This document shows, in pieces, positions 1 through 56,039 of a stretch of 56,039 bases of DNA. The DNA is from Candidatus Levyibacteriota bacterium (lineage in GTDB: Bacteria > Patescibacteriota > Microgenomatia > Levybacterales > UBA12049), in contig PJMG01000003.1 of assembly GCA_003173895.1 (NCBI GenBank), positions 1-56,039 on the forward strand, written 5' to 3'. The notes beneath the pieces are model-generated. The model did no database searches. It had not been told where the DNA came from and saw only the letters and a list, made by a program, of their open reading frames with translations. A program made the translations under genes and the position numbers. Within the stretch, counting starts at the first letter, position 1, and the number at the start of each line of letters is the position of its first letter.

Positions 1-1
1 C

Positions 2-343
2 GGTTCTGCCGAGTTCCAAAATGAATTAATAAGTGATGAAGAATTATATAAAAAAGTGGCTAGGCAAGTAGTAAATGTGTGGAACAAAAATAATAATTGT
101 TTACTAGTAGTGGGTGCTACTTATCCTAATGAACTTGCAGAGGTTAGAAAAATAGCAGGTGATATGACTTTTTTAGTTCCTGGCATTGGGAGTCAGGGAG
201 GTACTTTAGAAGAAATATTAAAATTTGGTTTAAATAGTCATAAAAAGGGATTGATTATTAATAGTTCTAGGGGAATAATTTTTTCAGAAAATCCTAAAAT
301 CGAAGCTGAGAAATTGAAAAGGGAAATAAATTTATATAGATAA
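2..343 (+). CDS. pyrF: orotidine-5'-phosphate decarboxylase, C-terminal part (gene starts upstream of window)
   Basis: Frame is open from the window edge; LVPGIGSQGG phosphate-binding loop; pyrE follows. Confidence 0.7.
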   Translation, partial: GSAEFQNELISDEELYKKVARQVVNVWNKNNNCLLVVGATYPNELAEVRKIAGDMTFLVPGIGSQGGTLEEILKFGLNSHKKGLIINSSRGIIFSENPKIEAEKLKREINLYR

Positions 344-362
344 GATTTTATTTTTAAATTTT

Positions 363-533
363 AAGCTCATTGAAAGTACTTTGTAAACAGACGTTCGGGG
401 AAGTTTGATTAAATAGAAAAATAATTATTCAAACCTCACTCGTGAAAGTTTGCTACCAAAGTTGAAAAGAATAATAAAGTAATAAAACAGCAAACTTTCA
501 ATGCTGTTTAAAAGTACTTTTCAATTCGCTTAA
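363..533 (+). repeat. family A nested-hairpin intergenic element (copy A1)
   Basis: Outer stem ttgaaagtactttgtaaacag / ctgtttaaaagtacttttcaa; inner stem tgaaagtttgct / agcaaactttca; cgttcg and ctcactcg boxes; fills the pyrF-pyrE spacer. Confidence 0.8.
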
Positions 534-543
534 TTTAATTAAT

Positions 544-1203
544 ATGAACTATTCTGAAAAAACTCTAAAAATTCTGGAGAAAACTGGAGCGATTATCGTT
601 AATAGTCATTTTGTTTATACCTCTGGTAAGCATGGCAGTGTTTATATCCGAAAAGATAAGCTTTATCCTTATACTTTACTCACTTCTAAAGTTTGTGAAT
701 TAATAGCTCGTCAGGTAAAAGATTGGAATATAGAAGTAGTGGTAGGGCCTTCTATTGGAGGAATTATTTTATCTCAATGGGTAGCTTACTACCTCTCTAA
801 ATTGACTAAAAAAGAAATACTTAGTGTTTTTACGGAAAAAAGTTATGATGATAAAGAAGTTTATGACAGGCCGCAAATGTTTAAGCGTGGATATGATCAA
901 CTAGTAAAAAATAAACGAGTTTTAGTGGTAGAAGATTTAACTACTACTGGAGCATCTGTTAAAAAAGTAGTTGATCAAGTTAAAGAGGCAAAAGGTAAAG
1001 TGGTTGGTGTATTTGTTTTATTAAATAGAAATCCTAAAGAGGTTAATAGTGAATTAATGGGAGTACCTTTTCATGCACTTTCTGTATTTAAAGCTGATGC
1101 TTACGAGCCTGAAGATTGTCCTTTATGTAAAGAAAATATTCGTATTAATACTGAAGTAGGACACGGCAAGGAGTATATGGAAAAAATAAAAGCTAAAAAT
1201 TAA
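544..1203 (+). CDS. pyrE: orotate phosphoribosyltransferase
   Basis: PRPP-binding motif VLVVEDLTTTGAS; size and neighbourhood with pyrF. Confidence 0.8.
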   Translation: MNYSEKTLKILEKTGAIIVNSHFVYTSGKHGSVYIRKDKLYPYTLLTSKVCELIARQVKDWNIEVVVGPSIGGIILSQWVAYYLSKLTKKEILSVFTEKSYDDKEVYDRPQMFKRGYDQLVKNKRVLVVEDLTTTGASVKKVVDQVKEAKGKVVGVFVLLNRNPKEVNSELMGVPFHALSVFKADAYEPEDCPLCKENIRINTEVGHGKEYMEKIKAKN

Positions 1204-1205
1204 AT

Positions 1206-1775
1206 CTATAGAGGAATGTTTACATTGAAGAGTTTTAGCCAAAATAATGTATAAGCAATAAGAAATATGGTTACTGCAATAACTATAATAACTGGACTAA
1301 TTTTTTGTCCACTCCTCTTAGCGACGAATCCATGAATTTCAGGGTTCTTTTTATCTTCTTTTAACTCAGCTGGTTTAGAATTAGTATTTGGAGCCTTAAC
1401 TTCTGGTTCAGAAATAGGAGTATTGGGTAAAGGTTGATTATTTGTTGGTAAGGTAAAAGAAACAGGATTTACAGAGTTAGTTAATGGATTGGTTGCTGGT
1501 GAAGTTAGATTAGGCGTAGATGGTGGTACTAGAGGATTAGTAGGTGGATTTAAAGGTTTATCTACACTAGCAATTTGATTAGTAGCAAAAGGGTTAGTTA
1601 GTGGAGTAGGTGTAACAGGCGGAGGAGTATTTAAGGTAGGTGTAGGCGTTGAAGTAACAGGATTAGTATTTAAATTTGTTCCTGTATCGCTTCCTACTCC
1701 CATTATTCTGTTGTACGCTTCACGCAGTTTAGGATCGAGTTGTTGACCATTGGGTTTAGCAGAATTTAGGTCCAT
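1206..1775 (-). CDS. hypothetical Pro/Thr/Asn-rich protein with C-terminal TM anchor
   Basis: 189-aa ORF, low-complexity PT-rich region, hydrophobic C-terminus VIIVIAVTIFLIAYTLFWL. Confidence 0.5.
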   Translation of the reverse strand: MDLNSAKPNGQQLDPKLREAYNRIMGVGSDTGTNLNTNPVTSTPTPTLNTPPPVTPTPLTNPFATNQIASVDKPLNPPTNPLVPPSTPNLTSPATNPLTNSVNPVSFTLPTNNQPLPNTPISEPEVKAPNTNSKPAELKEDKKNPEIHGFVAKRSGQKISPVIIVIAVTIFLIAYTLFWLKLFNVNIPL

Positions 1776-1846
1776 AAAATAATGGTAGAGTTATAAATTA
1801 TAAATGTCAAATGAAAATAAATTTTTAGCTAATATTTATTTCCATC

Positions 1847-1985
1847 GGGGTCCTGTCGCAGGTTTCCCTTCCAAAATGTTTGTCCTGTGATCAGGATCAA
1901 CGGACTGCACATTTTTGAACCTCTTCGAGTCTGAGCCAGAGGGTTCATCCCTCAGAGTCGAATGACTTTCCACCCGCACCACCCC
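1847..1985 (+). repeat. family B structured element (B1), candidate 5' leader RNA
   Basis: GGGGTCCTGTCGCAGG...CCCGCACCACCCC closing stem; internal hairpins; TAATAT box at 1830-1835, 11 nt upstream. Confidence 0.75.
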
Positions 1986-2033
1986 TCATGTTTACTTGAC
2001 TCCACATTCTTATTTTGATGTTATAATGGCTTT

Positions 2034-3065
2034 ATGCAAAAAATTATTGTTACACATAAAAATCCTGATTGGGATGCTATAACGAGTGTTTGGATTTTAA
2101 AAAAATTTTTACCAGGATGGGGAAATGCTAATGTGGAGTTTGTAAATGCGGGAGAAAGGTTGGAATTACAAATAGTAAGGGGTCCTGTCGCGACTTTCCC
2201 TCCCAAAAGTGCTCGCAATGGGTCTAATGCTGATGCATTAAATGCTGCGCGCTCTTGGAGCCCTTCCAGTCGCACCACCCCTGCTTCTGAAGAAAATACT
2301 ATTGAGATTGTTGAAAATAAAGAGATTATCCATGTTGATACAGGAATGGGACCATTAGATCATCATCAAACTTCAGATATGAACACTTGTGCTACTAGTC
2401 TCTGCTGGTTTTATGTTAAAGCTAAAAATCCAGAATTTAAAGATATGGATGCTGTAAAAATTGAATCAATTAACAAAATTGTTAAGTATGTAATTCTACT
2501 AGATCATTTTCAGGAAGTATATTTCCCAGACGCTGCATCAGATATATATGAATTTGCTCTTTATGGACTTATCGAAGGTTTTAAAATGGAATTCCCAAAT
2601 GACGATAATAAATGTTTAGAGTTTGGTTTTACATTATTAAATGCTGTATCTCATAGATTTGAGCAGAAAATATGGGCTGAAAATGAAATTAAAGAAAAAG
2701 GAATTGAGTTTGAAACTAGATTTGGAAAGGCGATGGGAATTGAGTCATTAAATGATGAAGTAGTAAAGTTAGGGCAAAAAATGGGATTTGTAATAGTGAT
2801 AAGAAAAGATCCTAGAAAAGGTTATGCACGAGTGAAGGCAATACCTGAAAAGAATTTAGAGTCTAGAGTTCAGAGTTCAGAATTGAAAAAAACTGGTATT
2901 GATTTGACTCCAGTTTATGAGAGATTAAAAGAAAAAGATCCAGCAGCTTCGTGGTTTTTACATGTTTCTAAAAAAATGCTCTTGAATGGTAGTGCTAAAA
3001 ATCCTAAAATGAAAGCAACAAAGTTAAATTTGAAAGAAATTATTGAAGTAGTAAAGGAGATTTAA
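2034..3065 (+). CDS. DHH-family phosphoesterase (NrnA-like) carrying two in-frame repeat insertions
   Basis: THKNPDWDAITS (DHH motif I/II-like) and DTGMGPLDHHQ (DHH motif); insertions at 2179-2281 and 2850-2887. Confidence 0.6.
   Translation: MQKIIVTHKNPDWDAITSVWILKKFLPGWGNANVEFVNAGERLELQIVRGPVATFPPKSARNGSNADALNAARSWSPSSRTTPASEENTIEIVENKEIIHVDTGMGPLDHHQTSDMNTCATSLCWFYVKAKNPEFKDMDAVKIESINKIVKYVILLDHFQEVYFPDAASDIYEFALYGLIEGFKMEFPNDDNKCLEFGFTLLNAVSHRFEQKIWAENEIKEKGIEFETRFGKAMGIESLNDEVVKLGQKMGFVIVIRKDPRKGYARVKAIPEKNLESRVQSSELKKTGIDLTPVYERLKEKDPAASWFLHVSKKMLLNGSAKNPKMKATKLNLKEIIEVVKEI
2179..2281 (+). repeat. family B element (B2) inserted in frame in the DHH gene
   Basis: GGGGTCCTGTCGCGACT...AGTCGCACCACCCC; core nearly identical to B4; translated as RGPVATFPPKSARNGSNADALNAARSWSPSSRTTP. 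Confidence 0.8.
2850..2887 (+). repeat. family E AT-rich repeat (E3) in frame in the DHH gene
   Basis: aagaatttagagtctagagttcagagttcagaattgaa matches E1/E2b (aatttagaatctagagttcagaatt). Confidence 0.7.
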
Positions 3066-3394
3066 TGGAAGATTGTATTTTTTGTAAAATAGCTACGCAT
3101 CAAATAAGTAAAGACTTTATTTATGAAGATGAGGAGATTATGGTTTTTCCCGATATTCATCCTATTAAAGAAAAACATCTTTTAATTATTCCTAAAAAAC
3201 ATTATGTAGATTTTATGCAGCTAGAAGATGATAAATTAATGGCTAAAATAAAGAATAAGATTCAAGATTTAGTAAAGGAACATAAATTAAAAAATAATGG
3301 TTTTAGAATAGTAGTTAATGGTGGAGGGGCGCAGGCTATAGATCATCTTCATTTTCACCTCACAGGACCTTGGGGTAAAGCTGCAGACATGTAA
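3065..3394 (+). CDS. HIT-family (histidine triad) nucleotide hydrolase
   Basis: C-terminal HLHFHL histidine triad; start overlaps the upstream stop (TAATG); AAGGAG Shine-Dalgarno (SD) motif. Confidence 0.85.
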   Translation: MEDCIFCKIATHQISKDFIYEDEEIMVFPDIHPIKEKHLLIIPKKHYVDFMQLEDDKLMAKIKNKIQDLVKEHKLKNNGFRIVVNGGGAQAIDHLHFHLTGPWGKAADM

Positions 3395-3426
3395 AAGAGA
3401 CAATTGTTTCTTTAGGTGTCTACATT

Positions 3427-3455
3427 TTGACATTCTCCTTAAAATGTTGTAACAT
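3427..3455 (+). promoter_or_regulatory. putative sigma70-type promoter for ORF 3496
   Basis: TTGACA (3427-3432), 17-nt spacer, TAACAT (3450-3455). Confidence 0.35.
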
Positions 3456-3495
3456 TACCTTCATAATGTCCTATAACAATTAAGACACTGTATTT

Positions 3496-4029
3496 ATGAG
3501 TGAATTTAAACCTTATTCCATGGCTGATTTTAGAGAAAGACAAAAATGGAGAAAAGAGCAACAAAGCTGGAGAGATCAGTCTAATATTGAGATTGGCTCT
3601 TTTGACAGTGAAAATGGTCTAAGTTATTTTGATTTCAAATTTAGCCGACCATCTGATCTTTCTACCAAAAAAGCTAGATTTTTAATGTCAGACAGAAGCA
3701 GTAATATAGAAGTTATTCTTAGAGGTAAAGATCTAAATACAGATAAGCATTTTGTACTACAAAATAATGGTATTATTTCTGTAAATGATCAGGGAGGCTG
3801 GCATATTCTAATAGATAATAATTGGGGTGATATTATTTCTAATGTGGTGAATCAAGTAGAAAATTTAGCAGACGAGCTAATTCCGAGATTTGAGGGAATT
3901 TTTGATAATGAGATTAATAAGTTATATATACTTAAGTCAAGACTTGAAGTATTTAAAGAAGCTGATAATTGGTTAAATGGAGATGACGCTACTCCCAGTA
4001 TCCTAGAAGGAGATAAAATTCCCGCCTAA
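3496..4029 (+). CDS. hypothetical protein
   Basis: 177-aa ORF, no recognisable motif. Confidence 0.5.
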   Translation: MSEFKPYSMADFRERQKWRKEQQSWRDQSNIEIGSFDSENGLSYFDFKFSRPSDLSTKKARFLMSDRSSNIEVILRGKDLNTDKHFVLQNNGIISVNDQGGWHILIDNNWGDIISNVVNQVENLADELIPRFEGIFDNEINKLYILKSRLEVFKEADNWLNGDDATPSILEGDKIPA

Positions 4030-4045
4030 TTTACTCAAAATTTTG

Positions 4046-4054
4046 TGCTATAAT
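4046..4054 (+). promoter_or_regulatory. extended -10 box (TGcTATAAT) upstream of rpsU
   Basis: tgctataat about 70 nt before the rpsU ATG; the leader contains the D1 palindrome and a GAGAGGGGG SD. Confidence 0.4.
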
Positions 4055-4084
4055 ATTTATACTTCTAATTTCATTTGAAATTTG

Positions 4085-4102
4085 ATCCGCCAGCTGACGG
4101 AT
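4085..4102. repeat. family D GC palindrome (D1, one mismatch), in the rpsU leader
   Basis: atccgccagctgacggat. Confidence 0.8.
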
Positions 4103-4123
4103 ATTGAGAGGGGGTGTTTTTAT

Positions 4124-4324
4124 ATGGTTAAAGTTAAAAAAAATCCAGGAGAATCTGATGAAAGTTTAATTCGTAAATTTACCAGAAAAGTTATGCTGGA
4201 TGGTATTTTAATGGAAGCAAAAAGACGTAAATTTCATTTAAAACCATCCCTAGCTCGTAAGCAGCGTAAAAAAGATAAACAGCAAGCTCGAGCATTAATG
4301 GCTAAATTAATGAAAACTTCATGA
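4124..4324 (+). CDS. rpsU: 30S ribosomal protein S21
   Basis: MVKVKKNPGESDESLIRKFTRKV...; SD GAGAGGGGG upstream; the ORF-track start at 4082 runs through palindrome D1 and is unlikely. Confidence 0.85.
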   Translation: MVKVKKNPGESDESLIRKFTRKVMLDGILMEAKRRKFHLKPSLARKQRKKDKQQARALMAKLMKTS

Positions 4325-4710
4325 ACAACAAAGTAAAAACTTTAATTTTTGTTGAAAGTAGGTATAAAATTAACAGAAAGCGAATTAAAGCAACTGTTGA
4401 GAGAGTTTTAAAAACTCAAAATTTAACAGGAAATGTAGAAGTTTCTATAGCTTTCGTAGGTGATCGTAAAATGCGAGAGCTATCTCGCAAATATAAGAAT
4501 GAAGATAAAACTCGTAATATTTTATCTTTTTCATTTGCTGAGGGAGAAATGACTGTCATGCCACCTGATATTTTAAGACTAGGGGATATAGTAATTTCTT
4601 ATCCCTATCTTATTAAAGAAGCTGTTGAATTTGAAGAATTAGTGGATGATAGAATTGATATGTTAGTCGAACATGGTTTAATGCACTTACTAGGACTTCA
4701 CCACGAGTAG
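4321..4710 (+). CDS. ybeY: rRNA maturation endoribonuclease YbeY
   Basis: HGLMHLLGLHHE zinc-binding motif at the C-terminus; ATGA overlap with rpsU. Confidence 0.85.
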   Translation: MNNKVKTLIFVESRYKINRKRIKATVERVLKTQNLTGNVEVSIAFVGDRKMRELSRKYKNEDKTRNILSFSFAEGEMTVMPPDILRLGDIVISYPYLIKEAVEFEELVDDRIDMLVEHGLMHLLGLHHE

Positions 4711-4770
4711 AATTTAGAATCTAGAGTTCAGAATTAAGAATTCTGAATTATGAATTTTGAATTCTAAATT
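4711..4770. repeat. family E AT-rich palindromic element (E1)
   Basis: aatttagaat...attctaaatt outer pairing; inner ttcagaatt-aag-aattctgaa; first 32 nt are the exact reverse complement of 6326-6357. Confidence 0.8.
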
Positions 4771-4776
4771 CTTATT

Positions 4777-6258
4777 ATGGTTTTTTATAGAAAATATCGT
4801 CCACAAAAAATAGAAGATTTAGATAGTAAATCTCTTCAAGAAAGTTTATTTGCGATACTTTCTAAAAAAGAAATACCGCATGCTCTTTTATTCGCAGGAC
4901 CAAAAGGGCTTGGTAAGACTTCTACAGCTAGGATAGTAGCAAAGGTAGTTAATTGTACTAATCGCGGTAAAAATATAGAACCTTGTAATAAATGTGAACA
5001 GTGTATTTCTATCACTAATGGTTCTAATATAGATGTTTTGGAGATTGATGGAGCATCTAATCGGGGTATTGAAGAAATTCGTGATTTAAAAGAGAAAATT
5101 AGAGTTTTTCCGTCCTCTGCTTCTAAGAAAATTTATATTATCGATGAAGTGCACATGTTAACTACAGAAGCTTTTAACGCACTTTTAAAAATAGTAGAAG
5201 AACCACCTGAATATGTCATGTTTATTTTCGCGACTACAGAACTGGAAAAAGTTCCTGAAACGATTTTATCTCGCTGTTTTATAGTTAATTTTAAAAAAGC
5301 TACACAAAGTGAAGTAATACATTCACTTAAAAGAATTGTAGAAGGTGAAAAAATTAATATTACAGATGGAGCCCTAGAAGAAATTGCTAAATATTCAGAA
5401 GGTGGATTTAGAGATGGAGCTAAATATTTAGAAGAAGTTTCTACATTTGCTTCAGATAAAAAAATTGACATAGAGGATGTCAGAAAAATCTTAGGAACTA
5501 GTGGCATTGAACAAAGTTCTATAGAGTTTTTAGAAGCTCTAATAAAAAAAGATTTAAAAAAGAGTTTAGAAATTTTAAAAAATTTAGAAGAAAAAGGCAG
5601 CGATGCTAAATATTTCGCTTCAAATTTACTTCAGATTTTACAAGATTCTTTAATGGCTAAAAATGGTTTTGAGATGAAAAATAAAATTGATGAGAATTTA
5701 GAAGATATTTATTTAATGCTGGAAATATTTTCAGATGCTGCACTAAAAATTAAAAATGCTATTTATCCATTCTTACCAATTGAAATGGGAGCAGTTCATT
5801 ATTTTTTAATAAAAAATAATGATGAATTAGGAAGTAGGAATCAGGAAGTAGGAAACATAAAAAATAATAATAGTAATTCTAGAAAAACGATAGAAGATTT
5901 AGAGAAAATGGCGATGACTAAAAAGATTGTTGAATTCAGAATCCATCCGCCAGCTGGCGGATCAGAATTAAAGGATAAAAAAATTAATACTGAGGGAAAA
6001 ATCCAACAGGGTAATCTACATGATCAGAAAGATTTATTGGACAATTTAATTTATAAAGTAAAAGCTGATAATTTTTCTCTGGCTGGAGTTTTAAGAAGTT
6101 TTAAGAGTTATGAAATTCAAGCAGATCAAATAGTTTTAAAAACCAAGTATAAATTTCATAAACAAAAATTAGAAGAAGCCAAAAATTTAAGCGCTATTGC
6201 AAAAGCTTTAAAAGAAATAACTGGAAAAAATCTTAAAGTTCTGGTAAGCTTGGAATAA
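4777..6258 (+). CDS. dnaX: DNA polymerase III subunit gamma/tau
   Basis: Walker A GPKGLGKTS, zinc module CNKCEQC, DEVHML, SRC motif; contains D2 and a ggaagtaggaatcaggaagtagg repeat. Confidence 0.9.
   Translation: MVFYRKYRPQKIEDLDSKSLQESLFAILSKKEIPHALLFAGPKGLGKTSTARIVAKVVNCTNRGKNIEPCNKCEQCISITNGSNIDVLEIDGASNRGIEEIRDLKEKIRVFPSSASKKIYIIDEVHMLTTEAFNALLKIVEEPPEYVMFIFATTELEKVPETILSRCFIVNFKKATQSEVIHSLKRIVEGEKINITDGALEEIAKYSEGGFRDGAKYLEEVSTFASDKKIDIEDVRKILGTSGIEQSSIEFLEALIKKDLKKSLEILKNLEEKGSDAKYFASNLLQILQDSLMAKNGFEMKNKIDENLEDIYLMLEIFSDAALKIKNAIYPFLPIEMGAVHYFLIKNNDELGSRNQEVGNIKNNNSNSRKTIEDLEKMAMTKKIVEFRIHPPAGGSELKDKKINTEGKIQQGNLHDQKDLLDNLIYKVKADNFSLAGVLRSFKSYEIQADQIVLKTKYKFHKQKLEEAKNLSAIAKALKEITGKNLKVLVSLE
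5945..5962. repeat. family D GC palindrome (D2) in frame in dnaX
   Basis: atccgccagctggcggat, translated HPPAGGSE. Confidence 0.85.
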
Positions 6259-6259
6259 T

Positions 6260-6293
6260 AAGAATTTAGAATTCTGAATTTATAATTCAGAAT
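6260..6293. repeat. family E hairpin (E2a)
   Basis: attctgaatt-tat-aattcagaat perfect 10-bp stem immediately after the dnaX stop. Confidence 0.7.
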
Positions 6294-6325
6294 GTAAATA
6301 GGAATATTTATTTATAAAGATCCAT

Positions 6326-6357
6326 AATTCTTAATTCTGAACTCTAGATTCTAAATT
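6326..6357. repeat. family E repeat (E2b), inverted copy of 4711-4742
   Basis: aattcttaattctgaactctagattctaaatt is the reverse complement of aatttagaatctagagttcagaattaagaatt. Confidence 0.85.
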
Positions 6358-6380
6358 ATAGCGAAGGTAGGTGATATTTT

Positions 6381-6659
6381 ATGTTTAATCCATTAAAAGG
6401 CTTAGGTGATCTTAAAGCAATGCGAGATCAAGCTATGGCCATTCAAAAACAACTTCAAACTATAGTTCTAACTGTAGATAAAAAAGGTGTACAAGTTAGA
6501 ATTTCAGGTGATCAAAAGATTTTAGAAATAAGATCTAATGGTAAATCTGATGATGATATTAAAGAAGCCATTAATGAAGCTATTAAAAAATCTCAAGAGA
6601 CAGCAGCTAAAGAACTTTCACAAATGGGTGGAGGTTTAGGAGGATTGCTAGGAAGATAA
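6381..6659 (+). CDS. ybaB: YbaB/EbfC family nucleoid-associated protein
   Basis: 92 aa; position between dnaX and recR is typical; AAGGTAGGTGA SD. Confidence 0.8.
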   Translation: MFNPLKGLGDLKAMRDQAMAIQKQLQTIVLTVDKKGVQVRISGDQKILEIRSNGKSDDDIKEAINEAIKKSQETAAKELSQMGGGLGGLLGR

Positions 6660-6664
6660 AAATT

Positions 6665-6689
6665 TGTCATCCTGAACAGTGAAGGATCC
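6665..6689 (+). repeat. family C hairpin repeat (C1)
   Basis: tgtcatcctgaacagtgaaggatcc. Confidence 0.7.
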
Positions 6690-6708
6690 TTATTATTAGC
6701 TCTTAAGA

Positions 6709-6871
6709 GCAGTATGCTTTCACAATTTTTGGTGTCGCTCAGGGAAGTGATTGAAATTTTAAGAAAGTATTCGGACTTCGCTAGTGGAATTTTCTCACCA
6801 ATAGTAATCTAACCTTTGAATGCCTCTTTAGAGAAAATTCCAATTCACCAAAAATTGAAAAGACAAACTGC
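6709..6871 (+). repeat. family A' nested-hairpin element (A'1)
   Basis: Outer stem gcagtatgctttcacaatttttggtg / caccaaaaattgaaaagacaaactgc; inner ggaattttctc / gagaaaattcc; tcgctcagg and ttcgctagtgg boxes. Confidence 0.8.
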
Positions 6872-6897
6872 ATTTTTAATAAGTGTCAATATAATAA

Positions 6898-7257
6898 TTA
6901 CTCAGCTTTTTTCTTAGATCTTCTTTTAGTAGAAGTTGTAGTTTCTGTAAGAGTTTGAGTTACATCTGGATTAGATTTTGCTTCTAGAGTTACTTGATGT
7001 ACATTAGGACTATAAATTTGAGAATTAATGGGAATATCTCCGGCCGGATCAAAAACACGCTCTACGGTACTAATGGCTTCTTCGGTAGTACTTGCATTTA
7101 CATCAAATGTCACTACATGACCAAATCTAACTTTGGAGACCTCATTAAATCCTAACTGATGTAATCCATCTAATATTGTATTTCCTTCTGGGTCATTAGT
7201 TGTTGGGCTAACTAATATATAAGCATCAATCTCATGGATAGGATTTTCTTGGCCCAT
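6898..7257 (-). CDS. PurS-like protein (FGAM synthase PurS domain) with Lys-rich tail
   Basis: NDPEGNTILDGLHQLGFNEVSKVRFGHVV resembles the PurS DPQG...AL..LG...V..VR.GK signature. Confidence 0.5.
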   Translation of the reverse strand: MGQENPIHEIDAYILVSPTTNDPEGNTILDGLHQLGFNEVSKVRFGHVVTFDVNASTTEEAISTVERVFDPAGDIPINSQIYSPNVHQVTLEAKSNPDVTQTLTETTTSTKRRSKKKAE

Positions 7258-7319
7258 ATATTTACTATAAAAAAAGATTTAGCATTTTTCAAGAATAGGT
7301 GGTATATTTAAGTTTAGTA

Positions 7320-8234
7320 ATGAAGATTTTTTCTGGAAATTCTAATATCCCTCTAGCAGAAAAGATAAGTAAAAATCTTAAGTTAAAACTTTCTCCTGTA
7401 GATAAATTTGTTTTTCCCGATGGTGAGCAAAGAATCAGAATTACAGATCAGATAACTGGTCATAAAGTTATAGTGGTTCAAAGTGCAAATACTCCTGTAG
7501 ACCAAAATTACATGGAGCTTTTCTTTCTTCTGGATGCATTGAAGCGAAATGAAGCAGAGTTTGTGACGGCAGTGGTTCCATATTTTGGCTATCAAAGACA
7601 GGATCATGTTTTTAGAGATGGTGAGGCAGTGTCGTTAGAGGTAATTATAAGGATTTTAGAGAGTTTAAAAATTGATCGACTTATCAGTATAGATATGCAT
7701 TCTGTAAAAATCCCATATCTTTTTTCAGTGCCGGTTACTCACTTATCAGCAATGCCACTTTTTGCAAATAAAATAAAAGAAATTTTTAGGGGTTCTGTCG
7801 GAAAATCCAGTGTTTTAGTTTCTCCTGATATGGGTGGAATAGCCAGAATTATGAAGCTTTCAGAATTAACTAAATTGCCTTACGCCGCTTTGAAAAAGAA
7901 CAGGAATTTAAGTACTGGTAAAGTAACAGGAGACCAAGTAGCAGAGGGAAGTTTGGAAAACAAAAAAATAGCTTTTATCGTGGATGATATGATTTCTTCT
8001 GGAAGTACTATGGCACTAGCTGCGAATAATTTAGTTAAAAATGGAATTGAAAAAATTTATGTTTTTGCTACGCACGCTATTTTCTCTGAAGAAGCACCAG
8101 ATATCTTAGAAAATGCTCCAGTAGAAAAAGTTTATGTAACAGATAGTGTTTTTATCCCAAAAGAAAAAAGATTTTCTAAATTAGAAATTTTATCGATAGC
8201 ACCATTAATTGCTAAAACAATAAAAAAACATTAA
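7320..8234 (+). CDS. prs: ribose-phosphate pyrophosphokinase
   Basis: MKIFSGNSN..LA..I start, YFGYQRQD, IVDDMISSGST PRPP loop. Confidence 0.9.
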   Translation: MKIFSGNSNIPLAEKISKNLKLKLSPVDKFVFPDGEQRIRITDQITGHKVIVVQSANTPVDQNYMELFFLLDALKRNEAEFVTAVVPYFGYQRQDHVFRDGEAVSLEVIIRILESLKIDRLISIDMHSVKIPYLFSVPVTHLSAMPLFANKIKEIFRGSVGKSSVLVSPDMGGIARIMKLSELTKLPYAALKKNRNLSTGKVTGDQVAEGSLENKKIAFIVDDMISSGSTMALAANNLVKNGIEKIYVFATHAIFSEEAPDILENAPVEKVYVTDSVFIPKEKRFSKLEILSIAPLIAKTIKKH

Positions 8235-8499
8235 CGTCTTTGCGAGCAAAGCACGGCAATCCGTGATATGTATAAAAAGCAAGGATATACTTATATTCTA
8301 ACTAACATAACAAATAAGGTTTTAGATACAGGTTCTACAGATAATCTAATAAAAAGGATTTATATGATGAGATTATAAAGTAATATTCTTTTCTTTTTAA
8401 GACTAAGATTGTTTATTTTTCAAATATAAAGTAGTATTTAACTATTATTTACCTAGATTGCTTCGTCCTGAATAAATCAGGACTCGCAACAACGACGAG
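8235..8499 (+). mobile_element. decayed GIY-YIG-bearing element bounded by family G inverted repeats
   Basis: Left end cgtctttgcgagc..gcaatccg; right end (reverse complement) cgtcgttgttgcgag..gaagcaatc; encloses a truncated GIY-YIG ORF. Confidence 0.55.
8268..8378 (+). pseudogene. truncated GIY-YIG nuclease-domain remnant (36 codons)
   Basis: MYKKQGYTYILTNITNKVLDTGSTDNLIKRIY resembles the Y.YIL.....LY.G.T.NL..R motif; the second Tyr is degenerate and the stop is premature. Confidence 0.45.
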
Positions 8500-8508
8500 A
8501 GTACTTTT

Positions 8509-9117
8509 ATGAAAACACCAAAAGCAATTGAAAATTTAATTAATTCTTTTGAAAAGCTTCCTGGTATGGGACATAAAAGTGCTCAAAGACTTACTTTTTA
8601 TCTCCTGCATGTCCCACAGACTCAGTTAGATAGTTTTGCAGAAAGTTTAAAAAACCTAAAGACTAAAACTCTCTTCTGTTCTAACTGCATGATGATTGAT
8701 GAAACAGATCCGTGCAGTATTTGTTCAGATTCTAGCAGGGATCAAAATATTATTTGTGTGGTAGAAGATCCTGTAGATGTTTTAGCACTGGAAAAAGGTG
8801 GAACATATAAAGGTCTTTACCACGTTCTTCACGGTAAAATAGATCCTCTAAATAATATTGGACCAGATGAAATATATTTGGAACAATTGTTCCAAAGGGT
8901 AAAGGGTGAAGGGGTAAGGGTAAAAGAAATAATTCTGGCGACAAATCCCACGATGGAAGGTGAGGCTACTGCTATGTATATAGCTAAACAGTTGAAAGCA
9001 ATAAATCCTGAGCTAAAAATTACGAGAATTGGACGCGGACTGCCAATTGGGGCTGATATAGAATATGCAGACGATATGACTCTTAAAAATGCAATGGAAG
9101 GAAGAAGTGAAATATGA
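8509..9117 (+). CDS. recR: recombination protein RecR
   Basis: LPGMGHKSAQRL HhH, C4 zinc motif CSNC..CSIC, Toprim region; F1 insertion. Confidence 0.9.
   Translation: MKTPKAIENLINSFEKLPGMGHKSAQRLTFYLLHVPQTQLDSFAESLKNLKTKTLFCSNCMMIDETDPCSICSDSSRDQNIICVVEDPVDVLALEKGGTYKGLYHVLHGKIDPLNNIGPDEIYLEQLFQRVKGEGVRVKEIILATNPTMEGEATAMYIAKQLKAINPELKITRIGRGLPIGADIEYADDMTLKNAMEGRSEI
8895..8914 (+). repeat. family F G-rich 20-mer (F1) in frame in recR
   Basis: aagggtaaagggtgaagggg; 19/20 identical to 14372-14391; translated RVKGEG. Confidence 0.7.
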
Positions 9118-9872
9118 AATACAAAGCTATTATTTTTGATTTAGACGGAACTGCTATTTTAAATGCTCAGGATGCTATGCCATCTGAGAGAGTTAAAGAA
9201 GCAGTGAAAAAAGCTGAGAAACTTATTAAGGTTTCCGCAGCTACAGGACGACCTGATTCCACTGCTTTTTGGGTAATTGATGCGCTTAATTTAGAAAACC
9301 CTTGTGTTACCACTGCTGGTACTCAAATAATAGACCCTAAAACCAAAGAAATTTTATGGAAAGAAAGTATGCCAGCAGAGACTGTAAAGAAAGTTTTAGA
9401 AGTAGTGGATAAATTTCCATATGATGTAGTACTCGCCAGCCAATATGAAACTTTCCCAGAAGGTCCAAGGCCACAAATAATCACTGATGAATCTGTTATT
9501 TATGTAGGTTGGTTACCAATCTCAGAAAGTAGTGAAATAATTAATAAAATTAAAAGTGTAGCTGAAGTTAATATTCATGCTGCACTCGGTTATGATAAAG
9601 ATAGTGTAGGTTTACATGTTACCAGTCTAAATGCCAGTAAAAAGCATGCAATTAATAAATTAGAAGAATTTTTAGGTGTTAAAAAAGAAGAGATTATTGG
9701 TGTGGGTGATAGTAATAATGATCTACCACTTTTCGAAGCAGTGGGTTTGAAAGTTGCTATGGGAAATGCTACAGATGAATTAAAGAAAAATGCAGATTAC
9801 ATAGCTCCCAGAGTAGAAGATGATGGTTTAGCAGAAGTGATAGAAAAATTTGTGCTAAATAATACTATTTAA
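9114..9872 (+). CDS. Cof-type HAD-IIB family hydrolase
   Basis: IIFDLDGT motif I, GDSNNDLPLF motif IV. Confidence 0.75.
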   Translation: MKYKAIIFDLDGTAILNAQDAMPSERVKEAVKKAEKLIKVSAATGRPDSTAFWVIDALNLENPCVTTAGTQIIDPKTKEILWKESMPAETVKKVLEVVDKFPYDVVLASQYETFPEGPRPQIITDESVIYVGWLPISESSEIINKIKSVAEVNIHAALGYDKDSVGLHVTSLNASKKHAINKLEEFLGVKKEEIIGVGDSNNDLPLFEAVGLKVAMGNATDELKKNADYIAPRVEDDGLAEVIEKFVLNNTI

Positions 9873-9993
9873 CTGTGAATTTAGATTCTAATAGAATTTT
9901 GCCTCTAATTAAAAAAATCTAATTGCTTGTTTATTTCTTTATATGTTAACCTAAATTACTGACTTAAAAATTGAGTTTTATATTGAACACCAT

Positions 9994-10830
9994 ATGGCAG
10001 AAGAGAAAAGAAAATTAGGGCAGTTAATTCTAGCGCGTCATGGAGAATCTATGCATAACGTAGATAAATCTCATAGAGAGATGAGTAGCCGAGGAGTAGA
10101 TTATGATGCTTCTCAAAATTATTTAACAGAACTAGGTATAAAACAAGCTACAGAACTAGGAGAATATTTAGCTGACCTCTTTAAAGATACGCCTTCAAAA
10201 CTTATTAGAATTTATTCTTCTAAATCCCCGCGCGCTGAACAAACAGCCGATATAGTAGTAAATATTCTTAATAATAAACGTAAGAATAAACCAGATCATG
10301 CAGTTCGTACATATGAACTTGATAGCAGATGGAGAGAACAATCATTAGGTTTAGGTGAACCTCATCTAGCAAAAAATCATAATTTTTTGGTTCAACGTCA
10401 TGATGACTATTTTAGAAGCATAAATGGTAATCTAAGATTTAGGTTTGAAAAAAAACCTATTGTAGCTGAAGAGTTATCTGAGGCAGAGAGAAATATAATT
10501 GATGATTTAACTAAAGAATTAAATCTCTTAGGTAATGAAATATATGGTGAAAATTTAACAGATGTAGCTGTAAGAGAAAAAGATTCAGCTGCTGATTTAG
10601 AAGAATTCTTAAAAGAAGAGGGAGCAGTATCTATAATAATTACCCATAAAGGTTCGATGATTGCTTCCTTACAAGCTCTTATTAATAAAAATGTTGATGG
10701 AATTGTAGAGTTTATAAATGCCAATGGTAGTCCAGATAATTGTGATCTAGTAGTTTATAACTATGAACCTGATGCTTCTCGCAGAGAAAATAAATGGCAA
10801 TTACTAAGTTGGTTAGGAAAAGCAGCCTAA
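9994..10830 (+). CDS. histidine phosphatase family protein (PGM-like)
   Basis: LILARHGESMHN catalytic RHGE motif. Confidence 0.65.
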   Translation: MAEEKRKLGQLILARHGESMHNVDKSHREMSSRGVDYDASQNYLTELGIKQATELGEYLADLFKDTPSKLIRIYSSKSPRAEQTADIVVNILNNKRKNKPDHAVRTYELDSRWREQSLGLGEPHLAKNHNFLVQRHDDYFRSINGNLRFRFEKKPIVAEELSEAERNIIDDLTKELNLLGNEIYGENLTDVAVREKDSAADLEEFLKEEGAVSIIITHKGSMIASLQALINKNVDGIVEFINANGSPDNCDLVVYNYEPDASRRENKWQLLSWLGKAA

Positions 10831-10858
10831 ATTATTTAAATCTGTTAAAATATTCTCC

Positions 10859-11434
10859 ATGACTATTGGAATTTTTGGTGGAAGATTTGATCCTATTCAT
10901 AATGGACATTTAGCTGTAGCTAAAGAAATTTTTAAACAAAAACATCCAGATCAGATTTGGATGTTAGTGGAGAATATTCATCAATGGCGACCTATTGTGG
11001 CAAGTGCTGAAGATAGAATAAAAATGGTAGAATTGGCGATTAATGAATTAGGAGAAAAAAAAATTAAGGTTTCGGATTTAGCTATACGTTTAGGAGGAAT
11101 GACTGAAACAATTACTGTTATGAGACATCTACATAAACAATTTTCTAAAGATCAATTTTTTTTCATTTGTGGATCTGATCAATTAGAAAATTTCACCAAA
11201 TGGACTCATTGGGAGGAATTAAAAAAAGAAGTAAAATTTTGGATAGTTGAGAGAGGTAATTTCTCTATACATAACGTTCCAGAAAATTGTGAGATAATTC
11301 AAGATCCGAATTATATTCCACTTGAGGATAGTGCTACAGAGATTAGAGAAAGACTAAAATTAAATTTGTCTATAAAAAATTTAGTATCTGAAGGTGTAGA
11401 GAAATATATAATAAAGAAAAGATTATATAAATAA
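10859..11434 (+). CDS. nadD: nicotinate-nucleotide adenylyltransferase
   Basis: GIFGGRFDPIHNGHL nucleotidyltransferase motif; TAAAAT box 7 nt before the ATG. Confidence 0.85.
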   Translation: MTIGIFGGRFDPIHNGHLAVAKEIFKQKHPDQIWMLVENIHQWRPIVASAEDRIKMVELAINELGEKKIKVSDLAIRLGGMTETITVMRHLHKQFSKDQFFFICGSDQLENFTKWTHWEELKKEVKFWIVERGNFSIHNVPENCEIIQDPNYIPLEDSATEIRERLKLNLSIKNLVSEGVEKYIIKKRLYK

Positions 11435-12220
11435 ATGGAATTAGATTATAAGAAAACTTCATCTGAAATTATTTCCTGGATTAAAGATACAGTTAAAGCC
11501 GCTGGGTTTGAGAGATTAGTTATTGCTATCTCTGGGGGAATAGATTCTGCTGTTTCTGCTAAACTAGCTACTTTAGCTGTAGGTTCTAAAAATATTTTTC
11601 CTATTTTATTACCTTATGGCGATATGAGTAAAAATAGTATTCAAGATGGCGAATTAATTTTAGATTTTCTTAAAATACCTAAGGAGAATAGACAATTAAT
11701 TAATATAAAAAAATCTGTAGATGAAATGTGGAATACACTAGAAAAAGACACTTCATATACACTAGTTATGGCAACTATTAGAAAAGGTAATATCATGGCT
11801 AGAGTTAGGATGATTTATCTTTTTGATAAAGCTAAAAGTTTAAATGCTTTAGTGTGTGGAACTGAAAATAAATCTGAGCATCTGCTAGGGTATTTTACTA
11901 GGTTTGGAGATGCTGCTTCAGATCTAGAGCCAATTGTTAATTTATATAAAACCCAAGTTTGGGAAATGGGGCGTTTTCTAAATTTACCCCAAAAAATTAT
12001 AGATAATAAACCTACAGCGGGTCTTTGGGAGAATCAAACTGATGAAGAAGAATTCGGGTTTTTATATAAAGAGGGGGATTTGATACTAAATTTATATTTT
12101 GATCAAAAAGTGGAAATAAATAAAATTATTGAGAAAGGTTTTAATGAAGAATTAATTAATAAAGTTTTACTTAGAGTAAGAACTAATGCATTTAAAAATA
12201 AGCTACCATACGTTATTTAG
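11435..12220 (+). CDS. nadE: NAD+ synthetase
   Basis: ISGGIDSAV PP-loop motif; directly abuts nadD. Confidence 0.85.
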   Translation: MELDYKKTSSEIISWIKDTVKAAGFERLVIAISGGIDSAVSAKLATLAVGSKNIFPILLPYGDMSKNSIQDGELILDFLKIPKENRQLINIKKSVDEMWNTLEKDTSYTLVMATIRKGNIMARVRMIYLFDKAKSLNALVCGTENKSEHLLGYFTRFGDAASDLEPIVNLYKTQVWEMGRFLNLPQKIIDNKPTAGLWENQTDEEEFGFLYKEGDLILNLYFDQKVEINKIIEKGFNEELINKVLLRVRTNAFKNKLPYVI

Positions 12221-12244
12221 AGAATTCATACTTAATTTTTAGCT

Positions 12245-12278
12245 TTATACTCTATACAAAATACAGTATACTAAGTAC
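12245..12278 (+). promoter_or_regulatory. conserved ~32-nt promoter/operator-like motif (copy 1)
   Basis: tttatactctatacaaaatacagtatactaa; 29/32 identical to 36777-36808; TATACT lies 10 nt before the ATG. Confidence 0.45.
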
Positions 12279-12282
12279 TACT

Positions 12283-13017
12283 ATGCCAGATGGAATAGGT
12301 GGAATGCCGAGCGAGATTGGTCAAGCTATAAAACAGCAAGGTCAAGGCGCGGCAAAACAAATTGGTAACCAAATAACAGGAAATAACCCACAAGCCAGTA
12401 GACCAGCAAATAGTGGGGGAATAGATTTAGTGGATTTTAGTAAAGATGTAAAGAATCAGTTGGGAACAAATCAACCAGCAAAACCTACCTCCGGCTTAGG
12501 CGGCCAATTATTCGGTCCTAAAAAACCTGTTACTCCTAAGCCTTTGGGTGCAGGAGGTTTAGGTAATAATAAATTAGGAGGACTAGGTGATTTATTCGGT
12601 GGCGGTTTTGGTGGTGAGAAAAATCCATTTGGATTTGGTCCTAAAAAGCCAGCACCTAAACCAGCTGCTCAAATGCCTGATTTTTCTCAAGAGCAAAAAA
12701 AAACAGAGCAGAATTTAGAAGAAGTCAGGAAAGAATTATTTAATCAAATGTATGGGAAAGGAATATTAGATGTAGGAAAAACAGATGAAAGACAAAAACA
12801 GCAGGAAGAGCAGCAGAAATTACAAGAAGAAGAACAGAAAAGACAAGAAGAGAAAGAGATAAAAGCAGAGGAAGCGCAAAGTCTAGAATTACCCACTGGA
12901 AAAGCAAAACAAGGGATGTTAGGTCAGCCTAGAGTTAAAAAAGGTGGATTTAATTTTATGAAATGGTTAAAACCAAAGAGACAGAGTAATGAATCAAACT
13001 CGGGAAGTAGAGCGTAG
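12283..13017 (+). CDS. hypothetical low-complexity (Gly/Gln/Lys/Glu-rich) protein
   Basis: 244-aa ORF with GG-rich and EEQ-rich segments. Confidence 0.45.
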   Translation: MPDGIGGMPSEIGQAIKQQGQGAAKQIGNQITGNNPQASRPANSGGIDLVDFSKDVKNQLGTNQPAKPTSGLGGQLFGPKKPVTPKPLGAGGLGNNKLGGLGDLFGGGFGGEKNPFGFGPKKPAPKPAAQMPDFSQEQKKTEQNLEEVRKELFNQMYGKGILDVGKTDERQKQQEEQQKLQEEEQKRQEEKEIKAEEAQSLELPTGKAKQGMLGQPRVKKGGFNFMKWLKPKRQSNESNSGSRA

Positions 13018-13035
13018 TTTGATATAAAATATATC

Positions 13036-13056
13036 GGGGTCCTGTCGCACCACCCC
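13036..13056 (+). repeat. family B minimal (collapsed) element B3 in the cysS leader
   Basis: ggggtcctgtcgcaccacccc equals the fused 5' and 3' ends of B1/B2; TAAAAT box 5 nt upstream; ATG 8 nt downstream. Confidence 0.7.
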
Positions 13057-13064
13057 TCATTTTT

Positions 13065-14561
13065 ATGAAATTAAAAATTTATAACACTAAATCCAGAACT
13101 GTGGAGGAATTTAAACCATTAAAAGATAAAGTAGTTAATCTTTATGCTTGTGGAATGACTGTTTATGATAATGCGCATATAGGTCATGCCAAAAAATATA
13201 TTGGGGATGATATTTTAATTCGTGTTTTAAAACATGCAGGTTATAACTTAAAACACGCCATGAATGTTACTGATGTGGGACATTTAACTTCAGATCAGGA
13301 TACAGGGATGGATAAAATGGAAAAAGGTGCACGAAAATATGGACTGTCAGTTTGGGATGTAGCTAAAAAATTTGAAGCACAATTTTGGGATAGTATGGAT
13401 GCAGTTGGAAATAATCGTCCTGATATTTTAATGCACGCAACTGATTTTATTAAAGAACAAATGAATCTGATAAAAATTTTAGAGAAAAAAGGCTATACTT
13501 ATACCATAGAAGATGGAGTCTATTTTGATACTTCTAAATTTCCACATTATTTTGATCTATCTCATCAAAATCCAGAAGAATTAAAAAAAGGCGCGAGAGT
13601 AGAATTCGTCGCAGGTAAAAAAAATGTGGCAGATTTTGCACTTTGGAAGTTTAGTTATCCAAAAGGAGTGAGTTTTGAAGAGTATAAGAAAGAGATTACT
13701 TCGTATTCACTCACAAAGACGGAAATTACTAAAAGGCAAATGGAATGGGAGAGTCCATGGGGTTTAGGTTTTCCTGGTTGGCATATAGAATGTAGCGCAA
13801 TGAGCTTAAAGGCGCTAACTAATTTTGACCCTTCGACTCCGCTCAGGGTCGATGGTAACTATACCATCGATATTCACACAGGTGGTATAGATCATATTAA
13901 TGTTCATCATACTAATGAAATCGCTCAAAGCGAAGCTGCAACGGGTAAAGAATTTGTTCGATATTGGGTACACCATAATTTCCTGATGGTAAATGATGAA
14001 AAAATGAGTAAAAGTTTAGGTAATATTTTCACAGTACAAGATGTAATGGAAAAAGGATTTAAGCCAATGGTTCTTCGTTATTTATTTCTAACTGGACATT
14101 ATCGATCGGAAATGAATTTTACTTGGGAAAGTTTGGAAGCAGCACAAAAAGCATATGATAGATTATTGATGGAAGTTTATAATTTAAAAGGGCATGTTGG
14201 TTCTATTAATAAAGAATTTTTATCTTCTTTTGAAGGAGCACTTTATGATGACTTAAATACTGCCAAAGCAATCGCTATTATTTGGGAATTAATAAAATCC
14301 AATATTGATCCTTCGGAAAAACTCTCTACATTAAAAATCATGGATGAAGTTTTAGGACTAAAATTGTTTGGAAGGGTAAAGGGTCAAGGGGAAAGCGAAA
14401 AGCAAGAAATACCAAAGGAAATTGAACAGTTAAAAATAAAAAGAGAGGAATTTAGAAAAAATAAAGAGTTTAAAAAAGCGGATGAAATAAGAAAAGAGAT
14501 TGAAAATAGAGGATATGAAGTAATAGATACTAAATCAGATACAGTAATAAAGAAAAAATAA
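13065..14561 (+). CDS. cysS: cysteine--tRNA ligase
   Basis: HIGHA and KMSKS motifs, GWHIECSAM; two in-frame repeat insertions. Confidence 0.95.
   Translation: MKLKIYNTKSRTVEEFKPLKDKVVNLYACGMTVYDNAHIGHAKKYIGDDILIRVLKHAGYNLKHAMNVTDVGHLTSDQDTGMDKMEKGARKYGLSVWDVAKKFEAQFWDSMDAVGNNRPDILMHATDFIKEQMNLIKILEKKGYTYTIEDGVYFDTSKFPHYFDLSHQNPEELKKGARVEFVAGKKNVADFALWKFSYPKGVSFEEYKKEITSYSLTKTEITKRQMEWESPWGLGFPGWHIECSAMSLKALTNFDPSTPLRVDGNYTIDIHTGGIDHINVHHTNEIAQSEAATGKEFVRYWVHHNFLMVNDEKMSKSLGNIFTVQDVMEKGFKPMVLRYLFLTGHYRSEMNFTWESLEAAQKAYDRLLMEVYNLKGHVGSINKEFLSSFEGALYDDLNTAKAIAIIWELIKSNIDPSEKLSTLKIMDEVLGLKLFGRVKGQGESEKQEIPKEIEQLKIKREEFRKNKEFKKADEIRKEIENRGYEVIDTKSDTVIKKK
13828..13852 (-). repeat. family C repeat (reverse orientation) in frame in cysS
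   Basis: gacccttcgactccgctcagggtcg, translated DPSTPLRVD, between GWHIECSAM and DIHTGGIDH. Confidence 0.7.
14372..14391 (+). repeat. family F G-rich 20-mer (F2) in frame in cysS
   Basis: aagggtaaagggtcaagggg translated RVKGQG. Confidence 0.7.
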
Positions 14562-14689
14562 TGTCATCTCTATGAGTTTGGATTTCAAGAGCATGGCCTG
14601 AGTGTCTCGCCCGCTAATGCCTGAGTTTAGCGATGGCGAGCGGGAACAAAGGATCTCGTTCTAGATTCTTCACTTCGTTCAGAATGACA
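14562..14689. repeat. composite repeat: family H GC hairpin (14606-14644) plus reverse family C unit (14651-14689)
   Basis: ctcgcccgctaatgcctgagtttagcgatggcgagcggg; ggatctcgttctagattcttcacttcgttcagaatgaca. Confidence 0.65.
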
Positions 14690-14703
14690 GCTATACTAAC
14701 TTT

Positions 14704-15042
14704 ATGGATTCAACAATTGCTGGCTTAACGATGCCTTGTCCAAATTGTAAAAATGAAATACTAAAAAATAGTAATTTCTGTCAATTTTGTGGGTATAAGT
14801 TAAATGAAAAAATAACTTTGAGTCGCCAGTTTTATATTTATGCTGTTTCTCTTTTACTACCTCCTTTAGGATTAATTTGGTTTTTTAAATATTTTAGATC
14901 TTCAGAAGTAAATAAAAAAAATATTGCATATATAACCTTAATTTTAACTATTCTTTCTACATTTTTAACTATTTGGTGGACTATAAGTTTTATTAAAAGT
15001 TTTCAAAACAGTTTTTCTCAATATTCAAGTTTAGGATACTAA
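14704..15042 (+). CDS. zinc-ribbon domain membrane protein
   Basis: CPNCKNE..N.FCQFCG zinc ribbon followed by two TM segments; TATACT lies 6 nt before the ATG. Confidence 0.55.
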   Translation: MDSTIAGLTMPCPNCKNEILKNSNFCQFCGYKLNEKITLSRQFYIYAVSLLLPPLGLIWFFKYFRSSEVNKKNIAYITLILTILSTFLTIWWTISFIKSFQNSFSQYSSLGY

Positions 15043-15068
15043 AGAAAGTTTAATTCAATTATTTACCT

Positions 15069-15234
15069 AGAGTATACTTTTCGCAATTTTTCGACACGCT
15101 CGCGTACTTTGTTTGTGGAGATAGATAATATTCAAACTCGCTAATGGAATTTTCTCACCAAGGTTTGTTATAGATTTTATAATTTAATATTAAGAGAAAA
15201 TTTCAAATGTCTCAAAATTGAAAAAGCATACTCT
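15069..15234 (+). repeat. family A' nested-hairpin element (A'2)
   Basis: agagtatacttttcgcaatttttcgaca / tgtctcaaaattgaaaaagcatactct; inner ggaattttctc / gagaaaatttc; more than 90% identical to A'3 outside a variable spacer. Confidence 0.85.
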
Positions 15235-15300
15235 CCTTAAATATATAAAATAACTATATAAATATTGACAAACTTTTCTTTTTAGTGTCATGATAAATTT

Positions 15301-15795
15301 ATGTCAAAGAAAAAGGTAAAAAGCCAAAGACGAGATTCTTCGGCTTCGCTCAGAATGACAAGAGTACTTAAAAAGTTTTTTACTTCGGTAACTCCTTTTA
15401 CCCGCGCCTTAACTTTAATTTTACTCATTATTCTTCCAATTTTAGGTTTTAAATTAGGACAGCTTTATCAGAAAAATATTGATTTTAGAAATATCCCTGT
15501 AGAATTTTGCATGAGAGCTAGAAGTGCGAAAATTATAGACATCCGTTTAACTGATAGTGGGAAAACTTTTAACGCTAATGTAGGTGATAGTATAAAACTA
15601 AATTTACCAAGTAATTTTACCTGGAGTGTAGATACAGGTCCTGATGATATAGTGGATAAAATTTCAGATAACCAATATGTAGCTTTAAAACCAGGAACAG
15701 CAACTATTCAAGGTTATGGCAGACCAGCTTGTCAACCTGGGATGTTATGTTCACAGTTAGTAGTTAATTTTACTGCAACAGTAGAGATTAAATAA
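15301..15795 (+). CDS. hypothetical membrane-anchored protein (N-terminal TM, beta-rich C-domain)
   Basis: 164-aa ORF; the N-terminus contains a family C repeat. Confidence 0.5.
   Translation: MSKKKVKSQRRDSSASLRMTRVLKKFFTSVTPFTRALTLILLIILPILGFKLGQLYQKNIDFRNIPVEFCMRARSAKIIDIRLTDSGKTFNANVGDSIKLNLPSNFTWSVDTGPDDIVDKISDNQYVALKPGTATIQGYGRPACQPGMLCSQLVVNFTATVEIK
15329..15360 (-). repeat. family C repeat (reverse) in frame at the N-terminus of ORF 15301
   Basis: gacgagattcttcggcttcgctcagaatgaca translated RRDSSASLRMT. Confidence 0.7.
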
Positions 15796-15833
15796 CTATT
15801 GACAAGTAAATTAAAATAGATCTTAATAAATTT

Positions 15834-16382
15834 ATGCCAACTAAATCTTCTGTTAATAATGATAGAACTAAAACTATCCTTACATGGACAGTCATTATTC
15901 TTTCAATTGCACTAGTTCTAAGTTGGTTAAAATATGTAAAATCTGAATTTAGATGGTTTAACTATGCACCAGTAGCTCAACAAGTTATCTTTGAAGCGCC
16001 TAATTATACAGCTCGCGAAGAAGCTTGGATGATAGCAGATACTATTACTACAGTACCTACATCTCAAAATCCTCTTTATAAAGAGTCAACTACATTAGAA
16101 AGTTATATCTCTTCCATCAGTAATGGTGTAAAGAGAGATATGGTAGTAGTTGATACTAATAAAATGATATTAGCTGATACTGTCTCTAAAAATGTAGGAT
16201 CCAAATTCATGGAAGATAAAGGTAATGAAGTTGGTCAAACTATAGCAGATGGAAATATCAGAAGTTTTGAAGAAATAAGTGGCGATTATCCTAAAGGTAT
16301 AACTCAAGTAGTGCTCCCTATGAAAGATCAAAGTGGGAAAGCTTTAGGTGCAGTAATCGTCTCCATAACACAAATTAAGTAA
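15834..16382 (+). CDS. hypothetical membrane-anchored protein
   Basis: 182-aa ORF with N-terminal TM; TTGACA-18-TTAATA just upstream. Confidence 0.5.
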   Translation: MPTKSSVNNDRTKTILTWTVIILSIALVLSWLKYVKSEFRWFNYAPVAQQVIFEAPNYTAREEAWMIADTITTVPTSQNPLYKESTTLESYISSISNGVKRDMVVVDTNKMILADTVSKNVGSKFMEDKGNEVGQTIADGNIRSFEEISGDYPKGITQVVLPMKDQSGKALGAVIVSITQIK

Positions 16383-16450
16383 AATTTTACCTTCATTCAT
16401 AATTTATTCAGAATAGACTGATAATATAACATCTTTGTCATAAAAAATAC

Positions 16451-16573
16451 TTTGGTATATACTCCTTCGCAATCAAATATAAAATATAATACCTAACGAA
16501 TCTTTGATTTGTTAAAAAAGTTTTAGGGATAAACTTTAATGATACTTTGATTGCTACGGAAGTATATGCCAAA
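16451..16573 (+). repeat. long-stem intergenic hairpin element (A''-type)
   Basis: tttggtatatactccttcgcaatcaaa pairs with tttgattgctacggaagtatatgccaaa (about 27 bp). Confidence 0.6.
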
Positions 16574-16625
16574 ATTTGTAAAATCAAAGTAGAGTGGTAT
16601 ACAATAAATTTGGGAGGACTTATCT

Positions 16626-17240
16626 ATGGATAAAATTAAAAGTTGGTTTAAAAAATTAAAAAGAATGAAGCTTAGTAAAATGCATTTAGACTATATTGCT
16701 GGGCTTTTAACCATTCCTGTTCTTTTGACTGCTATTTTAATCAACTTTACTAATTTAGATAAAAATAAAACTGTTACTCCTCCGCCAGTTGGCGGACCTA
16801 CCAGCTCACCTAACTCTAAGGTAATCGTAATAACACAACCAGTAAATAATACTCAGCCTACACCTGATGCTCAAACTTGTACTAAAAGCATAGGTCCTAT
16901 ATCGATTACATATCCTACTGAAGGTCAGAATGTTTCTGATAATCCACTTTGTATAAATATTGATTATTCCAATAATAATTATTGTTCTGTGGTTTGGTCA
17001 TATAGAATAAATAATGGTTCTTGGTCAGCGTATAATAGTGATGAGCCATGTTTATATAATTTACCCTCAGGTTCTGTCCAATTCCAACTACGTGTTCAAA
17101 GTACAGTTTCTAACAGCAGTGAAACATTAACCCGTAATTTTACTTATTCTGGAACTAATAACGGTCCAACACCCACGCCAACTCCCAGTAATACTTCTAC
17201 TCCTACGCAAGCTGTGGCTTCTTCATCGGCTGGAATATAA
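16626..17240 (+). CDS. hypothetical secreted/membrane-anchored protein
   Basis: 204-aa ORF, GGGAGGA SD, N-terminal TM, PT-rich C-terminus. Confidence 0.5.
   Translation: MDKIKSWFKKLKRMKLSKMHLDYIAGLLTIPVLLTAILINFTNLDKNKTVTPPPVGGPTSSPNSKVIVITQPVNNTQPTPDAQTCTKSIGPISITYPTEGQNVSDNPLCINIDYSNNNYCSVVWSYRINNGSWSAYNSDEPCLYNLPSGSVQFQLRVQSTVSNSSETLTRNFTYSGTNNGPTPTPTPSNTSTPTQAVASSSAGI
16791..16806. repeat. family D palindrome variant (D3) in frame
   Basis: tccgccagttggcgga translated PPVGG. Confidence 0.7.
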
Positions 17241-17270
17241 TTGATTTTTAGGATTTGCTTGAATAGCTTT

Positions 17271-17335
17271 TGTCATTTCGACGAAAAAATGAGGAGAAAT
17301 CTCTAAGAGATCTCTCACTTAAGTTCGAGATGACA
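17271..17335. repeat. inverted doublet of C-like units (REPIN-like)
   Basis: tgtcatttcgacgaaaaaatgaggagaaatctc / gagatctctcacttaagttcgagatgaca. Confidence 0.7.
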
Positions 17336-17341
17336 GTTAGA

Positions 17342-17370
17342 TTGTATTTTTTTAATTTGTAAAATATAAT
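17342..17370 (+). promoter_or_regulatory. putative promoter giving a leaderless or very short-leader MFS mRNA
   Basis: TTGTAT-17 nt-TATAAT, ATG 8 nt downstream, no SD. Confidence 0.45.
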
Positions 17371-17378
17371 TATATTTC

Positions 17379-18560
17379 ATGATAAAAAATAGAAATTTAT
17401 TCATAATTGCACTAATCGCTTTAGTAAACATGCTGGGGTATGGAATAGTAATTCCTATTCTTTATGCATATTCTCGAAAGTTTGGTCTTTCTGATTTTCA
17501 GAATGGACTTTTATTCGCCAGTTTTTCTATTTGTCAATTTATCTCCACTCCTATTATTGGACGTTTATCAGATAAGTATGGGAGACGTCCCATGCTTTTA
17601 ATTTCTATTATAGGAACTGCCCTTTCATTTTTTATCATGGCATTTGCACCTAATGCAGCATTTTTATTTATTGCTAGATGTTTAGATGGTTTAACGGCAG
17701 GAAATATCCCAGTCGCCTTTGCTGTAATTTCTGATTCCACTAAACCTGAAGATCGAGCTCGTGCTTTTGGTCTAATTGGTTCTGCTTTTAGCTTTGGATT
17801 TGTTTTTGGTCCTGCTATTTCTGCTTTTACTGTAGGACTTGGAAATTCCATACCTTTTATAATAGCTGGAATAATTACACTTATCGCTGTTATTTTAACA
17901 GCAATTTATTTACCTGAAACAAATAAACATATGGGTGAAGTTCAAAAAGGTAAACTCTTTGATTTCCCATTATTAGCTAAGACACTTTTTGATCCCAATG
18001 TAGGTGCTACATTTATAATTTCTTTAATATTTTTCCTGGCATTTGCCTGTGGTATTATTTACGGATTTCAACCATTTACGCTAAAAGTTCTACATCTTAG
18101 TCTATCTTCAAATGCTGTGTTATTTACTATTTTTGGTATCGTAGGGCTAGTAGCGCAGAATTTTATAGTTCATCGCGTGTCTAAAAAATTAGGACTTAAA
18201 AAGGCATTTTCCGTAGGAATTATATTTACTGCTTTTTCATTATTTCTTATGTTTTTATCTAGAAATTTAGTATTTTTCACAGCAGCATCTATTATCATGG
18301 GTGTATTTAATAGTATAGTTCAAACACTTTTACCCACCATCCTATCTCAGGAAGCAGATGCTAAATCTCAAGGTTCGATCATGGGTTTAAATGCTTCATA
18401 CCAAAGTATAGGAATGATAGTGGGTCCTATCTTAGGTGGAATAGTAGCTACCATTACTATCACATTACCGTTTTTAGTAGGAAGTATTTTAATAGCTGTT
18501 TGTTTTTTTATTTCTTTCCAAGTGTTAAAACCAGGTATTCATAAAGAAACCGCATTCTAA
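17379..18560 (+). CDS. MFS transporter
   Basis: 12-TM profile; GRLSDKYGRRP loop 2-3 signature. Confidence 0.85.
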   Translation: MIKNRNLFIIALIALVNMLGYGIVIPILYAYSRKFGLSDFQNGLLFASFSICQFISTPIIGRLSDKYGRRPMLLISIIGTALSFFIMAFAPNAAFLFIARCLDGLTAGNIPVAFAVISDSTKPEDRARAFGLIGSAFSFGFVFGPAISAFTVGLGNSIPFIIAGIITLIAVILTAIYLPETNKHMGEVQKGKLFDFPLLAKTLFDPNVGATFIISLIFFLAFACGIIYGFQPFTLKVLHLSLSSNAVLFTIFGIVGLVAQNFIVHRVSKKLGLKKAFSVGIIFTAFSLFLMFLSRNLVFFTAASIIMGVFNSIVQTLLPTILSQEADAKSQGSIMGLNASYQSIGMIVGPILGGIVATITITLPFLVGSILIAVCFFISFQVLKPGIHKETAF

Positions 18561-18635
18561 AATTTACCAAATTCTATTCAAATTCTTACATAAAATTTAT
18601 TGTAAAAACTTCTTTAAATAATTTAATCTTAAATT

Positions 18636-19034
18636 ATGCCATCAGTAACTAAAGCAGATGAAAATACTATTATAGAAAATAATCCAATTCTTAATATTGC
18701 CATAGACATTGAATTTAATGTATCACTCTTTAAAGACAGCGATAATCCAGGTACCACTATACAACTTTCTGCAAGTCTTAAACAATTTGATTCTCCTATA
18801 GAAAACGCTACAGTGACGGCTCATGTAACCCGTCCAGATGGTGCTAAAGCAACTTTCCCATTTCAAAAAACCCATCCAGGGCATTTTAAAGTAAGCTACA
18901 ATGACACTAATTATCCAGAGCACCCAGGTAACTATATATTTAGAGTTCGTGCTAAAGGTATTACTAAAACTAATGTCCCTTTTAGTTTAGAAAAAACACT
19001 TGCTGGATACATTTCTTCTGGAGATTATACTTAA
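18636..19034 (+). CDS. hypothetical protein
   Basis: 132-aa ORF, no motif recognised. Confidence 0.45.
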   Translation: MPSVTKADENTIIENNPILNIAIDIEFNVSLFKDSDNPGTTIQLSASLKQFDSPIENATVTAHVTRPDGAKATFPFQKTHPGHFKVSYNDTNYPEHPGNYIFRVRAKGITKTNVPFSLEKTLAGYISSGDYT

Positions 19035-19071
19035 TTTGGAATTATTTAACGTCTTCTGTTAGACTAAATCA

Positions 19072-19776
19072 ATGCTAGTTCCTCTTCGCTACATTTATTT
19101 CTTAGGATCACTTATTTCTTTTATTATTTGGTTAATTATATTTTTCCTAAAACCAGATTTAAGAAAATCTATGCTAAAAGTAAGCGTTTTTTTAGGACTT
19201 TATGCTTTATTTTTTGAATATTTTTGGTGGACGAGAGACTGGTGGCACCCAGAAACTATAACTTATACCAGGGTAGGGGTAGAAGATTTTTTAACAGCAT
19301 TGGGTGCAGGTGGGATCATAATGGCTATTTATCCGCTGCTTTATCCTAAAAAACACTTAAAGCCAATCAGTAAAAAAACTAACACTTTAAAAGGAATTTT
19401 ATTAATCTGGCTGCAAATTTTTATCATGATTTTATTTGTCCAGATTTTTAGATTCACTTCTTTTTACGCCACAGTCATTATGTATGCCGTAAGTACTTTA
19501 ATACTTTGGTATCTGAGGCCAGATTTAATAAAAATGTCACTTATCACAGCAGTAATAATAGTTATCGGCGCGATTCCTCTTTATGATTTACTGTTTTACT
19601 TAACGCCGGAATTCGTAAAACAAACTTGGGTTTTAAATAATTTATCTCATATTTTTCTTTTAGGTATACCAATAGAAGATTTAATTTTTTTCTTTTTGCT
19701 AGCTACATTCGCCGCTCCTTTTTACTGGTACATTAATAATGAAGAATTCGTTAATAGCTTAAAGAGCAAGAAATAA
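19072..19776 (+). CDS. polytopic membrane protein (weak lycopene-cyclase-domain resemblance)
   Basis: About 7 TM segments; VGVEDFL and IPIEDLIFF resemble the paired hPhEE motifs. Confidence 0.4.
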   Translation: MLVPLRYIYFLGSLISFIIWLIIFFLKPDLRKSMLKVSVFLGLYALFFEYFWWTRDWWHPETITYTRVGVEDFLTALGAGGIIMAIYPLLYPKKHLKPISKKTNTLKGILLIWLQIFIMILFVQIFRFTSFYATVIMYAVSTLILWYLRPDLIKMSLITAVIIVIGAIPLYDLLFYLTPEFVKQTWVLNNLSHIFLLGIPIEDLIFFFLLATFAAPFYWYINNEEFVNSLKSKK

Positions 19777-19822
19777 AAGTCCAAATTGACTTTTTGCTTG
19801 GTTGTTGCTATTCTTACACCTA

Positions 19823-21223
19823 ATGAATAATACAGGTTGGAAAATATATTTTTGGGTTTATTCTATTTTTGAAGGATTAGATATAGTTACTTCTATTTTT
19901 AATTTTCATTCACTTAGCATTGGAGATTATATAGATAGAATTTTAAGTGTTACGATAGCTATTGCCTTATTTGCTTTTGCATACAATAAAAAGATTGTAA
20001 GTCAATTGTATTGGAGAATTTATTTTTGGTTGATTATGGCCTATATATCAATCCAAATTATATATTCTTTCACTCCGTGGAGATTTGCCTCAAATATACT
20101 TTTAGGAAAATATACCACGCAGGTATATAATCAAGTTCCTGTTAGTTTATCTATTGCTATAGGTATTCCATGTACCCTGCTTTGTTTACCCATATTTTAT
20201 GTGCTATTTGCTTTAGCATATAAAAATGTTTTTAAGAAAGAAAAAATGCCTGAGAATAAAGACCTAAAAACCTCTGGTTTATCTATAGCTAGTTTAGTTT
20301 TAGGACTTTCAGGTTTAATCTTTGGTCCATTAACTACGATTCCAGCTTTTATTACAGGTGTTATATCTTTATTTAAAATTAAAAAAGGTAAAGTAAAAGG
20401 GAGTGGTTTAGCTTGGACAGGAATTACTATCTTTATTGTCCAGAGCTTCTTTATATATTGGTTTACGATTTTGGTAGTTTATATTGTTTTTCTTCCAGGA
20501 TTACGTACAGGCTATCAAGATGCTGTAAAGCATATGAGTCCTGCTGAATCTAAATTCTATAATGAAAAGCTCTCAAAAATTAAACAAGATAGTGATGAAG
20601 CATATGTAGTAAAAGTTTTAGGTAAACCTAAGAGTATCTCCACTATTGGTAATGCTACTACTTATCAATATTCTTGTCCTGATAAATTTACTCTTAATTG
20701 TTCCTATTCTATTACCATTACTGACCATGCTGTAAGTAATATTTATTGGATGGACTTGAAAAGATTCTATTTTACTAGAACTTTTACTGATTTAGATAAA
20801 ACTTATTATTTCGATAATTATGATGTTACTTTTACACTTCAGCCAGGTTGGTCAGAATATACTTATAGTGCTGATGATTTAAAGAAAGATCCAAATCCAC
20901 CTCTTACCTTTACTAGAGTTAATGGAACTGGTGTGATGTATGCAGATGAATTTACTTTGGATAAACCATTTGATATCAATGATCATATTAAATCTATTGA
21001 TTTAGGTGAACCAGTAAACGGAGTTAAAAAATCAGTAAAAAACGGTGTAAGTTACTATGAGTTAGAATTTAAAAAAGATAAAGATTTTTATAATATGACT
21101 TATATAGTAAAACCTGATGTAGCACTTTTATTCACTTATTATAATCCTAATGGTGCAGCAGATTCTAGTGAACTCTCAGACGTTAAGAAAACCATCGCTA
21201 CAGCCGACGCAGAGAAAAAATAA
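19823..21223 (+). CDS. hypothetical membrane protein with soluble C-terminal domain
   Basis: Long ORF; first ATG at 19823 (the track start at 19802 is TTG). Confidence 0.5.
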   Translation: MNNTGWKIYFWVYSIFEGLDIVTSIFNFHSLSIGDYIDRILSVTIAIALFAFAYNKKIVSQLYWRIYFWLIMAYISIQIIYSFTPWRFASNILLGKYTTQVYNQVPVSLSIAIGIPCTLLCLPIFYVLFALAYKNVFKKEKMPENKDLKTSGLSIASLVLGLSGLIFGPLTTIPAFITGVISLFKIKKGKVKGSGLAWTGITIFIVQSFFIYWFTILVVYIVFLPGLRTGYQDAVKHMSPAESKFYNEKLSKIKQDSDEAYVVKVLGKPKSISTIGNATTYQYSCPDKFTLNCSYSITITDHAVSNIYWMDLKRFYFTRTFTDLDKTYYFDNYDVTFTLQPGWSEYTYSADDLKKDPNPPLTFTRVNGTGVMYADEFTLDKPFDINDHIKSIDLGEPVNGVKKSVKNGVSYYELEFKKDKDFYNMTYIVKPDVALLFTYYNPNGAADSSELSDVKKTIATADAEKK

Positions 21224-21244
21224 GTTTCTGCTATAATTTTCTAA

Positions 21245-21745
21245 GTGAAATCTTTAAAATTTTCCTCAGAAATTAAAATTATCGGTGTAAATCCTTTTGT
21301 CTTTCTTCCTGAAAAAATATTATCAGCACTATTTATATCTTTTGGTAAAGATCGCGGACCAATCCCAGTCAAAGGTACTATTAATGGGAAACCATTTATC
21401 CAAACTTTAGTGAAATATCAGGGTGCCTGGCGGCTGTATGTAAATGGCATTATGATAAAAGCTACAAGAGTAAAAGTAGGTGGCACAGCAGACTTCGTGA
21501 TTGCCATAGATAAAAATTCACGCGAAGTTTTCATGCATCCGCAGTTTAAAGCGACACTTGAGAAAAATAAAAAAGCTAAAGAAACATTTGAAAATTATGC
21601 GCCTTCTCGCAGAAAAGAGATTAATAGATATTTAAATAATTTAAAAACAGAAGAAACAAGGAAGAAAAATATTGAAAAAATTGTAAAATATTTAGCGGGA
21701 GAAAAAGTGGAATATCATGTATTGTTGAGAAATAAAGAAAAGTAA
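21245..21745 (+). CDS. DUF1905 / YdeI-OmpD-associated family protein
   Basis: GPIPVKGTINGKPF..L (DUF1905-like) plus C-terminal PSRRKEINRYL..LKTEETRKKNIEK (YdeI-like). Confidence 0.6.
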   Translation: MKSLKFSSEIKIIGVNPFVFLPEKILSALFISFGKDRGPIPVKGTINGKPFIQTLVKYQGAWRLYVNGIMIKATRVKVGGTADFVIAIDKNSREVFMHPQFKATLEKNKKAKETFENYAPSRRKEINRYLNNLKTEETRKKNIEKIVKYLAGEKVEYHVLLRNKEK

Positions 21746-21790
21746 TTGTTTCTGCTTGCATAGAATTTTAGGTTATGAAATAGTAATTTT

Positions 21791-22378
21791 ATGAGGAAAT
21801 ATTTTCTCATTTTTGGCCTTATTAATTTTATAGCTCTACTAGTAGCCTTTTTACTTTCATTAAATGTAATTATCGAGTACTTTAGTTATTTTACAGTTCT
21901 TAGTAATATACTTATTACAGCTGTTTTTATTTATATAGGAATTACACCAGATAAAAAAAATAAAAAATCTCATCTTTTCCATAAAGTTTATGGACCGGCA
22001 GTATTGTACATGTGTATTACAGGGATAGTGTACTGGACTATTCTGCATGGAGGTAAACAACTAACCACAGATGTAGAGTGGATTACTCTAGTTCTACATG
22101 GTTTTATGCCCATAGCAGTAGTTATCGGATGGATAATTTTTCCACCTAGACCTAATTATTCATGGAAAGTAGTTTTTACCTGGCTCATTTTTCCATCAAT
22201 CTTTGTAATTTATACACTTACTCGCGGATTATTCGTAAACTGGTATCCATATCCATTTCTTAATCCTAATATAGGTGGATATAATGGAGTAGCTATATGG
22301 ACGATAGGAATTTTAACTGGTGCTTTTATAGTAGGCCAAATCCTCCGCTGGATTTCAAAAATTATCTTACCTAAATAA
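21791..22378 (+). CDS. Pr6Pr-family-like membrane protein
   Basis: 6 TM segments; YFTVLSNILI motif. Confidence 0.45.
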   Translation: MRKYFLIFGLINFIALLVAFLLSLNVIIEYFSYFTVLSNILITAVFIYIGITPDKKNKKSHLFHKVYGPAVLYMCITGIVYWTILHGGKQLTTDVEWITLVLHGFMPIAVVIGWIIFPPRPNYSWKVVFTWLIFPSIFVIYTLTRGLFVNWYPYPFLNPNIGGYNGVAIWTIGILTGAFIVGQILRWISKIILPK

Positions 22379-22403
22379 CTAATAATTCAAAGTTGTCGTG
22401 AAA

Positions 22404-23276
22404 TCACAATGCTATAAGTAAAGTTCCTAAAATCATTATACATGCTCCAAATGCTTTATCTTTTAATTCTGTTTCCTTAAAGAAAATTCCTCCCAAAATG
22501 ACAGAAAATAATGAGGATAAACTAAATAAAGCAGTGGCGTAGCCTATGTGAGTAGTGGCGAAAGCTGAATAGGCAAAAAATTGGCCCAGTGCATTTAATA
22601 ATCCAAATAAAATAAATAGCCAGGAATATGATTTTAAAGCTAAGTGGGTCTGTTTAATTCGTTTTGTCATAAAAAATGAAAGAAATATAGAAACAAAAAT
22701 CCAATCAATTAAAGAAGCAAATAATGGTACAGTAGGTTGAGTTTGGAAAATTGCTTTTTTTTGGAAAATTGGTGTAATGCCATAAATAACCATGGTAATA
22801 AAGAATAAATCCACTCCTTTATTAGTTAATAATTTTTTAATAGGCGTAAGAAAACCATTTTTTATATGAGAAATATATAAACAGTATGCTCCAAAAACGA
22901 TAGTTAAAACACCTAATAATTTTAAAACTGTGGGTACTTCATGTAAAAATAAAAATCCAAATAAAGTTGCAAATACAGGCGTAAATGCAGAAAGAGGTGA
23001 TAAAACAGAAATTGGTGCGTGCTTCAAAGCCCATGTGGATGAAATAACTGCTACGGTATCCAAAAGTCCTGAACTGAGTAAAAGGATAAAAAATAATGAA
23101 TTTACTTTTGGTATGCCACCAAAAAATATTAAAATTATTAAAAATATAAAAGGCAAAGAAAAAACTGTTTGTATAAGACTAAGTACTACTAGGTGAACAT
23201 TTTTAGTCAGATGTTTGGTAAGAGAAGTGGTGATAGCAGAATCCAGAGCTTTAAATATAGAAAGATATAGCCACAT
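22404..23276 (-). CDS. EamA/DMT family transporter
   Basis: 10-TM duplicated EamA-like architecture. Confidence 0.8.
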   Translation of the reverse strand: MWLYLSIFKALDSAITTSLTKHLTKNVHLVVLSLIQTVFSLPFIFLIILIFFGGIPKVNSLFFILLLSSGLLDTVAVISSTWALKHAPISVLSPLSAFTPVFATLFGFLFLHEVPTVLKLLGVLTIVFGAYCLYISHIKNGFLTPIKKLLTNKGVDLFFITMVIYGITPIFQKKAIFQTQPTVPLFASLIDWIFVSIFLSFFMTKRIKQTHLALKSYSWLFILFGLLNALGQFFAYSAFATTHIGYATALFSLSSLFSVILGGIFFKETELKDKAFGACIMILGTLLIAL

Positions 23277-23523
23277 AGGGATATTTTATAATTATCGTAT
23301 TTGATTTTACAATTATAAAATTCGCAATTTAAGGAGTGAAAGTTAAATGAAGATGATAGTCAAGACTTCAACGCAGCTTAGGATTTAAAAAGTAAACATT
23401 AAGAAAATAAATGCAAATAATTAATCTTAGCTTATCTCAAGCTTAAACGGTATTTTATTTTTGACCCTTGACATAATATATTCTTATAGTCTATTATGGA
23501 GAATATAAAAGAATTATATAAGT

Positions 23524-24330
23524 ATGACAGAAGAAGTTAATAACTTAACAACTAATCCAGAAAAAAATATAAAAAGAAAAAAAGGAATATTTCCCCGATT
23601 ATCTCTTAAAAAGACTTTTGAAATCCCTAAAACAATTTATGATTTGGGGCAAGGAGAACCAGTTAGAAGACTTAAAATATTTGATTATCTAAAAAAATCT
23701 CCACAAAGTGGTCCTAGTAGAATGTTGATTACAACATCTGGAATGTATGGATTAACTATTGGTAGTTATGGAGCAGAACGTTTAACTCTTACAGAGTTAG
23801 GTAAATCGCTTGTAACAACTACTTCAAATAAAACTAAATTAAACTTATCCCTAGATATTCTTTTTAAGAATGAAATATTTAGTAAATTTATTGAATATTG
23901 GAAAGATAAAGCATTACCCTCTGATGATATAGCTCAAGATTGGTTAATTAGAAATAGCGATTTAACTAAACAAGATGCAGAAGCGTGTTGGGCTATTTTT
24001 AAAGAAAATATTTTAGATAATAATTTAACTCAAGTTTTATCTGGAAAAACTACAATTGTTTCCAAAACTGTAGCTTTGGAAACAATAGAAAACGATGAAT
24101 CCATAATTGAAACTAGTATAGAAGATAAAACAATAGTACCTCATAAAAATGAGGATATAGAAAATAAAAGAAATATTATTAATGATCCTAAACCGTTTGG
24201 CGCACAGGTTGTAGAGAGAGATTTTAAATATGGAAGAGCAAGATTGATTCTTCCTGGCGAAATGACAAAAGATGAATTAAAAAAAATACATACTTTAATA
24301 GATTCAATGGTTACTGAAGTCAATGAGTAA
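23524..24330 (+). CDS. hypothetical protein
   Basis: 268-aa ORF; no motif recognised; immediately precedes the tRNA-like gene. Confidence 0.5.
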   Translation: MTEEVNNLTTNPEKNIKRKKGIFPRLSLKKTFEIPKTIYDLGQGEPVRRLKIFDYLKKSPQSGPSRMLITTSGMYGLTIGSYGAERLTLTELGKSLVTTTSNKTKLNLSLDILFKNEIFSKFIEYWKDKALPSDDIAQDWLIRNSDLTKQDAEACWAIFKENILDNNLTQVLSGKTTIVSKTVALETIENDESIIETSIEDKTIVPHKNEDIENKRNIINDPKPFGAQVVERDFKYGRARLILPGEMTKDELKKIHTLIDSMVTEVNE

Positions 24331-24336
24331 TAACAT

Positions 24337-24453
24337 AGAGGGATGGCGCCATAAGAGGTCGAAAGGTATTAGGCTCCAAACCTAAATAGCAGAGCGAAGA
24401 ATGTAGTACATTTTGAAGTGAAGCCATCGCAGGTTCGAATCCTGCTCTCTCTA
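24337..24453 (+). tRNA. tRNA-like gene: Trp-type anticodon loop (CCA), aberrant D region, 43-nt extra arm
   Basis: Acceptor AGAGGGA/TCTCTCT (one G.U); T arm GCAGG-TTCGAAT-CCTGC; anticodon arm TTAGG-CTCCAAA-CCTAA; 117 nt overall; no canonical D stem. Confidence 0.45.
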
Positions 24454-24473
24454 CGATCGTTTATCCTATAATC

Positions 24474-24502
24474 TTGACTAAAGGAGTTTTTTATTTTATA
24501 AT
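24474..24502 (+). promoter_or_regulatory. near-consensus promoter TTGACT-17-TATAAT
   Basis: TTGACT 24474-24479, TATAAT 24497-24502; drives only a ~50-nt hairpin region. Confidence 0.45.
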
Positions 24503-24505
24503 AAA

Positions 24506-24554
24506 AGTACATTTCAAAATGTACTAACAAATGACCTCCACAAGGGGGTTTTTT
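24506..24554 (+). ncRNA. candidate ~50-nt small RNA / hairpin plus terminator
   Basis: agtacatttcaaaatgtact palindrome, then cctcc-acaa-ggggg stem and T6 run. Confidence 0.3.
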
Positions 24555-24588
24555 GTTAATGGAAATTCTATAATTCTTATTTTCCCTC

Positions 24589-24616
24589 TTGCATAATTTT
24601 TTAAAAATACTATTAT
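24589..24616 (+). promoter_or_regulatory. putative promoter TTGCAT-16-TATTAT
   Basis: TTGCAT 24589-24594, TATTAT 24611-24616. Confidence 0.35.
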
Positions 24617-24622
24617 TAAGAA

Positions 24623-24667
24623 GTCCTAAGGGAGTTCTCAGGGGAGCTTCTTTAGGACATTTTTTTA
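24623..24667 (+). terminator. intrinsic-terminator-like hairpin
   Basis: gtcctaag...ctttaggac stem followed by a T7 run. Confidence 0.5.
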
Positions 24668-24711
24668 TATTCTTCTTGACATCTTATTTCTGAACTGTAA
24701 AACTCATATTA

Positions 24712-24909
24712 GTGAGCAAAAAGAAAGTGGCTAAACATATGCATATTGATTTTATACTTCTAATTAAATCTCTTACTACAGGATTTATAGCTGGAGTAGT
24801 GTTTTCATTATTAAAATTACCAATTCCTGCTCCTTCTGAATTCGCATCCATCGTAGGAATTTTAGGAGTATTTTTAGGCCTTATGGCTGTCCGCTTTTTT
24901 ATCCACTAA
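24712..24909 (+). CDS. XapX-domain (DUF1427-like) small membrane protein
   Basis: GFIAGVVFSLLKLPIPAPSEFASIVGILGVFLG; GTG start (alternative ATG at 24739). Confidence 0.55.
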   Translation: MSKKKVAKHMHIDFILLIKSLTTGFIAGVVFSLLKLPIPAPSEFASIVGILGVFLGLMAVRFFIH

Positions 24910-24962
24910 TTTGCCACAAATTTTTTTGTATCAGGAGTCTTAAATTGATATAATCTTTCCGT

Positions 24963-26096
24963 ATGTCATCTGTTTCATGTGGTATTGTAGGACTTCCCAA
25001 CGTTGGGAAAAGTACTTTATTTAATGCTTTATTAAAAAAACAGCAGGCTTTAGCTGCGAATTATCCATTTGCGACGATAGAACCCAATGTCGGAATAGTG
25101 CCAGTGCCGGATGAGAGATTATTGGCGTTGGCCAATATTGTCGCAGGACGAGATCCTTCGACTCCTCCGCCAGCTGGCGGATTCGCTCAGGATGACAAAG
25201 TGTTACCTCCTATTAAAAACGCGATGGTGGAATTCGTAGATATCGCAGGGTTAGTGAAAGGCGCTAGTCAAGGAGCAGGTTTAGGAAATAAATTTTTATC
25301 ACACATTAGAGAAGTCAGTGTAATTTGTCATGTGGTGCGTGCATTTACTGATGAAAATATTATTCGCGAAGGAAGTCAGGATCCAGAAAATGATTTCGCT
25401 ACCATTCAAACAGAATTGATTTTAGCTGATCTTCAATCTATTCAGAATCAGGAAGTAAGAATTAAAAATCCAGAGCAACTAAAATTGTTAAATCGTATAA
25501 AGGCAGATCTTAATAATGGAATTCCAGTGAGAAATATGAATTTTACTGACGAAGAAGCGGAGTTAGTAAAAAATTTATTTTTATTAACTGCTAAGGAAGA
25601 AATGATAGTTTTAAATGTAAATGAGGATGAATATTCGCCTATGAATGATGAAATACTAATTAAAAAATACGCTGATTTACTGGAAATTGATAGAAATAAA
25701 ATAGTAGTAATTTGCGCTAAAATCGAATCAGAACTTTCAGAATTAACTGAAGATGAACAAAAAGCTTATTTAGCAGACCTCGGATTTGAAACATCAGGAC
25801 TTGAAAGACTTATTCGAAAAGCATACTCGACTTTAGGTTTAATTAGTTTCTTAACCTGTGGTGAGAAAGAAGTTAAAGCTTGGACTATAGAACGTGGTAC
25901 TACAGCTCAGTATGCGGCAGGTGAAATTCATACAGATTTTATTAAGAAATTTATTAAAGCAGAAGTAGTTTCATATGATGAATTTGTTAAAAATAATGGA
26001 TGGAAGGGAAGTCGCGAGGCTGGGAAAGCCAGATTAGAAGGAAAAGATTATATAGTTTCTGATGGGGACGTTATTGAGTTTAAGATTGGGGCATAA
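24963..26096 (+). CDS. ychF: redox-regulated ATPase YchF
   Basis: GIVGLPNVGKSTLFNAL, DIAGLVKGAS, C-terminal TGS/YchF domain; nested repeat insertion. Confidence 0.95.
   Translation: MSSVSCGIVGLPNVGKSTLFNALLKKQQALAANYPFATIEPNVGIVPVPDERLLALANIVAGRDPSTPPPAGGFAQDDKVLPPIKNAMVEFVDIAGLVKGASQGAGLGNKFLSHIREVSVICHVVRAFTDENIIREGSQDPENDFATIQTELILADLQSIQNQEVRIKNPEQLKLLNRIKADLNNGIPVRNMNFTDEEAELVKNLFLLTAKEEMIVLNVNEDEYSPMNDEILIKKYADLLEIDRNKIVVICAKIESELSELTEDEQKAYLADLGFETSGLERLIRKAYSTLGLISFLTCGEKEVKAWTIERGTTAQYAAGEIHTDFIKKFIKAEVVSYDEFVKNNGWKGSREAGKARLEGKDYIVSDGDVIEFKIGA
25146..25197 (-). repeat. family C repeat with family D palindrome (25166-25181) nested in its loop, in frame in ychF
   Basis: ggacgagatccttcgactcc-tccgccagctggcgga-ttcgctcaggatgacaa; translated GRDPSTPPPAGGFAQDDK. 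Confidence 0.85.
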
Positions 26097-26099
26097 AAT

Positions 26100-26336
26100 A
26101 TGCTTATTTTTAATAAACCAGTTTTAACAACAGAGCAATTTGAAAGATTATCAAATATTTTTGATAATGCAGGGCAAATAGTTTTTGGTGCAGGAGTTTT
26201 TACGCCTGTACTATCTGGAATTGACAAAGTTAATATTTATATTTTACTATCATGTATAGTAGGCGTACTTTTTTGTTGGTTCTTAAGTGTATGGTTGGCT
26301 AAAAGAGGTAAAGAACAAATATGGCATTTGACATAA
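26100..26336 (+). CDS. hypothetical small membrane protein
   Basis: 78-aa ORF, two hydrophobic segments. Confidence 0.45.
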   Translation: MLIFNKPVLTTEQFERLSNIFDNAGQIVFGAGVFTPVLSGIDKVNIYILLSCIVGVLFCWFLSVWLAKRGKEQIWHLT

Positions 26337-26437
26337 CTTTTTTACTATTCATGATTTTCTTAGCTTTATTTGCAATTATAGTTATTCTATTGGCTCTCCC
26401 AGGCCCTAAAAGAGAAAAAACCTCGCGCAAACATTAA
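26321..26437 (+). CDS. possible 38-aa hydrophobic peptide (not in the ORF track)
   Basis: ATG..TAA ORF MAFDITFLLFMIFLALFAIIVILLALPGPKREKTSRKH; overlaps the previous ORF by 16 nt. Confidence 0.25.
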   Translation: MAFDITFLLFMIFLALFAIIVILLALPGPKREKTSRKH

Positions 26438-26449
26438 TCAATAAATCTT

Positions 26450-27076
26450 ATGAATATTAAAACTTTAATTTTTGATTGGAGTGGAACAATTAGTGATGAT
26501 AGAAAACCTGTTTATGAATCTAACATGAGACTTCTTAAAAGCTACGGTAAAGAGACATTCGATTGTGATGAATGGTTAAGGCGCTCTAAGCTTACTTTCA
26601 GTGATTTTTTAAATGATAATGGTATAGAAGGTGATCATAAAATTTTATACGCTGGATATGAAAATTCTTTACATGCACTACGAGAAGAAGGGTTAAAACC
26701 TATTATTCATGTAGACATAATAGAAACTTTAGAAAAATTAAAAGATAAAGTAAATACCATGATGATAATTAGTAGCCATCCTTTGGGAGCTCTAGAGCGG
26801 GAAATGTCAGAGTACGGTATAGAAAATTATTTTAAAACAGTACTGGGAAGTACTAAAAATAAGGCTAAAGCGATTAAAGAATATTATGAAACAAAAAATA
26901 TTCTTTCCTCAGAAGTAGTTTACATAGGTGATACTATTTTTGATATAAAAGCAGCTAAAGAAGCTAATGTTATTTCAGTAGCACTATCCACAGGTTATCA
27001 TTCTAAAGAAAAATTGGCAGAGGAAAAACCAGATTATCTTTTTAACTCCTTTTCAGAAATACTAAAAATTATTTAA
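26450..27076 (+). CDS. HAD family hydrolase
   Basis: LIFDWSGT motif I, GDTIFDIKAAKEA motif IV. Confidence 0.7.
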   Translation: MNIKTLIFDWSGTISDDRKPVYESNMRLLKSYGKETFDCDEWLRRSKLTFSDFLNDNGIEGDHKILYAGYENSLHALREEGLKPIIHVDIIETLEKLKDKVNTMMIISSHPLGALEREMSEYGIENYFKTVLGSTKNKAKAIKEYYETKNILSSEVVYIGDTIFDIKAAKEANVISVALSTGYHSKEKLAEEKPDYLFNSFSEILKII

Positions 27077-27381
27077 TCTTCTGGTTCATGAATGGTTAAG
27101 ATAGTATGCCTTGGATCAGTATCATTTAGATCATAAGTAGTTCCATCTGGGAAAAAAATAGGATCATCATGAACAAAGGATATTATTGGATATTGTGGTT
27201 GATTTAATATAGTCCGTCTAGAACCCTGAAGTTTTGGACCATCTAAAAAATAAGAAGTAATAATAGTAGTTTCTGGTGTTTTTTCAGTTAATTTAAGTTC
27301 ACGCCTAAATCCTGCATCAGTAAGATGATAATCTTTAATTTCAGAAAGTTCTCCAATATATGCTTCTGCTTGTTCTATCAT
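27073..27381 (-). CDS. hypothetical protein
   Basis: 102-aa ORF, convergent 4-nt overlap with the HAD gene. Confidence 0.45.
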   Translation of the reverse strand: MIEQAEAYIGELSEIKDYHLTDAGFRRELKLTEKTPETTIITSYFLDGPKLQGSRRTILNQPQYPIISFVHDDPIFFPDGTTYDLNDTDPRHTILTIHEPED

Positions 27382-27471
27382 CTAAATTGACTATAAATAA
27401 TTTTTTTATAAAAAACCAGAAGTGTTTTCTTACCCGTTGTTTTGAATATTTCCCTATGATAAAATACACCT

Positions 27472-27744
27472 ATGCGTAAATATGAATTAGTTCTAGTTTT
27501 AAACTCTATTTCAGAAAAAGACAGAAAAGCTTTAATAGAAACAATTAAAAAAATGTTAGGTGATGTAAAATTCTTAGAAGAGAATGATTGGGGAAGTAAA
27601 GCTTTAAAATATAAAATTAAAGGACAAAGTTTAGGATTTTACTATGATTTTATCTTCGAAACTGATAAAATTGATGCTGGAGTCGAAAAAAAGATCATTA
27701 ACATGGATAATGTACTTAGACATTTAATGATAAGACAAAAATAA
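27472..27744 (+). CDS. rpsF: 30S ribosomal protein S6
   Basis: MRKYELVLVL start; rpsF-ssb-rpsR synteny. Confidence 0.85.
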   Translation: MRKYELVLVLNSISEKDRKALIETIKKMLGDVKFLEENDWGSKALKYKIKGQSLGFYYDFIFETDKIDAGVEKKIINMDNVLRHLMIRQK

Positions 27745-27753
27745 AGAAGTTTT

Positions 27754-28281
27754 ATGGCACGAAGTTTAAATAGCGTTCAACTAATTGGAAATTTAACTAG
27801 AGATCCGGAATTGAGATATACACCGAATGGTACGGCAGTAGTAACTTTGGGAATAGCGACTAATAGAAGTTGGACGACAGATAGCGGAGAAAAAAAAGAA
27901 GAAGTTGAATATCACAGAGTGGTAGCTTGGAATAAGTTAGCTGAACTTTGTAGTCAATTATTAAGTAAAGGTGCTAAGGTTTATGTGCATGGTAGATTGA
28001 CTACTAGAAGCTGGACAGGCCAAGATGGAGCACAGAAATCTACCACTGAGATAATAATTGATGACATGATGGTTCTTTCAGGTAAAAAAGAAGGAGCAGA
28101 TTTTGGTGGAGGATCATATACTCCTACTCAAAAACCAGCTCAAACTAAAAAAGAAGCCAGCCCGCTAGCCAAGCAAAGCGAGGCGGCCGGGGAACCTAAA
28201 GAAGAAGTTCAAAAACATCCAGAAGAAGATGTCCCACAGAATTTAACAGATGATGTGGCACCGGATGATATACCTTTTTAA
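27754..28281 (+). CDS. ssb: single-stranded DNA-binding protein
   Basis: LNSVQLIGNLTRDPELRYTPNG OB fold, acidic tail DDIPF; H2 repeat in the linker. Confidence 0.9.
   Translation: MARSLNSVQLIGNLTRDPELRYTPNGTAVVTLGIATNRSWTTDSGEKKEEVEYHRVVAWNKLAELCSQLLSKGAKVYVHGRLTTRSWTGQDGAQKSTTEIIIDDMMVLSGKKEGADFGGGSYTPTQKPAQTKKEASPLAKQSEAAGEPKEEVQKHPEEDVPQNLTDDVAPDDIPF
28157..28193. repeat. family H GC-rich hairpin (H2) in frame in the ssb linker
   Basis: ccagcccgctagccaagcaaagcgaggcggccgggga; related to 14606-14644. Confidence 0.55.
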
Positions 28282-28289
28282 TTAAAACT

Positions 28290-28535
28290 ATGGCTAAGAA
28301 AAAAGAATCAAGACCAAAAAGAAAAATCGGACCTAAAAAGGATTGTTTTTTCTGTAAAGAAAAGAAAGAACCAACTTTTAAGGATTTATCTACTTTAAGT
28401 AAGTTTTTAACTGAAAGAGGTAAAATAGTTGGTAGATCTAGAAGTGGACTTTGTGCACGTCATCAAAGAGAATTTGAAAAACAAGTTAAACATGCTCGAC
28501 ATCTCGCCATGCTCTCATTCACCTCTAAAGACTAA
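28290..28535 (+). CDS. rpsR: 30S ribosomal protein S18
   Basis: CFFCKEK..FKD...L.KFLTERGKI..R..SG.CARHQR. Confidence 0.9.
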   Translation: MAKKKESRPKRKIGPKKDCFFCKEKKEPTFKDLSTLSKFLTERGKIVGRSRSGLCARHQREFEKQVKHARHLAMLSFTSKD

Positions 28536-28627
28536 TTAGTTATCAGAAAAAATTCAGCAAAGAAAGGTTAAATTGTATTAGAAAATTCGTAGTGACAAAA
28601 AGATAGTAATAATCTAAAATTATAATA

Positions 28628-28696
28628 TGTCATCCTGAATTTATTTCAGGATCTTCTTTAATCTTGAAAAGATGCTGAAACTAGTTCAGCATGACA
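28628..28696. repeat. inverted doublet of family C units (REPIN-like)
   Basis: tgtcatcctgaatttatttcaggatc ... gatgctgaaactagttcagcatgaca. Confidence 0.75.
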
Positions 28697-28706
28697 ATTA
28701 GTATTT

Positions 28707-29972
28707 ATGAAATTTAATAAACTTCAAATTTTTTTAGGACTGGCTATCGCATTTGTTTTTGGTTATATATTCGGAACTTTTAAAGTAAGAGTTTATCAAG
28801 CTAATTACGTTCCACATTTTACATTTACTAATGAACAGCCACCTGCGGATTTAGGTAATGTGGACATGACTAGATTTTATACGGTCTGGGAAAAGTTAAC
28901 TCAACTTTATTACGATAAAAAGGTTTTAGATCCTAATAAAATGATGAATGGTGCTATTAATGGCATGGTGGCATCGTTAGGTGATCCTTTTACACTTTAT
29001 TTACCTCCAGTTCAAAATACCAGTTTCCAACAGCAATTAGCAGGGAAATTCCAAGGTATTGGAGCTGAATTAAGTACTAAAGATGGAAAAATAATTGTTT
29101 TAGCGCCTCTGAATGGTAGTCCAGCTGAAAAAGCAGGTATAAAAGCAGGGGATCAGATAGATAAAGTTAATGGAAAGTCCATAGCAGGTATGAATATAAA
29201 TGATGTAGTTGGGATTATAAGAGGACCTAAAGGTACGAAAGTAACTTTAACTGTAGTACATCCAGATTCTAAAAGCGAAACAGACATAACTATAGTTCGC
29301 GATGATATTAAAGTCAGTAGCGTAGATGGATGGGTGAAAAAAGTTAGTGATGTTAGTGGAATTACAGATCCAACTTTGAAGCAAAATAAGACTCAAGAAA
29401 TAGCTTACATCAGACTTTCACAGTTTGGTAACGATACTAATCAGGATTGGACTAAATTAGTAGCTAAATTAAAAGCTCAAATAGATAAAGATGGAAATGT
29501 AAAAGGTGTTATTTTAGATCTACGTGATAATCCAGGTGGATATTTAACAGATGCTACATTTATAGCTGGAGAATTTTTACCTAAAGGGACTCCTGTAGTT
29601 ACAGAAGATGATGGAGTTAATCAACAAACTTTAAATGTAGATCGAGATGGACAACTATTAAACATTCCGCTTATAGTTTTAATAGATGGTGGATCAGCTA
29701 GCGCTTCTGAAATAGTTTCTGGAGCACTGCGTGATAATAAGAGAGCAGAATTAGTCGGATTAAAATCTTTTGGTAAGGGGACAGTTCAAGAAGCTTTAGA
29801 TTTAGGTGATGGAACAGGCTTACATGTAACTGTAGCTAAATGGTTAACGCCAAATGGTACTTGGGTTAATAAAGTAGGTTTGACACCAGATGTGGTAGTG
29901 AATTATGATACTAAAAATCCCTCCCATGATGCGCAGCTAGAAAAAGCAATAGAAATTTTAATAAATAAATAA
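28707..29972 (+). CDS. ctpA: S41 family C-terminal processing peptidase
   Basis: PDZ (GIKAGDQI), DLRDNPGG, SASASE catalytic region. Confidence 0.85.
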   Translation: MKFNKLQIFLGLAIAFVFGYIFGTFKVRVYQANYVPHFTFTNEQPPADLGNVDMTRFYTVWEKLTQLYYDKKVLDPNKMMNGAINGMVASLGDPFTLYLPPVQNTSFQQQLAGKFQGIGAELSTKDGKIIVLAPLNGSPAEKAGIKAGDQIDKVNGKSIAGMNINDVVGIIRGPKGTKVTLTVVHPDSKSETDITIVRDDIKVSSVDGWVKKVSDVSGITDPTLKQNKTQEIAYIRLSQFGNDTNQDWTKLVAKLKAQIDKDGNVKGVILDLRDNPGGYLTDATFIAGEFLPKGTPVVTEDDGVNQQTLNVDRDGQLLNIPLIVLIDGGSASASEIVSGALRDNKRAELVGLKSFGKGTVQEALDLGDGTGLHVTVAKWLTPNGTWVNKVGLTPDVVVNYDTKNPSHDAQLEKAIEILINK

Positions 29973-30011
29973 AATATCATCTTAAACTCCTGCCAAACAA
30001 CATAAAATATT

Positions 30012-31172
30012 ATGAGAAATGTAATTAAAGTTATAATTATCCTAATTGTAATACTATTTATCGGAGCAGTAATTTATAGATACTCACCTTCCTTTAATCA
30101 TTTAGTAAATAATAATTTGCCAGGAGTTCATACTCAAACAGTAATAAAAGTGGAAAGCGAAGAATCAGTTACTATTAATGATGTAAAAAAAGTAGGTCCA
30201 TCGACAGTTACTGTAGTAGAAAATTCTAATAACCAGAGCAGCGATCAAAATTCTATTAACGTAGGGCCATTTTCTATTCAAATTCCTAATGATCAATCTA
30301 ATCGCAATAATGCACCTGTAAGTATAGGATCTGGTTTTATAGTTAGTAGTGATGGTTTAATAGTTACGAATAAACATGTAGTTTCAGATGTGGGTGTAAG
30401 CTATCAAATTATAACGGCTAATGATAAAAAATATGATGTCTCTAAAATCTATCGGGATCCCCTAAATGATGTAGCTATCTTAAAAATTGATACAAAACAA
30501 AATTCTGGTAATAAGTTAGTGCCTGTTTCTATGGGTGATAGTTCTCATCTTCAAGTAGGTCAATTCGTAGTAGCCATCGGGACAGCGCTGGGAGAGTTTA
30601 GAAATACTGTTACCACAGGTGTGATTTCAGGTCTTGGACGAGGAATCCAGGCGAGTGATCAATTCGCAGGTATTGCAGAACAGCTAGATAATGTAATCCA
30701 AACATCAGCTCCTATAAATCCTGGAAATAGTGGTGGACCGCTCGTAGATAGTAATGGAAATGTAATTGGTGTTAATACTGCTGTAGCTCAAAGTGGACAG
30801 AATATTGGTTTTGCGTTGCCTATTAATGTAATAAAACAAAGTATTAATAATTTTAATGCTACGGGACAGTTTAACAGGCCATATGCAGGAGTAGAATATA
30901 AAATGATTGATACTAACTTAGCACTTTTAAATAATGTGCCTGCTGGTGCTTATGTAGAAAACGTAGTTAGTGGTTCTCCTGCCGATCAAGCTGGAATTCA
31001 GATGGGTGACATAATTACTAATATTAATGGAACCAAGTTAAGTGATCCGAAAGAAGATTTAGCAAGTCTTATTTCTAAGAAAAAAGTAGGAGATATTATT
31101 ACTGTTACTATTTGGCGAAATGGTCAAAGTCAGGATATAAAAATCACGCTCGCTACCGCACCAAATGAGTAG
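30012..31172 (+). CDS. htrA: HtrA/DegP-type trypsin-like serine protease with PDZ
   Basis: TNKHV, DVAILK, GNSGGPL catalytic triad context; C-terminal PDZ. Confidence 0.85.
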   Translation: MRNVIKVIIILIVILFIGAVIYRYSPSFNHLVNNNLPGVHTQTVIKVESEESVTINDVKKVGPSTVTVVENSNNQSSDQNSINVGPFSIQIPNDQSNRNNAPVSIGSGFIVSSDGLIVTNKHVVSDVGVSYQIITANDKKYDVSKIYRDPLNDVAILKIDTKQNSGNKLVPVSMGDSSHLQVGQFVVAIGTALGEFRNTVTTGVISGLGRGIQASDQFAGIAEQLDNVIQTSAPINPGNSGGPLVDSNGNVIGVNTAVAQSGQNIGFALPINVIKQSINNFNATGQFNRPYAGVEYKMIDTNLALLNNVPAGAYVENVVSGSPADQAGIQMGDIITNINGTKLSDPKEDLASLISKKKVGDIITVTIWRNGQSQDIKITLATAPNE

Positions 31173-31185
31173 GTTTTTACTTAAT

Positions 31186-31331
31186 CGCTCGCATATAAAT
31201 TTTTATCTTGGTTTCACGCTCGCTAATCTTAATTTATTCCAAGGCTTTGTCTGTCATCCTGAGCGAAGTCGAAGGATCTCGTCCTTTTACGCTGTTAGCT
31301 CGAATGAAACAGAAAAAATTTAAATGCTCGC
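31186..31331 (+). repeat. family A-type element (A4) with a family C unit nested at 31252-31284
   Basis: cgctcGCATATAAATTTTT / AAAAAATTTAAATGCtcgc outer stem; tcacgctcgctaatc box; tgtcatcctgagcgaagtcgaaggatctcgtcc inside. Confidence 0.65.
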
Positions 31332-31380
31332 TTTTTATTACCGCTTCATAATTAATCTCTAAAAAGCTACAATATAATCT

Positions 31381-32379
31381 ATGGATATTAAAGAAAATAT
31401 AATTTTAGCTCCATACACGACTTTTCATATTGGTGGTCCTGCGGATTATTTTTTAATAGCTAAAAATACGCAGGAATTAATGGATGGAATTAAATGGGCG
31501 GAAGAAAAGAATATTTTATTTTTTATTTTAGGAAGCGGGGCAAATATTTTAGTGGGGGATAAAGGATTTAGAGGATTGGTGATCAAAAATGAGAGTTCAC
31601 AGGTCACAGTTAAAAGTTCACAGGAAGTGTCATTACTTACTGCGGATTCGGGAATTACTATTGCTGAGTTAATTACAATAACCACAGAAAAAGGACTTTC
31701 AGGTTTGGAGCATTTTGCTGGAATTCCATCTACTTTAGGTGGAGCAATTTGGCAGAATTTACACTTTTTATCCGCTGATCGATCGGAAACTGTTTTTATC
31801 GGAGATATTTTAGAAACAGCTATCATAATTCCAAATGTTACGTCTTTGCGAGGAACAGAAAGTGACGAAGCAATCTCAAAAGGATTGCCACTCGAACAAA
31901 GTTCGCTCGCAATGACGAGGACGGTAAATAAAGATTATTTTAAATTTGCTTATGATTACAGTATTTTACACGACACTCATGATATCGTTTTATCTGCTAC
32001 TTTAAAATTAAAACCAGAATCTCGTGAAGTTATTAAATCTACTATTAATGCTAATTTAAAATGGAGAGCTGAAAAACATCCAGAAAATGCCGTGAATTGT
32101 TCAGCGGGATCAATCTTTAAGAAAATTCCTGCCCGCCTCGCAAGCGAGAGCGTTGCGGGCAGGGAAGGCGGCGCTGGACGTTTTATTCAACAAGTCGGAT
32201 TAAAAGGACATAAAATAGGTGGTGCTCAAATATCAGAAAAACATGCTAATTTTATTATTAACGCAGGAAATGCGAAGGCTTCTGAAGTTTTATCTTTAAT
32301 AAATTTAGTTAAGGAAAAAGTTAAAAAGGAGCTTGGATTAGATATGGAAACTGAAATAAGTTTGGTTGGAGAGTTCTAG
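31381..32379 (+). CDS. murB: UDP-N-acetylenolpyruvoylglucosamine reductase
   Basis: FHIGGPADYF, GSGANIL, AGSIFKK...GLKG..IGGAQISEKHANFIIN; two in-frame repeat insertions. Confidence 0.9.
   Translation: MDIKENIILAPYTTFHIGGPADYFLIAKNTQELMDGIKWAEEKNILFFILGSGANILVGDKGFRGLVIKNESSQVTVKSSQEVSLLTADSGITIAELITITTEKGLSGLEHFAGIPSTLGGAIWQNLHFLSADRSETVFIGDILETAIIIPNVTSLRGTESDEAISKGLPLEQSSLAMTRTVNKDYFKFAYDYSILHDTHDIVLSATLKLKPESREVIKSTINANLKWRAEKHPENAVNCSAGSIFKKIPARLASESVAGREGGAGRFIQQVGLKGHKIGGAQISEKHANFIINAGNAKASEVLSLINLVKEKVKKELGLDMETEISLVGEF
31841..31919. repeat. family G palindromic MITE (both GIY-YIG-element ends, no cargo) in frame in murB
   Basis: cgtctttgcgagg..gaagcaatc-tcaaaag-gattgcc..ctcgcaatgacg; translated TSLRGTESDEAISKGLPLEQSSLAMTR. 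Confidence 0.75.
32128..32163. repeat. family H GC-rich hairpin (H3) in frame in murB
   Basis: cctgcccgc-ctcgcaagcgag-agcgtt-gcgggcagg; translated PARLASESVAGR. Confidence 0.75.
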
Positions 32380-32380
32380 A

Positions 32381-33394
32381 ATGAAAAATAGATTTACAGA
32401 AATTGATGATCTTCGTGGTTTAGCTATTTTCTTCATGATTTTGGTTCATACTTCAGTTTATTTTCTGACTGATTCGTTTATGAAATTTTTATGGAATTTC
32501 TCTGAATGGTCAGTAGCAGGATTTATCTTTTGCTCGAGTTTTGTCTACTTTATAAATAGTAAAAATAATTTTTGGAATGAGAAAAAAATTGATTTTAAAC
32601 TATATTGGCAGTATTTATTAAAACGCTTAAAACGTTTAATTATTCCGTATTATATTTTTCTGTTAGTTTTTATATCATTACTTTTATTAACTCACAATAA
32701 ACTGCTTAACACAAAATACATAATTTTTTCTACATTTTTAGTGGGTGGGGTAGATATAAGTTGGTTAGTTTTACTTTTTCTTATTTTTGCTCTTATGTTT
32801 CCTCTTATAAAATATCTCTTTGAAAATTATAAAAAAATATTTTATTTAGGATTTTTTCTTTCGTTTCTTTCTCTTATTTATTTCTTATTTATTCATAATT
32901 TAAATTTTAATTATCGTTTTATTTTTTGGTTACCATGGAGTTTTATAGTTTTTTATACGGTTTTATTTACTGATTACTCTTTGAGAGAAAAAAGTAAATT
33001 GAGTAATAAGTATTTTTATCTTTTTTCAATATTATTTTTTGTCTTTTCATTTTTATTTTCATTTATTTATCTTCAGCAAAATTATTTAAATTTAGATCAA
33101 ATTAGTAATAAATATCCACCTAATCTTTATCATATTTCATTTGGACTATTAGGAGTTTTAGGGTTTTATTTATTATCTAAAATTGGAATATTTAATCCGC
33201 CAGCTGGCGGACTTAGAAAGTTTTTAAATTTTTTAAGTTTGAATTCTTATTCAATTTATTTTATTCACTATACGATTTTATATTTTACAGCCAGTTGGTT
33301 TGTAAAGAATAGTAATTGGTTTTTATTTACGATTTTTGTTTTTATAACTAGTTTAATTTCGCAAAAAACTTTTAATTTGATTTTAAAAAAATAA
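32381..33394 (+). CDS. acyltransferase family 3 membrane protein
   Basis: MKNRFTEIDDLRGLAIFFMILVH start typical of acyltransferase_3; multi-TM. Confidence 0.7.
   Translation: MKNRFTEIDDLRGLAIFFMILVHTSVYFLTDSFMKFLWNFSEWSVAGFIFCSSFVYFINSKNNFWNEKKIDFKLYWQYLLKRLKRLIIPYYIFLLVFISLLLLTHNKLLNTKYIIFSTFLVGGVDISWLVLLFLIFALMFPLIKYLFENYKKIFYLGFFLSFLSLIYFLFIHNLNFNYRFIFWLPWSFIVFYTVLFTDYSLREKSKLSNKYFYLFSILFFVFSFLFSFIYLQQNYLNLDQISNKYPPNLYHISFGLLGVLGFYLLSKIGIFNPPAGGLRKFLNFLSLNSYSIYFIHYTILYFTASWFVKNSNWFLFTIFVFITSLISQKTFNLILKK
33196..33211. repeat. family D GC palindrome (D5) in frame
   Basis: tccgccagctggcgga translated NPPAGGL. Confidence 0.85.
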
Positions 33395-33452
33395 TCCTCG
33401 ATCCAAAAACACTTCTTGCTTTCCTAAAAAAACTTTGTTATATCTAGAGTTG

Positions 33453-34046
33453 ATGAGAGAGGCAGAAGATTTATCCCAGTTCTCAGATACTACAGAAAAT
33501 TCAGAAGCGCTCCTAGCGGAAAGTAAAGACATTGCTGAAAGACTCCAATCACATGGTGTACCTAATGTATATTATAAATGGAAAAATAATGGATTAATTC
33601 CTTATACAGTTGATCAAAGTACTCAAAGAATAAGATTATTAACAAATGAACAAAGAGATATAATAGAAAAAGCACTAATTGAAATTGAACATTTACAGAA
33701 TCCTTTAGTTGGTAAGCCCACTAAAAATAACGATATTATTTCTAAAGCCATATCTTTATGTGATTTTAAAATAGTTGCTATTCTTTCTGGACGCACAAAT
33801 CTTCTAGATTATGAGGTGAGATTAAGAGATAATGTAGCAGCATTTACTAAAAATGTTCATGGTAAAATGCCTATAGATATATTACTTCCTGCTAGAGTGC
33901 TAGATACTACTAGTGGCAATTATGACATTAATCCTATTAATACTTTTAGTAGAAAAGACGTTAATAATCCAAATTTATTTTTAACTCTTTTTCAACCGGC
34001 AAGTAGAGGGAAAATTTATTATTTCTCCAATCAAACTTCTGATTAA
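33453..34046 (+). CDS. hypothetical protein
   Basis: ORF; first ATG at 33453 (the track start at 33435 is TTG). Confidence 0.45.
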   Translation: MREAEDLSQFSDTTENSEALLAESKDIAERLQSHGVPNVYYKWKNNGLIPYTVDQSTQRIRLLTNEQRDIIEKALIEIEHLQNPLVGKPTKNNDIISKAISLCDFKIVAILSGRTNLLDYEVRLRDNVAAFTKNVHGKMPIDILLPARVLDTTSGNYDINPINTFSRKDVNNPNLFLTLFQPASRGKIYYFSNQTSD

Positions 34047-34056
34047 CGATTTTTTT

Positions 34057-34806
34057 ATGTCTAAACGCATTTTTTCTCCATACGAAAAGAATTTTTTAAC
34101 TAAACATGAAGTAAATTACGAAAAAATTAATACTGATGAACCTGTTGAATATATTGTAGGTCTAGCAGCATTCTTAGGACGTGAATTTATAGTAAATAAA
34201 AATGTTCTTATTCCAAGAATTGAAACAGAAGAATTAATAAAGATAATAACTAATCAGTCAATTGGTGGATTAAAAAATATATCAGATGTTGGATGTGGGA
34301 GTGGAGTAATTGGTATAACTATTTTTTTAGAATTATCCAAACTTAGAATAAAACCAAATATTATATTATCTGATATCTCAGAGGATGCTCTAAAAGTTGC
34401 TAAAAAAAATATAGAGAAATTAGTTGATAAAAATGATAGAGAATATTTTAAACTAATTAAAAGTGACTTATTTGAAAACTTTTCCTCATTGGAAAAATTT
34501 GATTTAATAACTACCAATCTTCCTTATATTCCCCATAAAAGAATAAAAAAACTTGACCCCAGTGTTAAAAATTATGAACCCTATTTAGCCTTAGATGGAG
34601 GCCTAAACGGCGTGAAAATAATTAATCGTTTTTTATCACAAATTGATCAGCGATTGAATAAAAATGGTAAAGCTATTTTAGAAATAGATGATACTCATAA
34701 TTTAAGATCTTTTAAAATTCCTAAGAGTTTAGTAGGTGAAATTGAAAAAGATAGTTTTGGAAGAAATAGATTTTTAATCATTGATATGCTGGAAGAATTG
34801 GAATAA
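34057..34806 (+). CDS. prmC: release factor glutamine N5-methyltransferase
   Basis: DVGCGSGVIG SAM motif, TNLPYIP (NPPY-type) motif. Confidence 0.8.
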   Translation: MSKRIFSPYEKNFLTKHEVNYEKINTDEPVEYIVGLAAFLGREFIVNKNVLIPRIETEELIKIITNQSIGGLKNISDVGCGSGVIGITIFLELSKLRIKPNIILSDISEDALKVAKKNIEKLVDKNDREYFKLIKSDLFENFSSLEKFDLITTNLPYIPHKRIKKLDPSVKNYEPYLALDGGLNGVKIINRFLSQIDQRLNKNGKAILEIDDTHNLRSFKIPKSLVGEIEKDSFGRNRFLIIDMLEELE

Positions 34807-34810
34807 ATAG

Positions 34811-35101
34811 TTATTGAATTAATCCTACAGCTTCTATTTGAGGAAATTTAGCTTTTATATATTTCCAAAATGTTTCAGCGGTTTTAGAAGAGAATTTACC
34901 AAAACGACTGCTTTCTGCTTTACCGCAGAGTAAGGTTTCATAACGACGGATAATAGTCATTATTTCTTCACCTTTTTCATTAAATTCTGCCTGGAATTTC
35001 TTAGGATCGGATAAATATTTATCATGAATAGTCTGAAATTTATTAAAAATTTCTTTATGATTTTCCATCATGTCTTGGAAATATTCTTGAGATTTAGTCA
35101 T
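34811..35101 (-). CDS. hypothetical protein
   Basis: 96-aa ORF overlapping the FKBP gene stop by 4 nt (operon). Confidence 0.5.
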   Translation of the reverse strand: MTKSQEYFQDMMENHKEIFNKFQTIHDKYLSDPKKFQAEFNEKGEEIMTIIRRYETLLCGKAESSRFGKFSSKTAETFWKYIKAKFPQIEAVGLIQ

Positions 35102-35433
35102 TTTACCTTTAGTAGTTCTACTTCAAAGATAAGTGTAGCAAAACCTGGGATAGGTCCAGTTCCATATTTACCATAAGCCATTTGATAGGGAATAGTAAGT
35201 TTTCTTTTTCCTCCTACTTTCATGCCTGGAATTCCCTCATCCCAGCCACGAATTACATACCCTACGCCGATTTTAGTCTCAAAAGGTTCTTTCCTATCAT
35301 GGTTAGAATCAAATTTTTTATTATTTTCTGCCAGCCAACCAGTGTAATGAACTACGACTGTATCGCCGCTTTTAGCTTCTTTTCCTTTACCTTTAACTAA
35401 ATCTTCTATAATTAATTTTTCTTCTTTCGGCAT
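35098..35433 (-). CDS. FKBP-type peptidyl-prolyl cis-trans isomerase
   Basis: VVVHYTGWL..G.KFDSN, GVGYVIRGWDEGIPGMKVGGKRKLTIP. Confidence 0.9.
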   Translation of the reverse strand: MPKEEKLIIEDLVKGKGKEAKSGDTVVVHYTGWLAENNKKFDSNHDRKEPFETKIGVGYVIRGWDEGIPGMKVGGKRKLTIPYQMAYGKYGTGPIPGFATLIFEVELLKVK

Positions 35434-35545
35434 ATTTGGTAAAATCTATAATTATCCTATTAAGATTTACAATATTAAAATTACAAAGAGTTAATTATAT
35501 ACGAATTCTAAATAGGATGAGAATATTATACATAATTAATGCTTT

Positions 35546-36556
35546 ATGAAAAATAGCTCATACACCATCATTTTATTTTATAAATATACAGATATTGAAG
35601 ATCCTGAAAGATTTGCTCAAGAGCAAAGAATTATAGCTACTAAACTTGGTCTTAAAGGTCGATCTATAGTGGCTAAAGAGGGCTATAATGCTACATTTGA
35701 AGGTAAGAATGGAAATATTGAAAAATATATAGAAGAACTCTTAAAAGATCCTCGTTTTAAAGATACCCATTTTAAAAAAAGTGAAGGAACTGGCAGCGCT
35801 TTTCCAAAGCTTTCTATAAAAGTAAGGGAGGAAATTGTTTCTGCGGACTTAGGTAAGAGTGATATAAATCCTAGTAAAATGACTGGTAAATATATTACTG
35901 CAGAGCAGTTACATGACTTGATCCATTCAAATAAGGAATTTTATATAGTAGATATGCGAAATGATTATGAACAAAACGTAGGATTTTTTAAAAATTCTAT
36001 TCTTTCCGGGATGAAAAGCTTTCGGGATTTACCTAAAACTTTAGAAAAATTAAAAGATCTAAAAAATAAAACCATAGTGACTGTTTGTACTGGAGGGGTG
36101 AGATGTGAAAAAGCCTCTGGATTTTTAGTGGCAAATAATTTTAAAGATGTGTACCAACTTTACGGTGGAATAGTAACTTATATGGAAAAATATCCTAATG
36201 AAGATTTTCTAGGTTCTTTATATGTTTTTGATAATAGATTAGTGATGGGATTTAATATGGATGATCCAAAACGTGAAATTGTAGGTAAATGTTTTAAATG
36301 TGGTGCGCCTTCTGAAAATTTTATAAATTGTAAAGATGGTTATTGTCACAGACACTTTATAGCTTGTATTAAATGTCTAAAAGGTGAGGAGTCTATGTAC
36401 TGTCCTGTAAAGTGCAGAAATTATAAAAAAGAGCATAAAATTCCATTAAAAACTAAAATGGTTTTAGGAATGGATAAGTTTAGAACTAGGATATTTAATA
36501 CAAATCCTTTAAAGTTAGCTTTTCGTAATTTTTATACTTCTCTTATTTATTCTTAA
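35546..36556 (+). CDS. trhO: rhodanese-domain tRNA U34 hydroxylase TrhO (UPF0176/YceA)
   Basis: ILFYKY start, CTGGVRCEKAS rhodanese active-site loop, Cys-rich C-terminus. Confidence 0.8.
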   Translation: MKNSSYTIILFYKYTDIEDPERFAQEQRIIATKLGLKGRSIVAKEGYNATFEGKNGNIEKYIEELLKDPRFKDTHFKKSEGTGSAFPKLSIKVREEIVSADLGKSDINPSKMTGKYITAEQLHDLIHSNKEFYIVDMRNDYEQNVGFFKNSILSGMKSFRDLPKTLEKLKDLKNKTIVTVCTGGVRCEKASGFLVANNFKDVYQLYGGIVTYMEKYPNEDFLGSLYVFDNRLVMGFNMDDPKREIVGKCFKCGAPSENFINCKDGYCHRHFIACIKCLKGEESMYCPVKCRNYKKEHKIPLKTKMVLGMDKFRTRIFNTNPLKLAFRNFYTSLIYS

Positions 36557-36558
36557 TA

Positions 36559-36725
36559 AAGCTCATTGAAAGTACTTTTTAAACAGGCGTTCGCTAACTT
36601 TGTTTATAATTAAAATTATATTTCATCTCTCACTCGTGAAAGTTTGCTATTAGTTTAACATTGAAACATAAAATATTAAACAGCAAACTTCCAATGCTCT
36701 TTAAAGAGTACTATTCAATTCACTT
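36559..36725 (+). repeat. family A nested-hairpin element (A2)
   Basis: aagctcattgaaagtacttttt...ctcactcgtgaaagtttgct...agcaaacttcc aatgctc...; starts 2 nt after the trhO stop. Confidence 0.8.
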
Positions 36726-36776
36726 TCACTAAAGTTAAAAAACTACTCAATAAATTATTTTTATGATTCATTCTTA

Positions 36777-36812
36777 TTTATACTCCATACAAAATGCTGT
36801 ATACTAAATATG
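36777..36812 (+). promoter_or_regulatory. conserved ~32-nt promoter/operator-like motif (copy 2)
   Basis: tttatactccatacaaaatgctgtatactaa; TATACT lies 9 nt before the msrB ATG at 36815. Confidence 0.45.
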
Positions 36813-36814
36813 TT

Positions 36815-37210
36815 ATGGCAGATGATTTGAAGAATAAAACAGATAATTATTGGAAGGAAAAATTAACTCCTGAACAGTATTATACTCTTCGGGAAGAAGG
36901 GACAGAGTATCCATTCACAGGAAAATTTTATAATAATTTTGAAGATGGTATGTATCACTGCGCTGCTTGTAATGCAGCACTTTTTTCTTCAGATACTAAA
37001 TATGATAGTGGGTGTGGGTGGCCAGCTTTTAATGCTTCTTTAAAAGGCGCAGTAACATTTAAAGATGATTATCGTTTTGGAATGCATAGAATTGAAGTAA
37101 GATGCGCTAATTGTGATTCACATTTAGGACATGTATTTGATGATAGTTCTACTAAAACTGGGAAATGGTTTTGTATTAATTCTTCCTCATTAAATTTTGA
37201 CAAAAAATAG
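36815..37210 (+). CDS. msrB: peptide-methionine (R)-S-oxide reductase
   Basis: CAAC...GCGWPAF...RIEVRCANCDSHLGHVF; the upstream ATG at 36794 lies inside the conserved motif. Confidence 0.9.
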   Translation: MADDLKNKTDNYWKEKLTPEQYYTLREEGTEYPFTGKFYNNFEDGMYHCAACNAALFSSDTKYDSGCGWPAFNASLKGAVTFKDDYRFGMHRIEVRCANCDSHLGHVFDDSSTKTGKWFCINSSSLNFDKK

Positions 37211-37230
37211 ACATCTGTTAAAATGGTTGG

Positions 37231-38016
37231 ATGGTAAGAGAATTATTTAGAGCAGTAACCTCAAATTTTCTGCATGAAAATATTGGTAATTTAGATGAGA
37301 GTAATAATTTGCCAGAGTTATTTTCTAAACTTACTGAAGCATTAGGAGGACAAGTTAGAACTATTGTGGATCCTGAAACAGAAAAATTAATGTTTTCAGG
37401 CCCCACTATTATAGTAGCCAATCATGCTAGTTTTCCTCCTGTAATATTTAATTTTCTAAAAAAAACCACACAACGTGTTGGCCTTTTTATTAACGAATCT
37501 TTTAAAACTATATTAAATCTTAAATCAGAAACCCTAAGAAAAAATTTACTTTCTATTAGTTTAAAAAATCATAATTATATTTCTCCAGGTGGAATAGCAG
37601 AAATAGTTTTTCCAAGTAATATAAAAGATAGTAATAGAGAATTAGAAAATGGTAAATCTGCTGTAGAAGGTGTTAAAATTTTAGAAGAAGGCGGAATAGT
37701 AGTTATATTTCCTACAGGAGGAATAGGAAAAGATTGGTTTTCTGGTGTAGGTACCTTGATTAAATCCGTGAATAGAAAAGGTAAAAACGTTAATATAATT
37801 TTTGCTCATATAGATGGTACTAGTACTTTTGATACATTAAGGATTGGAATCCCTTCCAGACTTAGGAGAAGATTACCATCTTTTAAAGCTACAGTTTATT
37901 ATAAATATTTTTCTAACGGAAATAATTATAGATATGAAAGTAAAGAAGAAATAACAGCAGTTTTACATAAAGAATATGATGAATGGGCTAAAAATATTAA
38001 ATATGAAAAAGTTTAA
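37231..38016 (+). CDS. hypothetical protein, possible PlsC-like acyltransferase
   Basis: IVANHASFPP (NHxxxxD-like) and IFPTGGIG (FPEG-like) motifs; weak. Confidence 0.4.
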   Translation: MVRELFRAVTSNFLHENIGNLDESNNLPELFSKLTEALGGQVRTIVDPETEKLMFSGPTIIVANHASFPPVIFNFLKKTTQRVGLFINESFKTILNLKSETLRKNLLSISLKNHNYISPGGIAEIVFPSNIKDSNRELENGKSAVEGVKILEEGGIVVIFPTGGIGKDWFSGVGTLIKSVNRKGKNVNIIFAHIDGTSTFDTLRIGIPSRLRRRLPSFKATVYYKYFSNGNNYRYESKEEITAVLHKEYDEWAKNIKYEKV

Positions 38017-38797
38017 ACTAAATGTTTCTATTACTGATTTTGCTCCATTATTTGGGAATTTAGAATATTTATTTAAGGGGTTAAAAGAAACTGGAGTAGA
38101 TGGATTAGAAATTGTTTTAGGAATAAAATCTCGTTGGAGTGAAAATTATTTATTGAATCTTTCTAAAAAATATAATTTAGAAATTAATACATTTCATCAA
38201 TCAATGTGGTCTGGTGGAGGATTGTATTTAGATGAAGGGATGTTCCGCTTAGCTAAAAAAATAAATGTAAAGGGAATTACTATTCATCCATTAGTTTTTA
38301 GAAGTTTAAATTCTAATGCTACGGAAAAATATTTTAAGAAATTATCACTCTGGCAAAAAAAATATGGTATTAAACTTTTTTTAGAAAATATGCCTTCACG
38401 TTTTGGTGGCGCATTTGAATTTTTAAATAATTTTTATACTTTTACGAAAGATGTAGGTGATTTAGGTGAAATTTATAAAAAGGCCCAAGAATATGGATTT
38501 TTAATTACTTTTGACAGCACTCATTTTGATAATTATAAACCTCATGAGAATAAGGAATTTAAAGAAATATTTTCTAAAATAGGTAATATTCATTTAAGTA
38601 GTTTTGAGGGTAAAATAGAGCATTTACCCCTTAATAAAGGAAAATTTGATTCTAAAGGTTTTTTTAATTATTTAGATAAAAATAATTATAAAGGAATAAT
38701 TACTTTTGAAATTTATTATCCTAGTGTTATTAGTTTAGGTTATGATTTTAAGCCAATTAAAGAGTCAGTGGAAGTAGTTAGAAAGTTGGGATATTAG
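38003..38797 (+). CDS. sugar phosphate isomerase/epimerase (xylose isomerase-like TIM barrel)
   Basis: GVDGLEI, ITIHP, LFLENM, HLSSF pattern; start chosen at MKKFKL. Confidence 0.5.
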   Translation: MKKFKLNVSITDFAPLFGNLEYLFKGLKETGVDGLEIVLGIKSRWSENYLLNLSKKYNLEINTFHQSMWSGGGLYLDEGMFRLAKKINVKGITIHPLVFRSLNSNATEKYFKKLSLWQKKYGIKLFLENMPSRFGGAFEFLNNFYTFTKDVGDLGEIYKKAQEYGFLITFDSTHFDNYKPHENKEFKEIFSKIGNIHLSSFEGKIEHLPLNKGKFDSKGFFNYLDKNNYKGIITFEIYYPSVISLGYDFKPIKESVEVVRKLGY

Positions 38798-38817
38798 AGC
38801 TTGGTTTTAATATGCAT

Positions 38818-38981
38818 AAGCTCGCAGAATGTATTTTAAAAGCCGCTCGGAAACATGAATCTTAAATTAATATTAAATTGTCATTCTCGCTCGTGAAAGT
38901 TTACTACCAAAGTCAAAAAGAAATTTAAGAATATTAAACAGTAAACTTTCAATGCTGTTTAAAATACATATCTGCTCGCTC
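38818..38981 (+). repeat. family A nested-hairpin element (A3)
   Basis: Outer gcagaatgtattttaaaagc / gctgtttaaaatacatatctgc; inner tgaaagtttact / agtaaactttca; compensatory versus A1. Confidence 0.8.
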
Positions 38982-39040
38982 CTGTTTTTTTAAAAAATTG
39001 TAATTTAAAAATTGAAAATTTTTCTGTTATACTATTTCTG

Positions 39041-40306
39041 ATGTTAATTAAAAATTACTCCTCACTTAATACATCCCCTCAAAGAAAATTGGCTTTAGAT
39101 TTGATTGAAACTGCACTGGAATCAATTCAACCACGGAAAGTTTTAAAAAATAAAATAAAATTAGAAAATAATACTATAGAAATTGATAATAAAAAATATA
39201 ATTTATCTGATTTTGAACATATTTACATCGTGGGTTTTGGAAAGGGATCGTCAGGCGTTTGTAAATATTTAGAAAACTTGCTTGGTAATAAATTAACCAA
39301 AGGTTGGGATATAGATTTAGTTGATGAAAAATTTGAGAGTATTGAATATATTAAGGGAACACATCCATTACCTTCGCAAACTAATATCGATTATACGAAA
39401 AATGTAATTAAGAGTTTATCAGAATTGGGGGAAAATGATTTGGTTTTAGTAGTGATTTGTGGAGGAGGATCGGCGATGTTTGAAAGTCCTGTTTTACCTC
39501 TGGAAAAACTCGATGAATTGGGTCGAGAAATGTTACGCTCAGGTGCTGATATTAAGGAATTAAATATAGTTCGTAAACATTTATCATTAGTTAAAGGTGG
39601 AGGATTAGCTAAACTTTTAGATCCAGCCAAAATTGTTTCACTTATATTTTCAGATGTGCCTGGAAATGATTTCTCTACTATTGCTTCCGGCCCGACTACT
39701 ATTGATCCATATAATAAAAATGACGCCATTGAAATTCTTAAAAAATATAATATTACTTTAATAAATGAAGAGGATTTAATTGATTTACCAAAAGCTAAGG
39801 AATATTTTGAAAGAGTTGATAATATTTTAATTGTCAGCAATCTTACAGCTTTAAATGCAATGATGGAAAAGATTAAGAGTGAAAGATTAAGAGCTAAAAT
39901 TTTAAGTTATAAATTTACAGGAGATGCGAAAGTTGTTGGTAAAAAATTAATTGAAGAATGTAAAGATAATGAAATTCTACTCGCGGCAGGAGAAACTACA
40001 GTGGATGTAAAAGGAAAAGGAACTGGTGGAAGAAATCAAACTTTAGTTTTAGCTAGTTTTCCATTTCTGGATTCTAAAACTTTAATTTGTTCTTTTGGAA
40101 CTGATGGATGGGATTTTTATGGATATGCGGGAGCTATAGGTGATGAAGAAACGATGGAAAAAGCTAAAAAAGCTTCGCTTGATTTTCAAAAATATTTAGA
40201 CGATGATAATAGTTATGAGTTTTTTAAACTCATAGGGGATGGAATTGATACAGGGAAATTAGAATCAAATGTGTCGGACATAATGATGGTAATAAAAGGT
40301 AACTAA
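39041..40306 (+). CDS. glycerate 2-kinase (DUF4147/MOFRL family)
   Basis: GFGKGS, CGGGSAMFE, LSLVKGGGLA, GTDGWD motifs. Confidence 0.8.
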   Translation: MLIKNYSSLNTSPQRKLALDLIETALESIQPRKVLKNKIKLENNTIEIDNKKYNLSDFEHIYIVGFGKGSSGVCKYLENLLGNKLTKGWDIDLVDEKFESIEYIKGTHPLPSQTNIDYTKNVIKSLSELGENDLVLVVICGGGSAMFESPVLPLEKLDELGREMLRSGADIKELNIVRKHLSLVKGGGLAKLLDPAKIVSLIFSDVPGNDFSTIASGPTTIDPYNKNDAIEILKKYNITLINEEDLIDLPKAKEYFERVDNILIVSNLTALNAMMEKIKSERLRAKILSYKFTGDAKVVGKKLIEECKDNEILLAAGETTVDVKGKGTGGRNQTLVLASFPFLDSKTLICSFGTDGWDFYGYAGAIGDEETMEKAKKASLDFQKYLDDDNSYEFFKLIGDGIDTGKLESNVSDIMMVIKGN

Positions 40307-40337
40307 GCTCATTGAAAGTACTTTTCAACTCGCTTAA
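40305..40337 (+). repeat. collapsed (solo) family A element
   Basis: aagctcattgaaagtacttttcaactcgcttaa equals the A1 5' end fused to the A1 3' end across aagtactt. Confidence 0.7.
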
Positions 40338-40375
40338 TTTATCTAAAAATTTAAAATTTGTTATTTAAAATTATT

Positions 40376-41275
40376 ATGGATACTTTAACACCGGAAAAAG
40401 TTTTAGACTTAAAATTAAAAGCTAATAGAATTAGAGAGTTAATTATAAATATGTTAGTTAAAGCAGGTAGTGGTCACAGTGGGGGGCCGCTCGGAATGAC
40501 TGATATTTTTACTGCGATGTATTTTCATATTTTGAATCATGATCCTAAAAATCCACTTATGCCGGATCGTGATCGACTAGTTTTATCCAATGGACATATT
40601 TGTCCAGTCCAATATGCGACATTGGCGCTTGCTGGATATTTCCCGTTAGAAGAATTAGATACTCTGCGAAAAATTAATTCTAGACTTCAGGGTCATCCTC
40701 ATCGAGGAACGCTCCCAGGATTAGAAACTACTTCTGGACCCCTAGGTGAAGGATTATCTCAAGGGATTGGTATGGCCTTAGCTGGAAAAATGGATAAGAA
40801 AGATTATCATGTTTATGTTTTAACTTCAGATGGTGAACATCAGGAAGGAAATACTTGGGAAGCGATGATGATGGCAGCGAAATATAAATTAGATAATTTA
40901 ACTGTAGTAATAGATCGAAATAGAATTCAAATAGATGGTGATACAGAAAAAGTTATGCCATTAGATCCATTTAGCGATAAATATAAAGCATTTAATTTCG
41001 AGGTTTTTGAAATTCCAGGCAATGACATTCAACTTTTTATAGAAACAGTAGAAAATGCTAAACAGGTTAAAAATAGTCCTACTGTTATTATTGCTGATAC
41101 TATTCCTGGTAAAGGTGTAAGTTATATGGAAAATAATTATATTTGGCACGGAATTCCACCTGATTTGCAGGATGTACCAGGTGCACCTAAAAAAGGTGAA
41201 CAAGCTAAGGTAGCGTTAGAAGAATTAGGAAAAATTGAAGAAAGTTTAAAAAGGGAAGGAGGCATATCTAATTAA
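40376..41275 (+). CDS. transketolase, N-terminal subunit
   Basis: GHSGGPLGMTDI, SNGH, GPLGEG, LTSDGE ThDP-binding motifs. Confidence 0.9.
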   Translation: MDTLTPEKVLDLKLKANRIRELIINMLVKAGSGHSGGPLGMTDIFTAMYFHILNHDPKNPLMPDRDRLVLSNGHICPVQYATLALAGYFPLEELDTLRKINSRLQGHPHRGTLPGLETTSGPLGEGLSQGIGMALAGKMDKKDYHVYVLTSDGEHQEGNTWEAMMMAAKYKLDNLTVVIDRNRIQIDGDTEKVMPLDPFSDKYKAFNFEVFEIPGNDIQLFIETVENAKQVKNSPTVIIADTIPGKGVSYMENNYIWHGIPPDLQDVPGAPKKGEQAKVALEELGKIEESLKREGGISN

Positions 41276-41288
41276 TGAGTAATGCTTG

Positions 41289-41427
41289 AGAGTTAGCTTT
41301 TCACAATTTTTCGACACGCTCGCTCCAAGATCGCTAATGGAATTTTCTCACCAAAGTTTGTTACTGATTTTATAACTTAATATTAAGAGAAAATTTCAAA
41401 TGTCTTAAAATTGAAAAAACTAACTCT
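41289..41427 (+). repeat. family A' nested-hairpin element (A'3) between the tkt halves
   Basis: agagttagcttttcacaatttttcgaca / tgtcttaaaattgaaaaaactaactct; inner ggaattttctc / gagaaaatttc. Confidence 0.85.
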
Positions 41428-41461
41428 TTAAATACTTGATGTTTTAATTAAAAATTAATAT

Positions 41462-42463
41462 ATGTTAAATCCTAAATATAAATTAAATCCTAAAATTTTT
41501 GACACTGATGTGGAAATAAATCCTACGAGGGCGGGGTTTGGTGAGGGATTATTAGAATTAGGAGATAAAAATCCTAATATCGTCGGATTAACTGCGGATC
41601 TTTCAGAATCTACTAAAGCGGATAAATTTGAAAAAAAATATCCTGATAGATTTTTTGATGTAGGGGTAGCAGAGCAGGATATGGCAGCAGTAGCAGCTGG
41701 TCTAGCAGTTTCTGGTAAAATTCCTTTTATCTCATCTTATGCTACATTTAGCCCAGGGAAAAATTGGGAAACGATCAGAACTACCATTATTTATAATAAA
41801 GCGAATGTAAAAATAGCAGGACATCATTCAGGAGTCATGACTGGACCTGATGGATGTACTCATCAAGCCACAGAGGATATTGCCTCAGTTCGTTCTTGGC
41901 CGGGACTAAATATCATAGTTCCTTGCGATAGTATCGAAGCTAAAAAAGCCACGATAATTGCCGGTGATACTGAAGGGCCATTCTATTTAAGATTTAGTCG
42001 TGACAAATCTGCTGTTATGACTACCGATGAAACGCCATTTGAATTCGGGAAAATGGCGAATTTTTGGATTCCTGATTCGCCAGCTGGCGAACCTCAAGTT
42101 ACTATTTTTGCTATGGGTTACATGCTTTATTATGCACTTTTAGCTGCGAAAGAATTAGAAACTGAGGGAATTCAAACTTTGGTGGTAAATGCTCCTACCA
42201 TAAAGCCATTTGACACTGAAGGTTTGCTGGAATTCACCAAAATTTCTAGAGCTGTGGTGACAGTGGAGGATCACCAAGTTATGGGAGGATTAGGGGGAGT
42301 GATTGCGGAATATTTATCTAAAAGTACGCCTTTACCTATGGAGATGGTAGCGCTTCAAGATACTTTCGCAGAATCTGGTAAACCAAAAGAATTATTGGCT
42401 AAATATCACATGGATGTTCCAGATATTAAAGAAGCAGTGAAAAAAATTATTGGGAGAAAATAG
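41462..42463 (+). CDS. transketolase, C-terminal subunit
   Basis: FDVGVAEQDM, pyrimidine-binding and C-terminal domains. Confidence 0.9.
   Translation: MLNPKYKLNPKIFDTDVEINPTRAGFGEGLLELGDKNPNIVGLTADLSESTKADKFEKKYPDRFFDVGVAEQDMAAVAAGLAVSGKIPFISSYATFSPGKNWETIRTTIIYNKANVKIAGHHSGVMTGPDGCTHQATEDIASVRSWPGLNIIVPCDSIEAKKATIIAGDTEGPFYLRFSRDKSAVMTTDETPFEFGKMANFWIPDSPAGEPQVTIFAMGYMLYYALLAAKELETEGIQTLVVNAPTIKPFDTEGLLEFTKISRAVVTVEDHQVMGGLGGVIAEYLSKSTPLPMEMVALQDTFAESGKPKELLAKYHMDVPDIKEAVKKIIGRK
42076..42091. repeat. family D palindrome variant (D6) in frame in tktC
   Basis: ttcgccagctggcgaa translated DSPAGEP. Confidence 0.75.
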
Positions 42464-42481
42464 GGGTAATATTTTGATTTC

Positions 42482-42587
42482 GGGGTCCTGCCGGTTGTTT
42501 CCCTCCCGAAGGTGCTCGCAATGGGGTTAATTCTGATGAATTAAAATGCTGCGCACCATCGAGAACCCTTCCAACAACCGTCACCCC
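42482..42587 (+). repeat. family B structured element (B4), candidate 5' leader RNA
   Basis: GGGGTCCTGCCGGTTGTT...AACAACCGTCACCCC; GGTGC/GCACC and AATTC-TGAT-GAATT inner stems; TAATAT box 9 nt upstream. Confidence 0.8.
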
Positions 42588-42597
42588 TTGGAAAATT

Positions 42598-44253
42598 ATG
42601 AATAATAATTTATTACAAGAACTTAAGGAATTAATTAAAGGTGATGTAGATACTTCAGCAGAAACTATAAATACTTTTTCCCACGATGCTTCTATTTTCG
42701 AATTAAAACCTCAAGCTGTAGTTTTCCCTAAAGATAACCGAGATGTAGAAGCCATTGTTTCTTTTGTCTCTAAAAATAAAAAGAAATATCCAGAATTATT
42801 TTTAACTGGTCGTTCGGCAGGAACTGACATGGGAGGAGGATCTATAAATACAGGAATTACTGTGGCCTTTGGAAAATATATGAATAAATTTTTAGGTTGG
42901 GATGGAGATTCAGCTTCTGCTCAGCCAGGAATGTTTTATCGTGATTTTGAAAAAGAAACATTGAAGAAAAATCTAATTTTTCCCTCATATCCAGCTAGTC
43001 GTGAGATTTGTGCCATTGGTGGAATAGTAAATAATAACTCAGGTGGTGAAAAATCTCTAAGATATGGGAAAACTGAGAATTATGTAAAAAAAATTAAAAT
43101 AGTTCTGCGCGATGGGAAGGAATATACGATTGAATCTCTTTCAGAAAAAAAGTTAAAGGAAAAAATGAAAGAAAAAACTTTACTGGGTGATATTTATAAA
43201 CAGTTATTTGAGTTGATCTCTAAAAATGATGATGAACTACAGAAAGCTAAACCGAAAGTTTCTAAAAATTCTGCAGGATATTATTTATGGAATGTTTGGG
43301 ATAAAGAAAAAGGTGTTTTTAATCTGAATAAGCTTATTGTCGGAGCACAAGGAACTTTGGGTTTAGTAACTGAAGCTGAGTTAGAATTAGTTCCAGTTCA
43401 TAAACATCGAGAAATGGAAGTGATTTTTCTCCATGATATGTCACATCTAGGTCAAATTATCGATGCAGTTTTACCACTAAAACCTGAGAGTTTTGAGAGT
43501 TATGATGATAATACTCTAAAATTAGCTCTTCGTTATTTTCCAGAATTTATTCATCAATTAGGAATAAGTGGAATGATAGAAGCAGGCTTAGCATTCTTTC
43601 CAGCTTTTATGGAAATGATGGTAGGGAAGTTGCCAAAACTTATTCTCCAGGTTGATTTTACAGGTGATGATCCAGATGAATTAAAACAGAAAATCGCTAC
43701 CTTGCGCGAGAAGTTAAAACCACTACATCCTGTAACTAGAGTTTCTGTGGATGATCAGGAGAAAAAATATTGGCTTGTTCGTCGTGAAAGTTTTAATTTA
43801 CTTCGTAATAAAATTCGCAATAAACACACAGCGCCTTTTATAGATGATTTTGCTATAAATCCTAAAGATATAGCAGAGGTTTTACCACAAGTTACCAGCA
43901 TATTAAGTAAACATAAAGAATTTATTTTTACAGTAGCTGGACATGTAGGTGATGGAAATTTTCATATTATTCCGTTGGTAGATATTACTAATCCTAAAGT
44001 CAGAACTTTAATTCCAGAAATAGCCAAGCAAGTTTACGAAGTAATTATAAAATATCATGGGACTATTACTGCTGAACATAATGATGGTTTGATTCGCACT
44101 CCATATTTAAAACAAATGTATGGTGAAAAGATTTATAAATTATTTATAGAAACAAAAAAAATATTTGATCCTGATAATATTTTTAATCCTAGAAAGAAAA
44201 TTGATTTAGATGATATTCACTTCGGCATGCAGCACATAAGAGAGAACTGGTAA
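42598..44253 (+). CDS. FAD-binding oxidoreductase (GlcD / D-lactate dehydrogenase family)
   Basis: FAD_binding_4-type N-domain (GRSAGTDMGGGS), C-terminal HVGDGNFH..AEHNDG. Confidence 0.8.
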   Translation: MNNNLLQELKELIKGDVDTSAETINTFSHDASIFELKPQAVVFPKDNRDVEAIVSFVSKNKKKYPELFLTGRSAGTDMGGGSINTGITVAFGKYMNKFLGWDGDSASAQPGMFYRDFEKETLKKNLIFPSYPASREICAIGGIVNNNSGGEKSLRYGKTENYVKKIKIVLRDGKEYTIESLSEKKLKEKMKEKTLLGDIYKQLFELISKNDDELQKAKPKVSKNSAGYYLWNVWDKEKGVFNLNKLIVGAQGTLGLVTEAELELVPVHKHREMEVIFLHDMSHLGQIIDAVLPLKPESFESYDDNTLKLALRYFPEFIHQLGISGMIEAGLAFFPAFMEMMVGKLPKLILQVDFTGDDPDELKQKIATLREKLKPLHPVTRVSVDDQEKKYWLVRRESFNLLRNKIRNKHTAPFIDDFAINPKDIAEVLPQVTSILSKHKEFIFTVAGHVGDGNFHIIPLVDITNPKVRTLIPEIAKQVYEVIIKYHGTITAEHNDGLIRTPYLKQMYGEKIYKLFIETKKIFDPDNIFNPRKKIDLDDIHFGMQHIRENW

Positions 44254-44254
44254 T

Positions 44255-45472
44255 CTACTGTTTTAATTCTATTTCAAACTTATTCCATTTTTTAAAAGCT
44301 TTATAAATTGGCAGAATATTTAAAAAATACCAAAAAACTACTAATTGCTGCATGACCCAAGCTAAAAATCCACTAATTTGAATTTTATCTAAAATTTGTG
44401 CCACAGCAAATCTTCCTTTCAAAGGCACGATATAACCTAAATGAATTATTTTATATTTCTTAAGAGGCTTATTTAAAACTAAATTAATAATATTTTCTCC
44501 TACGATTTTTCCCATGTCTTCAGCTACTTCCGCCACTCCTGGAGGAGATTTTTGTGTCATTTTATCAATGAAAGCTGCGATATCGCCAGCAGCAAAAATA
44601 TTACTCAGATCTTCTACCTGTAAATAATCATTTACTATAATCTGACCATGATTATTAACGGGTAAATTTGACACTGAAGCTATATGATTGGCTGCGACAC
44701 CTCCTGTCCAAATAAGAATGTCGTAATCAAAAGCATTTCCTGTATCCGTAAAAACTTTATCTTTAGTTACTTTTTTAATATGCCCGCCAAAAAGATAATG
44801 GACATTTGGACCAGAAACTCTTTTCTCCGCCACTTCAGAAACCTTAGGATCCAGTTCACTTAATAAATGATTTGAGCGTTGAAGTATAGAAATATCCAGA
44901 CAATTTGGATCTAAATGATTCTGAGTGGCTAATTTATCTTTGTACATTAAAAGTTCTCCTGCTAATTCAGTTCCAGAGAAACTTCCACCGCCTATTATAA
45001 CTTTAGTTTTTTTATTACATTTTCCTTCTTCGCAGCACGTAGACTTGATTTGATCACGAATTTTTACAGCATCTTCTAATGTTTTAAGTGGCATACTATA
45101 TTTTTCCAATCCTTCTATATTCATAAAAGAAGGTTCACTACCTAAAGCGATAATGAGATAATCATACTTAATTCCCATTTCTGCTTGAGGTTCTAAATTT
45201 AACTTTATTTGTACTATTTGTTTGGTTGAATCAATTTTTTCTACATTTGCTTGTATCAAATTTATTTTATTTCCAAATATCTCTGAATAGGGAATGGCTA
45301 CGTTTTTCATAGGTTCCTCAGAAGTTGCGACTTCATAAAGCGAAGGATGAAAAGTTTGAAAATTATCTTTATCCACTAAGGTAATTTCTGTATCTTTTAA
45401 ATTAGCTTTTATTAATTCTAATCCGACCCTAATGCCAGCAAATCCTCCACCCAGAATAACGACATTTTTCAT
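44255..45472 (-). CDS. NAD(P)/FAD-dependent oxidoreductase (NDH-2 type)
   Basis: VVILGGGFAGI and IIGGGSFSGTE dinucleotide folds, AAGDIA. Confidence 0.8.
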   Translation of the reverse strand: MKNVVILGGGFAGIRVGLELIKANLKDTEITLVDKDNFQTFHPSLYEVATSEEPMKNVAIPYSEIFGNKINLIQANVEKIDSTKQIVQIKLNLEPQAEMGIKYDYLIIALGSEPSFMNIEGLEKYSMPLKTLEDAVKIRDQIKSTCCEEGKCNKKTKVIIGGGSFSGTELAGELLMYKDKLATQNHLDPNCLDISILQRSNHLLSELDPKVSEVAEKRVSGPNVHYLFGGHIKKVTKDKVFTDTGNAFDYDILIWTGGVAANHIASVSNLPVNNHGQIIVNDYLQVEDLSNIFAAGDIAAFIDKMTQKSPPGVAEVAEDMGKIVGENIINLVLNKPLKKYKIIHLGYIVPLKGRFAVAQILDKIQISGFLAWVMQQLVVFWYFLNILPIYKAFKKWNKFEIELKQ

Positions 45473-45508
45473 AGGCTAATTATACTTTGGATTGATTTAT
45501 AAGTCTAG

Positions 45509-46165
45509 TTATACTCCAAGTAGGTTCCTAGTGAAGTTAAAAATAGTAAAAATTAAGTTTTGAAGTGAAAAGCCCCCAATAGGGAAGAGTAAAAGAAAAA
45601 GAATAAGCATAGGTCCTATAGCGCCAATAGATAAATAAGCTCTAGCTTCTCGATCAGGTAAAATCAGAGAGAAAACTTTAGATCCATCTAAAGGTGGAAT
45701 TGGTAATAAGTTAAAGATGGCTAATAAAATATTGTACTGAGCAATAGTTAAAAATAAATAATATGAAAAGCCTAAAATTATACCTAGAAATTGGTTAGAA
45801 GCAGATCCGAATAGTGGGAGAATGTGCATTATTATTGAAGCGATAATGGCTAGTAAAACATTAGTTAAAGGTCCAGCTAAAGCCACCAGTGCTATATCTT
45901 TTCTACCTTCTTTTAGGTTAAATTCATCAATAGGCACAGGTTTTGCTCCTCCAAATATTACTGGTGAACCTGAAATTATAAGCAGTAATGGCACTAAAAT
46001 ACTAAAAACTGGGTCAATATGCTTTAATGGGTTTAAAGTTAAGCGTCCTGCCAATCTAGCTGTTGGATCACCTAATTTATCAGCTACCCAGCCATGAGCG
46101 ACTTCATGTAAAATGGCTGAAAAAACTAAAATAATAAGACCTAAAATGATGGTTAAAATATTCAT
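45509..46165 (-). CDS. site-2 protease family (M50) membrane metalloprotease
   Basis: HEVAHGW HExxH motif in a TM segment; LLPIPPLDG. Confidence 0.75.
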   Translation of the reverse strand: MNILTIILGLIILVFSAILHEVAHGWVADKLGDPTARLAGRLTLNPLKHIDPVFSILVPLLLIISGSPVIFGGAKPVPIDEFNLKEGRKDIALVALAGPLTNVLLAIIASIIMHILPLFGSASNQFLGIILGFSYYLFLTIAQYNILLAIFNLLPIPPLDGSKVFSLILPDREARAYLSIGAIGPMLILFLLLFPIGGFSLQNLIFTIFNFTRNLLGV

Positions 46166-46220
46166 AATAAATCTCCGAAGTGTTGTAAATCCATTCTCAT
46201 TCTAGTATAATTACTCTACT

Positions 46221-46430
46221 ATGGCAATGCGATGTATAAATTGTAACAAAGGATCTATGTGGGGACATAATGTTTCTCATGCTAAAAATAGAACTAATAG
46301 AGTTTTTAGACCAAATCTCCATGTAGCTAGAATTAAAGTTGGTAGTGTTTCTAAAAAAGTTAAACTTTGCACAAAGTGTTTAAGGATGGTTAAAAAAGCC
46401 GCTAAAGAATCTCCCACTAAAGCTTCTTAA
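46221..46430 (+). CDS. rpmB: 50S ribosomal protein L28
   Basis: C..C.KG...G..VSHA.NRT.R.F.PNL; TATAAT lies 9 nt before the ATG. Confidence 0.85.
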   Translation: MAMRCINCNKGSMWGHNVSHAKNRTNRVFRPNLHVARIKVGSVSKKVKLCTKCLRMVKKAAKESPTKAS

Positions 46431-46441
46431 TTAGAGTTGTT

Positions 46442-46945
46442 TTATCTACCCCTAATATTAGTAGTTGATATGCTTGATAATAAGTTAAATTGATCATTTT
46501 TTTGGCAGATACCTATTTTAACTAAAACTGGTAGATTTTTATCTCCAAATTTAATATCTTGCATTCTGATAAAGTATATTCTAAGTGCATCGTGTTTTAT
46601 ATAATAAATACTTTGATCACTGTTAGGATACTGTAGAGTATCAAAACCTTTATTATTATTTTCTAAAAAATGTAAGATACCCTTATAGAAAATTCTATTT
46701 AAATCTTGCCTTCCTGAACTTTGATTAGCTTTTTCTGCTAAATTTATGAGTTTGCCTCTTACTGCACTACCAATATAAGCTTGTTTTCCATTGCTAAAAG
46801 TAGCAAGTTGCAAATAGCTAGGAGATTGTAAATCGTTGGAATTTAACCAAGGGAAAGTTTCTTCAGTTAAATTAATAGCATAATCTGTCTTTTCTACATT
46901 AATAATGCCATAAGGTAAAAAATTTTCTCCTTCTCGTAATGCCAT
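46442..46945 (-). CDS. hypothetical protein (C-terminal part faintly RelE/Gp49-like)
   Basis: 167-aa ORF downstream of fmt; ALRIYFIRM...PVLVKIGICQKNDQ. Confidence 0.4.
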   Translation of the reverse strand: MALREGENFLPYGIINVEKTDYAINLTEETFPWLNSNDLQSPSYLQLATFSNGKQAYIGSAVRGKLINLAEKANQSSGRQDLNRIFYKGILHFLENNNKGFDTLQYPNSDQSIYYIKHDALRIYFIRMQDIKFGDKNLPVLVKIGICQKNDQFNLLSSISTTNIRGR

Positions 46946-46990
46946 GGCGCTATTATAAGATAAGGTAGTTGTATAATCAACACCAAGAAG

Positions 46991-47824
46991 TTAAGAGAGT
47001 TGTAGATTTTCCACTAAATCTTTTCCCCAACTATATCCATTAATAAAATCTTTAATACTCACAGGTTTTTTCCCTTCGATTTGAATTTTTTCATTGGGTA
47101 AAAACTTAATTCTTAATTCTTGATTTTTAATTCTATGAGTTGTCCAGACTCCAGGCCAGGGGAAATAAGCTCTTACCATGCTAGCAATTTGCAATTTACT
47201 CGAAAATTTAGCGTCTAAATTAATATACCCGCTTTCTCTATTTAAAGGTTTTGTATAAGTAGCGTCTGTATGATTTTGTGGTTCAGGAATTAACTCATCA
47301 GTTAAATATGTGGAAATTATATTAATAAGCATCTGTGAGCCAATAGTAAATAATCGAGTATATAAAGTGTCCGAGGTATCTGTGTCTAAAATGGGTTCTT
47401 CTTTTTGCCCTAAAATAGGTCCATGATCCATGTCACGATCTAATAGCATAACAGAAACTCCAGTTTTGTGGTCTCCGTTTAAAATAGCTGTTTGGACGGG
47501 AGTAGTGCCGCGATATTTAGGAAGTAGAGAAGGGTGGATATTAATAATGCCTTTAGGAAATAAATCTAAAAAACTTTGAGGAATTATCAGGCCAAATGAT
47601 GCGAGAACGGCAATAGGACAGTTTAAGGTTAAGAGCTTAGAGCTTAGAGTTTGATCGAGTTTATTAGTAGAGATATATTCTATATTATTTGCTTTAGAAT
47701 ATTTAACTACTGGATCTGAAGTTTCTTTTTCAGTAGTAACCACGAGTTTAAGATCAAAGTTTTGTTTAAGAACTTCTATGATAGGGATAACATACTTCCC
47801 AGAGCCAAAAAAAATAATATTCAT
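46991..47824 (-). CDS. fmt: methionyl-tRNA formyltransferase
   Basis: MNIIFFGSG, INIHPSLLPKYRG SLLP motif. Confidence 0.9.
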   Translation of the reverse strand: MNIIFFGSGKYVIPIIEVLKQNFDLKLVVTTEKETSDPVVKYSKANNIEYISTNKLDQTLSSKLLTLNCPIAVLASFGLIIPQSFLDLFPKGIINIHPSLLPKYRGTTPVQTAILNGDHKTGVSVMLLDRDMDHGPILGQKEEPILDTDTSDTLYTRLFTIGSQMLINIISTYLTDELIPEPQNHTDATYTKPLNRESGYINLDAKFSSKLQIASMVRAYFPWPGVWTTHRIKNQELRIKFLPNEKIQIEGKKPVSIKDFINGYSWGKDLVENLQLS

Positions 47825-47837
47825 AATTAATTTTCAC

Positions 47838-48002
47838 GGGGTCCTGCCAATTGTTTCCTTCCCAGCAGTGCTCGTTCATGATTATTCACTTGCGCGCTGG
47901 CGGGAGCCTCTTCGAGCCGATTCGTCCTGAGCTCACGGTCGAAGGATCTGAGCCTGAGGGTTCATCCCTCAGAGTCGAATGACCTCCTACAACTGTCACC
48001 CC
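47838..48002 (+). repeat. family B structured element (B5) between def and fmt, antisense to the operon
   Basis: GGGGTCCTGCCAATTGT...ACAACTGTCACCCC; carries a B1-type module plus a nested C-like unit (gtcctgagctcacggtcgaaggatc). Confidence 0.8.
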
Positions 48003-48021
48003 TTATTTGATTCTAATTTAA

Positions 48022-48600
48022 TTAAATTTTTATTTCCTCGAAAACTTCTTTTCCATCTTTCCCTCTTTTTAATTTATATAATTTACCTTTTTGCTCTAAG
48101 ACTCTTTTTGGAAATAAAACGCCCTGAAGATGGTCATATTCGTGTTGTAAAATAGTAGCGAAAAAGCCTCCAAATATATCTTCATGTTTTTCACCTTTTT
48201 CATTCAACCAAGTAAGTTTAACTTTGGGAGCTCTTTTAACCTCTCCCCAAATATCTTTAAGAGATAAGCAGCCTTCCAGTTGAGTTTCTTTCTTTTTTTT
48301 AGGGGACGTAGATTCGGAAGTAGTATTTAAGTTTGCTTGGGTTTTAGAAAGAGTTTCTTTTAATGGTTCTAATATAGGATTTATAAAAATTTGAAAGGGA
48401 GCTTTTTTACTCTCCTTAACGACAAAAATCTGCAAGGATTTATTTACTTGTGGAGCGGCCAAACCTACTCCTTCTGGGTCAAAAGTATGTTCAAGAGTAA
48501 ATTTCATTTCATTAATAAAATTTAAGATTTTTTTATCGATTTTTTTAATCCCTTCAGCTTGTTTGGATAAAACTTCATTTGGCGCTTGGATTATTTGCAT
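48022..48600 (-). CDS. def: peptide deformylase
   Basis: GVGLAAPQV, EGCLS, HEYDHL motifs; ~22-aa insertion before EGCLS. Confidence 0.9.
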   Translation of the reverse strand: MQIIQAPNEVLSKQAEGIKKIDKKILNFINEMKFTLEHTFDPEGVGLAAPQVNKSLQIFVVKESKKAPFQIFINPILEPLKETLSKTQANLNTTSESTSPKKKKETQLEGCLSLKDIWGEVKRAPKVKLTWLNEKGEKHEDIFGGFFATILQHEYDHLQGVLFPKRVLEQKGKLYKLKRGKDGKEVFEEIKI

Positions 48601-48656
48601 AAGGGAATTATACCAGAAAGCTAAATTAGATTAAAAGAAATTGATATAATCAAATT

Positions 48657-50060
48657 ATGCCAGAAATTGAAACTCAATTGACTAGTAAAAATATAGATCA
48701 TGTGGTCGGTGAAGCTTTTAATCTTTCACGAAGTTTATTAAATCATATAAGTGGTTCCGATATGAGAAAAATCATTGAAAAACGCCAGAGCTCTCAATCT
48801 TTTGAGCAAATGGCAGGTATGCTTATTTATTCAGCTTTAGAAGATTTAAGTAATAAGAAAAAAAATAAAGCTATTGAAGTAATTAATAAAGCAGAAGGAT
48901 TGGATCTTTTAACATTATCTTCTCAAGAAGATGGATTACATTTATTTATCCCAGTAAATGGTAGATTTTTTAATATAAATTTAGGAGAGAATAGAGAAAT
49001 AAATATTGACGATATTGATCATCTTAAATATTTAACCAGTCAAGCAAGTCAGTTTTTAAAAAATATTGATTCATTAACTATAAATACTACTAAAGACACA
49101 CTTATTACATTAGTAGAAAATCATAAATTTAAAAGTGAGTCAGCCGAGTTCCTAAAACGTAGAGAAGTAGTTTTCGTAGGTACGACCCAATATAGAAAGT
49201 TTTCATTAGAAGGAAATAATTCTGATAGCGTTAGAGGTGAAATTGCTTTAGATCAACTTAAAAAATTTAGAGAAGCGGGATTTCAAATAGTAATTATAGA
49301 CACTAAAAGCTCTAAAGAGTTTATTTTTAGACTAGAAGATATGGGTGTAAAAGTATTTAGCGAAGAAAATTTAAGTCTTAGTGGAGCAAACAGACAAGGT
49401 TTTGAGAAAGCTTCAGACTTAGGAGGAGCTAGATATATTATAAAAACTGAGGTGGAAAAGCCGTGGACTGTGGAGGATTTAGATAAATTGGTAGAACCAC
49501 TTCAAGAAGGTAAAGCTGAAATGGTAATTCCATCTCGCTGTCCAAATCCAAATAGTGAAAACCAACTGATCGAACTTTGCAATTATCCTCCTGTTCAAGC
49601 TCATTTTGAAGCTTTAGGAAATTTAGATATGAATAAAGCATTAAAAGAAAATAACTTATTAAGTCCTGATATTAATTTAGACTTATATAATGGTACAAGA
49701 GTCTTTATAAATAAAAGAGAAATTATAGATTTAATGTCCAAAAAACTCACTACTACTAAAACTGGTAATTGGTTATATGATGAGTTAACAACTTTAAATC
49801 CTAATTTAGAAGAAGACGTGAATTTTGGAATTCTGCAAGCTTATGATAGATGGTTTAATGCATTATTTGCTCCAGTGGCAGCTCTATTAGCAAATAAATA
49901 TAGAGTTTCTAGTGTAGAAATTCCTTATAGACATCCCGATGAACAAACTCAACTAGAAATAGGTAATAAAGGTTTTGATTCTAAAAGAATAGAGCAGTTC
50001 TTTAAAATAGTTGGTCCATTCGCAGATTATGTCAAATATTTACTAAGAAATAAAATCTAA
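48657..50060 (+). CDS. hypothetical protein, possible GT-A-fold glycosyltransferase-like core
   Basis: FQIVIIDTKSS ... GGARYIIKTEVEK resemble the nucleotide-binding/DXD region; weak. Confidence 0.35.
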   Translation: MPEIETQLTSKNIDHVVGEAFNLSRSLLNHISGSDMRKIIEKRQSSQSFEQMAGMLIYSALEDLSNKKKNKAIEVINKAEGLDLLTLSSQEDGLHLFIPVNGRFFNINLGENREINIDDIDHLKYLTSQASQFLKNIDSLTINTTKDTLITLVENHKFKSESAEFLKRREVVFVGTTQYRKFSLEGNNSDSVRGEIALDQLKKFREAGFQIVIIDTKSSKEFIFRLEDMGVKVFSEENLSLSGANRQGFEKASDLGGARYIIKTEVEKPWTVEDLDKLVEPLQEGKAEMVIPSRCPNPNSENQLIELCNYPPVQAHFEALGNLDMNKALKENNLLSPDINLDLYNGTRVFINKREIIDLMSKKLTTTKTGNWLYDELTTLNPNLEEDVNFGILQAYDRWFNALFAPVAALLANKYRVSSVEIPYRHPDEQTQLEIGNKGFDSKRIEQFFKIVGPFADYVKYLLRNKI

Positions 50061-50061
50061 T

Positions 50062-50664
50062 ATGATTAAAGCTATAATTTTTGATTTAGGGAATGTTCTT
50101 ATTGATGATCCAGAGCCACGCATGTATGGTTATTATGCCGAAAAATTAGGAATTGAAAGATCTCTTTTAGAAAAAACTGCTAAGAAAAATGCCATAAATT
50201 TACAAAAAGGTATAATTTCTGAGGCGGAACTTTGGGAAAGAGTAGCAGATGAATTAAATATAAATTTACCAGAGGATTATGTAGATATTTGGCTAGAGGG
50301 TTTTGTAAAAACTTTTTCAGAAAGAAAAGATGTATTTAAATTAGTAACAAAAGTTAAGAAAATGGGTTATAAAACTGCCATGCTTTCTAACACTGAAAAA
50401 CCCATCGCTTCTTTTATCAGAGCGCAGGATTATAAGGATTTTGATGTTTTTGTTTTCTCATGCGAAGTAGGAATGGTGAAACCTGAGAGTAATATTTATA
50501 AATATACGCTTAAGCAATTAGATGTAAAGGCTCAGGAAACAATATTCATAGATGATAGGGAAGAAAATATAGAAGGCGCGGAAAAACTAGGTATAAAGGG
50601 AATTTTATTTAAAGGTGTGGACAGTTTAAAGAGGAAATTAGATAGCTTCGGCATTAATTTTTAA
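50062..50664 (+). CDS. HAD-IA family hydrolase
   Basis: IIFDLGNVL motif I, LSNT motif II, FIDDREENI motif IV. Confidence 0.75.
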   Translation: MIKAIIFDLGNVLIDDPEPRMYGYYAEKLGIERSLLEKTAKKNAINLQKGIISEAELWERVADELNINLPEDYVDIWLEGFVKTFSERKDVFKLVTKVKKMGYKTAMLSNTEKPIASFIRAQDYKDFDVFVFSCEVGMVKPESNIYKYTLKQLDVKAQETIFIDDREENIEGAEKLGIKGILFKGVDSLKRKLDSFGINF

Positions 50665-50685
50665 TTTTCAATCATAAATTTTAAA

Positions 50686-50792
50686 TCGATGATTCGCCTG
50701 AAAGACGATTAGCCTTTGGCTAAAAATTTTAAAGATTAACATATTTAACAACTGGTTCGCAACGACGCTGTTTAAAATACACATCCGCGCGC
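50686..50792. repeat. composite repeat remnant (partial A-type 3' end, G-type fragment)
   Basis: cgctgtttaaaatacacatccgcgcgc resembles the A3 3' end; ttcgcaacgacg resembles the G right end. Confidence 0.45.
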
Positions 50793-50882
50793 TTTTATTG
50801 TTAAATAAAAATTGAAAAGATAAATTATATAAAATGCTTATTCTTCATTCTCATGGTGTATAATATCAGCGATAACTAACTC

Positions 50883-51956
50883 ATGAAAGATATAAATCCT
50901 AAAAATATAGATTTTAAAAAAATACTAGAAACCATGGCAGATGGAATTACAATTCAGGATAAAACTGGGAGAATTATTTTTGCTAATAAAGTTGCTGCTA
51001 AAATAAGCGGATTTACTACAGTAGAGGAATTTCTAAAAACATCGACACAGGAAATAGTTAAAAAATTTGATGGTAAAGATATAATAGGTAATGCATATAA
51101 CCTAGAAAATTTCCCAGGTAGACAAATTTTAAAAGGTAAAAATTATGCAGAAGATTTAGTAGGTTTTACATATACTAAAAAAAAGACTGAAAATTGGGCC
51201 ATTATTAAATCCACACCAATTAAAAAAAATGGTAAGTTAGAATTAGTAATTAATGTTTTCCATGATATAACAGAAGAGAAAAAAGAGGATCAGCAGCGCG
51301 ATGTTTTCATGGCGATGACTAGCCATGAATTAAAATCTCTTTTAACTAGTATTAAAGCATACGGTCAGCTTTTACAGAAAAGAGTGAAAGATGTTAATAA
51401 TTTAAATTATTTGGTAAGGTTGGATAATCAAGTTAATAAACTTACATCTTTTATCTTAGATTTACTTGATTTAAGTAGGATACAAGCAGGTACGTTTAAA
51501 TTAAATAAAGAAAAATTAAATATGGATAATTTATTTAAAGATATTATTTCTGATTTACAAATAACTACCATTAATAAAAAAATTGTTTTAAGAGGTGTAA
51601 TTGGTAAAGAAATATTAGCTGATAGAAGTAGAATTTCTGAGGTAATCGTAAATTTCATAAATAATGCTATAAAGTATGATCCCAATAGTAAGAAAATTAA
51701 TATTTTATTAAAAAAAGTTGGAGATCTAGTTAAAGTTAGTGTTACAGATTATGGAATAGGAATTAAAAAAAGTGATCAAAATAAAATATTTAATTTATTT
51801 TATCAATCAAATAGTAATAATTCCAGAAAGGAAGGTTTAGGTTTAGGACTTTATCTTTCTAAGAAAATTATCGAAGCACATGGGGGAAAGATTGGGGTAG
51901 AAAGTACATATGGTAAAGGGAGTACATTTTATTTCGAAATACCAATAACCTCTTAG
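50883..51956 (+). CDS. PAS-domain sensor histidine kinase
   Basis: PAS region, H-box MTSHELKS, N/G boxes (NAIKY, DYGIGI, GLGLGL). Confidence 0.85.
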   Translation: MKDINPKNIDFKKILETMADGITIQDKTGRIIFANKVAAKISGFTTVEEFLKTSTQEIVKKFDGKDIIGNAYNLENFPGRQILKGKNYAEDLVGFTYTKKKTENWAIIKSTPIKKNGKLELVINVFHDITEEKKEDQQRDVFMAMTSHELKSLLTSIKAYGQLLQKRVKDVNNLNYLVRLDNQVNKLTSFILDLLDLSRIQAGTFKLNKEKLNMDNLFKDIISDLQITTINKKIVLRGVIGKEILADRSRISEVIVNFINNAIKYDPNSKKINILLKKVGDLVKVSVTDYGIGIKKSDQNKIFNLFYQSNSNNSRKEGLGLGLYLSKKIIEAHGGKIGVESTYGKGSTFYFEIPITS

Positions 51957-52000
51957 TTTTTCTTACATTTCTCTTAATACTTTCTTATCCACTTTCCATG
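51957..52000 (+). promoter_or_regulatory. phased TTTC(T)TTA direct repeats, candidate OmpR-type response regulator (RR) binding sites
   Basis: ttttcttac atttctctta atactttcttat ccactttcca; repeats spaced about 10-12 nt; similar block at 52821-52853. Confidence 0.3.
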
Positions 52001-52059
52001 TGCTTGCTTTAAACTGCTTGAATAAATACTAATTTACTGGTAAGATCAACTGACAAATT

Positions 52060-52722
52060 ATGAATAAGATTTTAGTTATAGAAGATGATTTAGGAATTCA
52101 AGAGTATATAAAGGAACTTTTGGAAGAAAACTCATATTCTGTAATGGCGGCAGGTGATGGAATTAAAGCTTTAGAATTAATAAAAAAGTCTCCTTTTGAT
52201 TTAGTTGTTTTGGATTTGGGTTTACCTAAAATAACGGGAGAAGCTGTCTGTCGGGAAATTAGGAAGAAAAATCCCCATATCCCTATTATTATTCTAACAG
52301 GTAAAGATACGACTTCGGACATAGTAAATGGTCTAAATTTAGGAGCGGATGATTATATTACTAAACCTTTTGTCGCTGATATACTTTTAGCACGTATAAA
52401 AGCCAGACTCAGAAGTGATAAAGAGGTACTTTTAGTAGCTGATGATCTAACACTAAATACTCAAACTGTAGAAGTAACTCGAGATGATAAAAAAATAAAC
52501 CTTAGTCCTCATGAATTTAAACTTTTACAATATTTACTGAGTAATAAAGGTAGAGTTCTAAGTCGTGAAATGATTTTAAATAGAGTGTGGGAGTATTCTT
52601 ATGATGTGGATACGAGAGTAGTGGATGTGTATATTGGGTATTTAAGAAAAAAAATAGATTATGGTTTTAAGAAAAAACTTATTCAATCTGTTAGAGGCTT
52701 CGGATATGTAATTAAGGATTAA
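52060..52722 (+). CDS. OmpR/PhoB-family response regulator
   Basis: Receiver (DLVVLDLGLP, KP) plus winged-helix trans_reg_C (RGFGYVI). Confidence 0.9.
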   Translation: MNKILVIEDDLGIQEYIKELLEENSYSVMAAGDGIKALELIKKSPFDLVVLDLGLPKITGEAVCREIRKKNPHIPIIILTGKDTTSDIVNGLNLGADDYITKPFVADILLARIKARLRSDKEVLLVADDLTLNTQTVEVTRDDKKINLSPHEFKLLQYLLSNKGRVLSREMILNRVWEYSYDVDTRVVDVYIGYLRKKIDYGFKKKLIQSVRGFGYVIKD

Positions 52723-52760
52723 TTCTGAATGGATGATGTAATTAGATTAAGTATTTAATA

Positions 52761-52788
52761 CGATGTCGCGAGCGAAGCGTGGCGATCG
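52761..52788. repeat. solo family G end-like repeat
   Basis: cgatgtcgcgagcgaagcgtggcgatcg compares with cgtctttgcgagcaaagcacggcaatccg. Confidence 0.5.
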
Positions 52789-52820
52789 ATTTACTAAATT
52801 TATAATTCTTGTTTTTACCC

Positions 52821-52853
52821 ATTTCCTCTTACTCTTTCCTTACATTTCTATTA
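52821..52853 (+). promoter_or_regulatory. second block of phased TTTC..TTA repeats
   Basis: atttcctctta ctctttcctta catttctatta; shares cttacatttctNttaata with 51962-51979. Confidence 0.3.
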
Positions 52854-52914
52854 ATAGCTTTATATAAGAGTTAATTTACAATAATTAAATAAATTTTGGA
52901 GGTGAAATGAATAA

Positions 52915-53160
52915 ATGGTATTTTTATTATGGATAATTTTAGGAGTCATAACAGGTTGGTTATTTTTTAACTTTATAAAAATTTATCCTGTAGGTTTATT
53001 CACTGATATTACTTTAGGAATAGCAGGGGCTCTAGTTGGGGGATTAATTCTCATTTTATTTACAGGTACATTAATTACTTCTTTTAATATTTTAAGTTTA
53101 ATTATCTCAATGATTGGGGGAATTATATTAATAGGTTTTGGTAGACTATTATTTAGATAA
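52915..53160 (+). CDS. GlsB/YeaQ/YmgE family stress-response membrane protein
   Basis: GIAGALVGG motif, 81 aa, GGAGGTGA SD. Confidence 0.7.
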   Translation: MVFLLWIILGVITGWLFFNFIKIYPVGLFTDITLGIAGALVGGLILILFTGTLITSFNILSLIISMIGGIILIGFGRLLFR

Positions 53161-53184
53161 TTGTATAATACAAATAACCTTAAA

Positions 53185-55194
53185 ATGAACTTATTCAATT
53201 TAAATAAAAAGAAAGAAAATAGAGAAGGAAAAAAGAGACATTTAATTTTTACCAGATTCTTTGAACATTCTGCCAAAAAATACAATAACGAATCTAGATT
53301 GGAATCTATAGTTACAATTAGTCTCCAATATCTCCTCGCAATTTTACTTAGTATTGCTAGTACTTATTTTATTTTTTATTTTAAAACTTATTTAGGGCAA
53401 AGTATTCTGGTTATTTTCCTTTTTACTTCAGTGCTAATTAGTGGAATTATAGGAGGATTAGGGCCGGCTATACTTACCACCTTTTTATGCGCGTTAGGCA
53501 TGTTTTATCTTTTCATGCCGAGTTATCTACCTTTTAATATTCTAAATACTTATGCATCTCAGCTGATAGCATTTATCATAGAAGGGGTATTTGCAGGTTT
53601 AATACTCGAAGCTAGATTGAAAAATAACAGATCCTTAAGATCACGGGTTCAAGAGCAAGCAGTAATAGCACAACTTGGACAATATGCTTTAGCTACTAAT
53701 AATTTAACTTTACTCTTTAATAAAACCCTTAGTCTTATCTCAGAGACATTAGGTATTAAATACTGTAAAATTTTAGAACTTTTACCAGGTAAAAAATCTC
53801 TACTGCTAAAAGCAGGGATGGGATGGCAACCAGGATTGGTAGGTCATAGTATTATATCTATAAGTCCAAACTCACAGCCGGCTTTTGCCTTAAATTCTAT
53901 AGAGCCAGTAATTATAAGAGATTTAAAAAAAGAAAAGAGATTTTATCCACTGGAAATTTTAATTAGTCATGGAATAGTTAGTAGTTTAAATGTAGTAATT
54001 CCTGGTAAACGTGGACCTTATGGAATATTGGGAATAGATTCTATAAAAAGAAGGAACTTTACGCATGATGATCTCTATTTTATACAAGCAATAGCTAATA
54101 TTTTAGCCACAGCCATAGAGAAAAAATCTTCTGAGCAGGATTTAAGAGATAGTGAAATAAAATTTAAAAAACTTTTTGATTCTAATATAGTAGGTGCTTT
54201 TATCTCAGATTTTAATGGTACATTTTTAGAAGCAAATGACGCATTGCTTAATTTAATTGGATATACGCGGGAAGATTTAAAAACAGGAATAGTTCAAAGA
54301 GATCAATTAACAGCAGCTAATTATGAATATTTAAGCGAAAAAGCAGTACATGATCTAAAGACTAAAGGTAAATCAGATATATATGAAAAAGAGTATATAA
54401 CTAAAAGCGGTAATAAAATTCCTGTTTTGATTGCAGTAAGTCGGATTGATGCTAAAAATAATACCTGTGTAGGTTTTGTTTTAGATATCTCTAAACAAAA
54501 AGAAATTGAAAAGAGAAAAGATGAGTTCATTAGTATAGCCAGTCATGAACTTAAAACACCTGTTACCACTCTAAAAATTCTTACACAGTTCTTAAAACAA
54601 AAAGCTAAAGTTAAAAATGAAAGTGAACAGCTGAAATACTTGGATAAAATGGATAACCAAGTAGATAAGCTTACAGATTTAATTAGTGATTTACTAGATC
54701 TTACTAAGATTCAGGCAGGTAAACTAGAGTTGCATAAAAAAATATTTAATTTAAATGATTTAGTTAAAGAAATATCAGAAGATATACAAGCTTTAACAAC
54801 TACTCATAAAATAGTAGTTAAAGCTGATTTAAAGGATGCTGTATTAGGTGATCGTGACAGAATAGGGCAGGTTATAACAAACCTTTTAACCAATGCTGTA
54901 AAATATTCACCTAAAGGTAGTGACATTATTTTAAAATCTGAAAATAAAGATGGTTTTGCCAGGGTAAGTGTAACAGATTTTGGGGCAGGAATAGATAAGG
55001 AATACCAAAAAAGTATTTTTGAACAATTTTTCAGAGTTCATAATGATGCTACTTATCCGGGATTAGGAATGGGACTTTTTATTTCTAATCAAATAATTCA
55101 AAGGCATGATGGGAAGATTTGGGTAGAAAGTGAAAAGAATAAAGGGTCTACTTTTTATTTTACTATCCCAATTCCTACTAATATTTATGAATAA
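53185..55194 (+). CDS. multi-domain sensor histidine kinase (DUF4118-like TM, GAF, PAS, HisKA, HATPase)
   Basis: H-box ASHELKTP, N box NAVKYS, DFGAGI, GLGMGL; first ATG at 53185. Confidence 0.85.
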   Translation: MNLFNLNKKKENREGKKRHLIFTRFFEHSAKKYNNESRLESIVTISLQYLLAILLSIASTYFIFYFKTYLGQSILVIFLFTSVLISGIIGGLGPAILTTFLCALGMFYLFMPSYLPFNILNTYASQLIAFIIEGVFAGLILEARLKNNRSLRSRVQEQAVIAQLGQYALATNNLTLLFNKTLSLISETLGIKYCKILELLPGKKSLLLKAGMGWQPGLVGHSIISISPNSQPAFALNSIEPVIIRDLKKEKRFYPLEILISHGIVSSLNVVIPGKRGPYGILGIDSIKRRNFTHDDLYFIQAIANILATAIEKKSSEQDLRDSEIKFKKLFDSNIVGAFISDFNGTFLEANDALLNLIGYTREDLKTGIVQRDQLTAANYEYLSEKAVHDLKTKGKSDIYEKEYITKSGNKIPVLIAVSRIDAKNNTCVGFVLDISKQKEIEKRKDEFISIASHELKTPVTTLKILTQFLKQKAKVKNESEQLKYLDKMDNQVDKLTDLISDLLDLTKIQAGKLELHKKIFNLNDLVKEISEDIQALTTTHKIVVKADLKDAVLGDRDRIGQVITNLLTNAVKYSPKGSDIILKSENKDGFARVSVTDFGAGIDKEYQKSIFEQFFRVHNDATYPGLGMGLFISNQIIQRHDGKIWVESEKNKGSTFYFTIPIPTNIYE

Positions 55195-55555
55195 TAAATT
55201 AAACACTAAAATATTACTGGTCGATGATAATCGTGATATATTAGAAGCTGTGCAACTTCTTTTAGAAGATGCTGGTTATTCAGTTTTAGCTATAGATAAT
55301 GGTGAATATGTGGAGCACCTAAATAAAAATCCTCTGCCTGATATAATCCTTTTAGATATGCTTTTGTCAGGTAAAGATGGTACTCAATTAATAACTAAAT
55401 TAAAAGCAGATCAATTGACTAAAAATATTCCTGTTATTCTAAATTCAGCACATCCTCAGGCTAAAAATATGTGGAAAGCTTCAGGAGCTGATGATTTTAT
55501 TTCTAAACCTTTTGATATAGACGAATTGTTAAATATAATAGAAAAACACTTATAA
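55187..55555 (+). CDS. single-domain response regulator (receiver only)
   Basis: ILLVDDN, ILLDMLLSG, KPF; ATG overlaps the HK stop (ATGAATAA). Confidence 0.8.
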   Translation: MNNKLNTKILLVDDNRDILEAVQLLLEDAGYSVLAIDNGEYVEHLNKNPLPDIILLDMLLSGKDGTQLITKLKADQLTKNIPVILNSAHPQAKNMWKASGADDFISKPFDIDELLNIIEKHL

Positions 55556-55629
55556 TCTTTTTATTACCACCTTTTTATACAAATTTTATCTTCCTATGTT
55601 TAAATCAAAAATTGAAAGGAGGTTAAAGT

Positions 55630-55815
55630 ATGATAGTAGATTATTCTCGAATAAATGCTAATTACTATGCTCGTAGTAGCTGGGAGAAAATATTACTAGA
55701 AACAGGAATATTATTACTCTTAAGTATTTTACTTTTCTATTATGGTATGCACTTACTAGTTAATAATAATTTTCATTTTATAGATACAGTAAGTAACTAT
55801 TTTAATTTTAGATAA
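55630..55815 (+). CDS. hypothetical small membrane protein
   Basis: 61-aa ORF with a strong AAAGGAGG SD. Confidence 0.4.
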   Translation: MIVDYSRINANYYARSSWEKILLETGILLLLSILLFYYGMHLLVNNNFHFIDTVSNYFNFR

Positions 55816-55890
55816 TTAAAAATAAAGTAGTAAATTGATTATTTATAAATATAAAATTGCATTTTTTAGTGTGTTAAATATAATTATTAA

Positions 55891-56039
55891 ATGGAGAATA
55901 AAGAAAATTTATTAAATAAAATTTCAATCGAAATAGAAAATTGTAAAATATGTAAAAAAGATAAAATTGGTAAAGCTGTAGCAGGAGAGGGAAACCCCGA
56001 TGCTAAAATAGTTTTTTTAGGAGAAGCTCCTGGTAAAAC
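55891..56039 (+). CDS. uracil-DNA glycosylase family 4, N-terminal part (continues past window)
   Basis: C..C....IGKAVAGEGNPDAKIVFLGEAPG signature. Confidence 0.75.
   Translation, partial: MENKENLLNKISIEIENCKICKKDKIGKAVAGEGNPDAKIVFLGEAPGK

Follow-up and report, generated by a model that had tools for sequence, protein, structure and literature searches.

The genomes of Patescibacteria (CPR) have a reputation for being small and dense, with little mobile DNA. How do hairpin-forming repeats of 140-170 nt come to lie between the genes of a Levybacteria-like member, and why do their arms stay complementary when their sequences differ? We analysed the whole 56,039-nt stretch of DNA (the window), in which a sequence-only reading had pointed out seven such stretches: four of A type and three of A' type.

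A single family of Y-shaped repeats

All seven stretches were found where they had been placed (Table 1), with the 5' boundary of A'3 corrected from 41289 to about 41281. Six of them, A1-A3 and A'1-A'3, make up a single repeat family with a Y-shaped, hairpin-within-a-hairpin fold of 140-170 nt. A covariance model trained solely on A1-A3 retrieved A'1, A'2 and A'3 with E values between 7e-11 and 1.6e-4, showing that A and A' are one family. A4 does not hold as an A-type copy: its score is low, the 12-bp inner hairpin is missing, and the interior carries instead a TGTCATCCTGAGCGAAGTCGAAGGATC unit (31252-31278) that is part of an unrelated pan-bacterial repeat, leaving only GCTCGC boxes and a long outer stem in common with the A type. 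The first reading had missed a solo hairpin, a 3' fragment and remnants of A'-type arms around A2. The 56 kb thus hold six full copies and one solo unit, plus fragments, all in spacers and all nine copies and fragments on the + strand.

Table 1. Members of the A/A' family and related features in the window
Feature	Position	Strand	Remarks
A1 full copy	361-533	+	between pyrF (OMP decarboxylase) and pyrE (orotate phosphoribosyltransferase); 182 bits
A1 flank AAGC-TC	363-368	+	
A1 outer 5' arm	369-390	+	
A1 CGTTCG box	392-397	+	
A1 variable middle hairpin	398-434	+	
A1 CTCACTCG box	435-442	+	
A1 inner hairpin arms	443-454 and 489-500	+	loop 34 nt
A1 ATG joint	501-503	+	
A1 outer 3' arm	504-524	+	
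A1 TTCGCTT	525-531	+	
A'1 full copy	6708-6872	+	between convergent ybaB-like and purS-like genes; 42 bits, E 5e-9
A'2 full copy	15068-15235	+	49 bits, E 7e-11
A4, related boxed hairpin	31183-31335	+	14.8 bits, E 0.1 with A1-A3 model
A'-type 5' arm remnant	36503-36533	+	just upstream of A2; repeat family D10
A2 full copy	36557-36727	+	170.5 bits; rhodanese-domain gene stop codon 2 nt upstream
Possible A'-type 3' arm remnant	36730-36755	+	downstream of A2; marginal
A3 full copy	38816-38983	+	176 bits; upstream of glycerate kinase gene
Solo unit CTAAGCTCATTGAAAGTACTTTTCAACTCGCTTAA	40303-40337	+	35 nt; 24.5 bits, E 2.9e-4; 137 inner model positions skipped
A'3	41281-41428	+	between two transketolase half-genes; 25 bits, E 1.6e-4
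Fragment X (3' fragment)	50767-50824	+	repeat family D14; score 32 vs shuffled maximum 28

The shared fold and the covariance model matches confirm the proposal of one nested architecture with conserved boxes. It runs from a 20-25 bp outer stem through a CGYTCG box, a variable small hairpin (missing in A'3), a CTCRCT box and the 12-bp inner hairpin to an AAT(G) joint, so that a full element consists of three co-oriented box-plus-hairpin units, nested around a three-way junction. RNA minimum free energies of the seven stretches range from -31 to -49 kcal/mol, the lowest being that of A'1, and the hairpin potential of the elements exceeds chance: z-scores against dinucleotide shuffles were -6.0 for A1 and -2.8 for A'2 with DNA parameters, and -3.8 for A3 with RNA parameters. 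The conserved unpaired features (a TC/TC internal loop, CGYTCG, CTCRCT, ACCAA where the inner loop begins, and the AAT joint) are confined to one strand, which suggests strand-specific recognition.

Stems and boxes are preserved while loops diverge

In the model alignment of the six full copies, which represent two clades and few independent events and were aligned by fitting to the structure, 95.4% of cells are paired compared with 75.9% in shuffles (none of 500 shuffles reached 95.4%), and 23 of 38 pairs have changed on both sides. Controls in which the partner was slid by 1-3 columns gave 35-53% pairing. The three compensation examples quoted in the sequence-only reading are all correct. 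Point compensation is seen as a G:C to A:T change in the inner stem of A3, as A:T to T:A between A'2 and A'3, and in 5 of the 12 inner-stem pairs between A and A'. The claim that arms differ and yet stay complementary stands on the pairing figures; its A1-A3 example is largely something else. Segment identities show that A3 retains the core and proximal stem of A1 and A2 around which the distal outer hairpin has been exchanged (GCAGAATGTA...TACATATCTGC), and on this comparison part of the apparent compensation in the arms is module swapping. A1 and A2, whose outer 17-mer is identical, share 93% of positions in stems and 92% in boxes against 54% in loops (Fisher p 2e-9). Their loops are near saturation, indicating that the copies are old.

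Could the complementarity be maintained by mutation itself, through quasi-palindrome template switching in replication or gene conversion between arms? Copying one arm onto the other would mimic compensatory changes, long AT-rich palindromes are known substrates of such templated correction, and the two strands of the elements fold about equally well. Arm-to-arm copying would nevertheless erase asymmetries that persist across copies, namely the internal TC/TC loop of A-type copies and, in A'2 and A'3, an extra C, an R/T mismatch and a 2x2 loop; it also leaves unexplained the spread of the family and sits badly with boxes found on a single strand. We regard this explanation, in either form, as improbable.

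The elements are built by nesting

It had been suggested that one hairpin unit was inserted into the loop of another. Three arrangements support this, and from them we read the elements as built by nesting. The solo unit equals the distal outer hairpin of A1 and A2 with an empty interior; an exact 17-mer is common to all three. The unit overlaps the glycerate kinase stop codon with its first bases. A2 lies within A'-type arms: the upstream remnant is identical to the left end of A'3 at 26 of 31 positions (local score 42, shuffled maximum 26) and supplies the last codons of the ORF at 35546-36556, while the possible downstream remnant, with a score of 30 (in shuffles, 25 at the 95th percentile and 35 at most), is marginal. 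A4 hosts the foreign repeat described above. Fragment X consists of an A3-type 3' arm (GCTGTTTAAAATACACATCCGCGCGCT) followed by a piece of an A'-type 3' arm (AAAAATTGAAAAGATAAA), and its matching 5' half is absent.

The elements interrupt spacers that are short in relatives

We compared the occupancy of orthologous spacers in relatives with 63-82% protein identity, as had been proposed. All four comparable sites are free of the element. The relatives' spacers range from overlaps of 4-8 nt up to 62 nt and measure 7 nt or less in seven of nine comparisons. Between pyrF and pyrE there are 200 nt here, where three relatives at 79-82% have 3 nt or an overlap of ATGA. The spacer upstream of the glycerate kinase gene is 243 nt here and 5 nt in a relative at 76% (L083), and that between glycerate kinase and the N-terminal transketolase half is 51 nt here and 1-4 nt in relatives. 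The two transketolase halves, both full length, are separated by 186 nt here, by 7 nt in L091 and by 62 nt in L090, and overlap by 8 nt in L081. These short or overlapping spacers indicate that, at the sites compared, the elements are insertions. No second genome with the A/A' family was found, so that gain or loss between close strains is unseen. Of the 64 spacers on this contig, 26 exceed 100 nt, and these are occupied by several unrelated families of hairpin repeats; the corresponding counts for two syntenic relatives are 1 of 19 and 2 of 25.

Every copy lies 3' of a + strand gene and in the same orientation, starting 0-26 nt after its stop codon (49 nt for A'1). Contrary to the first reading, the elements do not occupy whole spacers. 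At the other end, the view that they stop a few nucleotides before the next start fits A1 (10 nt) and fails for A2, A3, A4, A'2 and A'3, where 34-68 nt remain before a + strand gene. Downstream of A'1 the neighbouring gene is convergent, on the - strand, with its stop at a distance of 26 nt. The + strand shows positive GC skew in 26 of 28 2-kb windows.

A mobile repeat as the favoured origin

The family is multi-copy, dispersed and non-coding, falls within 30-500 nt, has complementary ends and is inserted where relatives have empty sites, all features of the REP and MITE class in general. On balance we take A/A' to be a lineage-specific, non-coding, non-autonomous family of REP/REPIN/MITE-type mobile DNA in a compact Patescibacteria (Levybacteria-like) genome. 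Its building block would be a hairpin with a conserved GCTCG-type box in front of it, and its spread would have been into very short intergenic spacers. The loop of the outer hairpin would carry two further box-plus-hairpin units, giving the three-way junction, and later elements may have inserted into loops of older ones to give Russian-doll composites. Such loops may have been rare harmless landing places, since other spacers are only a few bases long.

Mobility would follow a single-strand hairpin route. The mobilising enzyme likely recognises the folded single strand, so that lineages with an intact hairpin and box keep multiplying; this is the likely reason why stems, bulges and boxes are conserved or covary. 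The best candidate would be a strand-specific transposase of HUH/Y1 type encoded elsewhere in the genome, comparable to the TnpA-REP that serves REP. A search of the 56-kb contig for a RAYT/Y1 transposase or other nuclease gene, suggested by the sequence-only reading, gave none; none of its approximately 65 ORFs codes for a transposase, RAYT, integrase or intact nuclease. TTAAGC...GCTTAA borders A1 as well as the solo unit, and GTAC...GTAC lies at the nesting point; both are palindromic and hence ambiguous as target-site duplications, and the flanks of the A' copies show no duplication. The uniform + strand orientation is explained equally well by a role at the RNA level, since the copies are co-oriented with the upstream gene.

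Such a role is the strongest alternative, though we hold it to be well below an even prospect: the elements would be domesticated RNAs, transcribed within operons and selected in place. As 3' stabilisers or as processing sites they might punctuate polycistronic mRNAs. Another possibility is that the closing stem folds the 140-170-nt insert away, so that stop-start proximity and translational coupling survive. Their position directly behind co-oriented genes agrees with this, as do the probable coupling of the separated genes, whose counterparts in relatives overlap (ATGA) or almost touch, the near-saturated loops beside conserved stems and boxes, and the unpaired motifs within a covarying scaffold that are typical of functional RNAs. 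Wobble pairing, however, reveals no strand preference (by eye, + strand stems hold about 3 G.T pairs and 2 A.C mismatches), and the - strand fold is equal or better in five of seven copies. Rfam covariance models gave no match at the gathering threshold and, on the elements at E up to 5, only a chance match to the snoRNA SNORD102 (493-564, - strand, E 1.7). The downstream genes are unrelated in function, and selection on element lineages for mobility can also yield the contrast between stems and loops.

Ordinary intrinsic terminators or integron attC sites, which the location right after stop codons, the T-runs 3' of A3 (T7), A4 (T5) and A'1 (T5), and the structure-over-sequence conservation and occasional branching of attC sites might bring to mind, are very improbable, given AT-rich stems of 20 bp or more with 100-nt "loops" and mostly no U-tract, a terminator scan that found none in the elements (one terminator-like site in 36000-42000, outside all of them), the harm that termination would do between the transketolase halves and between pyrF and pyrE, ends that read as devoid of RYYYAAC/GTTRRRY (R''/R') core sites, housekeeping neighbours in the gene order of relatives, and a window without an integrase.

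Implications

The A/A' family shows that small structured repeats are able to enter a genome of this compactness, even between overlapping genes, and can also stack within one another. With more of the genome recovered, the family could cleanly separate two sources of compensatory evolution, selection for mobility and RNA function in place, and its data could point to a mobilising enzyme in a phylum for which, to our knowledge, none is known. A bolder version appears unlikely: that the elements are loop-seeking mobile DNA, nesting in themselves at the apex of earlier copies, on whose fold the host has come to depend. Equally doubtful is its corollary that the closing stem is selected in place and the insert folded away between formerly coupled genes; pyrF/pyrE and the transketolase halves are such genes, overlapping in relatives and split here by elements. 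If the host does depend on the fold, the stem would hold stop and start codons close, the GCUCG boxes would be candidate processing or protein-binding sites, and an extremely compact genome would have a new way first to put up with mobile DNA and later to exploit it.

Comparison with known systems

A/A' resembles the REP/REPIN-RAYT system. Both are extragenic, multi-copy and non-coding, have a short conserved motif before a hairpin with conserved bulges, and occur as solo units beside larger composites. Compensatory changes across the hairpin, common in REPINs (PMC3116915), are found here too. For TnpA-REP to act, the REP must be single-stranded and possess the conserved bulge and 5' tetranucleotide; the enzyme cleaves at a CT dinucleotide (PMC8266576). 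The strand-specific features of A/A' are of the kind so recognised on single-stranded DNA. The 5' motif of A/A', in contrast, is (A/C)GCTCG or CGYTCG and not GTAG, analogous by position only. Its units are co-oriented and nested around a three-way junction, whereas a REPIN is two inverted REPs; the full element measures 140-170 nt, the host is Patescibacteria-like and the 56-kb window holds no RAYT.

With DDE-type MITEs (Correia/NEMIS, RUP and others) A/A' shares its size class, long complementary ends, lack of coding capacity, insertion between genes and inside operons, and possibly TA/TTAA termini in A1 and in the solo unit. A MITE family, however, has one terminal inverted repeat, whereas the outer arms of A/A' belong to at least three unrelated types (A1/A2, A3 and A') and show conserved asymmetry. 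A/A' has no clear target duplication, and the window contains no parent insertion sequence.

Among the repeats of enterobacteria and pneumococci, BIME, ERIC/IRU and BOX elements likewise have a mosaic, modular build and stable predicted folds. They lie within transcription units and vary in size through insertions or deletions at fixed internal sites, and A/A' is similar in both respects. It differs in phylum, in its logic of nested box plus hairpin and in showing no sequence similarity to them. Integron attC sites share with A/A' the conservation of structure above sequence, conserved unpaired bases and a single orientation directly 3' of ORFs, but A/A' has neither R'/R'' core sites nor an integrase, and its neighbours are syntenic housekeeping genes, not cassettes. 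A/A' represents a new miniature-repeat family and not a new kind of system.

Nested hairpins with complementary arms

A reading from sequence alone had marked seven stretches of the window (A1-A3, A'1-A'3 and A4) as nested hairpins with compensatory arm changes, and all seven were confirmed in place. The outer stem, P1, is long (20-25 bp) with fixed bulges, and closes a junction from which two hairpins project: P2, small and variable, and P3, with 12 bp and a loop of 34-39 nt. Predicted RNA folding energies of the copies range from -31 to -49 kcal/mol, with z-scores against dinucleotide shuffles of -6.0 (A1), -3.8 (A3) and -2.8 (A'2). A covariance model trained on A1-A3 only was run across the window with filters off. 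It matched the A' copies as well (see table), and therefore A and A' form one family. A4, previously counted as an A-type copy, proved a poor member.

In the six-copy model alignment, which was fitted to the model and comprises only six sequences from two clades, standard pairs fill 95.4% of pair cells, versus 75.9 +/- 2.1% with partners shuffled (0 of 500 shuffles reached the observed value), and 23 of 38 pairs are doubly changed, bearing out the claim of compensated arms. Pairing falls to 35-53% when the partner is slid by 1-3 columns. Five of the 12 P3 pairs differ between A and A', all compensated (TGAAAGTTTGCT/AGCAAACTTTCA versus TGGAATTTTCTC/GAGAAAATTCCA), and the only imperfections of this stem are one A.C (A2) and one G.T (A'2, A'3). 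Identity between A1 and A2 is 93% in stems and 92% in boxes versus only 54% in loops (Fisher p 2e-9), and constraint is restricted to the stems and boxes. Loop identity of 54% is near saturation at this base composition, indicating that the copies, or their source lineages, are old.

Table. Positions of the repeats and structures, matches to the covariance model, and lengths of the junctions compared with relatives
Feature	Position	Bits	E	Junction in window	Junction in relatives
A1	361-533	182	3.7e-46	pyrF-pyrE, 200 nt	3 nt, ATGA overlap, ATGA overlap (79-82% identity)
A2	36557-36727	~170	4.6e-43		
A3	38816-38983	176	1.3e-44	upstream of glycerate kinase, 243 nt	5 nt in 76% relative L083; upstream gene may differ
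A'1	6708-6872	42	5e-9		
A'2	15068-15235	49	7e-11		
A'3	41281-41428	25	1.6e-4	transketolase N to C, 186 nt	8-nt overlap, 7 nt, 62 nt (78% relative)
Solo unit, 35 nt (seventh match)	40303-40337	24.5	2.9e-4	glycerate kinase to transketolase-N, 51 nt	3, 4, 1 nt
A4	31183-31335	14.8	0.1		
Fragment X	50767-50824				
TGTCATCCTGAGCGAAGTCGAAGGATC repeat	31252-31278 (+), 15334-15360 (-)				
11-mer of TGTCATCCTGAGCGAAGTCGAAGGATC repeat	6665, 14679, 15350, 25187, 28628, 28686, 31252				
Truncated GIY-YIG ORF	8268-8378				
Spacer of GIY-YIG ORF	8235-8508				
G+C-rich family	1846-1995, 2178-2282, 42481-42590, 47837-48010				
tRNA-like sequence	24337-24452, 24390-24540				
Long inverted repeat	as tRNA-like sequence	18.6 (- strand)			
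AT-rich repeats D4, D15	2851-2884, 4709-4756, 6261-6353, 47107-47135				
D12 palindrome	4070-4102, 5930-5962, 33180-33212				
D17 G-run repeat	8885-8933, 14362-14410				
Branched hairpin	16450-16575				
Spacer of branched hairpin	16383-16625				
Extended -10-like motif	39024-39040 (window), 68-84 (L083)				

Insertion into short junctions

The 56,039-nt contig has a G+C content of ~31% and carries 65 retained ORFs, 54 on the + strand, at a coding density of 87%. Its gene content is housekeeping (dnaX, cysS, recR, pyrF/pyrE, murB, ribosomal proteins S6/S18/S21, ssb, a split transketolase, def/fmt, histidine kinases). The closest proteins come from Patescibacteria, mostly Levybacteria-type metagenome-assembled genomes, at 61-82% identity, and no closer genome was found across the collections searched. 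An exact look-up of the glycerate kinase protein of the window returned no record. The whole contig gave no tRNA call and no Rfam match at gathering threshold. According to the gene tables, spacers longer than 100 nt number 26 of 64 in the window, against 1 of 19 in the syntenic stretch of the relative L081 and 2 of 25 in that of L091; relative to these stretches, spacers in the window are inflated. Comparison of orthologous spacers, a check proposed with the sequence-only reading, found the element-bearing junctions to be shorter in relatives at every comparable site (see table). At all sites open to comparison, the elements are insertions. In the window, the two halves of transketolase are each intact.

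Searches of GTDB species genomes with the inner-hairpin core CTCRCTCGTGAAAGTTTRCTA and of GTDB genomes with the solo-unit pattern gave 0 matches. A merged A/A' pattern gave 0 matches in viral contigs, 4 in GTDB genomes of unrelated taxa, none of them scored by the covariance model, and 2 in JGI metagenomes, neither with a complementary arm and so due to chance. Run on 1.34 Mb of related loci and, with filters off, on 95 kb of closest relatives, the model returned no match below E 0.3; this ~1.4 Mb is drawn from Patescibacteria and other related loci, 43 kb of it from ~80%-identical organisms. The literature searched held nothing relevant on MITE or REP-like repeats in Patescibacteria. This family of nested structured repeats is real, well defined and previously unrecorded, and its host is unusual. 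At the density of the window, a genome of ~1 Mb would be expected to carry 100 or more copies. The finding is of moderate interest, which would rise if the fold proves to be maintained in place or a new mobilising enzyme emerges.

Boxes, nesting and module exchange

The base of A-type P1 contains a conserved unpaired TC/TC internal loop within AAGC...GCTT. Conserved unpaired boxes also lie after the P1 5' arm (CGYTCG), ahead of P3 (CTCRCT(NN)) and after it (AAT(G)), and ACCAA opens the P3 loop in five of six copies. The sequence GCTCGC has 8 of its 12 occurrences in spacers, non-coding DNA being 12.7% of the contig. In A3, (A/C)GCTCG stands immediately 5' of each of the three hairpins, with TCGCT 3' of P1 and P2 and ATGCT 3' of P3. 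The element can therefore be read as a set of three co-oriented 'box plus hairpin' units, with two housed in the loop of the third. P2 is wholly absent from A'3 and thus dispensable.

The solo unit (CTAAGCTCATTGAAAGT followed by ACTTTTCAACTCGCTTAA) is an exact match to the A1/A2 distal outer hairpin, but with an empty interior, and the 17-mer AAGCTCATTGAAAGTAC is confined to these three. A single GTAC marks the solo-unit apex, and in A1/A2 GTAC...GTAC borders an interior of ~134 nt. A3 has the core and proximal stem of A1/A2 (TTTTAAAAGC...GCTGTTTAAAA) and a different distal hairpin between like flanks (AAGCTC-GCAGAATGTA...TACATATCTGC-TCGCTC). The distal hairpin has been exchanged around a common core, and therefore the contrast of A1 and A3, offered as an example of compensation, is largely a module swap, whereas the P3 changes between A and A' are truly compensated.

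Preceding A2 is a 31-nt repeat of the left end and 5' arm of A' (score 42 versus a shuffled maximum of 26), and a marginal match to the A' 3' arm lies downstream of it. Fragment X consists of an A3-type 3' arm followed by a piece of A'-type 3' arm (score 32 versus a shuffled maximum of 28). A4 is a long hairpin with GCTCGC boxes; it encloses TGTCATCCTGAGCGAAGTCGAAGGATC, one unit of another repeat that the window carries in seven partial copies. The solo unit, A2 within A' arms, fragment X and the A4 cargo together indicate that hairpin-in-hairpin insertion is a general process here. The proposed likeness of inner and outer hairpins holds for A-type P3, whose base (CTCG-TGAAAGT...ACTTTCAA-TGCT) resembles the solo unit; A' P3 does not, and the resemblance is thus suggestive only. 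The bases AATGCTT upstream of A'3 were considered as a relic of an ancestral transketolase-C start codon, which was ruled out: they also precede the A' arm at 36503 and are therefore part of the element.

Other repeats and structures

The TGTCATCCTGAGCGAAGTCGAAGGATC repeat is not lineage-specific. Species genomes of very different phyla contain at least 120 exact matches to its 27-nt pattern TGTCATYCTGAGCGAAGYCGAAGRATC, including, among the matches listed, Bacteroidota, Chloroflexota, Acidobacteriota, Verrucomicrobiota, Firmicutes and Proteobacteria. The pattern often occurs in inverted pairs 60-90 nt apart, giving ~95-nt palindromes, and no paper found in the literature search quotes the TGTCATCCTGAGCGAAGTCGAAGGATC sequence. 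A long-range stem with GCGAGC/CTCGCAA closes a 274-nt spacer that harbours a GIY-YIG gene truncated to 36 codons, which matches PF01541 (E 4e-4) over the N-terminal 28 residues alone. As a pointer to the nuclease mobilising TGTCATCCTGA repeats this gene was set aside, GIY-YIG being nearby at only 1 of 80 repeat-bearing loci.

A G+C-rich family of ~105-170 nt in this AT-rich genome begins with CGGGGTCCTG, ends with CACCACCCC(T) and has no Rfam match; the copy at 2178-2282 lies within a DHH-family ORF (2034-3065), and another fills the spacer between the transketolase-C and FAD oxidase genes. A tRNA-like sequence combines a 7-bp acceptor stem, a type-II-like D region, an anticodon loop CTCCAAA, a T-arm GCAGGTTCGAATCCTGC and ~43 nt in the variable-arm position; neither ARAGORN (default settings) nor Rfam matched it to a tRNA. 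It is spanned by a long inverted repeat (GTAGTACATTTTGAA...) with a weak match to the element model. Short AT-rich repeats of AGAATTTAGAGTCTAGAGTTCAGAGTTCAGAATT type form inverted pairs in several spacers. The G+C-rich perfect palindrome ATCCGCCAGCTGGCGGAT (D12) lies at gene ends in its first two copies and within ORF 32366-33394 in its third, and the G-run repeat AATTGTT..AAGGGTAAAGGGTGAAGGGG (D17) lies within the unrelated coding regions of recR and cysS. A long hairpin with an internal branch (TTTGGTATATACTCC-TTC-GCAATCAAA ... TTTGATTGC-TAC-GGAAGTATATGCCAAA), in a 243-nt spacer, did not match the A/A' model. In both the window and L083, the 76% relative, the glycerate kinase start codon is preceded at an equal, short spacing by an extended -10-like motif (window, TGTTATACT; L083, TGTTATATT). 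The motif hints that a promoter is conserved here, downstream of A3, and that its leader is very short.

Nature of the elements and comparison with known systems

The reading with the best support is that the elements are repeats of REP/REPIN/MITE kind, mobile but non-autonomous. A folded single strand, rather than symmetric double-stranded ends, would be recognised, since boxes occur on one strand only and bulges are fixed. All nine copies and fragments are oriented with the G-rich strand, presumably the lagging-strand template. The search for a nuclease gene, also proposed earlier, found neither a transposase nor an intact nuclease gene linked to the elements in the window.

The main rival is selection in place for a role as RNA. 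The elements are co-oriented with upstream genes and follow stop codons, at junctions of genes that were probably once coupled. The contrast between stems and loops suits this role too, but does not decide between it and mobility, because divergence between copies includes that of mobility-selected master lineages. Wobble pairing is no help to an RNA role (~3 G.T pairs versus 2 A.C mismatches on the + strand, counted by eye), and the - strand folds equally well or better in five of seven copies. Complementarity could also arise without selection, through templated correction from arm to arm; however, that process would erase the conserved asymmetries observed. Other known classes do not fit: the elements are not intrinsic terminators, and a scan gave no promoter or terminator site consistent across them (counts at or below shuffles), Rfam returned no family at gathering threshold or E up to 5, ribozymes with three-way junctions included, and attC identity was ruled out (no core sites, no integrase, syntenic housekeeping genes as neighbours).

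TnpA-REP and the IS200/IS605 transposases read a hairpin, a 5' guide-like motif and a conserved bulge, and cleave at a nearby dinucleotide; the one-strand boxes and fixed bulges of the A/A' elements resemble their substrates (PMC8266576). Compensatory changes, frequent in REPINs, are likewise shared (PMC3116915). However, the A/A' elements fall outside the formal definition of a REPIN, because their units are not inverted doublets and GTAG is absent, and outside that of a classical MITE, because there are several arm types and no target duplication can be read. By analogy, they would work like REPIN and MITE families while being assigned to neither.

What the first reader, a model, noticed from the sequence alone, without database searches (positions are those of the whole stretch)
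1847..48002. Family B: modular GGGGTCCTG...CACCCC rod-like elements with covarying stems, at predicted transcript 5' ends
There are five copies, all in + orientation: B1 1847-1985, B2 2179-2281, B3 13036-13056, B4 42482-42587 and B5 47838-48002. All share the closing stem GGGGT/ACCCC.
- The next stem has a different sequence in each copy but stays complementary: GCGACT/AGTCGC, CGGTTGTT/AACAACCG, CCAATTGT/ACAACTGT, GCAGGT/ACCCGC.
- B2 and B4 share a core with further compensatory pairs: AGTGC/GCGCT vs GGTGC/GCACC, and TAATGC-TGAT-GCATTA vs TTAATTC-TGAT-GAATTAA.
- B1 and B5 share an extra module, TTCGAGTCTGAG..GAGGGTTCATCCCTC..CTCAGAGTCGAA. In B5 that module is itself interrupted by a C-like unit.
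- B1, B3, B4 and B5 each have a TAATAT, TAAAAT or CATAAT box 5-11 nt upstream of the first G. A transcript would therefore start at or near the element.
- B1, B3 and B4 lie directly before the DHH gene, cysS and the FAD oxidase. B5 points antisense into def.

Possible roles are 5'-terminal stabiliser hairpins, attenuators (the stem is followed by a U-rich tract), small RNAs or selfish hairpin DNA.
Basis: partly seen in the sequence, partly recalled or inferred. Interest (0 to 1): 0.75.

Follow-up and report, generated by a model that had tools for sequence, protein, structure and literature searches.

The report
In-frame palindromic repeats in CPR genes
The five "Family B" hairpins belong to a large, apparently undescribed family of GC-rich palindromic repeats in Levybacteria-type candidate-phyla bacteria that mostly sit inside essential genes and are translated through as a disordered loop, much like the palindromic elements of Rickettsia.

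Summary
All five copies are at the stated coordinates on the + strand. A covariance model finds no others in the window, and the covarying stem holds up in 62 copies from about 35 candidate-phyla (CPR) genomes.

The "transcript 5' end" reading does not hold. B2 lies inside the DHH-family ORF and is read through in frame.

Of 71 verified copies:
- 45 lie inside long ORFs of housekeeping genes (dnaX, radA, topA, recJ, infB, leuS, prs and others).
- 36 of those 45 are sense and use one reading frame, giving RGPV..FPPASA..RAVGSPS..TP.
- 39 of the 45 have a length of 3n+1.
- Third codon positions are as conserved as first and second, so the constraint is on the nucleic acid.

Occupancy is patchy. 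Of the 120 closest RadA homologs, 9 carry an intact copy, 4 a decayed one and 76 are empty, including neighbours 94-95% identical. Copies decay by slippage deletions, and B3 is one such relic. B1 and B5 also carry a nested second mini-palindrome that occurs on its own elsewhere.

Best reading: a selfish, RPE-like "coding palindrome", probably spread through a hairpin form of one DNA strand. No Rfam family, no phage or plasmid copy and no paper was found.

Still unexplained: no target-site duplication, no transposase, and a stem (P2) that differs between copies whose centres are nearly identical.

The parts
1847..1985 (+). B1: composite copy of 139 nt (3n+1) in the divergent spacer between ORF 1206-1775 (-) and the DHH-family gene. 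The shell is canonical, the centre is divergent, and a second element is nested in it.
   Evidence: CM hit of 37.8 bits covering both ends; sequence; P2 has one A.C mismatch (by eye).
1924..1962 (+). Nested mini-palindrome TTCGAGTCTGAGCCAGAGGGTTCATCCCTCAGAGTCGAA in the 3' internal loop of B1.
   Evidence: Shared with B5. Its exact 24-mer occurs outside any B copy in 9 other genomes.
2179..2281 (+). B2: canonical rod of 103 nt (3n+1) inside the DHH-family ORF. It is translated in frame as residues 49-82, RGPVATFPPKSARNGSNADALNAARSWSPSSRTTP.
   Evidence: CM hit of 85.6 bits; ORF read-through; absent from the closest homologs P0002 and P0003; AF2 pLDDT below 50 for residues 44-85.
2034..3065 (+). 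Host gene of B2: a DHH-family phosphoesterase-like protein of 343 aa.
   Evidence: Homologs carry PF01368 and are mostly 300-312 aa; alignment A2.
13036..13056 (+). B3: a 21-nt relic holding only the shell, GGGGTCCTGTCGC|ACCACCCC. It is identical to a B2-type copy deleted between its two GTCGC direct repeats. It lies 8 nt upstream of cysS.
   Evidence: CM hit of 21.9 bits with the 81 central model positions missing; the derivation from B2 was checked on the sequence; its fold is no better than shuffles.
42482..42587 (+). B4: canonical rod of 106 nt (3n+1) in the spacer between the transketolase C-terminal subunit gene and the FAD-linked oxidase gene.
   Evidence: CM hit of 79.4 bits; fold z = -2.5; neighbouring genes.
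47838..48002 (+). B5: composite copy of 165 nt in the def-fmt spacer, antisense to both genes. It has a canonical 5' half and core, with a nested mini-palindrome in the 3' internal loop.
   Evidence: CM hit of 44.1 bits on the core; sequence; neighbouring genes.
47911..47979 (+). Nested mini-palindrome in B5. It is itself split by a further 30-nt hairpin unit at 47917-47946 (CCGATTCGTCCTGAGCTCACGGTCGAAGGA).
   Evidence: Comparison with B1 and with free copies in L195, L196 and L202, which carry TCCTGAGCTC...TCGAAGGA arms.

Best explanation
**What it is**
Family B is a family of GC-rich, imperfectly palindromic repeats of about 80-170 nt. It occurs in Microgenomates-type CPR bacteria (Levybacteria, Curtissbacteria and relatives), with a distant variant in Saccharibacteria. 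It behaves as selfish DNA of the kind known from Rickettsia palindromic elements (RPEs): a "coding palindrome".

**Anatomy (shown)**
- Closing stem GGGGU/ACCCC.
- A small internal loop.
- A variable but paired stem, P2.
- A pyrimidine-rich internal loop, UUUCCCU / AGCCCUUCC.
- Conserved stems CCCG/CGGG and CAGUGC/GCGCUG, the latter with a fixed U.G pair.
- A free apical part.

**How it persists (shown)**
- The stretch from GGGG to CCCC is 3n+1 nt. With one flanking base on each side it forms whole codons.
- One stop-free frame encodes a Pro/Ser/Ala/Gly/Arg-rich peptide.
- A copy landing in a permissive surface loop of a protein is therefore translated through as a disordered loop and tolerated, even in essential genes.
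- In spacers the element is simply a hairpin repeat.

**How it spreads (inferred)**
- The hairpin is the form recognised during propagation. This would explain conserved synonymous sites and compensatory changes.
- The strand-specific G.U/G.T pairs, and the tendency of the top strand to lie on the G-rich strand, suggest a single-stranded DNA form on the lagging-strand template.
- Transfer of filled alleles between related genomes by homologous recombination probably contributes.

**How it decays (shown)**
Copies decay by slippage deletions between short direct repeats (B3; L107). They also acquire nested insertions of a second mini-palindrome (B1, B5).
For: **Family membership and spread**
- 66 further copies in CPR genome bins were verified with the covariance model.
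- No Rfam family matches.

**Structure**
- 95% of cells are paired. There are 144 double-sided changes, against 41.5 +/- 7.4 in shuffles and 18-43 in slid controls.
- Five P2 pairs each show 11-21 compensatory sequences.

**In-frame residence**
- 45 of 71 copies lie in long ORFs.
- 36 of the 45 use the one sense frame (p = 2e-20 against a one-in-six expectation).
- 39 of the 45 have a length of 3n+1 (p = 2e-13).
- Hosts are DnaX in 7 genomes, RadA, TopA, RecJ, IF-2, PRPP synthetase, LeuRS (3 copies in one gene), TGT, DprA, ComEC, a Mur ligase, 6PGD, polyprenyl synthase and the DHH-family protein.

**The constraint is on the nucleic acid**
- Third codon positions are conserved at 0.93 (5' block) and 0.89 (3' block). 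First and second positions are at 0.84-0.88.

**Tolerated as a loop**
- B2 encodes residues 49-82. AF2 gives pLDDT below 50 for residues 44-85 in an otherwise confident fold.

**Gain and loss**
- The closest DHH homologs lack B2. More distant ones carry copies a few residues away.
- Of 120 RadA homologs, 9 have an intact copy, 4 a decayed one and 76 are empty. The insertion point varies by 0-12 residues.
- The intact allele P0148 has empty nearest neighbours at 94-95% identity.

**Decay**
- There is a 54-nt in-frame deletion between GCTGA repeats in near-identical strains.
- B3 equals B2 deleted between its GTCGC repeats.

**Orientation**
- 29 of 36 non-sense copies have their top strand on the G-rich strand (p = 3e-4).

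**Precedent:** RPE behaviour as described in PMC10969869.
Against: - No target-site duplication is visible. The one filled/empty pair is not a clean insertion: an 18-nt linker is replaced, and the flanks within about 80 nt are 15-28% diverged, against 3-8% between the two empty alleles.
- No transposase or autonomous partner was found, and none was systematically searched for.
- No presence/absence difference was seen within 90%-identity protein clusters, so recent mobility is not demonstrated.
- Several sites are occupied in distant genomes. The IF-2 copies of hosts only 61% identical share the same site and an identical shell. This fits in-situ conservation as well as it fits repeated insertion.
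- P2 differs at 6-10 of 13 positions between copies of one genome whose centres are 86-100% identical. Simple copy-and-diverge does not predict this.
- The GC-skew bias is partly confounded by coding-strand composition.
Confidence: 0.72

Rival explanations
1. The elements are ancient, vertically inherited insertions kept by selection where they sit. They would act as a structured module within essential mRNAs (for example a translational pause, a processing site or a protein-binding site), and stem P2 would evolve by compensatory substitution in place.
For: - The same loops are occupied across distant genomes: the DnaX linker in 7 genomes, RadA, PRPP synthetase and RecJ.
- The IF-2 copies of hosts only 61% identical sit at the same residue, with an identical shell and P2, although the flanking codons differ.
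- Synonymous sites are conserved, and P2 shows strong covariation.
Against: - Occupancy is patchy. An intact RadA copy has empty neighbours at 94-95% identity, and insertion points differ by up to 12 residues.
- Decayed copies and in-frame deletions exist.
- 26 copies are intergenic and 8 are antisense to their host ORF, so their mRNA would carry the complement, which loses the G.U pairs.
- The same loops also hold unrelated insert families, which points to permissiveness, not function.
Confidence: 0.14
2. One reading: a structured RNA at or near transcript 5' ends, acting as a stabilising hairpin, attenuator or small RNA.
For: - A TANNNT hexamer ends 5-11 nt upstream in 14 of 26 intergenic copies, against about 29% in control windows.
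- B1, B3 and B4 lie 8-48 nt upstream of genes on the same strand.
- The structure covaries and keeps conserved G.U pairs.
Against: - 63% of copies are inside ORFs.
- Without the window's own four copies, the hexamer enrichment is not significant (10 of 22, p = 0.075).
- No full promoter-like or terminator-like site is found at any copy.
- The downstream T content is unremarkable.
- B5 and five other intergenic copies are antisense to both neighbouring genes.
- No Rfam match.
Confidence: 0.06
3. The encoded peptide (RGPV..FPPASA..RAVGSPS..TP) is the selected product: a portable linker, a disordered region or a recognition motif.
For: One frame is used in 36 of 45 in-ORF copies, the peptide is recognisably conserved, and length changes come in multiples of three.
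Against: - Third codon positions are at least as conserved as first and second.
- The two most variable codon pairs are the two arms of a stem and change together.
- The same element occurs in spacers and antisense in ORFs, where it gives unrelated peptides.
- The segment is predicted to be disordered.
Confidence: 0.05
4. The elements are removed after transcription or translation, as a mini-intron, a bypassed coding gap or an intein-like segment.
For: CPR genomes are known for unusual insertions in rRNA genes (noted in PMC7143001). The rod structure brings the two ends together.
Against: Removal would not require a stop-free frame, a length of 3n+1 or one fixed frame, yet all three hold. Excising exactly GGGG..CCCC would shift the frame.
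Confidence: 0.03

Closest known systems
Rickettsia palindromic elements (RPE-1 to RPE-10)
   Same: - Palindromic repeats of about 100-150 bp with many copies per small genome.
- Frequently inserted in frame into unrelated housekeeping ORFs.
- Each family encodes a conserved peptide and is compatible with the host protein's fold.
- Orthologous copies are shared between species and decay over time.
- No known transposase (PMC10969869; otherwise from my own knowledge).
   Different: - No sequence relationship was tested or is expected.
- The host is a free-living or episymbiotic CPR lineage, not Rickettsiales.
- Not described for RPEs, to my knowledge: the 3n+1 length rule, a single frame in 80% of in-ORF copies, a fast-changing but paired inner stem, and reuse of the same protein loops by several insert families.
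Bacterial MITEs (Correia/CREE, ERIC, BOX, RUP, Nezha and others)
   Same: Short, non-autonomous, hairpin-forming repeats in many copies. They are sometimes nested, and occasionally intragenic with in-frame fusions.
   Different: - Classical MITEs have terminal inverted repeats that match a parent IS, and a target-site duplication. Here no duplication is seen and no parent IS is known.
- Most MITEs are intergenic. Here 63% of copies are in ORFs.
REP/BIME elements with RAYT, and IS200/IS605-derived palindrome-associated elements
   Same: Recognition of an imperfect hairpin on one DNA strand, and an orientation bias relative to replication. This is what the G.T pairs and the skew bias suggest here.
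   Different: REPs are 20-40 nt, extragenic and carry a GTAG motif. The IS200/IS605 derivatives have separate hairpins at each end. No Y1/HUH transposase was linked to the B elements, and this was not tested.
GC clusters and 'byp' elements of yeast mitochondria
   Same: GC-rich palindromic mobile units in an AT-rich genome. They nest within each other and land inside protein-coding genes (my own knowledge).
   Different: Byp elements are skipped by ribosome hopping and need no open frame. The B elements keep an open frame and a length that preserves it, so they are most probably translated.
Integron attC sites
   Same: Conserved ends, a variable centre of variable length, structure conserved more than sequence, unpaired bases, and function as a single-stranded hairpin of one strand (my own knowledge).
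   Different: There is no R''/L''-L'/R' box sequence (RYYYAAC/GTTRRRY), no cassette array and no integrase context, and the copies lie inside ORFs.

Membership tests
RPE-like coding palindromic repeats (as a kind, not by homology) | Multi-copy imperfect palindrome of about 100-150 nt that can fold into a long hairpin | tested here: met
   71 copies of 79-166 nt. B2 and B4 fold as rods. The consensus structure is 95% paired.
RPE-like coding palindromic repeats (as a kind, not by homology) | Frequent in-frame insertion into unrelated protein-coding genes, with a conserved encoded peptide | tested here: met
   45 of 71 copies are in ORFs, and 36 of those use one frame. Hosts come from more than 14 gene families.
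RPE-like coding palindromic repeats (as a kind, not by homology) | The insert lies at a structurally permissive (surface or loop) position | tested here: met
   - DHH: pLDDT below 50 for residues 44-85, flanks at 86 or above.
- RadA and DnaX: the inserts are in variable linkers.
- Only one structure was modelled.
Rickettsia RPE families proper | Sequence similarity to the RPE-1 to RPE-10 consensus sequences; Rickettsiales host | not tested
   No RPE sequences were available in the tools. The hosts here are Levybacteria-type CPR bacteria.
MITE | Terminal inverted repeats | tested here: met
   GGGGT/ACCCC is invariant. The flanks beyond a TC/TC mismatch pair more often than chance (2.62 against 2.08 +/- 0.13 of 5 positions).
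MITE | Target-site duplication | tested here: not met
   - The flanks show a consensus (ttGCTC | TCGCaa), not a per-copy direct repeat.
- The filled/empty RadA pair shows no duplication.
MITE | A cognate autonomous IS with the same ends | not tested
   - None turned up among the 8-kb loci.
- There was no systematic search.
REP / RAYT system | Extragenic palindrome of 20-40 nt with a conserved GTAG, linked to a Y1 transposase gene | tested here: not met
   - The elements are 80-170 nt and mostly intragenic.
- The presence of RAYT was not examined.
Any curated RNA family (Rfam 15) | Match to a covariance model at or near its gathering score | tested here: not met
   - No hit at the gathering threshold in the window or in 5 loci.
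- The best E-value in the B1/B2 region is 0.55, to an unrelated viral family.
Intrinsic terminator or attenuator | GC-rich hairpin followed directly by a U tract | tested here: not met
   - No terminator-like site at any B copy.
- Mean of 3.9 T in the 10 nt downstream of intergenic copies.
- B3 followed by TCATTTTTAT is the only look-alike.
Promoter-proximal 5' leader | A consistent promoter at a fixed distance upstream, in the same orientation as the downstream gene | tested here: inconclusive
   - A -10-like hexamer is present in 14 of 26 intergenic copies, against about 29% in controls, but 10 of 22 (p = 0.075) without the window's own copies.
- No -35/-10 pair.
- Orientation relative to neighbouring genes is mixed.

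The most novel reading that the evidence does not exclude
The B elements may not be mere junk. They could be the substrate of an undescribed strand-specific (single-stranded DNA hairpin) propagation system in CPR bacteria, and/or a structured module kept by selection inside essential genes.

On this reading:
- The conserved pyrimidine loops and the fixed G.U pairs are the recognition surface.
- The fast-changing but always paired P2 stem, together with the mutually exclusive shell triplets (GUC..GCC, GCC..GUC and GUC..ACC, never GCC..GCC), acts as a specificity or "address" feature.
- Spread between genomes happens by homing-like homologous recombination of filled alleles, without an endonuclease.
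Probability: 0.2. Interest if true: 0.8.

Novelty: new member of a known kind. Interest (0 to 1): 0.6.

Why it matters
**For genome annotation:** CPR (Patescibacteria) genomes are small and usually described as poor in mobile elements. Here a repeat family sits in frame in core replication, repair and translation genes (dnaX, radA, topA, recJ, infB, leuS) across many Levybacteria and Curtissbacteria genomes.
- It explains unexplained GC-rich, low-complexity inserts in CPR proteins.
- It affects gene calling, protein alignments and phylogenetic markers for these lineages.

**For biology:** it gives a second, independent case of the RPE phenomenon, in which selfish DNA shapes protein loops. With hundreds of metagenomic genomes available, this case could finally make the unknown propagation mechanism of such elements tractable.

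**For method:** it shows that strong RNA-like covariation can come from a DNA repeat, and so does not by itself identify an RNA gene.

Tried and rejected
- **Known RNA family.** Rfam at the gathering threshold and at E-values up to 10 found nothing.
- **tRNA or tmRNA-like.** ARAGORN found none. The GAGGGTTCATCCCTC hairpin has a 5-nt loop, so it is not a T-arm (by eye).
- **Phage or plasmid origin.**
  - The four pattern hits in viral contigs all fail the covariance model.
  - blastn against phage and plasmid records found nothing.
- **Presence/absence among dnaX loci.** The related-loci scan was swamped by the universal YIIDEVHM motif and returned only distant bacteria, so it was uninformative.
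- **Empty sites within 90%-identity protein clusters.** None were found.
- **P2 copied from the flanking target DNA.** I saw no relation between P2 and the flanks (by eye).
- **Target-site duplication "TC".** The flanks are a consensus, not per-copy repeats.
- **Literature.** Full-text searches returned nothing relevant. The terms were Patescibacteria, CPR or Microgenomates with palindromic element or MITE, and the motif itself.
- **Non-CPR hits of the pattern scan.** About half of the 105 hits are chance matches in GC-rich genomes. My estimate is about 50 expected, and they fail the model.

Full report
**1. The observation**

The window is AT-rich (about 31% GC). I built a covariance model (R1) from B2, B4 and 33 related copies from other genomes and ran it without filters. 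It finds these five and nothing else; the - strand scores 12.5 bits at most. B2 and B4 fold into rods clearly better than shuffled sequence. B1 and B5 do not, because extra modules interrupt them. In B1 and B5, however, the second stem has one A.C mismatch each.

**2. The family outside the window**

A degenerate pattern, GGGGTCCTG-N6-8-TTTCCYTYCC, hit more than 105 places in the species-level genome collection. By my estimate about 50 chance matches are expected, and about half of the hits are indeed unrelated GC-rich sequence. R1 confirms 66 copies.
- They lie in genome bins of Levybacteria/Levyibacteriota, Curtissbacteria and unclassified Patescibacteria.
- Some bins are titled Gammaproteobacteria or Chlamydiae but carry Levybacteria-like genes.
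- A shorter variant occurs in Saccharibacteria.

The consensus is (ttgc tc) GGGGTCCTG-YC-N6-TTTCCCTCCCGCCAGTGCTC-[variable apex]-GCGCGCTGTCGGGAGCCCTTCC-N6'-GYC-ACCCC (tc gcaa).

On 62 copies aligned to the model:
- 95% of cells form standard pairs.
- There are 144 cells with changes on both sides, against 41.5 +/- 7.4 in column shuffles and 18-43 when partners are slid.
- The five pairs of stem P2 carry most of the compensation.
- One U.G pair is nearly fixed (54 of 62).

No Rfam family matches. No copy is found in IMG/VR viral contigs, GenBank phages or PLSDB plasmids.

**3. Where the copies sit**

This is the decisive result.
- Of 71 verified copies, 45 lie inside long open reading frames. 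Of these, 36 are sense and in one frame (xGG GGU CCU G..), 1 is sense in another frame and 8 are antisense.
- The translated segment reads RGP(V/A)xxFPPASA...(L/M)RAVGSPSxxxTP.
- The distance from GGGG to CCCC is 3n+1 in 39 of the 45 in-ORF copies (p = 2e-13). With one flanking base on each side this makes whole codons.
- Apical length differences between subfamilies (80, 91, 100, 103, 106, 109, 118, 127, 130, 133, 136 and 166 nt) are nearly all multiples of three.
- Intergenic copies obey the rule less strictly: 14 of 26.
- The host genes are ordinary housekeeping genes: dnaX (seven genomes), radA, topA, recJ, infB, prs, leuS (three copies in one gene), tgt, dprA, comEC, a Mur ligase, 6-phosphogluconate dehydrogenase, polyprenyl synthase and the DHH-family gene.

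In the window, B2 encodes residues 49-82 of the DHH-family protein. The two closest homologs (62-63% identity, 310 aa) lack the segment. More distant homologs carry related segments a few residues away in the same variable loop. An AlphaFold2 model is confident overall but gives pLDDT below 50 for residues 44-85.

**4. Is the constraint on the peptide or on the nucleic acid?**

In the conserved blocks, third codon positions are at least as conserved as first and second positions: 0.93 against 0.88 and 0.86 in the 5' block, and 0.89 against 0.87 and 0.84 in the 3' block. The most variable codons are the two arms of P2, and they change together. The element also occurs in spacers and antisense in ORFs. 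The sequence is therefore constrained as nucleic acid. The peptide is a tolerated by-product, and its frame was probably selected for being harmless.

**5. Gain, loss and decay**

The RadA loop between the Walker-A helix and the next strand gives the clearest picture.
- Among the 120 closest homologs of one filled allele, 76 are empty, 9 carry an intact B copy and 4 a decayed one.
- The other 31 carry unrelated inserts from several other families, including "..ILRSAQND..".
- The B insertion point differs by 0-12 residues between alleles.
- One intact allele (P0148) has empty nearest neighbours at 94-95% protein identity.

At the DNA level this filled/empty pair is not a clean insertion.
- An 18-nt linker is replaced by 10 nt, the 91-nt element and 7 nt. 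No target-site duplication is visible.
- The roughly 80 nt on either side are 15-28% diverged, against 3-8% between the two empty alleles.
- This suggests that a patch was imported by recombination.

Decay is visible in two places.
- Two near-identical strains differ by a 54-nt in-frame deletion between GCTGA repeats inside an old nested copy.
- B3 in the window is exactly what remains of a B2-type copy after deletion between its two GTCGC repeats.

I found no presence/absence differences within 90%-identity protein clusters. Very recent movement is therefore not shown.

**6. Modularity**

The extra module of B1 and B5 is a separate mini-palindrome, TTCGAGTCTGAGCCWGAGGGTTCATCCCTCAGAGTCGAA. Its exact 24-mer occurs once each in nine other genomes (Levyi-, Davies- and Saccharibacteria, Paceibacterota and one "Actinomycetes" bin). 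There it lies outside any B copy, in ORFs and in spacers. In B5 it is itself split by a further 30-nt hairpin unit. Other genomes show different nested modules at the same internal loops of B. Nesting is thus a general habit of these hairpin repeats.

**7. Clues to mechanism**

- *Flanks.* They show a consensus, not per-copy repeats: C at -1 in 57 of 71 copies, T at -2 in 48, T at +1 in 61 and C at +2 in 45. Beyond the TC/TC mismatch the flanks pair more often than chance, 2.62 against 2.08 +/- 0.13 of 5 positions.
- *Orientation.* The top strand of the element is C-rich (skew -0.20). Even so, it lies on the locally G-rich strand in 23 of 29 intergenic and 6 of 7 antisense copies (p = 3e-4 combined). 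All five window copies follow this, including B5, which is antisense to def and fmt. Separating genes by strand shows that part of the signal is coding-strand composition, so this result is suggestive only.
- *Inference.* Together with the strand-specific G.U/G.T pairs, the orientation bias points to a hairpin of one DNA strand, exposed on the lagging-strand template, as the active form. This is an inference. No enzyme was identified.

**8. What remains unexplained**

- *P2 against the centre.* Within a genome, P2 differs at 6-10 of 13 positions between copies whose apical 23-50 nt are 86-100% identical. Between genomes the apex is the most variable part. The same P2 types recur in different genes and genomes. 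Either the centre is homogenised by gene conversion bounded by the two conserved 20-nt blocks, or shells and centres reassort.
- *Shell triplets.* Next to P2 only three combinations occur in more than one copy: GUC..GCC (30), GCC..GUC (18) and GUC..ACC (12). GCC..GCC never occurs.
- *Shared sites.* The IF-2 genes of two genomes only 61% identical carry a copy at the same residue, with an identical shell and P2 but different centres. This fits either long in-situ conservation or exchange between genomes.

**9.

- No sigma-70-like hexamer pair ends upstream of any copy, and promoter-like and terminator-like sites are no more frequent than in shuffles.
- A lone TANNNT hexamer ends 5-11 nt upstream in 14 of 26 intergenic copies, against about 29% in control windows. 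Without the four window copies that prompted the idea, it is 10 of 22 (p = 0.075).
- Downstream T content is ordinary.
- With 63% of copies inside ORFs, the 5'-leader, attenuator and sRNA roles cannot be the family's defining property. "Selfish hairpin DNA" is the option that survives.

**10. Comparison and verdict**

The closest known kind is the Rickettsia palindromic element: palindromic repeats of about 150 bp inserted in frame into unrelated metabolic genes, each family encoding a conserved peptide (PMC10969869). Family B shows the same behaviour in an unrelated bacterial radiation. I have no evidence of sequence kinship with RPEs, and none was tested. It fails the MITE criterion of a target-site duplication and the REP criterion of being extragenic. 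I found no description of it in the searchable literature.

I classify it as a new member of a known kind. Confidence is about 0.7 for the RPE-like selfish-element reading. About 0.14 goes to the rival that the copies are selected where they sit. Interest is moderate to high, because of the breadth of essential genes affected, the clean length-and-frame rule, and the open questions about mechanism.

Noticed in passing
window 1924-1962 and 47911-47979; L195-L203: The mini-palindrome nested in B1 and B5 is an independent element. Its exact 24-mer, GAGGGTTCATCCCTCAGAGTCGAA, occurs once each in nine genomes from several CPR phyla and one "Actinomycetes" bin, outside any B copy. Such identity across phyla suggests horizontal spread.
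   Followed up: partly
window 5930-5975 (inside dnaX, ORF 4777-6258); also 4070-4102 and 33180-33212: A different palindrome (..GAATCCATCCGCCAGCTGGCGGATCAGAATT..) sits in frame in the DnaX linker and encodes ..EFRIHPPAGGSELK... This is the same linker that holds B copies in seven other genomes. The copy at 33180-33212 also lies within ORF 32366-33394 (frame not checked).
   Followed up: partly
window 2851-2884, 4709-4756, 6261-6294, 6325-6353: An AT-rich repeat (AGAATTTAGAGTCTAGAGTTCAGA...). One copy lies inside the second variable region of the DHH-family ORF (..NLESRVQSSELK..), and the others flank dnaX in spacers. It may be another repeat family that is tolerated in frame.
   Followed up: no
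window 414-513, 36608-36705, 38865-38964; and 6778-6869, 15133-15234, 41326-41427: Two families of intergenic repeats of about 100 nt, up to 90% identical (families D1 and D5-D9).
   Followed up: no
RadA homologs P0141-P0260 (alignment): The RadA loop after the Walker-A helix holds B inserts plus unrelated inserts that I sorted by eye into several further families in different lineages. These include "..VVLxxxKDPxxILRSAQND..", which also appears in the DHH homolog P0033. The loop is a general permissive hotspot for in-frame inserts in CPR proteins.
   Followed up: partly
L106 680-778 vs L107 3143-3218: Near-identical Levybacteria strains differ by a 54-nt in-frame deletion between GCTGA direct repeats, inside a decayed B copy nested in another decayed copy within the DHH-family gene.
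   Followed up: yes
L006, L024, L027, L034, L040, L041, L046, L055, L063, L077, L078, L081, L083, L086, L087: Genome bins titled "uncultured Gammaproteobacteria" or "Chlamydiae" carry B copies. Where checked, their genes are Levybacteria-like: P0005 on the contig of L040 is a DHH homolog 55% identical to the window's protein. The taxonomic labels are probably wrong.
   Followed up: partly
alignment A6, columns 9-11 and 172-174: The shell triplets next to P2 occur almost only as GUC..GCC (30), GCC..GUC (18) or GUC..ACC (12). GCC..GCC, the most stable combination, never occurs.
   Followed up: partly
window 2034-6258 vs L106 and L107: In the Levybacteria contigs L106 and L107 the DHH-family gene is followed by HIT, S21, YbeY and DnaX genes. 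The window has ORFs of matching sizes in the same positions (109 aa after the DHH gene, then 129 aa and the 493-aa DnaX), but only its dnaX was confirmed by Pfam. This supports placing the window in Levybacteria.
   Followed up: no

Follow-up and report, generated by a model that had tools for sequence, protein, structure and literature searches.

Families of short GC-rich hairpin repeats, with in-frame genic copies, in a Levybacteria-like CPR genome

The window analysed here, a stretch of 56,039 nucleotides (contig PJMG01000003.1), comes from a Levybacteria-like CPR (Microgenomates) genome of 31% GC, and its nearest YchF loci belong to Ca. Levyibacteriota MAGs. The host is a groundwater bacterium with a tiny genome. 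At least four GC-rich repeat families are present in the window, within genes as well as between them, and their elements are nested inside one another (Table 1). The original prediction had pointed to palindromic repeats lying in frame inside conserved genes, and at every position that it named the sequences were present and the host ORFs open throughout. It had treated these copies as one phenomenon, but its list draws together seven or more unrelated families. Its description of the inserts as richer in GC than their host genes holds (0.48-0.75 versus 0.21-0.38), except for the second DHH segment (DHH-2), which is AT-rich at 0.32. Similarly, the copies of families A, D and F and the second murB hairpin (murB-2) are palindromic as described (fold z = -2.5 to -4.2), but families C and E and the ssb copy are not, and hairpin folding of the ssb segment was not significant (z = -0.35).

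Table 1 Repeat elements and related features of the window
Feature	Position	Strand	Location	Details
Family D, intergenic	1845..1989	+		Nested hairpin unit ending ...GAATGAC; direct repeats D3, D12; covariance model 42 bits
Family D, genic	2178..2283	+	In frame in DHH-family gene	Peptide RGPVATFPPKSARNGSNADALNAARSWSPSSRTTP; covariance model 77 bits; DNA fold z = -2.5
Family E (DHH-2)	2850..2887	+	Variable DHH loop	AT-rich AGAATTYAGA-type repeat; non-palindromic
Family A, sole intergenic copy	4086..4101	.		Palindrome count
Family A, perfect	5946..5961	.	dnaX	Peptide PPAGG; codon phase 2; within AT-rich GAATTCAGAAT unit
Decayed unit-ssn-unit cassette	8235..8500	+		Left unit CGTCTTTGCGAGCAAAGCACGGCAATCC, truncated GIY-YIG ORF, inverted right unit ...GATTGCTTCG...CTCGCAACAACGACGAG
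Family C	8895..8914	+	recR	G-rich motif AAGGGTAAAGGGTGAAGGGG; non-palindromic
Family D, minimal	13034..13058	+		Terminal arms only (GGGGTCCTGTCGCACCACCCC); GC-island list; covariance model 24 bits, E = 3e-4
Family B	13826..13856	-	cysS (cysS-1)	Stem ACCCT/AGGGT; peptide DPSTPLRVD between HIECSAM and DIHTGG
Family C, second copy	14372..14391	+	Variable C-terminal part of cysS (cysS-2)	Non-palindromic; at most 3 aa longer
Family B, intergenic	14647..14692	-	Downstream of cysS	Unit anatomy
Family B	15329..15360	-	ORF 15301, hypothetical protein, codons 10-20	Exact B-pattern match
Family A, 1 mismatch	16781..16796	.	ORF 16626-17240	Peptide PPVGG
Family B	25146..25197	-	ychF	Family A nested in loop; peptide GRDPSTPPPAGGFAQDD
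Family A, nested	25166-25181	.	Loop of family B unit in ychF	
Degenerate family G-like segment	28157..28193	.	ssb, disordered C-terminal linker	
Family B, intergenic	31250..31287	+	Upstream of murB	TGTCATCCTGAGCGAAGTCGAAGGATCTCGTCC
Family F	31841..31919	.	murB	Two inverted B-like units, CGTC tags outward; peptide TSLRGTESDEAISKGLPLEQSSLAMT; fold z = -4.1
Family G hairpin (murB-2)	32128..32163	.	murB	GC-rich CCTGCCCGC...GCGGGCAGG; fold z = -4.2
Family A	33196..33211	.	Acyltransferase gene	Peptide PPAGG
Family A, 2 mismatches	42076..42091	.	tktC	Peptide SPAGE
Family D, intergenic	42480..42589	+	Between tktC and FAD-oxidase gene	Covariance model 82 bits; fold z = -3.2
Family D with nested inserts	47836..48006	+	Between minus-strand fmt and def genes	Covariance model 44 bits

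Judged by alignment with orthologues or PDB homologues, six segments are clear lineage-specific in-frame insertions: those in DHH, cysS-1, ychF and tktC and the two in murB. Through the insert at 2179, the DHH protein exceeds P0002 and P0003, the homologues nearest to it, by 33 aa. As predicted, the cysS insert splits the HIECSAM/DIHTGG pair, adding 13 aa at 13828 relative to PDB 3sp1 and 8qhp and to relatives L084, L081, L083, L009 and L031, and the ychF insert (about 12-15 aa) is absent from PDB 1jal and 2dby and from 10 relatives. In murB, neither the orthologue in L004 nor the PDB MurB structures have the family F insert of about 23 aa, and the murB-2 hairpin encodes PARLASESVAGR inside the GSIFKK...GRFIQQ motif, where it had been placed, making the protein about 11 aa longer at 32128 than L004 and PDB 4pyt. 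The tktC protein is about 6 aa longer at its family A site than PDB 6yaj. Four further segments are probable insertions, namely those of dnaX (5 aa more than L084), ORF 16626 (3 aa more than L021), the acyltransferase (2 aa more than L004) and ssb, whose segment shares about 74% identity with the murB-2 hairpin in a gapped alignment and lies in a linker that is variable among all relatives. In the structural mapping proposed earlier, the DHH insert falls in a disordered loop: residues 45-85 are coil with AF2 pLDDT below 50. In relatives, the same genes contain further in-frame elements at different positions. Among relatives, which reach at best 62-67% protein identity, no site could be shown to have gained or lost an insert recently, and no target-site duplications were recognised.

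The recR, cysS-2 and DHH-2 segments, also predicted to be insertions, were rejected, as their lengths equal those of relatives or exceed them by at most 3 aa. The RVKGEG segment of recR is as long as in the closest relative, L084, and L083 has the family C DNA motif at this very position of recR; DHH-2 matches its homologues in length and is 91% identical to a copy at 4709-4742. For these items, a reading of the similarities as chance, low complexity or assembly artefact, and of the extra residues as ordinary lineage-specific loop variation, does hold. The same reading draws on the weak similarity of the unstructured ssb segment to its sibling, and on the fact that two-copy families can arise by chance match.

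Family A consists of a perfect palindrome of 16 nt, TCCGCCAGCTGGCGGA, that includes CAGCTG. Six copies with at most two mismatches occur in the window, compared with none in 100 shuffles, and they are evenly scattered at about one per 9 kb. Five of the six are genic, on a par with the 83% coding density, and all five are read in the same phase, though all three frames are open. These properties would suit a functional motif at the DNA level, built up where it stands by selected mutation or gene conversion and driven by coding constraints to one tolerated reading phase; it could serve in uptake or recognition, bind a protein or, like HIP1, be an iterated palindrome linked to methylation. Families C and G may perhaps be of this kind as well, given the native-length recR segment whose motif recurs in another genome. 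The net gain of just 2-6 residues also makes a selected motif possible instead of an insertion. However, at each family A copy there are residues that orthologues lack, and one copy lies within the loop of another repeat element. The GC content of family A is 0.62-0.75 in hosts of 0.21-0.38, and related CPR loci totalling about 340 kb were devoid of it save for chance matches in high-GC genomes. We therefore consider it unlikely that selection on a motif in place accounts for these copies, and favour insertion.

Families B and F are built from a common unit, which has [C/T]GTC as its tag, a stem of 5 bp that opens with AT, a loop of conserved GAGCGAAG type and CTC as its tail. Across 20 units, pairing holds in 98 of 100 stem cells, in seven stem variants with compensatory changes, a level that none of 2000 partner shuffles matched, and a 25-nt B pattern has two exact matches in the window where none is expected. 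Family B monomers showed no thermodynamic distinctiveness in the fold test. No Pfam family or orthologue was found for ORF 15301, and its family B copy may be part of a 5'-UTR if translation starts further downstream. The cognate enzyme of these units is likely to be a small single-domain GIY-YIG single-stranded DNA endonuclease of the Ssn type, as Ssn nucleases are tied to CGTC/NTS repeats (PMC11893778). Indeed, a truncated GIY-YIG ORF at 8268-8378, detected with Pfam (E = 4.4e-4 over profile positions 1-28, score below the gathering threshold) and with tblastn, is flanked by two units. The termini of this cassette (8235-8500) recur in the murB insert, and intact unit-ssn-unit cassettes of the same layout occur at four loci in Saccharibacteria. 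The cassette holds the decayed remnant of an Ssn-like gene, and such a nuclease was probably involved in the spread of the elements. A Pfam scan of roughly 30 of the window's 56 ORFs showed no Y1 transposase, and no enzyme for the spread of family A or family D was found.

Family D forms a rod-like hairpin, about 105 nt long, in which base changes compensate one another, and the covariance model detected exactly five copies in the window, the minimal one stopping 7 nt before the start codon of cysS. A scan of public metagenomes gave at least 120 matches, with 65 complete elements among the matches listed. Thirty-nine of these 65 (60%) are embedded 60 codons or more inside long ORFs of unrelated essential genes, and the hosts among the matches listed include TopA, IF-2, LeuRS, RecF, RadA, MurD, Obg and UvrD. 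Pairing reaches 93.6% of cells compared with 84.2% in shuffles (0 of 500 reach the observed value) and 37-50% in slid controls, and the covariation score is 0.253 compared with 0.087. The inner stem is hypervariable yet covarying, with 40 distinct 7-mers in 66 elements among the matches listed. These compensatory changes, like those of the B/F units, show that conservation acts on the hairpins. The family also recurs in independent assemblies from different samples. With shuffles giving an expectation of zero copies and every covariation control falling short of the observed value, the shuffle, covariation and covariance-model tests refute chance for families A, B, D and F, and we regard it as extremely unlikely to explain the elements as a whole.

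Genic copies keep to one codon phase and one length class. Among the matches listed, this is the case for 30 of the 31 sense genic family D elements, whereas phases and classes are mixed in the non-genic ones (14/10/2). This pattern, together with the conservation of the encoded peptide, argues against removal of the elements by RNA-level excision or translational bypass, which would leave the host proteins unaltered and make the open frame incidental to GC-richness. Strong hairpins do sit exactly at the inserts, and GC-rich sequence is poor in stop codons, many family D elements among the matches listed being open in two or three frames. In addition, one site in DHH carries family D in three genomes and is empty in the closest relative, a distribution that recalls intron homing and for which simple random insertion is insufficient. 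Nevertheless, the elements measure only 16-120 nt and gave no match to Rfam ribozyme or intron families, and removal seems very improbable to us.

The most probable explanation, in which we have considerable confidence, is that the genome was colonised by several families of short GC-rich, non-autonomous hairpin elements of the REP/MITE/RPE type, whose genic copies would form extra translated loops. The elements would be mobile now or have been so formerly, and selection would have filtered their insertions, such that surviving genic copies keep the reading frame and are read in the phase that yields a Pro/Gly/Ser/Ala/Arg-rich peptide. As the copies lie in tolerant loops and linkers, the inserts are probably translated as additional loops of otherwise conserved housekeeping proteins. 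The RPE-like reading first proposed is supported by the lineage-specific inserts in orthologue and PDB alignments, the compensatory changes, a partial likeness to CGTC REPs and the behaviour of family D.

GC-rich palindromic elements of AT-rich genomes also include the GC clusters of yeast mitochondria and the small nested dispersed repeats of cyanobacteria, which have occasional in-frame coding copies and insert into one another. Their sequences are unrelated to those described here, their hosts are organelles or cyanobacteria, and their coding copies are far fewer.

REPINs and REPs with their RAYT transposases (PMC3116915, PMC2817692) are likewise short non-autonomous hairpins with pairing kept by compensatory changes and a single-copy enzyme gene between repeats, but the window elements have no GTAG tag and REPINs are almost all extragenic. 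The NTS/SRM repeats with Ssn (Chenal et al. 2025, PMC11893778) are, as here, directional hairpins with a conserved 5' tag, in a repeat-ssn-repeat layout that is intact in Saccharibacteria and decayed in the window. However, the published SRM search pattern has no match in the window, and the Ssn-like nuclease here is a predicted one. Neisseria dRS3/NTS and Rickettsia RPE-4 and RPE-6 have been placed in the CGTC-tagged REP superfamily (Di Nocera et al. 2013, PMC3733652). The B/F units resemble this superfamily in part: they share the unpaired CGTC/TGTC tag and a stem opening with complementary A-T, occur singly or as inverted dimers, and in some cases lie in frame within coding sequence, tRNA synthetase and DNA-metabolism genes being among the hosts. 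The dimensions of stem and loop do not fit, with a stem of 5 bp instead of 8-9 bp and a loop of 11-26 nt with the GAGCGAAG motif instead of 4-5 nt, and the tail is CTC or CC instead of CCA. That work also reported intragenic REPs outside Rickettsia in several phyla, CPR not being among those surveyed (PMC3733652).

Finally, the RPEs belong to a small AT-rich genome, in which these palindromic repeats of about 100-150 bp lie between genes and also in frame in many unrelated housekeeping genes, where they are read as a conserved peptide (PMC10969869). The phenomenon is of a kind already known from Rickettsia; we found no description of in-frame hairpin repeats in CPR in the literature searched, consistent with the original prediction that it was undescribed for such genomes. 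The data support RPE-like behaviour of family D at large scale in public metagenomes, its combination of genic in-frame and intergenic copies being that of RPE-1 to RPE-10, a likeness of behaviour. The window differs from the RPE case in that the host is a CPR bacterium of a different phylum, at least four families co-occur and are mutually nested, and the inner stem of family D is hypervariable and covarying.

All of the repeat segments listed inside ORFs were found where the original prediction had placed them, and each ORF is open across its segment. Pfam confirmed the host gene names, identifying DHH, DnaX, RecR, CysRS, SSB, MurB, acyltransferase-3, YchF and the C-terminal half of a split transketolase (tktC). 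As had also been claimed, the inserts are richer in GC than their hosts (0.48–0.75 against 0.21–0.38 in the remainder of each host gene). The segments do not form one family; seven families, A to G, were told apart.

Repeat families and other features of the window (coordinates on the forward strand)
Feature	Sequence or layout	Position	Occurrence
Family A	16-nt perfect palindrome TCCGCCAGCTGGCGGA		six copies, at most 2 mismatches
Family B	unit TGTC-AT(C/T)CT-GAGCGAAGYCGA-AG(G/A)AT-CTCG		five copies, three in ORFs
Family C	G-rich, non-palindromic motif; GGGTAAAGGGTGAAGGGGTAAGGG	8890-8925; 14368-14395	recR; cysS
Family D	~105-nt element, GGGGTCCTG...CACCCC		five copies, all on the + strand, one in the DHH gene
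Family E	AT-rich AGAATTYAGA units
Family F	two B-like units, inverted orientation		79-nt murB insert
Family G	GC-rich hairpins, CCTGCCCGC...GCGGGCAGG	32128-32163 (murB copy)	second murB segment, degenerate ssb copy, one intergenic copy
Insert-encoded peptide segments	RGPVSSFPPASAR, DPSTPLR, PPAGG
dnaX-bracketing repeats	AT-rich inverted repeats of AGAATTYAGA units	4708-4778; 6255-6360	either side of dnaX
Putative decayed ssn cassette	unit-ssn-unit	8235-8500 (+)	spacer
Additional cysS insertion	PKGVSFEEYKKEITSYSLTKTEITKRQ, AT-rich, non-repeat	13659-13740	cysS residues ~199-225
tmRNA (ssrA) candidate	3' part: T-arm GCAGGTTCGAATCCTGC and acceptor stem	24300-24456 (+)
~100-nt intergenic elements	long-range hairpin, GAAAGTTTGCT...AGCAAACTTTC or GGAATTTTCTC...GAGAAAATTTC	414-513, 36608-36705, 38865-38964; 6778-6869, 15133-15234, 41326-41427; 50767-50826	two subfamilies

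Among 185,579 species genomes, Candidatus Levyibacteriota MAGs hold the closest YchF loci (67% and 62% identity), and other Patescibacteria come next; this places the host in the Microgenomates branch of the Candidate Phyla Radiation (CPR). The nearest homologues among 5.8 billion proteins are only 62-63% identical. Syntenic relatives were recovered at loci L004, L084 and L081/L082, the last pair being Candidatus Levybacteria in NCBI.

Alignments with orthologues and PDB proteins show clear in-frame insertion in DHH, ychF and tktC, for the first cysS segment and for both murB segments, but not for recR or for the second segments of cysS (14372-14391) and DHH (2850-2887). The proposal that inserts split conserved motif pairs was borne out in three genes. 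In ychF, GRDPSTPPPAGGFAQ lies between ...VPVPDERL and EFVDIAGLV and is missing from the H. influenzae and T. thermophilus proteins and from ten relatives. Between GWHIECSAM and DIHTGGIDH, CysRS carries 13 residues that are added relative to PDB homologues and to five CPR orthologues, including the closest (L084). MurB has ~23 and ~11 added residues compared with both PDB MurB and the syntenic L004 orthologue, and it is the second insert that falls within GSIFKK...GRFIQQ. The DHH protein exceeds its two closest homologues by 33 residues; in an AlphaFold model built with 18 homologues, residues 45-85 form a coil with pLDDT <50 flanked by two confident strands. Compared with the split transketolase 6yaj, the tktC product is ~6 residues longer in one loop.

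Other copies were graded as smaller or less certain: those in dnaX (+5 aa), ORF16626 (+3 aa) and the acyltransferase gene (+2 aa), and the ssb copy, which lies within a variable disordered linker and showed no significant hairpin formation. The copy at codons 10-20 of the uncharacterised ORF15301 could precede the true start. The alignments led us to reject families C (recR and second cysS segment) and E (second DHH segment) as inserted palindromes: the RVKGEG region of RecR is at most one residue longer than in the closest relative, the second cysS segment is merely 3 aa longer, and the second DHH segment equals its homologues in length. Separately, the additional cysS insertion is lineage-variable, missing from L084 and PDB CysRS and partly present in L083. 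The relatives L081 and L083 have GC-rich inserts of their own elsewhere in dnaX (gene at 12358-13893 and 3743-5341, respectively), near the zinc-finger region, and at other sites in recR, e.g. SSFAKASEGQAKL; in-frame repeat peptides thus appear general in the group.

For family D, a covariance model finds exactly five copies in the window. Like the copies at the same DHH site in L081 and L083, these have conserved arms, an inner stem that varies and covaries, a third helix and a centre that is variable as well. Scanning JGI metagenomes with the 5' arm returned at least 120 matches, among them some from the Rifle and Hainich groundwater data sets; among the matches listed, 80 loci yielded 65 elements with both ends, and 39 of these 65 are located 60 codons or more inside long ORFs. 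Of the deep-genic copies among those matches, 31 are in sense and read RGPV..FPPASARS...LRAVG.PS..ATP, and eight are antisense and read RG..GRAPDSA...GALAGGKVGAGPR. All but one of the 31 sense genic copies agree in codon phase and in length class modulo 3, whereas the 26 remaining copies among the matches listed are mixed (14, 10 and 2). Of the 65 listed elements, 47 have a second sense frame free of stops. The hosts are unrelated housekeeping genes, assigned by Pfam to glycosyltransferase, Obg, UvrD, TatD, amidohydrolase, RecF, MurD, topoisomerase I, RadA and IF-2, or recognised by eye as LeuRS (with two copies in one gene), RecJ, CarA and ComEC.

In a family D alignment of 54 sequences, the three nested helices are 93.6% paired, compared with 84.2% in shuffles (0/500 as high) and 37-50% in slid controls, and the covariation score is 0.253 versus 0.087. 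Both sides change in 5/6 pairs of the inner stem, which takes 40 distinct 7-mer forms among 66 elements from the matches listed, and its halves fit their own partners far better (mean helix 5.2) than those of other elements (3.0 ± 0.1). Family D is a true analogue of the Rickettsia palindromic elements (RPEs). No Rfam family was matched by any window element, D included, at gathering or E-value thresholds. In the family D alignment A7, columns 12 and 119 hold a conserved pyrimidine-pyrimidine mismatch that switches pairwise between T/C and C/T, giving two subfamilies, RGPV...ATP and RGPA...VTP. One metagenomic LeuRS gene (L122) bears two family D elements (2905-3026 and ~4790-4923) and a third, repeat-like insert, KSKVKSSPRFARLDSESERAGEAGQKSKV, at a site that holds family D in another LeuRS gene (L098, 4337-4458).

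Three genomes with 50-55% protein identity carry family D at one DHH site, and it is missing from the closest homologues. A hot spot, homing and precise loss are the candidate explanations for this recurrence. Copies within a genome are more alike (76%) than copies at the same site (66%), a difference that does not tell independent insertion from conversion.

Families B and F belong together as a single hairpin family. We aligned the window units with units from ychF and elsewhere in L002, L003, L014 and L021, and a common layout emerged: a [C/T]GTC tag, a 5-bp stem, a loop starting with GAG and usually ending with GAA, the complementary half-stem and C(T/C)C. Eighteen of 20 units start with CGTC or TGTC, and the first stem position is A-T in equally many; the second is T-A or C-G. 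Seven stem variants occur (ATTGC/GCAAT, TTTGC/GCAAT, ACTGC/GCAGT, ATCGC/GCGAT, ATCCT/AGGAT, ATTCT/AGAAT and ACCCT/AGGGT), and 98 of 100 stem cells are paired; when half-stems were re-paired among units, 81 were paired on average and never more than 92 (2000 trials). It is the pairing rather than the sequence that is conserved. The family F insert has a fold z of -4.1. An F-type dimer, VTASEAKQSQEIASS..PRND, occupies one shared ychF site (~10670-10790) in L002, L003, L014 and L021, with none there in the window, and L003 has a half-unit (10178-10222) in the very loop that bears the B+A insert in the window, so individual loops act as hot spots.

A possible partner of these units was seen in the spacer at 8235-8500, which starts with ACGTCTTTGCGAG, as the murB insert does, and ends with an inverted ...CTCGCAACAACGACGAG. 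Between these termini, a 36-codon ORF, MYKKQGYTYILTNITNKVLDTGSTDNLIKRIY..., aligns with positions 1-28 of Pfam GIY-YIG (E = 4.4e-4, a score below the Pfam cut-off). A 47-aa query extended from this remnant had three words in common with no database protein. Single-domain GIY-YIG proteins of ~100 aa, named Ssn, are site-specific ssDNA endonucleases whose genes are typically flanked by CGTC-type hairpins (NTS/SRM), beside which Ssn cuts; the paper describing them does not mention Patescibacteria (Chenal et al., PMC11893778). Four Saccharibacteria loci (L060, L085, L087 and L090) contain an intact GIY-YIG gene of 103-104 aa between inverted hairpins, TGTC-ATCCTGAA-CTTGT-TTCAGGAT-CC. Their units are canonical (8-bp stem, 5-nt loop, CC tail), with the upstream hairpin ending ~10 nt 5' of the ATG and the downstream one overlapping the stop codon. 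The putative window cassette has the same spacing but is decayed. Among 80 YchF loci, only L060 has a GIY-YIG gene. The published SRM search pattern had 0 hits in the window (0.03 expected), which in this respect sets the units apart from the SRM/NTS-Ssn system (PMC11893778). It also misses the canonical ssn-flanking hairpins of Saccharibacteria and thus appears tuned to GC-rich stems. A link between the window B/F units and an Ssn nuclease is therefore judged probable.

Family A has six copies in the window against none in 100 shuffles. All five genic copies are read in the same codon phase, as (P/S)PAGG, although the two remaining phases are also open and would give SASWR and RQLA; the chance of a single phase is ~(1/3)^4 if phases are chosen uniformly. 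One copy sits within the loop of the ychF B unit and another within the AT-rich E unit of dnaX; the elements are therefore nested. Such a short palindrome might instead be a motif iterated in place, like an uptake sequence or HIP1, which would add no residues. We consider this reading unlikely, as each genic copy either brings 2-6 added residues or lies inside another insert.

The family C motif also occurs in L083 (7520); it has four G-runs and a G-quadruplex-like look in a 31% GC genome. It is kept at the same recR site in this other Levybacteria genome, and the closest relative is AT-rich there at equal length. The repeats bracketing dnaX are complementary over 41 nt (93%) and 39 nt (92%), and the upstream block is palindromic in itself; both the DHH gene and dnaX contain related units in frame, and homologues have similar peptides of the SEFRVQNS type. 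Counts of short patterns across loci were too noisy in high-GC genomes to be used.

The ssrA candidate scores 19 bits (E = 3e-6, model positions 186-374), below the Rfam gathering threshold, and ARAGORN called no tRNA or tmRNA in the window, this candidate included; its 5' part may overlap or follow ORF 23524-24330. Each of the ~100-nt intergenic elements is followed by AAAATTGAAAA, and for most of them a start codon lies 30-90 nt downstream. Repeats that carry promoters, or leader structures, are candidate identities; an Rfam E-value search of one (41295-41464) gave no match.

We propose that the elements are non-autonomous hairpin repeats that spread through the genome. An insertion into a gene would persist where it adds a multiple of three nucleotides, encodes a loop-compatible peptide and falls in a loop or linker that tolerates it. 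Families B and F would probably be mobilised or processed by an Ssn-type nuclease acting on single-stranded hairpins. The window has 31% GC and a positive GC skew throughout, and its + strand holds most genes. All five family D copies are on the strand with positive skew and four of the five B units share an orientation, which, in small numbers, fits a single-strand, replication-linked mechanism. A bolder proposal, about which we are more doubtful than confident, is that CPR (Microgenomates) host a large undescribed superfamily of protein-coding palindromic elements, of which D is the clearest, that is remodelling essential proteins by the dozen in each genome, to an extent equal to or greater than in Rickettsia, the DHH-site pattern then reflecting homing-like insertion or precise excision through an ssDNA-based mechanism.

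In-frame palindromic insertions have long been presented as a peculiarity of Rickettsia. The same process in CPR, with unrelated as well as related element families, suggests that host-dependent bacteria with small AT-rich genomes arrive at it repeatedly, and that it is a general route to new protein surface loops. In CPR annotation, peptides derived from repeats lengthen proteins and give rise to spurious 'families' of hypothetical proteins, and inferences of homology or structure can be misled by them. With the B/F units and the ssn remnant, the partnership of Ssn nuclease and hairpin repeat would reach into CPR, a probable link, and the units supply many natural hairpin variants with compensatory stems. 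Family D offers a large natural data set for asking whether such elements are translated, by what means they move and what proteins can tolerate.

The RPE-like reading of the original prediction agrees with what was found. Families D (88-167 nt) and F (79 nt) match the dispersed, imperfect palindromes of ~100-150 bp that mark RPEs, and copies in frame in unrelated genes, with a conserved peptide, occur in the window and, for family D, in metagenomes. Unlike RPEs, they reside in a CPR/Levybacteria-like host, not Rickettsia, and the likeness rests on fold and in-frame reading. As for MITEs, terminal inverted repeats are present in D (GGGGT...ACCCC) and F (CGTCxTTGCGAG...CTCGCAATGACG), with no target-site duplication recognised by eye and no parent IS within the window. 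With the CGTC-tagged REP superfamily, which includes Neisseria dRS3 and Rickettsia RPE-4 and RPE-6 (Di Nocera et al., PMC3733652), the B/F units share the unpaired end tag (CGTC or TGTC, out of the superfamily's CGTC, TGTC and CCTC) and a stem opening with complementary A-T. However, those REPs have an 8-9 bp stem, a 4-5 nt loop and a CCA tail, whereas the window units have a 5-bp stem, an 11-31 nt loop and a CTC/CC tail, and so depart from part of the definition. Full-text searches on CPR, Patescibacteria and Microgenomates found no relevant account of palindromic, REP, MITE or RPE repeats, consistent with the statement that the phenomenon was not known to be described for such genomes; a prior description is possible in subscription-only papers, which were beyond reach. 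In-frame palindromic repeats are known from Rickettsia (reviewed in PMC10969869), and in-frame intragenic REPs have been reported from several phyla, with genes for DNA metabolism and tRNA synthetases as frequent hosts (PMC3733652), so the kind is already known. What is new here is the lineage, families D and A, the density and nesting of the elements, and the metagenomic evidence of family D inside many essential genes.

What the first reader, a model, noticed from the sequence alone, without database searches (positions are those of the whole stretch)
4085..42091. 16-nt GC palindrome TCCGCCAGCTGGCGGA: every coding copy is read in the same P-A-G-G frame
Six copies of a perfect or near-perfect GC palindrome occur in about 56 kb of ~30% GC DNA: 4085, 5945, 16791, 25166, 33196 and 42076. 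The five coding copies are all read as CCG/CCA/GCT(GTT)/GGC/GG(A), giving PPAGG, PPVGG, PPAGG, PPAGG and SPAGE. A palindrome reads the same on both strands, so only the frame can vary, and one of three frames is used 5 out of 5 times. The other two frames (A-S-W-R and R-Q-L-A) are never seen in CDS. The sixth copy lies in the rpsU leader. A 16-nt insert alone would shift the frame, so the real insertion unit must be a multiple of 3, for example 18 nt with a 2-nt duplication. D1 and D2 extend to ATCCGCC..GGCGGAT. The core contains CAGCTG.
Basis: seen in the sequence. Interest (0 to 1): 0.7.

Follow-up and report, generated by a model that had tools for sequence, protein, structure and literature searches.

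The report
Tiny palindrome inserts tied to nuclease
The six GC-rich 16-base palindromes are copies of a very small insertion element that adds four harmless codons (Pro-Pro-Ala-Gly) to protein loops in many ultra-small bacteria, and in other genomes its reference copies sit right next to a small GIY-YIG nuclease gene lodged at tRNA genes, which points to a repeat-plus-nuclease system that I did not find described.

Summary
Six copies of TCCGCCAGCTGGCGGA ("P", at most 2 mismatches) lie in 56 kb of about 31% GC DNA, against 0.03 expected. All five coding copies are read T|CCG|CCA|GCT|GGC|GGA.

The bias generalises. In other low-GC genomes, mostly Patescibacteria, 24 of 29 confidently coding copies use the same frame (p = 6e-8).

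P is an insertion. In CysS and in the transketolase C subunit it adds exactly 4 codons (+12 nt) to a loop. There is no target duplication. It was gained repeatedly in non-sister lineages and is absent from the nearest relatives. So the net change is a multiple of 3, but not the proposed 18 nt with a 2-nt duplication.

Variants stay perfect palindromes: TTCGCCAGCTGGCGAA (the window's transketolase copy), TTCTTCAGCTGAAGAA and TCCGCTGGCCAGCGGA.

The main new result concerns small stand-alone Slx1-like GIY-YIG nuclease genes at tRNA genes. In homologues chosen only by protein similarity, P-family copies lie within 150 nt of the gene in 32 of 80 loci, a 75-fold enrichment. They sit inside a duplicated tRNA fragment.

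Best reading: a REP/RAYT-like system, with a palindrome and a cognate nuclease, whose copies survive in genes only where and in the frame they are tolerated. The nuclease's role in spreading P is inferred, not shown, and no such gene lies in this window.

The parts
4086..4101 (.). P copy with 1 mismatch (TCCGCCAGCTGACGGA) in the rpsU 5' leader. It ends 22 nt before the ATG and lies just upstream of the GAGGGGG ribosome-binding site.
   Evidence: The mismatch weakens the hairpin (-5.4 kcal/mol).
5946..5961 (.). Perfect P copy in dnaX (4777-6258), read as PPAGG at residues 391-395. It lies in the linker after domain III and inside a heptamer-repeat tract.
   Evidence: Hairpin -11.9 kcal/mol, z -2.7.
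16781..16796 (.). P copy with 1 mismatch (TCCGCCAGTTGGCGGA) in ORF 16626-17240, read as PPVGG. It lies in the Pro/Thr-rich stretch after an N-terminal hydrophobic segment.
   Evidence: no Pfam family.
25166..25181 (.). Perfect P copy in ychF (24963-26096), read as PPAGG. It forms the apex of an older GC-rich insert.
25152..25196 (+). Older hairpin-type insert GATCCTTCGACTCC[P]TTCGCTCAGGATGAC ('DPST..AQDD') in a variable YchF loop. Orthologs carry the same outer arms with other apex sequences. The basal 364-aa YchF has no insert.
33196..33211 (.). Perfect P copy in an acyltransferase_3 membrane protein gene (32366-33394), read as PPAGG between hydrophobic segments.
   Evidence: Hairpin -12.4 kcal/mol, z -3.5.
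42076..42091 (.). Symmetric variant P2 (TTCGCCAGCTGGCGAA) in the transketolase C-terminal subunit gene (41462-42463), read as SPAGE. It lies in the linker between the Transket_pyr and Transketolase_C domains and adds 4 residues compared with the nearest ortholog.

Best explanation
The six sites are copies of a miniature, perfectly palindromic insertion element. There are two forms: P = TCCGCCAGCTGGCGGA and its symmetric sub-family P2 = TTCGCCAGCTGGCGAA. The element is scattered through Patescibacteria genomes and occurs in some Bacteroidota, other low-GC bacteria and phage contigs.

Shown:
- Each coding copy is a gain relative to orthologs. The 16-mer takes the place of about 4 nt, giving +12 nt = 4 codons (x-[PPAG]-G), with no target duplication.
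- Gains recur at the same permissive loops in non-sister lineages, are missing from the closest relatives, and some copies carry mismatches or AT-richer sequences.
- Variants remain perfect palindromes.
- Copies also sit at hairpin tips of RNA genes and of other repeats.
- P-family copies are physically coupled to small stand-alone Slx1-like GIY-YIG nuclease genes that sit at tRNA genes. There, P lies inside a duplicated tRNA fragment beside the nuclease ORF.

Inferred:
- The GIY-YIG protein recognises the palindrome, as a hairpin, a cruciform or a dyad site, and drives its copying into short loop-like targets. This is the logic of REP elements and their RAYT transposase, with a different enzyme.
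- The one-frame rule is mostly a survivor effect. Every insertion of this kind keeps the reading frame. Of the three possible peptides only Pro-Pro-Ala-Gly-Gly is small and flexible enough for linkers and turns; Ser-Ala-Ser-Trp-Arg and Arg-Gln-Leu-Ala are removed. A preference for landing just before a Gly codon may add to the bias.
For: Enrichment and sharp family bounds.

Frame use: all five coding copies in the window share one frame. Other low-GC genomes give PPAGG 24, other frames 5 (p = 6e-8). P2 gives 14 of 21 in the SPAGE frame. Phage contigs give 6 of 7. High-GC genomes show no bias (3/4/3), as expected for chance hits.

Insertion: Saccharibacteria CysS has a 4-residue loop in more than 110 cluster representatives. 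Perfect P sits at one codon position in three lineages whose nearest neighbours lack it. A fourth lineage has TCCGCTGGCCAGCGGA in the same place and frame. All are +4 aa. In the transketolase C subunit, L264 has perfect P, the window has P2 and L266 has TTCTTCAGCTGAAGAA (three compensatory pairs). All are +4 aa compared with empty L265. The carriers are not monophyletic, and relatives 89-92% identical to the L266 protein include two that show no insert. In YchF, P sits inside an older insert and is absent in all 119 other homologs.

Patchy density: there are no P-like copies in about 200 kb around ychF in 12 other low-GC, mostly CPR-labelled genomes.

Palindromy favoured: among the first 120 hits of each scan, low-GC versus high-GC loci number 72:27 for P, 41:56 for the symmetric double variant, and only 15:82 for the asymmetric single variant.

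Tolerated hairpin tips: the P3 and P12 hairpins of an RNase P RNA are exactly P.

Nuclease link: all three GIY-YIG ORFs in P-selected loci lie 22-121 nt from P (Pfam PF01541). In 80 metagenome loci chosen only by GIY-YIG protein similarity, 39 P-family copies lie within 150 nt of the gene ends (22.6 kb, 32 loci) against 6 in the remaining 261 kb, a 75-fold difference. More distant homologs are flanked by other perfect palindromes. The genes abut tRNA-Asn, Lys or Met genes. P replaces 3 nt of the D-loop in a locus-specific copy of the tRNA 5' part, or 10 nt of the anticodon arm in a tRNA-Met 3' remnant. The catalytic Tyr, Tyr, Arg, His and Glu are invariant in the 3-sequence alignment.
Against: - No GIY-YIG gene, or any mobile-element gene, lies in the 56-kb window. 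The rest of this genome could not be retrieved.
- The nuclease-palindrome link is an association. P could simply ride in the cassette.
- Co-variation between protein similarity and palindrome type is weak (median identity 0.45 vs 0.42, p = 0.013).
- No pair of near-identical filled and empty alleles was available, so the exact junctions and the '16 in, 4 out' rule rest on orthologs 73-92% identical.
- The replaced length is not constant (3 nt in the D-loop, 10 nt in tRNA-Met remnants, net +9 nt in YchF against a non-ancestral comparator).
- Recurrent gain at one codon could mean target specificity rather than selection. A simple T|GGA target model predicts only about 57% in-frame use.
- Selection against the other two frames is inferred, not measured.
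Confidence: 0.6

Rival explanations
1. P is a functional DNA or RNA signal kept by selection in each genome. It could be a binding site for a dimeric protein (parS- or Noc-site-like chromosome organisation, or an operator), a DNA-uptake sequence for these naturally competent bacteria, or a regulatory mRNA hairpin. Under this reading it is placed in the cheapest reading frame.
For: P is a 16-bp perfect dyad. The same sequence occurs across distant lineages. Palindromy is preserved through compensatory pairs. Spacing of 8-11 kb between five of the window copies. One copy lies in a 5' leader at a distance from the start codon similar to that seen upstream of GIY-YIG ORFs. Uptake sequences in Pasteurellaceae and Neisseria also show frame preferences (my own knowledge).
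Against: P is not conserved at orthologous positions: it is absent from all other YchF homologs and from the nearest CysS and transketolase relatives. Density ranges from 1 per 9 kb here to none in about 200 kb of related genomes. Some copies carry mismatches or AT-richer sequences, which may be decay. P arrives as an insertion rather than by point mutations. No canonical parS is present, but no ParB-type gene was seen in the window either. [quoted passage not shown]
Confidence: 0.12
2. P spreads by a host repair or replication process, such as template switching at hairpins or templated patch insertion at breaks, or by some other unseen enzyme. Under this reading the GIY-YIG cassette merely carries one inherited copy, because the dead tRNA fragment next to it is a neutral hairpin target.
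For: P is found at the tips of unrelated hairpins: RNase P P3 and P12, the apex of the older YchF insert, and tRNA-remnant loops. Some empty target sites are themselves quasi-palindromes, for example TCGCCAGAAGGCGA in L207 and CCTGCAGG in L205. Protein-palindrome co-variation is weak. Short templated inverted insertions at breaks are documented in yeast (PMC11724301, listed).
Against: Local template switching would produce locus-specific palindromes, not the same 16-mer in many phyla. The 75-fold concentration of P-family copies at GIY-YIG gene ends holds in three different tRNA contexts and on either side of the ORF. It also comes with family-specific perfect palindromes in distant homologs. 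This is hard to explain by passive inheritance.
Confidence: 0.22
3. The copies are chance or compositional matches, or assembly or adapter artefacts.
For: In high-GC genomes the exact 16-mer does occur at about chance level, mostly in the RQLAE frame.
Against: The window has 6 copies against 0.03 expected. The copies sit in frame inside continuous conserved genes and replace a loop. The same pattern appears in assemblies from many unrelated projects and sources.
Confidence: 0.01

Closest known systems
REP / REPIN elements with their RAYT (IS200/IS605-like HUH tyrosine transposase)
   Same: A short GC-rich palindromic repeat is dispersed in tens of copies. Reference copies flank a single small nuclease gene. 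Different nuclease lineages go with different palindromes. The repeat alone encodes nothing.
   Different: [quoted passage not shown] The unit is a 16-nt perfect palindrome without the REP 5' GTAG-type tetranucleotide. Copies are common inside protein-coding genes in one frame, whereas REPs are by name extragenic. The nuclease gene is lodged at tRNA genes together with a duplicated tRNA fragment.
Rickettsia palindromic elements (RPE; 'selfish DNA in protein-coding genes', from my own knowledge)
   Same: Palindromic repeats are inserted in frame into conserved genes of a small AT-rich genome. They are translated as extra surface segments, are tolerated at permissive sites, and show patchy presence among orthologs.
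   Different: RPEs are about 100-150 nt and lineage-restricted, with no known partner enzyme. P is 16 nt (+12 nt net), identical across phyla, and linked to a nuclease gene.
Free-standing GIY-YIG homing endonuclease genes (T4 seg/mob type, I-TevI relatives)
   Same: A small selfish GIY-YIG ORF is inserted beside a highly conserved target (tRNA genes). There is partial duplication of the target, and a sequence interrupts the duplicated site.
   Different: The protein is the minimal Slx1-like domain with no DNA-binding extension. The best PDB matches are UPF0213 proteins 1ZG2 and 1YWL, with only weak matches to I-TevI. Homing endonucleases are not known to seed dozens of short palindromes elsewhere in the genome.
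HIP1 (GCGATCGC) and small dispersed repeats of cyanobacteria
   Same: A short palindrome is hugely over-represented, occurs inside genes, and has an unknown mechanism.
   Different: HIP1 is 8 nt, is conserved at orthologous sites by selection, and is enriched in all three reading frames (PMC5861425). P is 16 nt, is not positionally conserved, arrives as an insertion and uses one frame.
GC clusters of yeast mitochondrial DNA (from my own knowledge)
   Same: GC-rich palindromic mini-elements sit in very AT-rich DNA. Some are in frame within a protein gene (var1).
   Different: That system is organellar. The elements are 30-50 nt with AT target duplications, and no linked nuclease gene has been shown.

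Membership tests
REP/RAYT (REPtron) system | Dispersed short palindromic repeats, with copies flanking a dedicated nuclease/transposase gene | tested here: met
   P-family copies are 75-fold concentrated within 150 nt of GIY-YIG gene ends. Several loci have a copy on both sides (L062, L522, L529, L530, L534, L541, L553).
REP/RAYT (REPtron) system | The partner enzyme is an HUH Y1 (IS200/IS605-like) transposase | tested here: not met
   The partner is a GIY-YIG catalytic domain (PF01541). The closest structures are UPF0213 and Slx1-like. P is therefore not a member of this family, only analogous to it.
REP/RAYT (REPtron) system | Repeats are extragenic | tested here: not met
   Five of six window copies, and 32 confidently coding copies (3 of them in the window) among about 95 low-GC copies scored, lie inside ORFs.
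MITE (miniature inverted-repeat transposable element) | Terminal inverted repeats flanked by a target-site duplication of fixed length | tested here: not met
   There is no flanking direct repeat above chance. The six cases with a 26-nt period lie in heptamer tandem tracts. The net gain is +12 nt for a 16-nt unit.
Rickettsia-type intragenic palindromic element (RPE-like) | In-frame insertion into conserved genes relative to orthologs, at variable loops | tested here: met
   CysS, transketolase and YchF alignments. Domain boundaries from Pfam.
Rickettsia-type intragenic palindromic element (RPE-like) | Sequence homology to RPE families, length about 100-150 nt | tested here: not met
   The unit is 16 nt. 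Conservation does not extend beyond it.
Selected iterated palindrome (HIP1-like) or protein binding site (parS/NBS-like) | Conservation at orthologous positions between related genomes | tested here: not met
   P is absent in the nearest YchF, CysS and transketolase relatives. Carriers are not monophyletic.
DNA uptake sequence (DUS/USS-like) | High, roughly uniform density across the genomes of a lineage, and preferential uptake of DNA carrying it | tested here: inconclusive
   Density varies from 1 per 9 kb to none in about 200 kb of related genomes, which argues against it. Uptake itself is not testable here.
Free-standing GIY-YIG homing endonuclease cassette | A GIY-YIG ORF inserted next to a conserved host gene, with the target site interrupted in the carrier allele | tested here: met
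   ORFs abut tRNA-Asn, Lys or Met genes. A duplicated tRNA fragment is interrupted by P. This applies to the cassettes in other genomes, not to the window.
Free-standing GIY-YIG homing endonuclease cassette | Site-specific cleavage of cassette-free alleles and homing | not testable with these tools
   This needs biochemistry or genetic crosses.

The most novel reading that the evidence does not exclude
A previously undescribed class of mobile system. A minimal Slx1-like GIY-YIG nuclease parks at tRNA genes. It recognises its own 16-nt perfect palindrome as a hairpin or cruciform. It copies that palindrome into short loop-like DNA targets by replacing a few nucleotides, not by cut-and-paste with a target duplication. 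In this way it seeds identical four-codon Pro-Pro-Ala-Gly inserts in proteins and hairpin tips in RNA genes across Patescibacteria and beyond.
Probability: 0.35. Interest if true: 0.85.

Novelty: new variant of a known kind. Interest (0 to 1): 0.78.

Why it matters
If the link holds, there are four consequences.

1. It gives stand-alone bacterial Slx1-like GIY-YIG proteins (UPF0213) a concrete biological context. This widespread family has solved structures but no assigned role.
2. It adds a second enzyme class to the repeat-plus-domesticated-nuclease theme so far known from REP/RAYT.
3. It explains a source of recurrent, identical four-residue inserts in essential proteins of Patescibacteria. 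Such inserts can confound alignments, phylogenies and structure models of these organisms.
4. It offers a testable example of how selection filters selfish DNA by reading frame.

The 16-mer is also a simple marker for tracking horizontal exchange among episymbiotic bacteria, their neighbours and phages.

Tried and rejected
- **Target-site duplication.** Immediate flanks match no better than shifted controls. The six cases with 7-10 matching bases at a 26-nt period lie in heptamer tandem tracts, and removing 26 nt would break the frame.
- **Longer hairpin element around P.** Flank complementarity equals that of random positions. Only 3 independent loci of 117 copies show the ATCC..GGAT outer arms.
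- **parS-like site.** The window has no canonical parS and no ParB gene, and P positions are not conserved.
- **Known RNA families or tRNAs in the window.** None were found.
- **Source genome.** The window's YchF is not on record elsewhere. The closest relatives are Levybacteria MAGs at 62-67%. Genome-wide counts for this organism were therefore impossible.
- **Literature.** There were no hits for the sequence itself, or for palindromic in-frame inserts in Patescibacteria. There were none for GIY-YIG with palindromic repeats and tRNA genes, or for UPF0213 names.
- **Transposase between pairs of P copies.** None was recognised by eye in the ORF translations; no Pfam scan was run on them.
- **P-linked GIY-YIG genes in phage contigs.** Only distant N-terminal matches were found.
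- **Frame bias from a T|GGA target alone.** This predicts about 57% in-frame use, which is too little.
- **Protein-palindrome co-variation.** It is only weakly significant.
Full report
**1. The observation**

A search for TCCGCCAGCTGGCGGA (called P here) with up to 3 mismatches finds six sites. They start at 4086, 5946, 16781, 25166, 33196 and 42076. Dinucleotide shuffles give 0.03 expected.
- Three copies are perfect and two have one mismatch.
- The copy at 42076 has two mismatches that mirror each other (TTCGCCAGCTGGCGAA), so it is still a perfect palindrome.
- There are no copies at 3 or 4 mismatches.
16791 is a slip for 16781.
- All five coding copies are read T|CCG|CCA|GCT|GGC|GGA. The host genes are dnaX, an unassigned ORF, ychF, an acyltransferase_3 gene and the transketolase C subunit gene.
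- The sixth copy ends 22 nt upstream of the rpsU start codon.
- Perfect copies fold as a 6-7 bp stem with an AGCU loop at about -12 kcal/mol.

The window is about 31% GC and 85% coding. It holds only housekeeping genes of a Patescibacteria genome. The closest YchF relatives are Levybacteria MAGs at 62-67% identity. The window has no transposase, RAYT, restriction enzyme, DNA methyltransferase or GIY-YIG gene. It has no Rfam hit, no tRNA and no canonical parS.

**2. The same 16-mer elsewhere**

About 30 of the 80 rows shown are Patescibacteria of many classes. Others are Bacteroidota, Elusimicrobia and Cloacimonadota.

I scored each copy by the longest open frame spanning it. I required at least 150 aa and at least twice the runner-up.
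- Low-GC loci give 27 copies in the PPAGG frame, 3 in RQLA and 2 in SASWR.
- Without the three perfect window copies this is 24 of 29, p = 6e-8.
- High-GC genomes give 3/4/3, as expected for chance matches.
- Phage contigs show the same pattern, with 6 of 7 low-GC coding copies in the PPAGG frame.

**3. P is an insertion**

*CysS of Saccharibacteria.* More than 110 of 120 cluster representatives have a four-residue loop between WK[FL]S and KRDMEW. Three lineages have eight residues, x-x-PPAG-G-x, with perfect P at the same codon (L009, L203, L204). A fourth lineage (L206) has the different perfect palindrome TCCGCTGGCCAGCGGA in the same place and frame. Each carrier's nearest neighbours lack the insert. 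The nearest empty genes show that one codon plus the preceding base gives way to the 16-mer. The net gain is +12 nt.

*Transketolase C subunit.* The picture is the same:

| Locus | Sequence at the site | State |
|---|---|---|
| L265 | GAA AAT CCT | empty |
| L264 | AAT CCG CCA GCT GGC GGA CCA | perfect P |
| window | GAT TCG CCA GCT GGC GAA CCT | P2 |
| L266 | GAT TCT TCA GCT GAA GAA CCT | TTCTTCAGCTGAAGAA |

The L266 sequence is again a perfect palindrome, reached from P by three compensatory pairs. All three filled forms are +4 residues. The carriers do not form a clade, and among relatives 89-92% identical to the L266 protein, the two whose loop was displayed have no insert. One further lineage has PPAGG two residues upstream. 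This argues for a permissive loop rather than one exact nucleotide target.

*YchF.* P forms the apex of an older GC-rich insert, GATCCTTCGACTCC[P]TTCGCTCAGGATGAC. Two orthologs carry the same outer arms with other apex sequences. The 364-aa basal form has no insert. No other of 119 homologs has PPAGG.

*Flanks and density.* Flanks show no target duplication and no hairpin extension beyond chance. About 200 kb around ychF in 12 other low-GC, mostly CPR-labelled genomes holds no P-like copy. Density is therefore lineage-specific.

The proposed 18 nt with a 2-nt duplication does not.

**4. Palindromy is preserved**

The symmetric double variant P2 is itself widespread in Patescibacteria. It is read as SPAGE in 14 of 21 confident low-GC coding copies.

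I compared the make-up of the first 120 hits of each scan:

| Pattern | Low-GC loci | High-GC loci |
|---|---|---|
| P | 72 | 27 |
| P2 (symmetric double variant) | 41 | 56 |
| Asymmetric single variant, both orientations | 15 | 82 |

After a rough correction for base composition, the double variant is about as common in low-GC genomes as both single variants together. That is far more than independent mutation would give. This is my own rough calculation from the counts.

Either only perfect palindromes propagate, or the two arms are kept matched in place.

**5. Where copies sit**

The window copies lie in linkers or variable loops:
- between the two transketolase domains,
- after DnaX domain III,
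- in a YchF loop that hosts at least six different GC-rich insert types in CPR genomes,
- between hydrophobic segments of the acyltransferase,
- in a Pro/Thr-rich stretch of ORF 16626-17240.

Outside proteins, P forms both the P3 and P12 hairpins of a Cyclobacteriaceae RNase P RNA. It also sits at the apex of other hairpin repeats.

**6. The partner gene**

In the P-selected loci, all three small GIY-YIG ORFs lie 22-121 nt from P (Pfam PF01541). One of them, in L062, has P on both sides.

As an unbiased test I fetched 80 metagenome loci chosen only by similarity to these proteins.
- 39 P-family copies (at most 2 mismatches) lie within 150 nt of the gene ends, in 22.6 kb and 32 loci.
- Only 6 lie in the remaining 261 kb. 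The enrichment is 75-fold.
- Among the closest homologs, P lies 4-30 nt upstream of the start codon.
- More distant homologs are flanked by other perfect palindromes: TCCGTCAGCTGACGGA, TCCGCTGGCCAGCGGA, TCCGCCGCGGCGGA, TCCGGCAGCTGCCGGA and TCCCGATAGCTATCGGGA.

Nearly all these genes abut a tRNA gene on the same strand. There are two arrangements.
- In the tRNA-Asn and tRNA-Lys type, the ORF ends inside the tRNA. Upstream lies a copy of that locus's own tRNA 5' part in which P replaces three D-loop bases: GTAGCTC[P]GGTAGAGC versus GTAGCTCAAYGGTAGAGC.
- In the tRNA-Met type, the ORF follows the intact tRNA. It is followed by a tRNA 3' remnant in which P replaces ACCCAAAGGT.

The proteins are the minimal Slx1-like form of the GIY-YIG domain. 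The best solved relatives are the UPF0213 proteins 1ZG2 and 1YWL. A survey of the superfamily describes these as bacterial Slx1-family members without auxiliary domains and of unknown role (PMC1564403). The catalytic residues are invariant in the alignment of the three seed proteins. No close relative is present in the phage contig collection.

**7. Interpretation**

The best-supported reading is a repeat-plus-nuclease system built like REP/RAYT but with a GIY-YIG enzyme.
- The nuclease cassettes sit at tRNA genes and carry the reference palindrome.
- Solo palindromes are seeded elsewhere by replacement of a few nucleotides.
- Copies in genes persist only in loops, and almost only in the frame that encodes Pro-Pro-Ala-Gly-Gly.

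Three steps are inferred rather than shown:
- that the nuclease recognises P,
- that the nuclease spreads P,
- that the frame rule is due to selection rather than to how P is inserted. A simple target model predicts only about 57% in-frame use.

The window itself contains no nuclease gene, and its genome could not be recovered.

The rivals are a selected binding or uptake site, passive hitch-hiking of P in the cassette with spread by host repair, and chance or artefact. They are weighed in the structured fields.

**8. Novelty**

I found no paper describing the sequence, the in-frame inserts in Patescibacteria, or a link between GIY-YIG genes and palindromic repeats at tRNA genes. The searched library is incomplete.

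The phenomenon belongs to known kinds: intragenic palindromic elements such as RPE, and repeat-nuclease pairs such as REP/RAYT. It differs from them in unit size, mode of insertion, enzyme class and host range.

Noticed in passing
window 13829-13848 (cysS) and 25152-25196 (ychF): A second GC-rich insert type, CCTTCGACTCC..GCTCAGG, is read as DPSTPLRV in CysS and as DPST..AQDD in YchF. The same YchF loop carries at least six different GC-rich insert families in other CPR genomes.
   Followed up: partly
window 32126-32182 (murB, 31381-32379): A 57-nt GC-rich hairpin segment, CCTGCCCGC...GCGGGCAGG, is translated as IPARLASESVAGREGGAGRF. It is probably another kind of in-frame insert.
   Followed up: no
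window 1846-1883, 2178-2242, 42481-42545, 47837-47874: Four copies of an intergenic repeat, GGGGTCCTG(Y)CG..TTTCCCTCCC..GTGCTCGCAATGGG. No Rfam family matches it.
   Followed up: no
window 6778-6869, 15133-15234, 41326-41427; and 414-513, 36608-36705, 38865-38964: Two further families of about 90-100-nt intergenic repeats lie upstream of genes (77-90% identical). Their function is unknown.
   Followed up: no
window 2851-2884, 4709-4766, 6261-6353 (and around 5930-5975): Tandem heptamer tracts (AGAATTC-like) flank dnaX. The P copy at 5946 sits inside such a tract. Similar heptamer tracts flank P in L083, L034 and L104 and mimic a 10-nt target duplication.
   Followed up: partly
L016, L018, L019, L033, L038, L095, L098, L135, L136 and others: A second cross-genome perfect palindrome, CCTGCCTGCCGGCAGGCAGG, is mostly noncoding. 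It is sometimes within 30-50 nt of P.
   Followed up: partly
L073 4274-4680 (minus strand): In the RNase P RNA of a Cyclobacteriaceae MAG, both the P3 and the P12 hairpins are exactly the 16-nt palindrome.
   Followed up: yes
L062 2090-2560; L509-L525 gene ends: The GIY-YIG ORFs upstream of tRNA-Asn or tRNA-Lys run into the tRNA, and the stop codon TAG is part of the tRNA D-stem. RNase P processing of a co-transcript would therefore remove the stop codon. This may limit nuclease expression.
   Followed up: partly
L018 4015-4225: A tRNA 5' fragment is followed by the CCTGCC..GGCAGG palindrome, a complete tRNA-Met, and then a matching tRNA 3' half. It looks like a tRNA gene split by an insert.
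   Followed up: no
L055 6930-7160 (Mucilaginibacter): Two P copies bracket a 96-nt segment that has its own inverted ends. The whole is nested in a GTCATTGCGAGGAACGA hairpin repeat. It is a MITE-like composite with P as its termini.
   Followed up: partly
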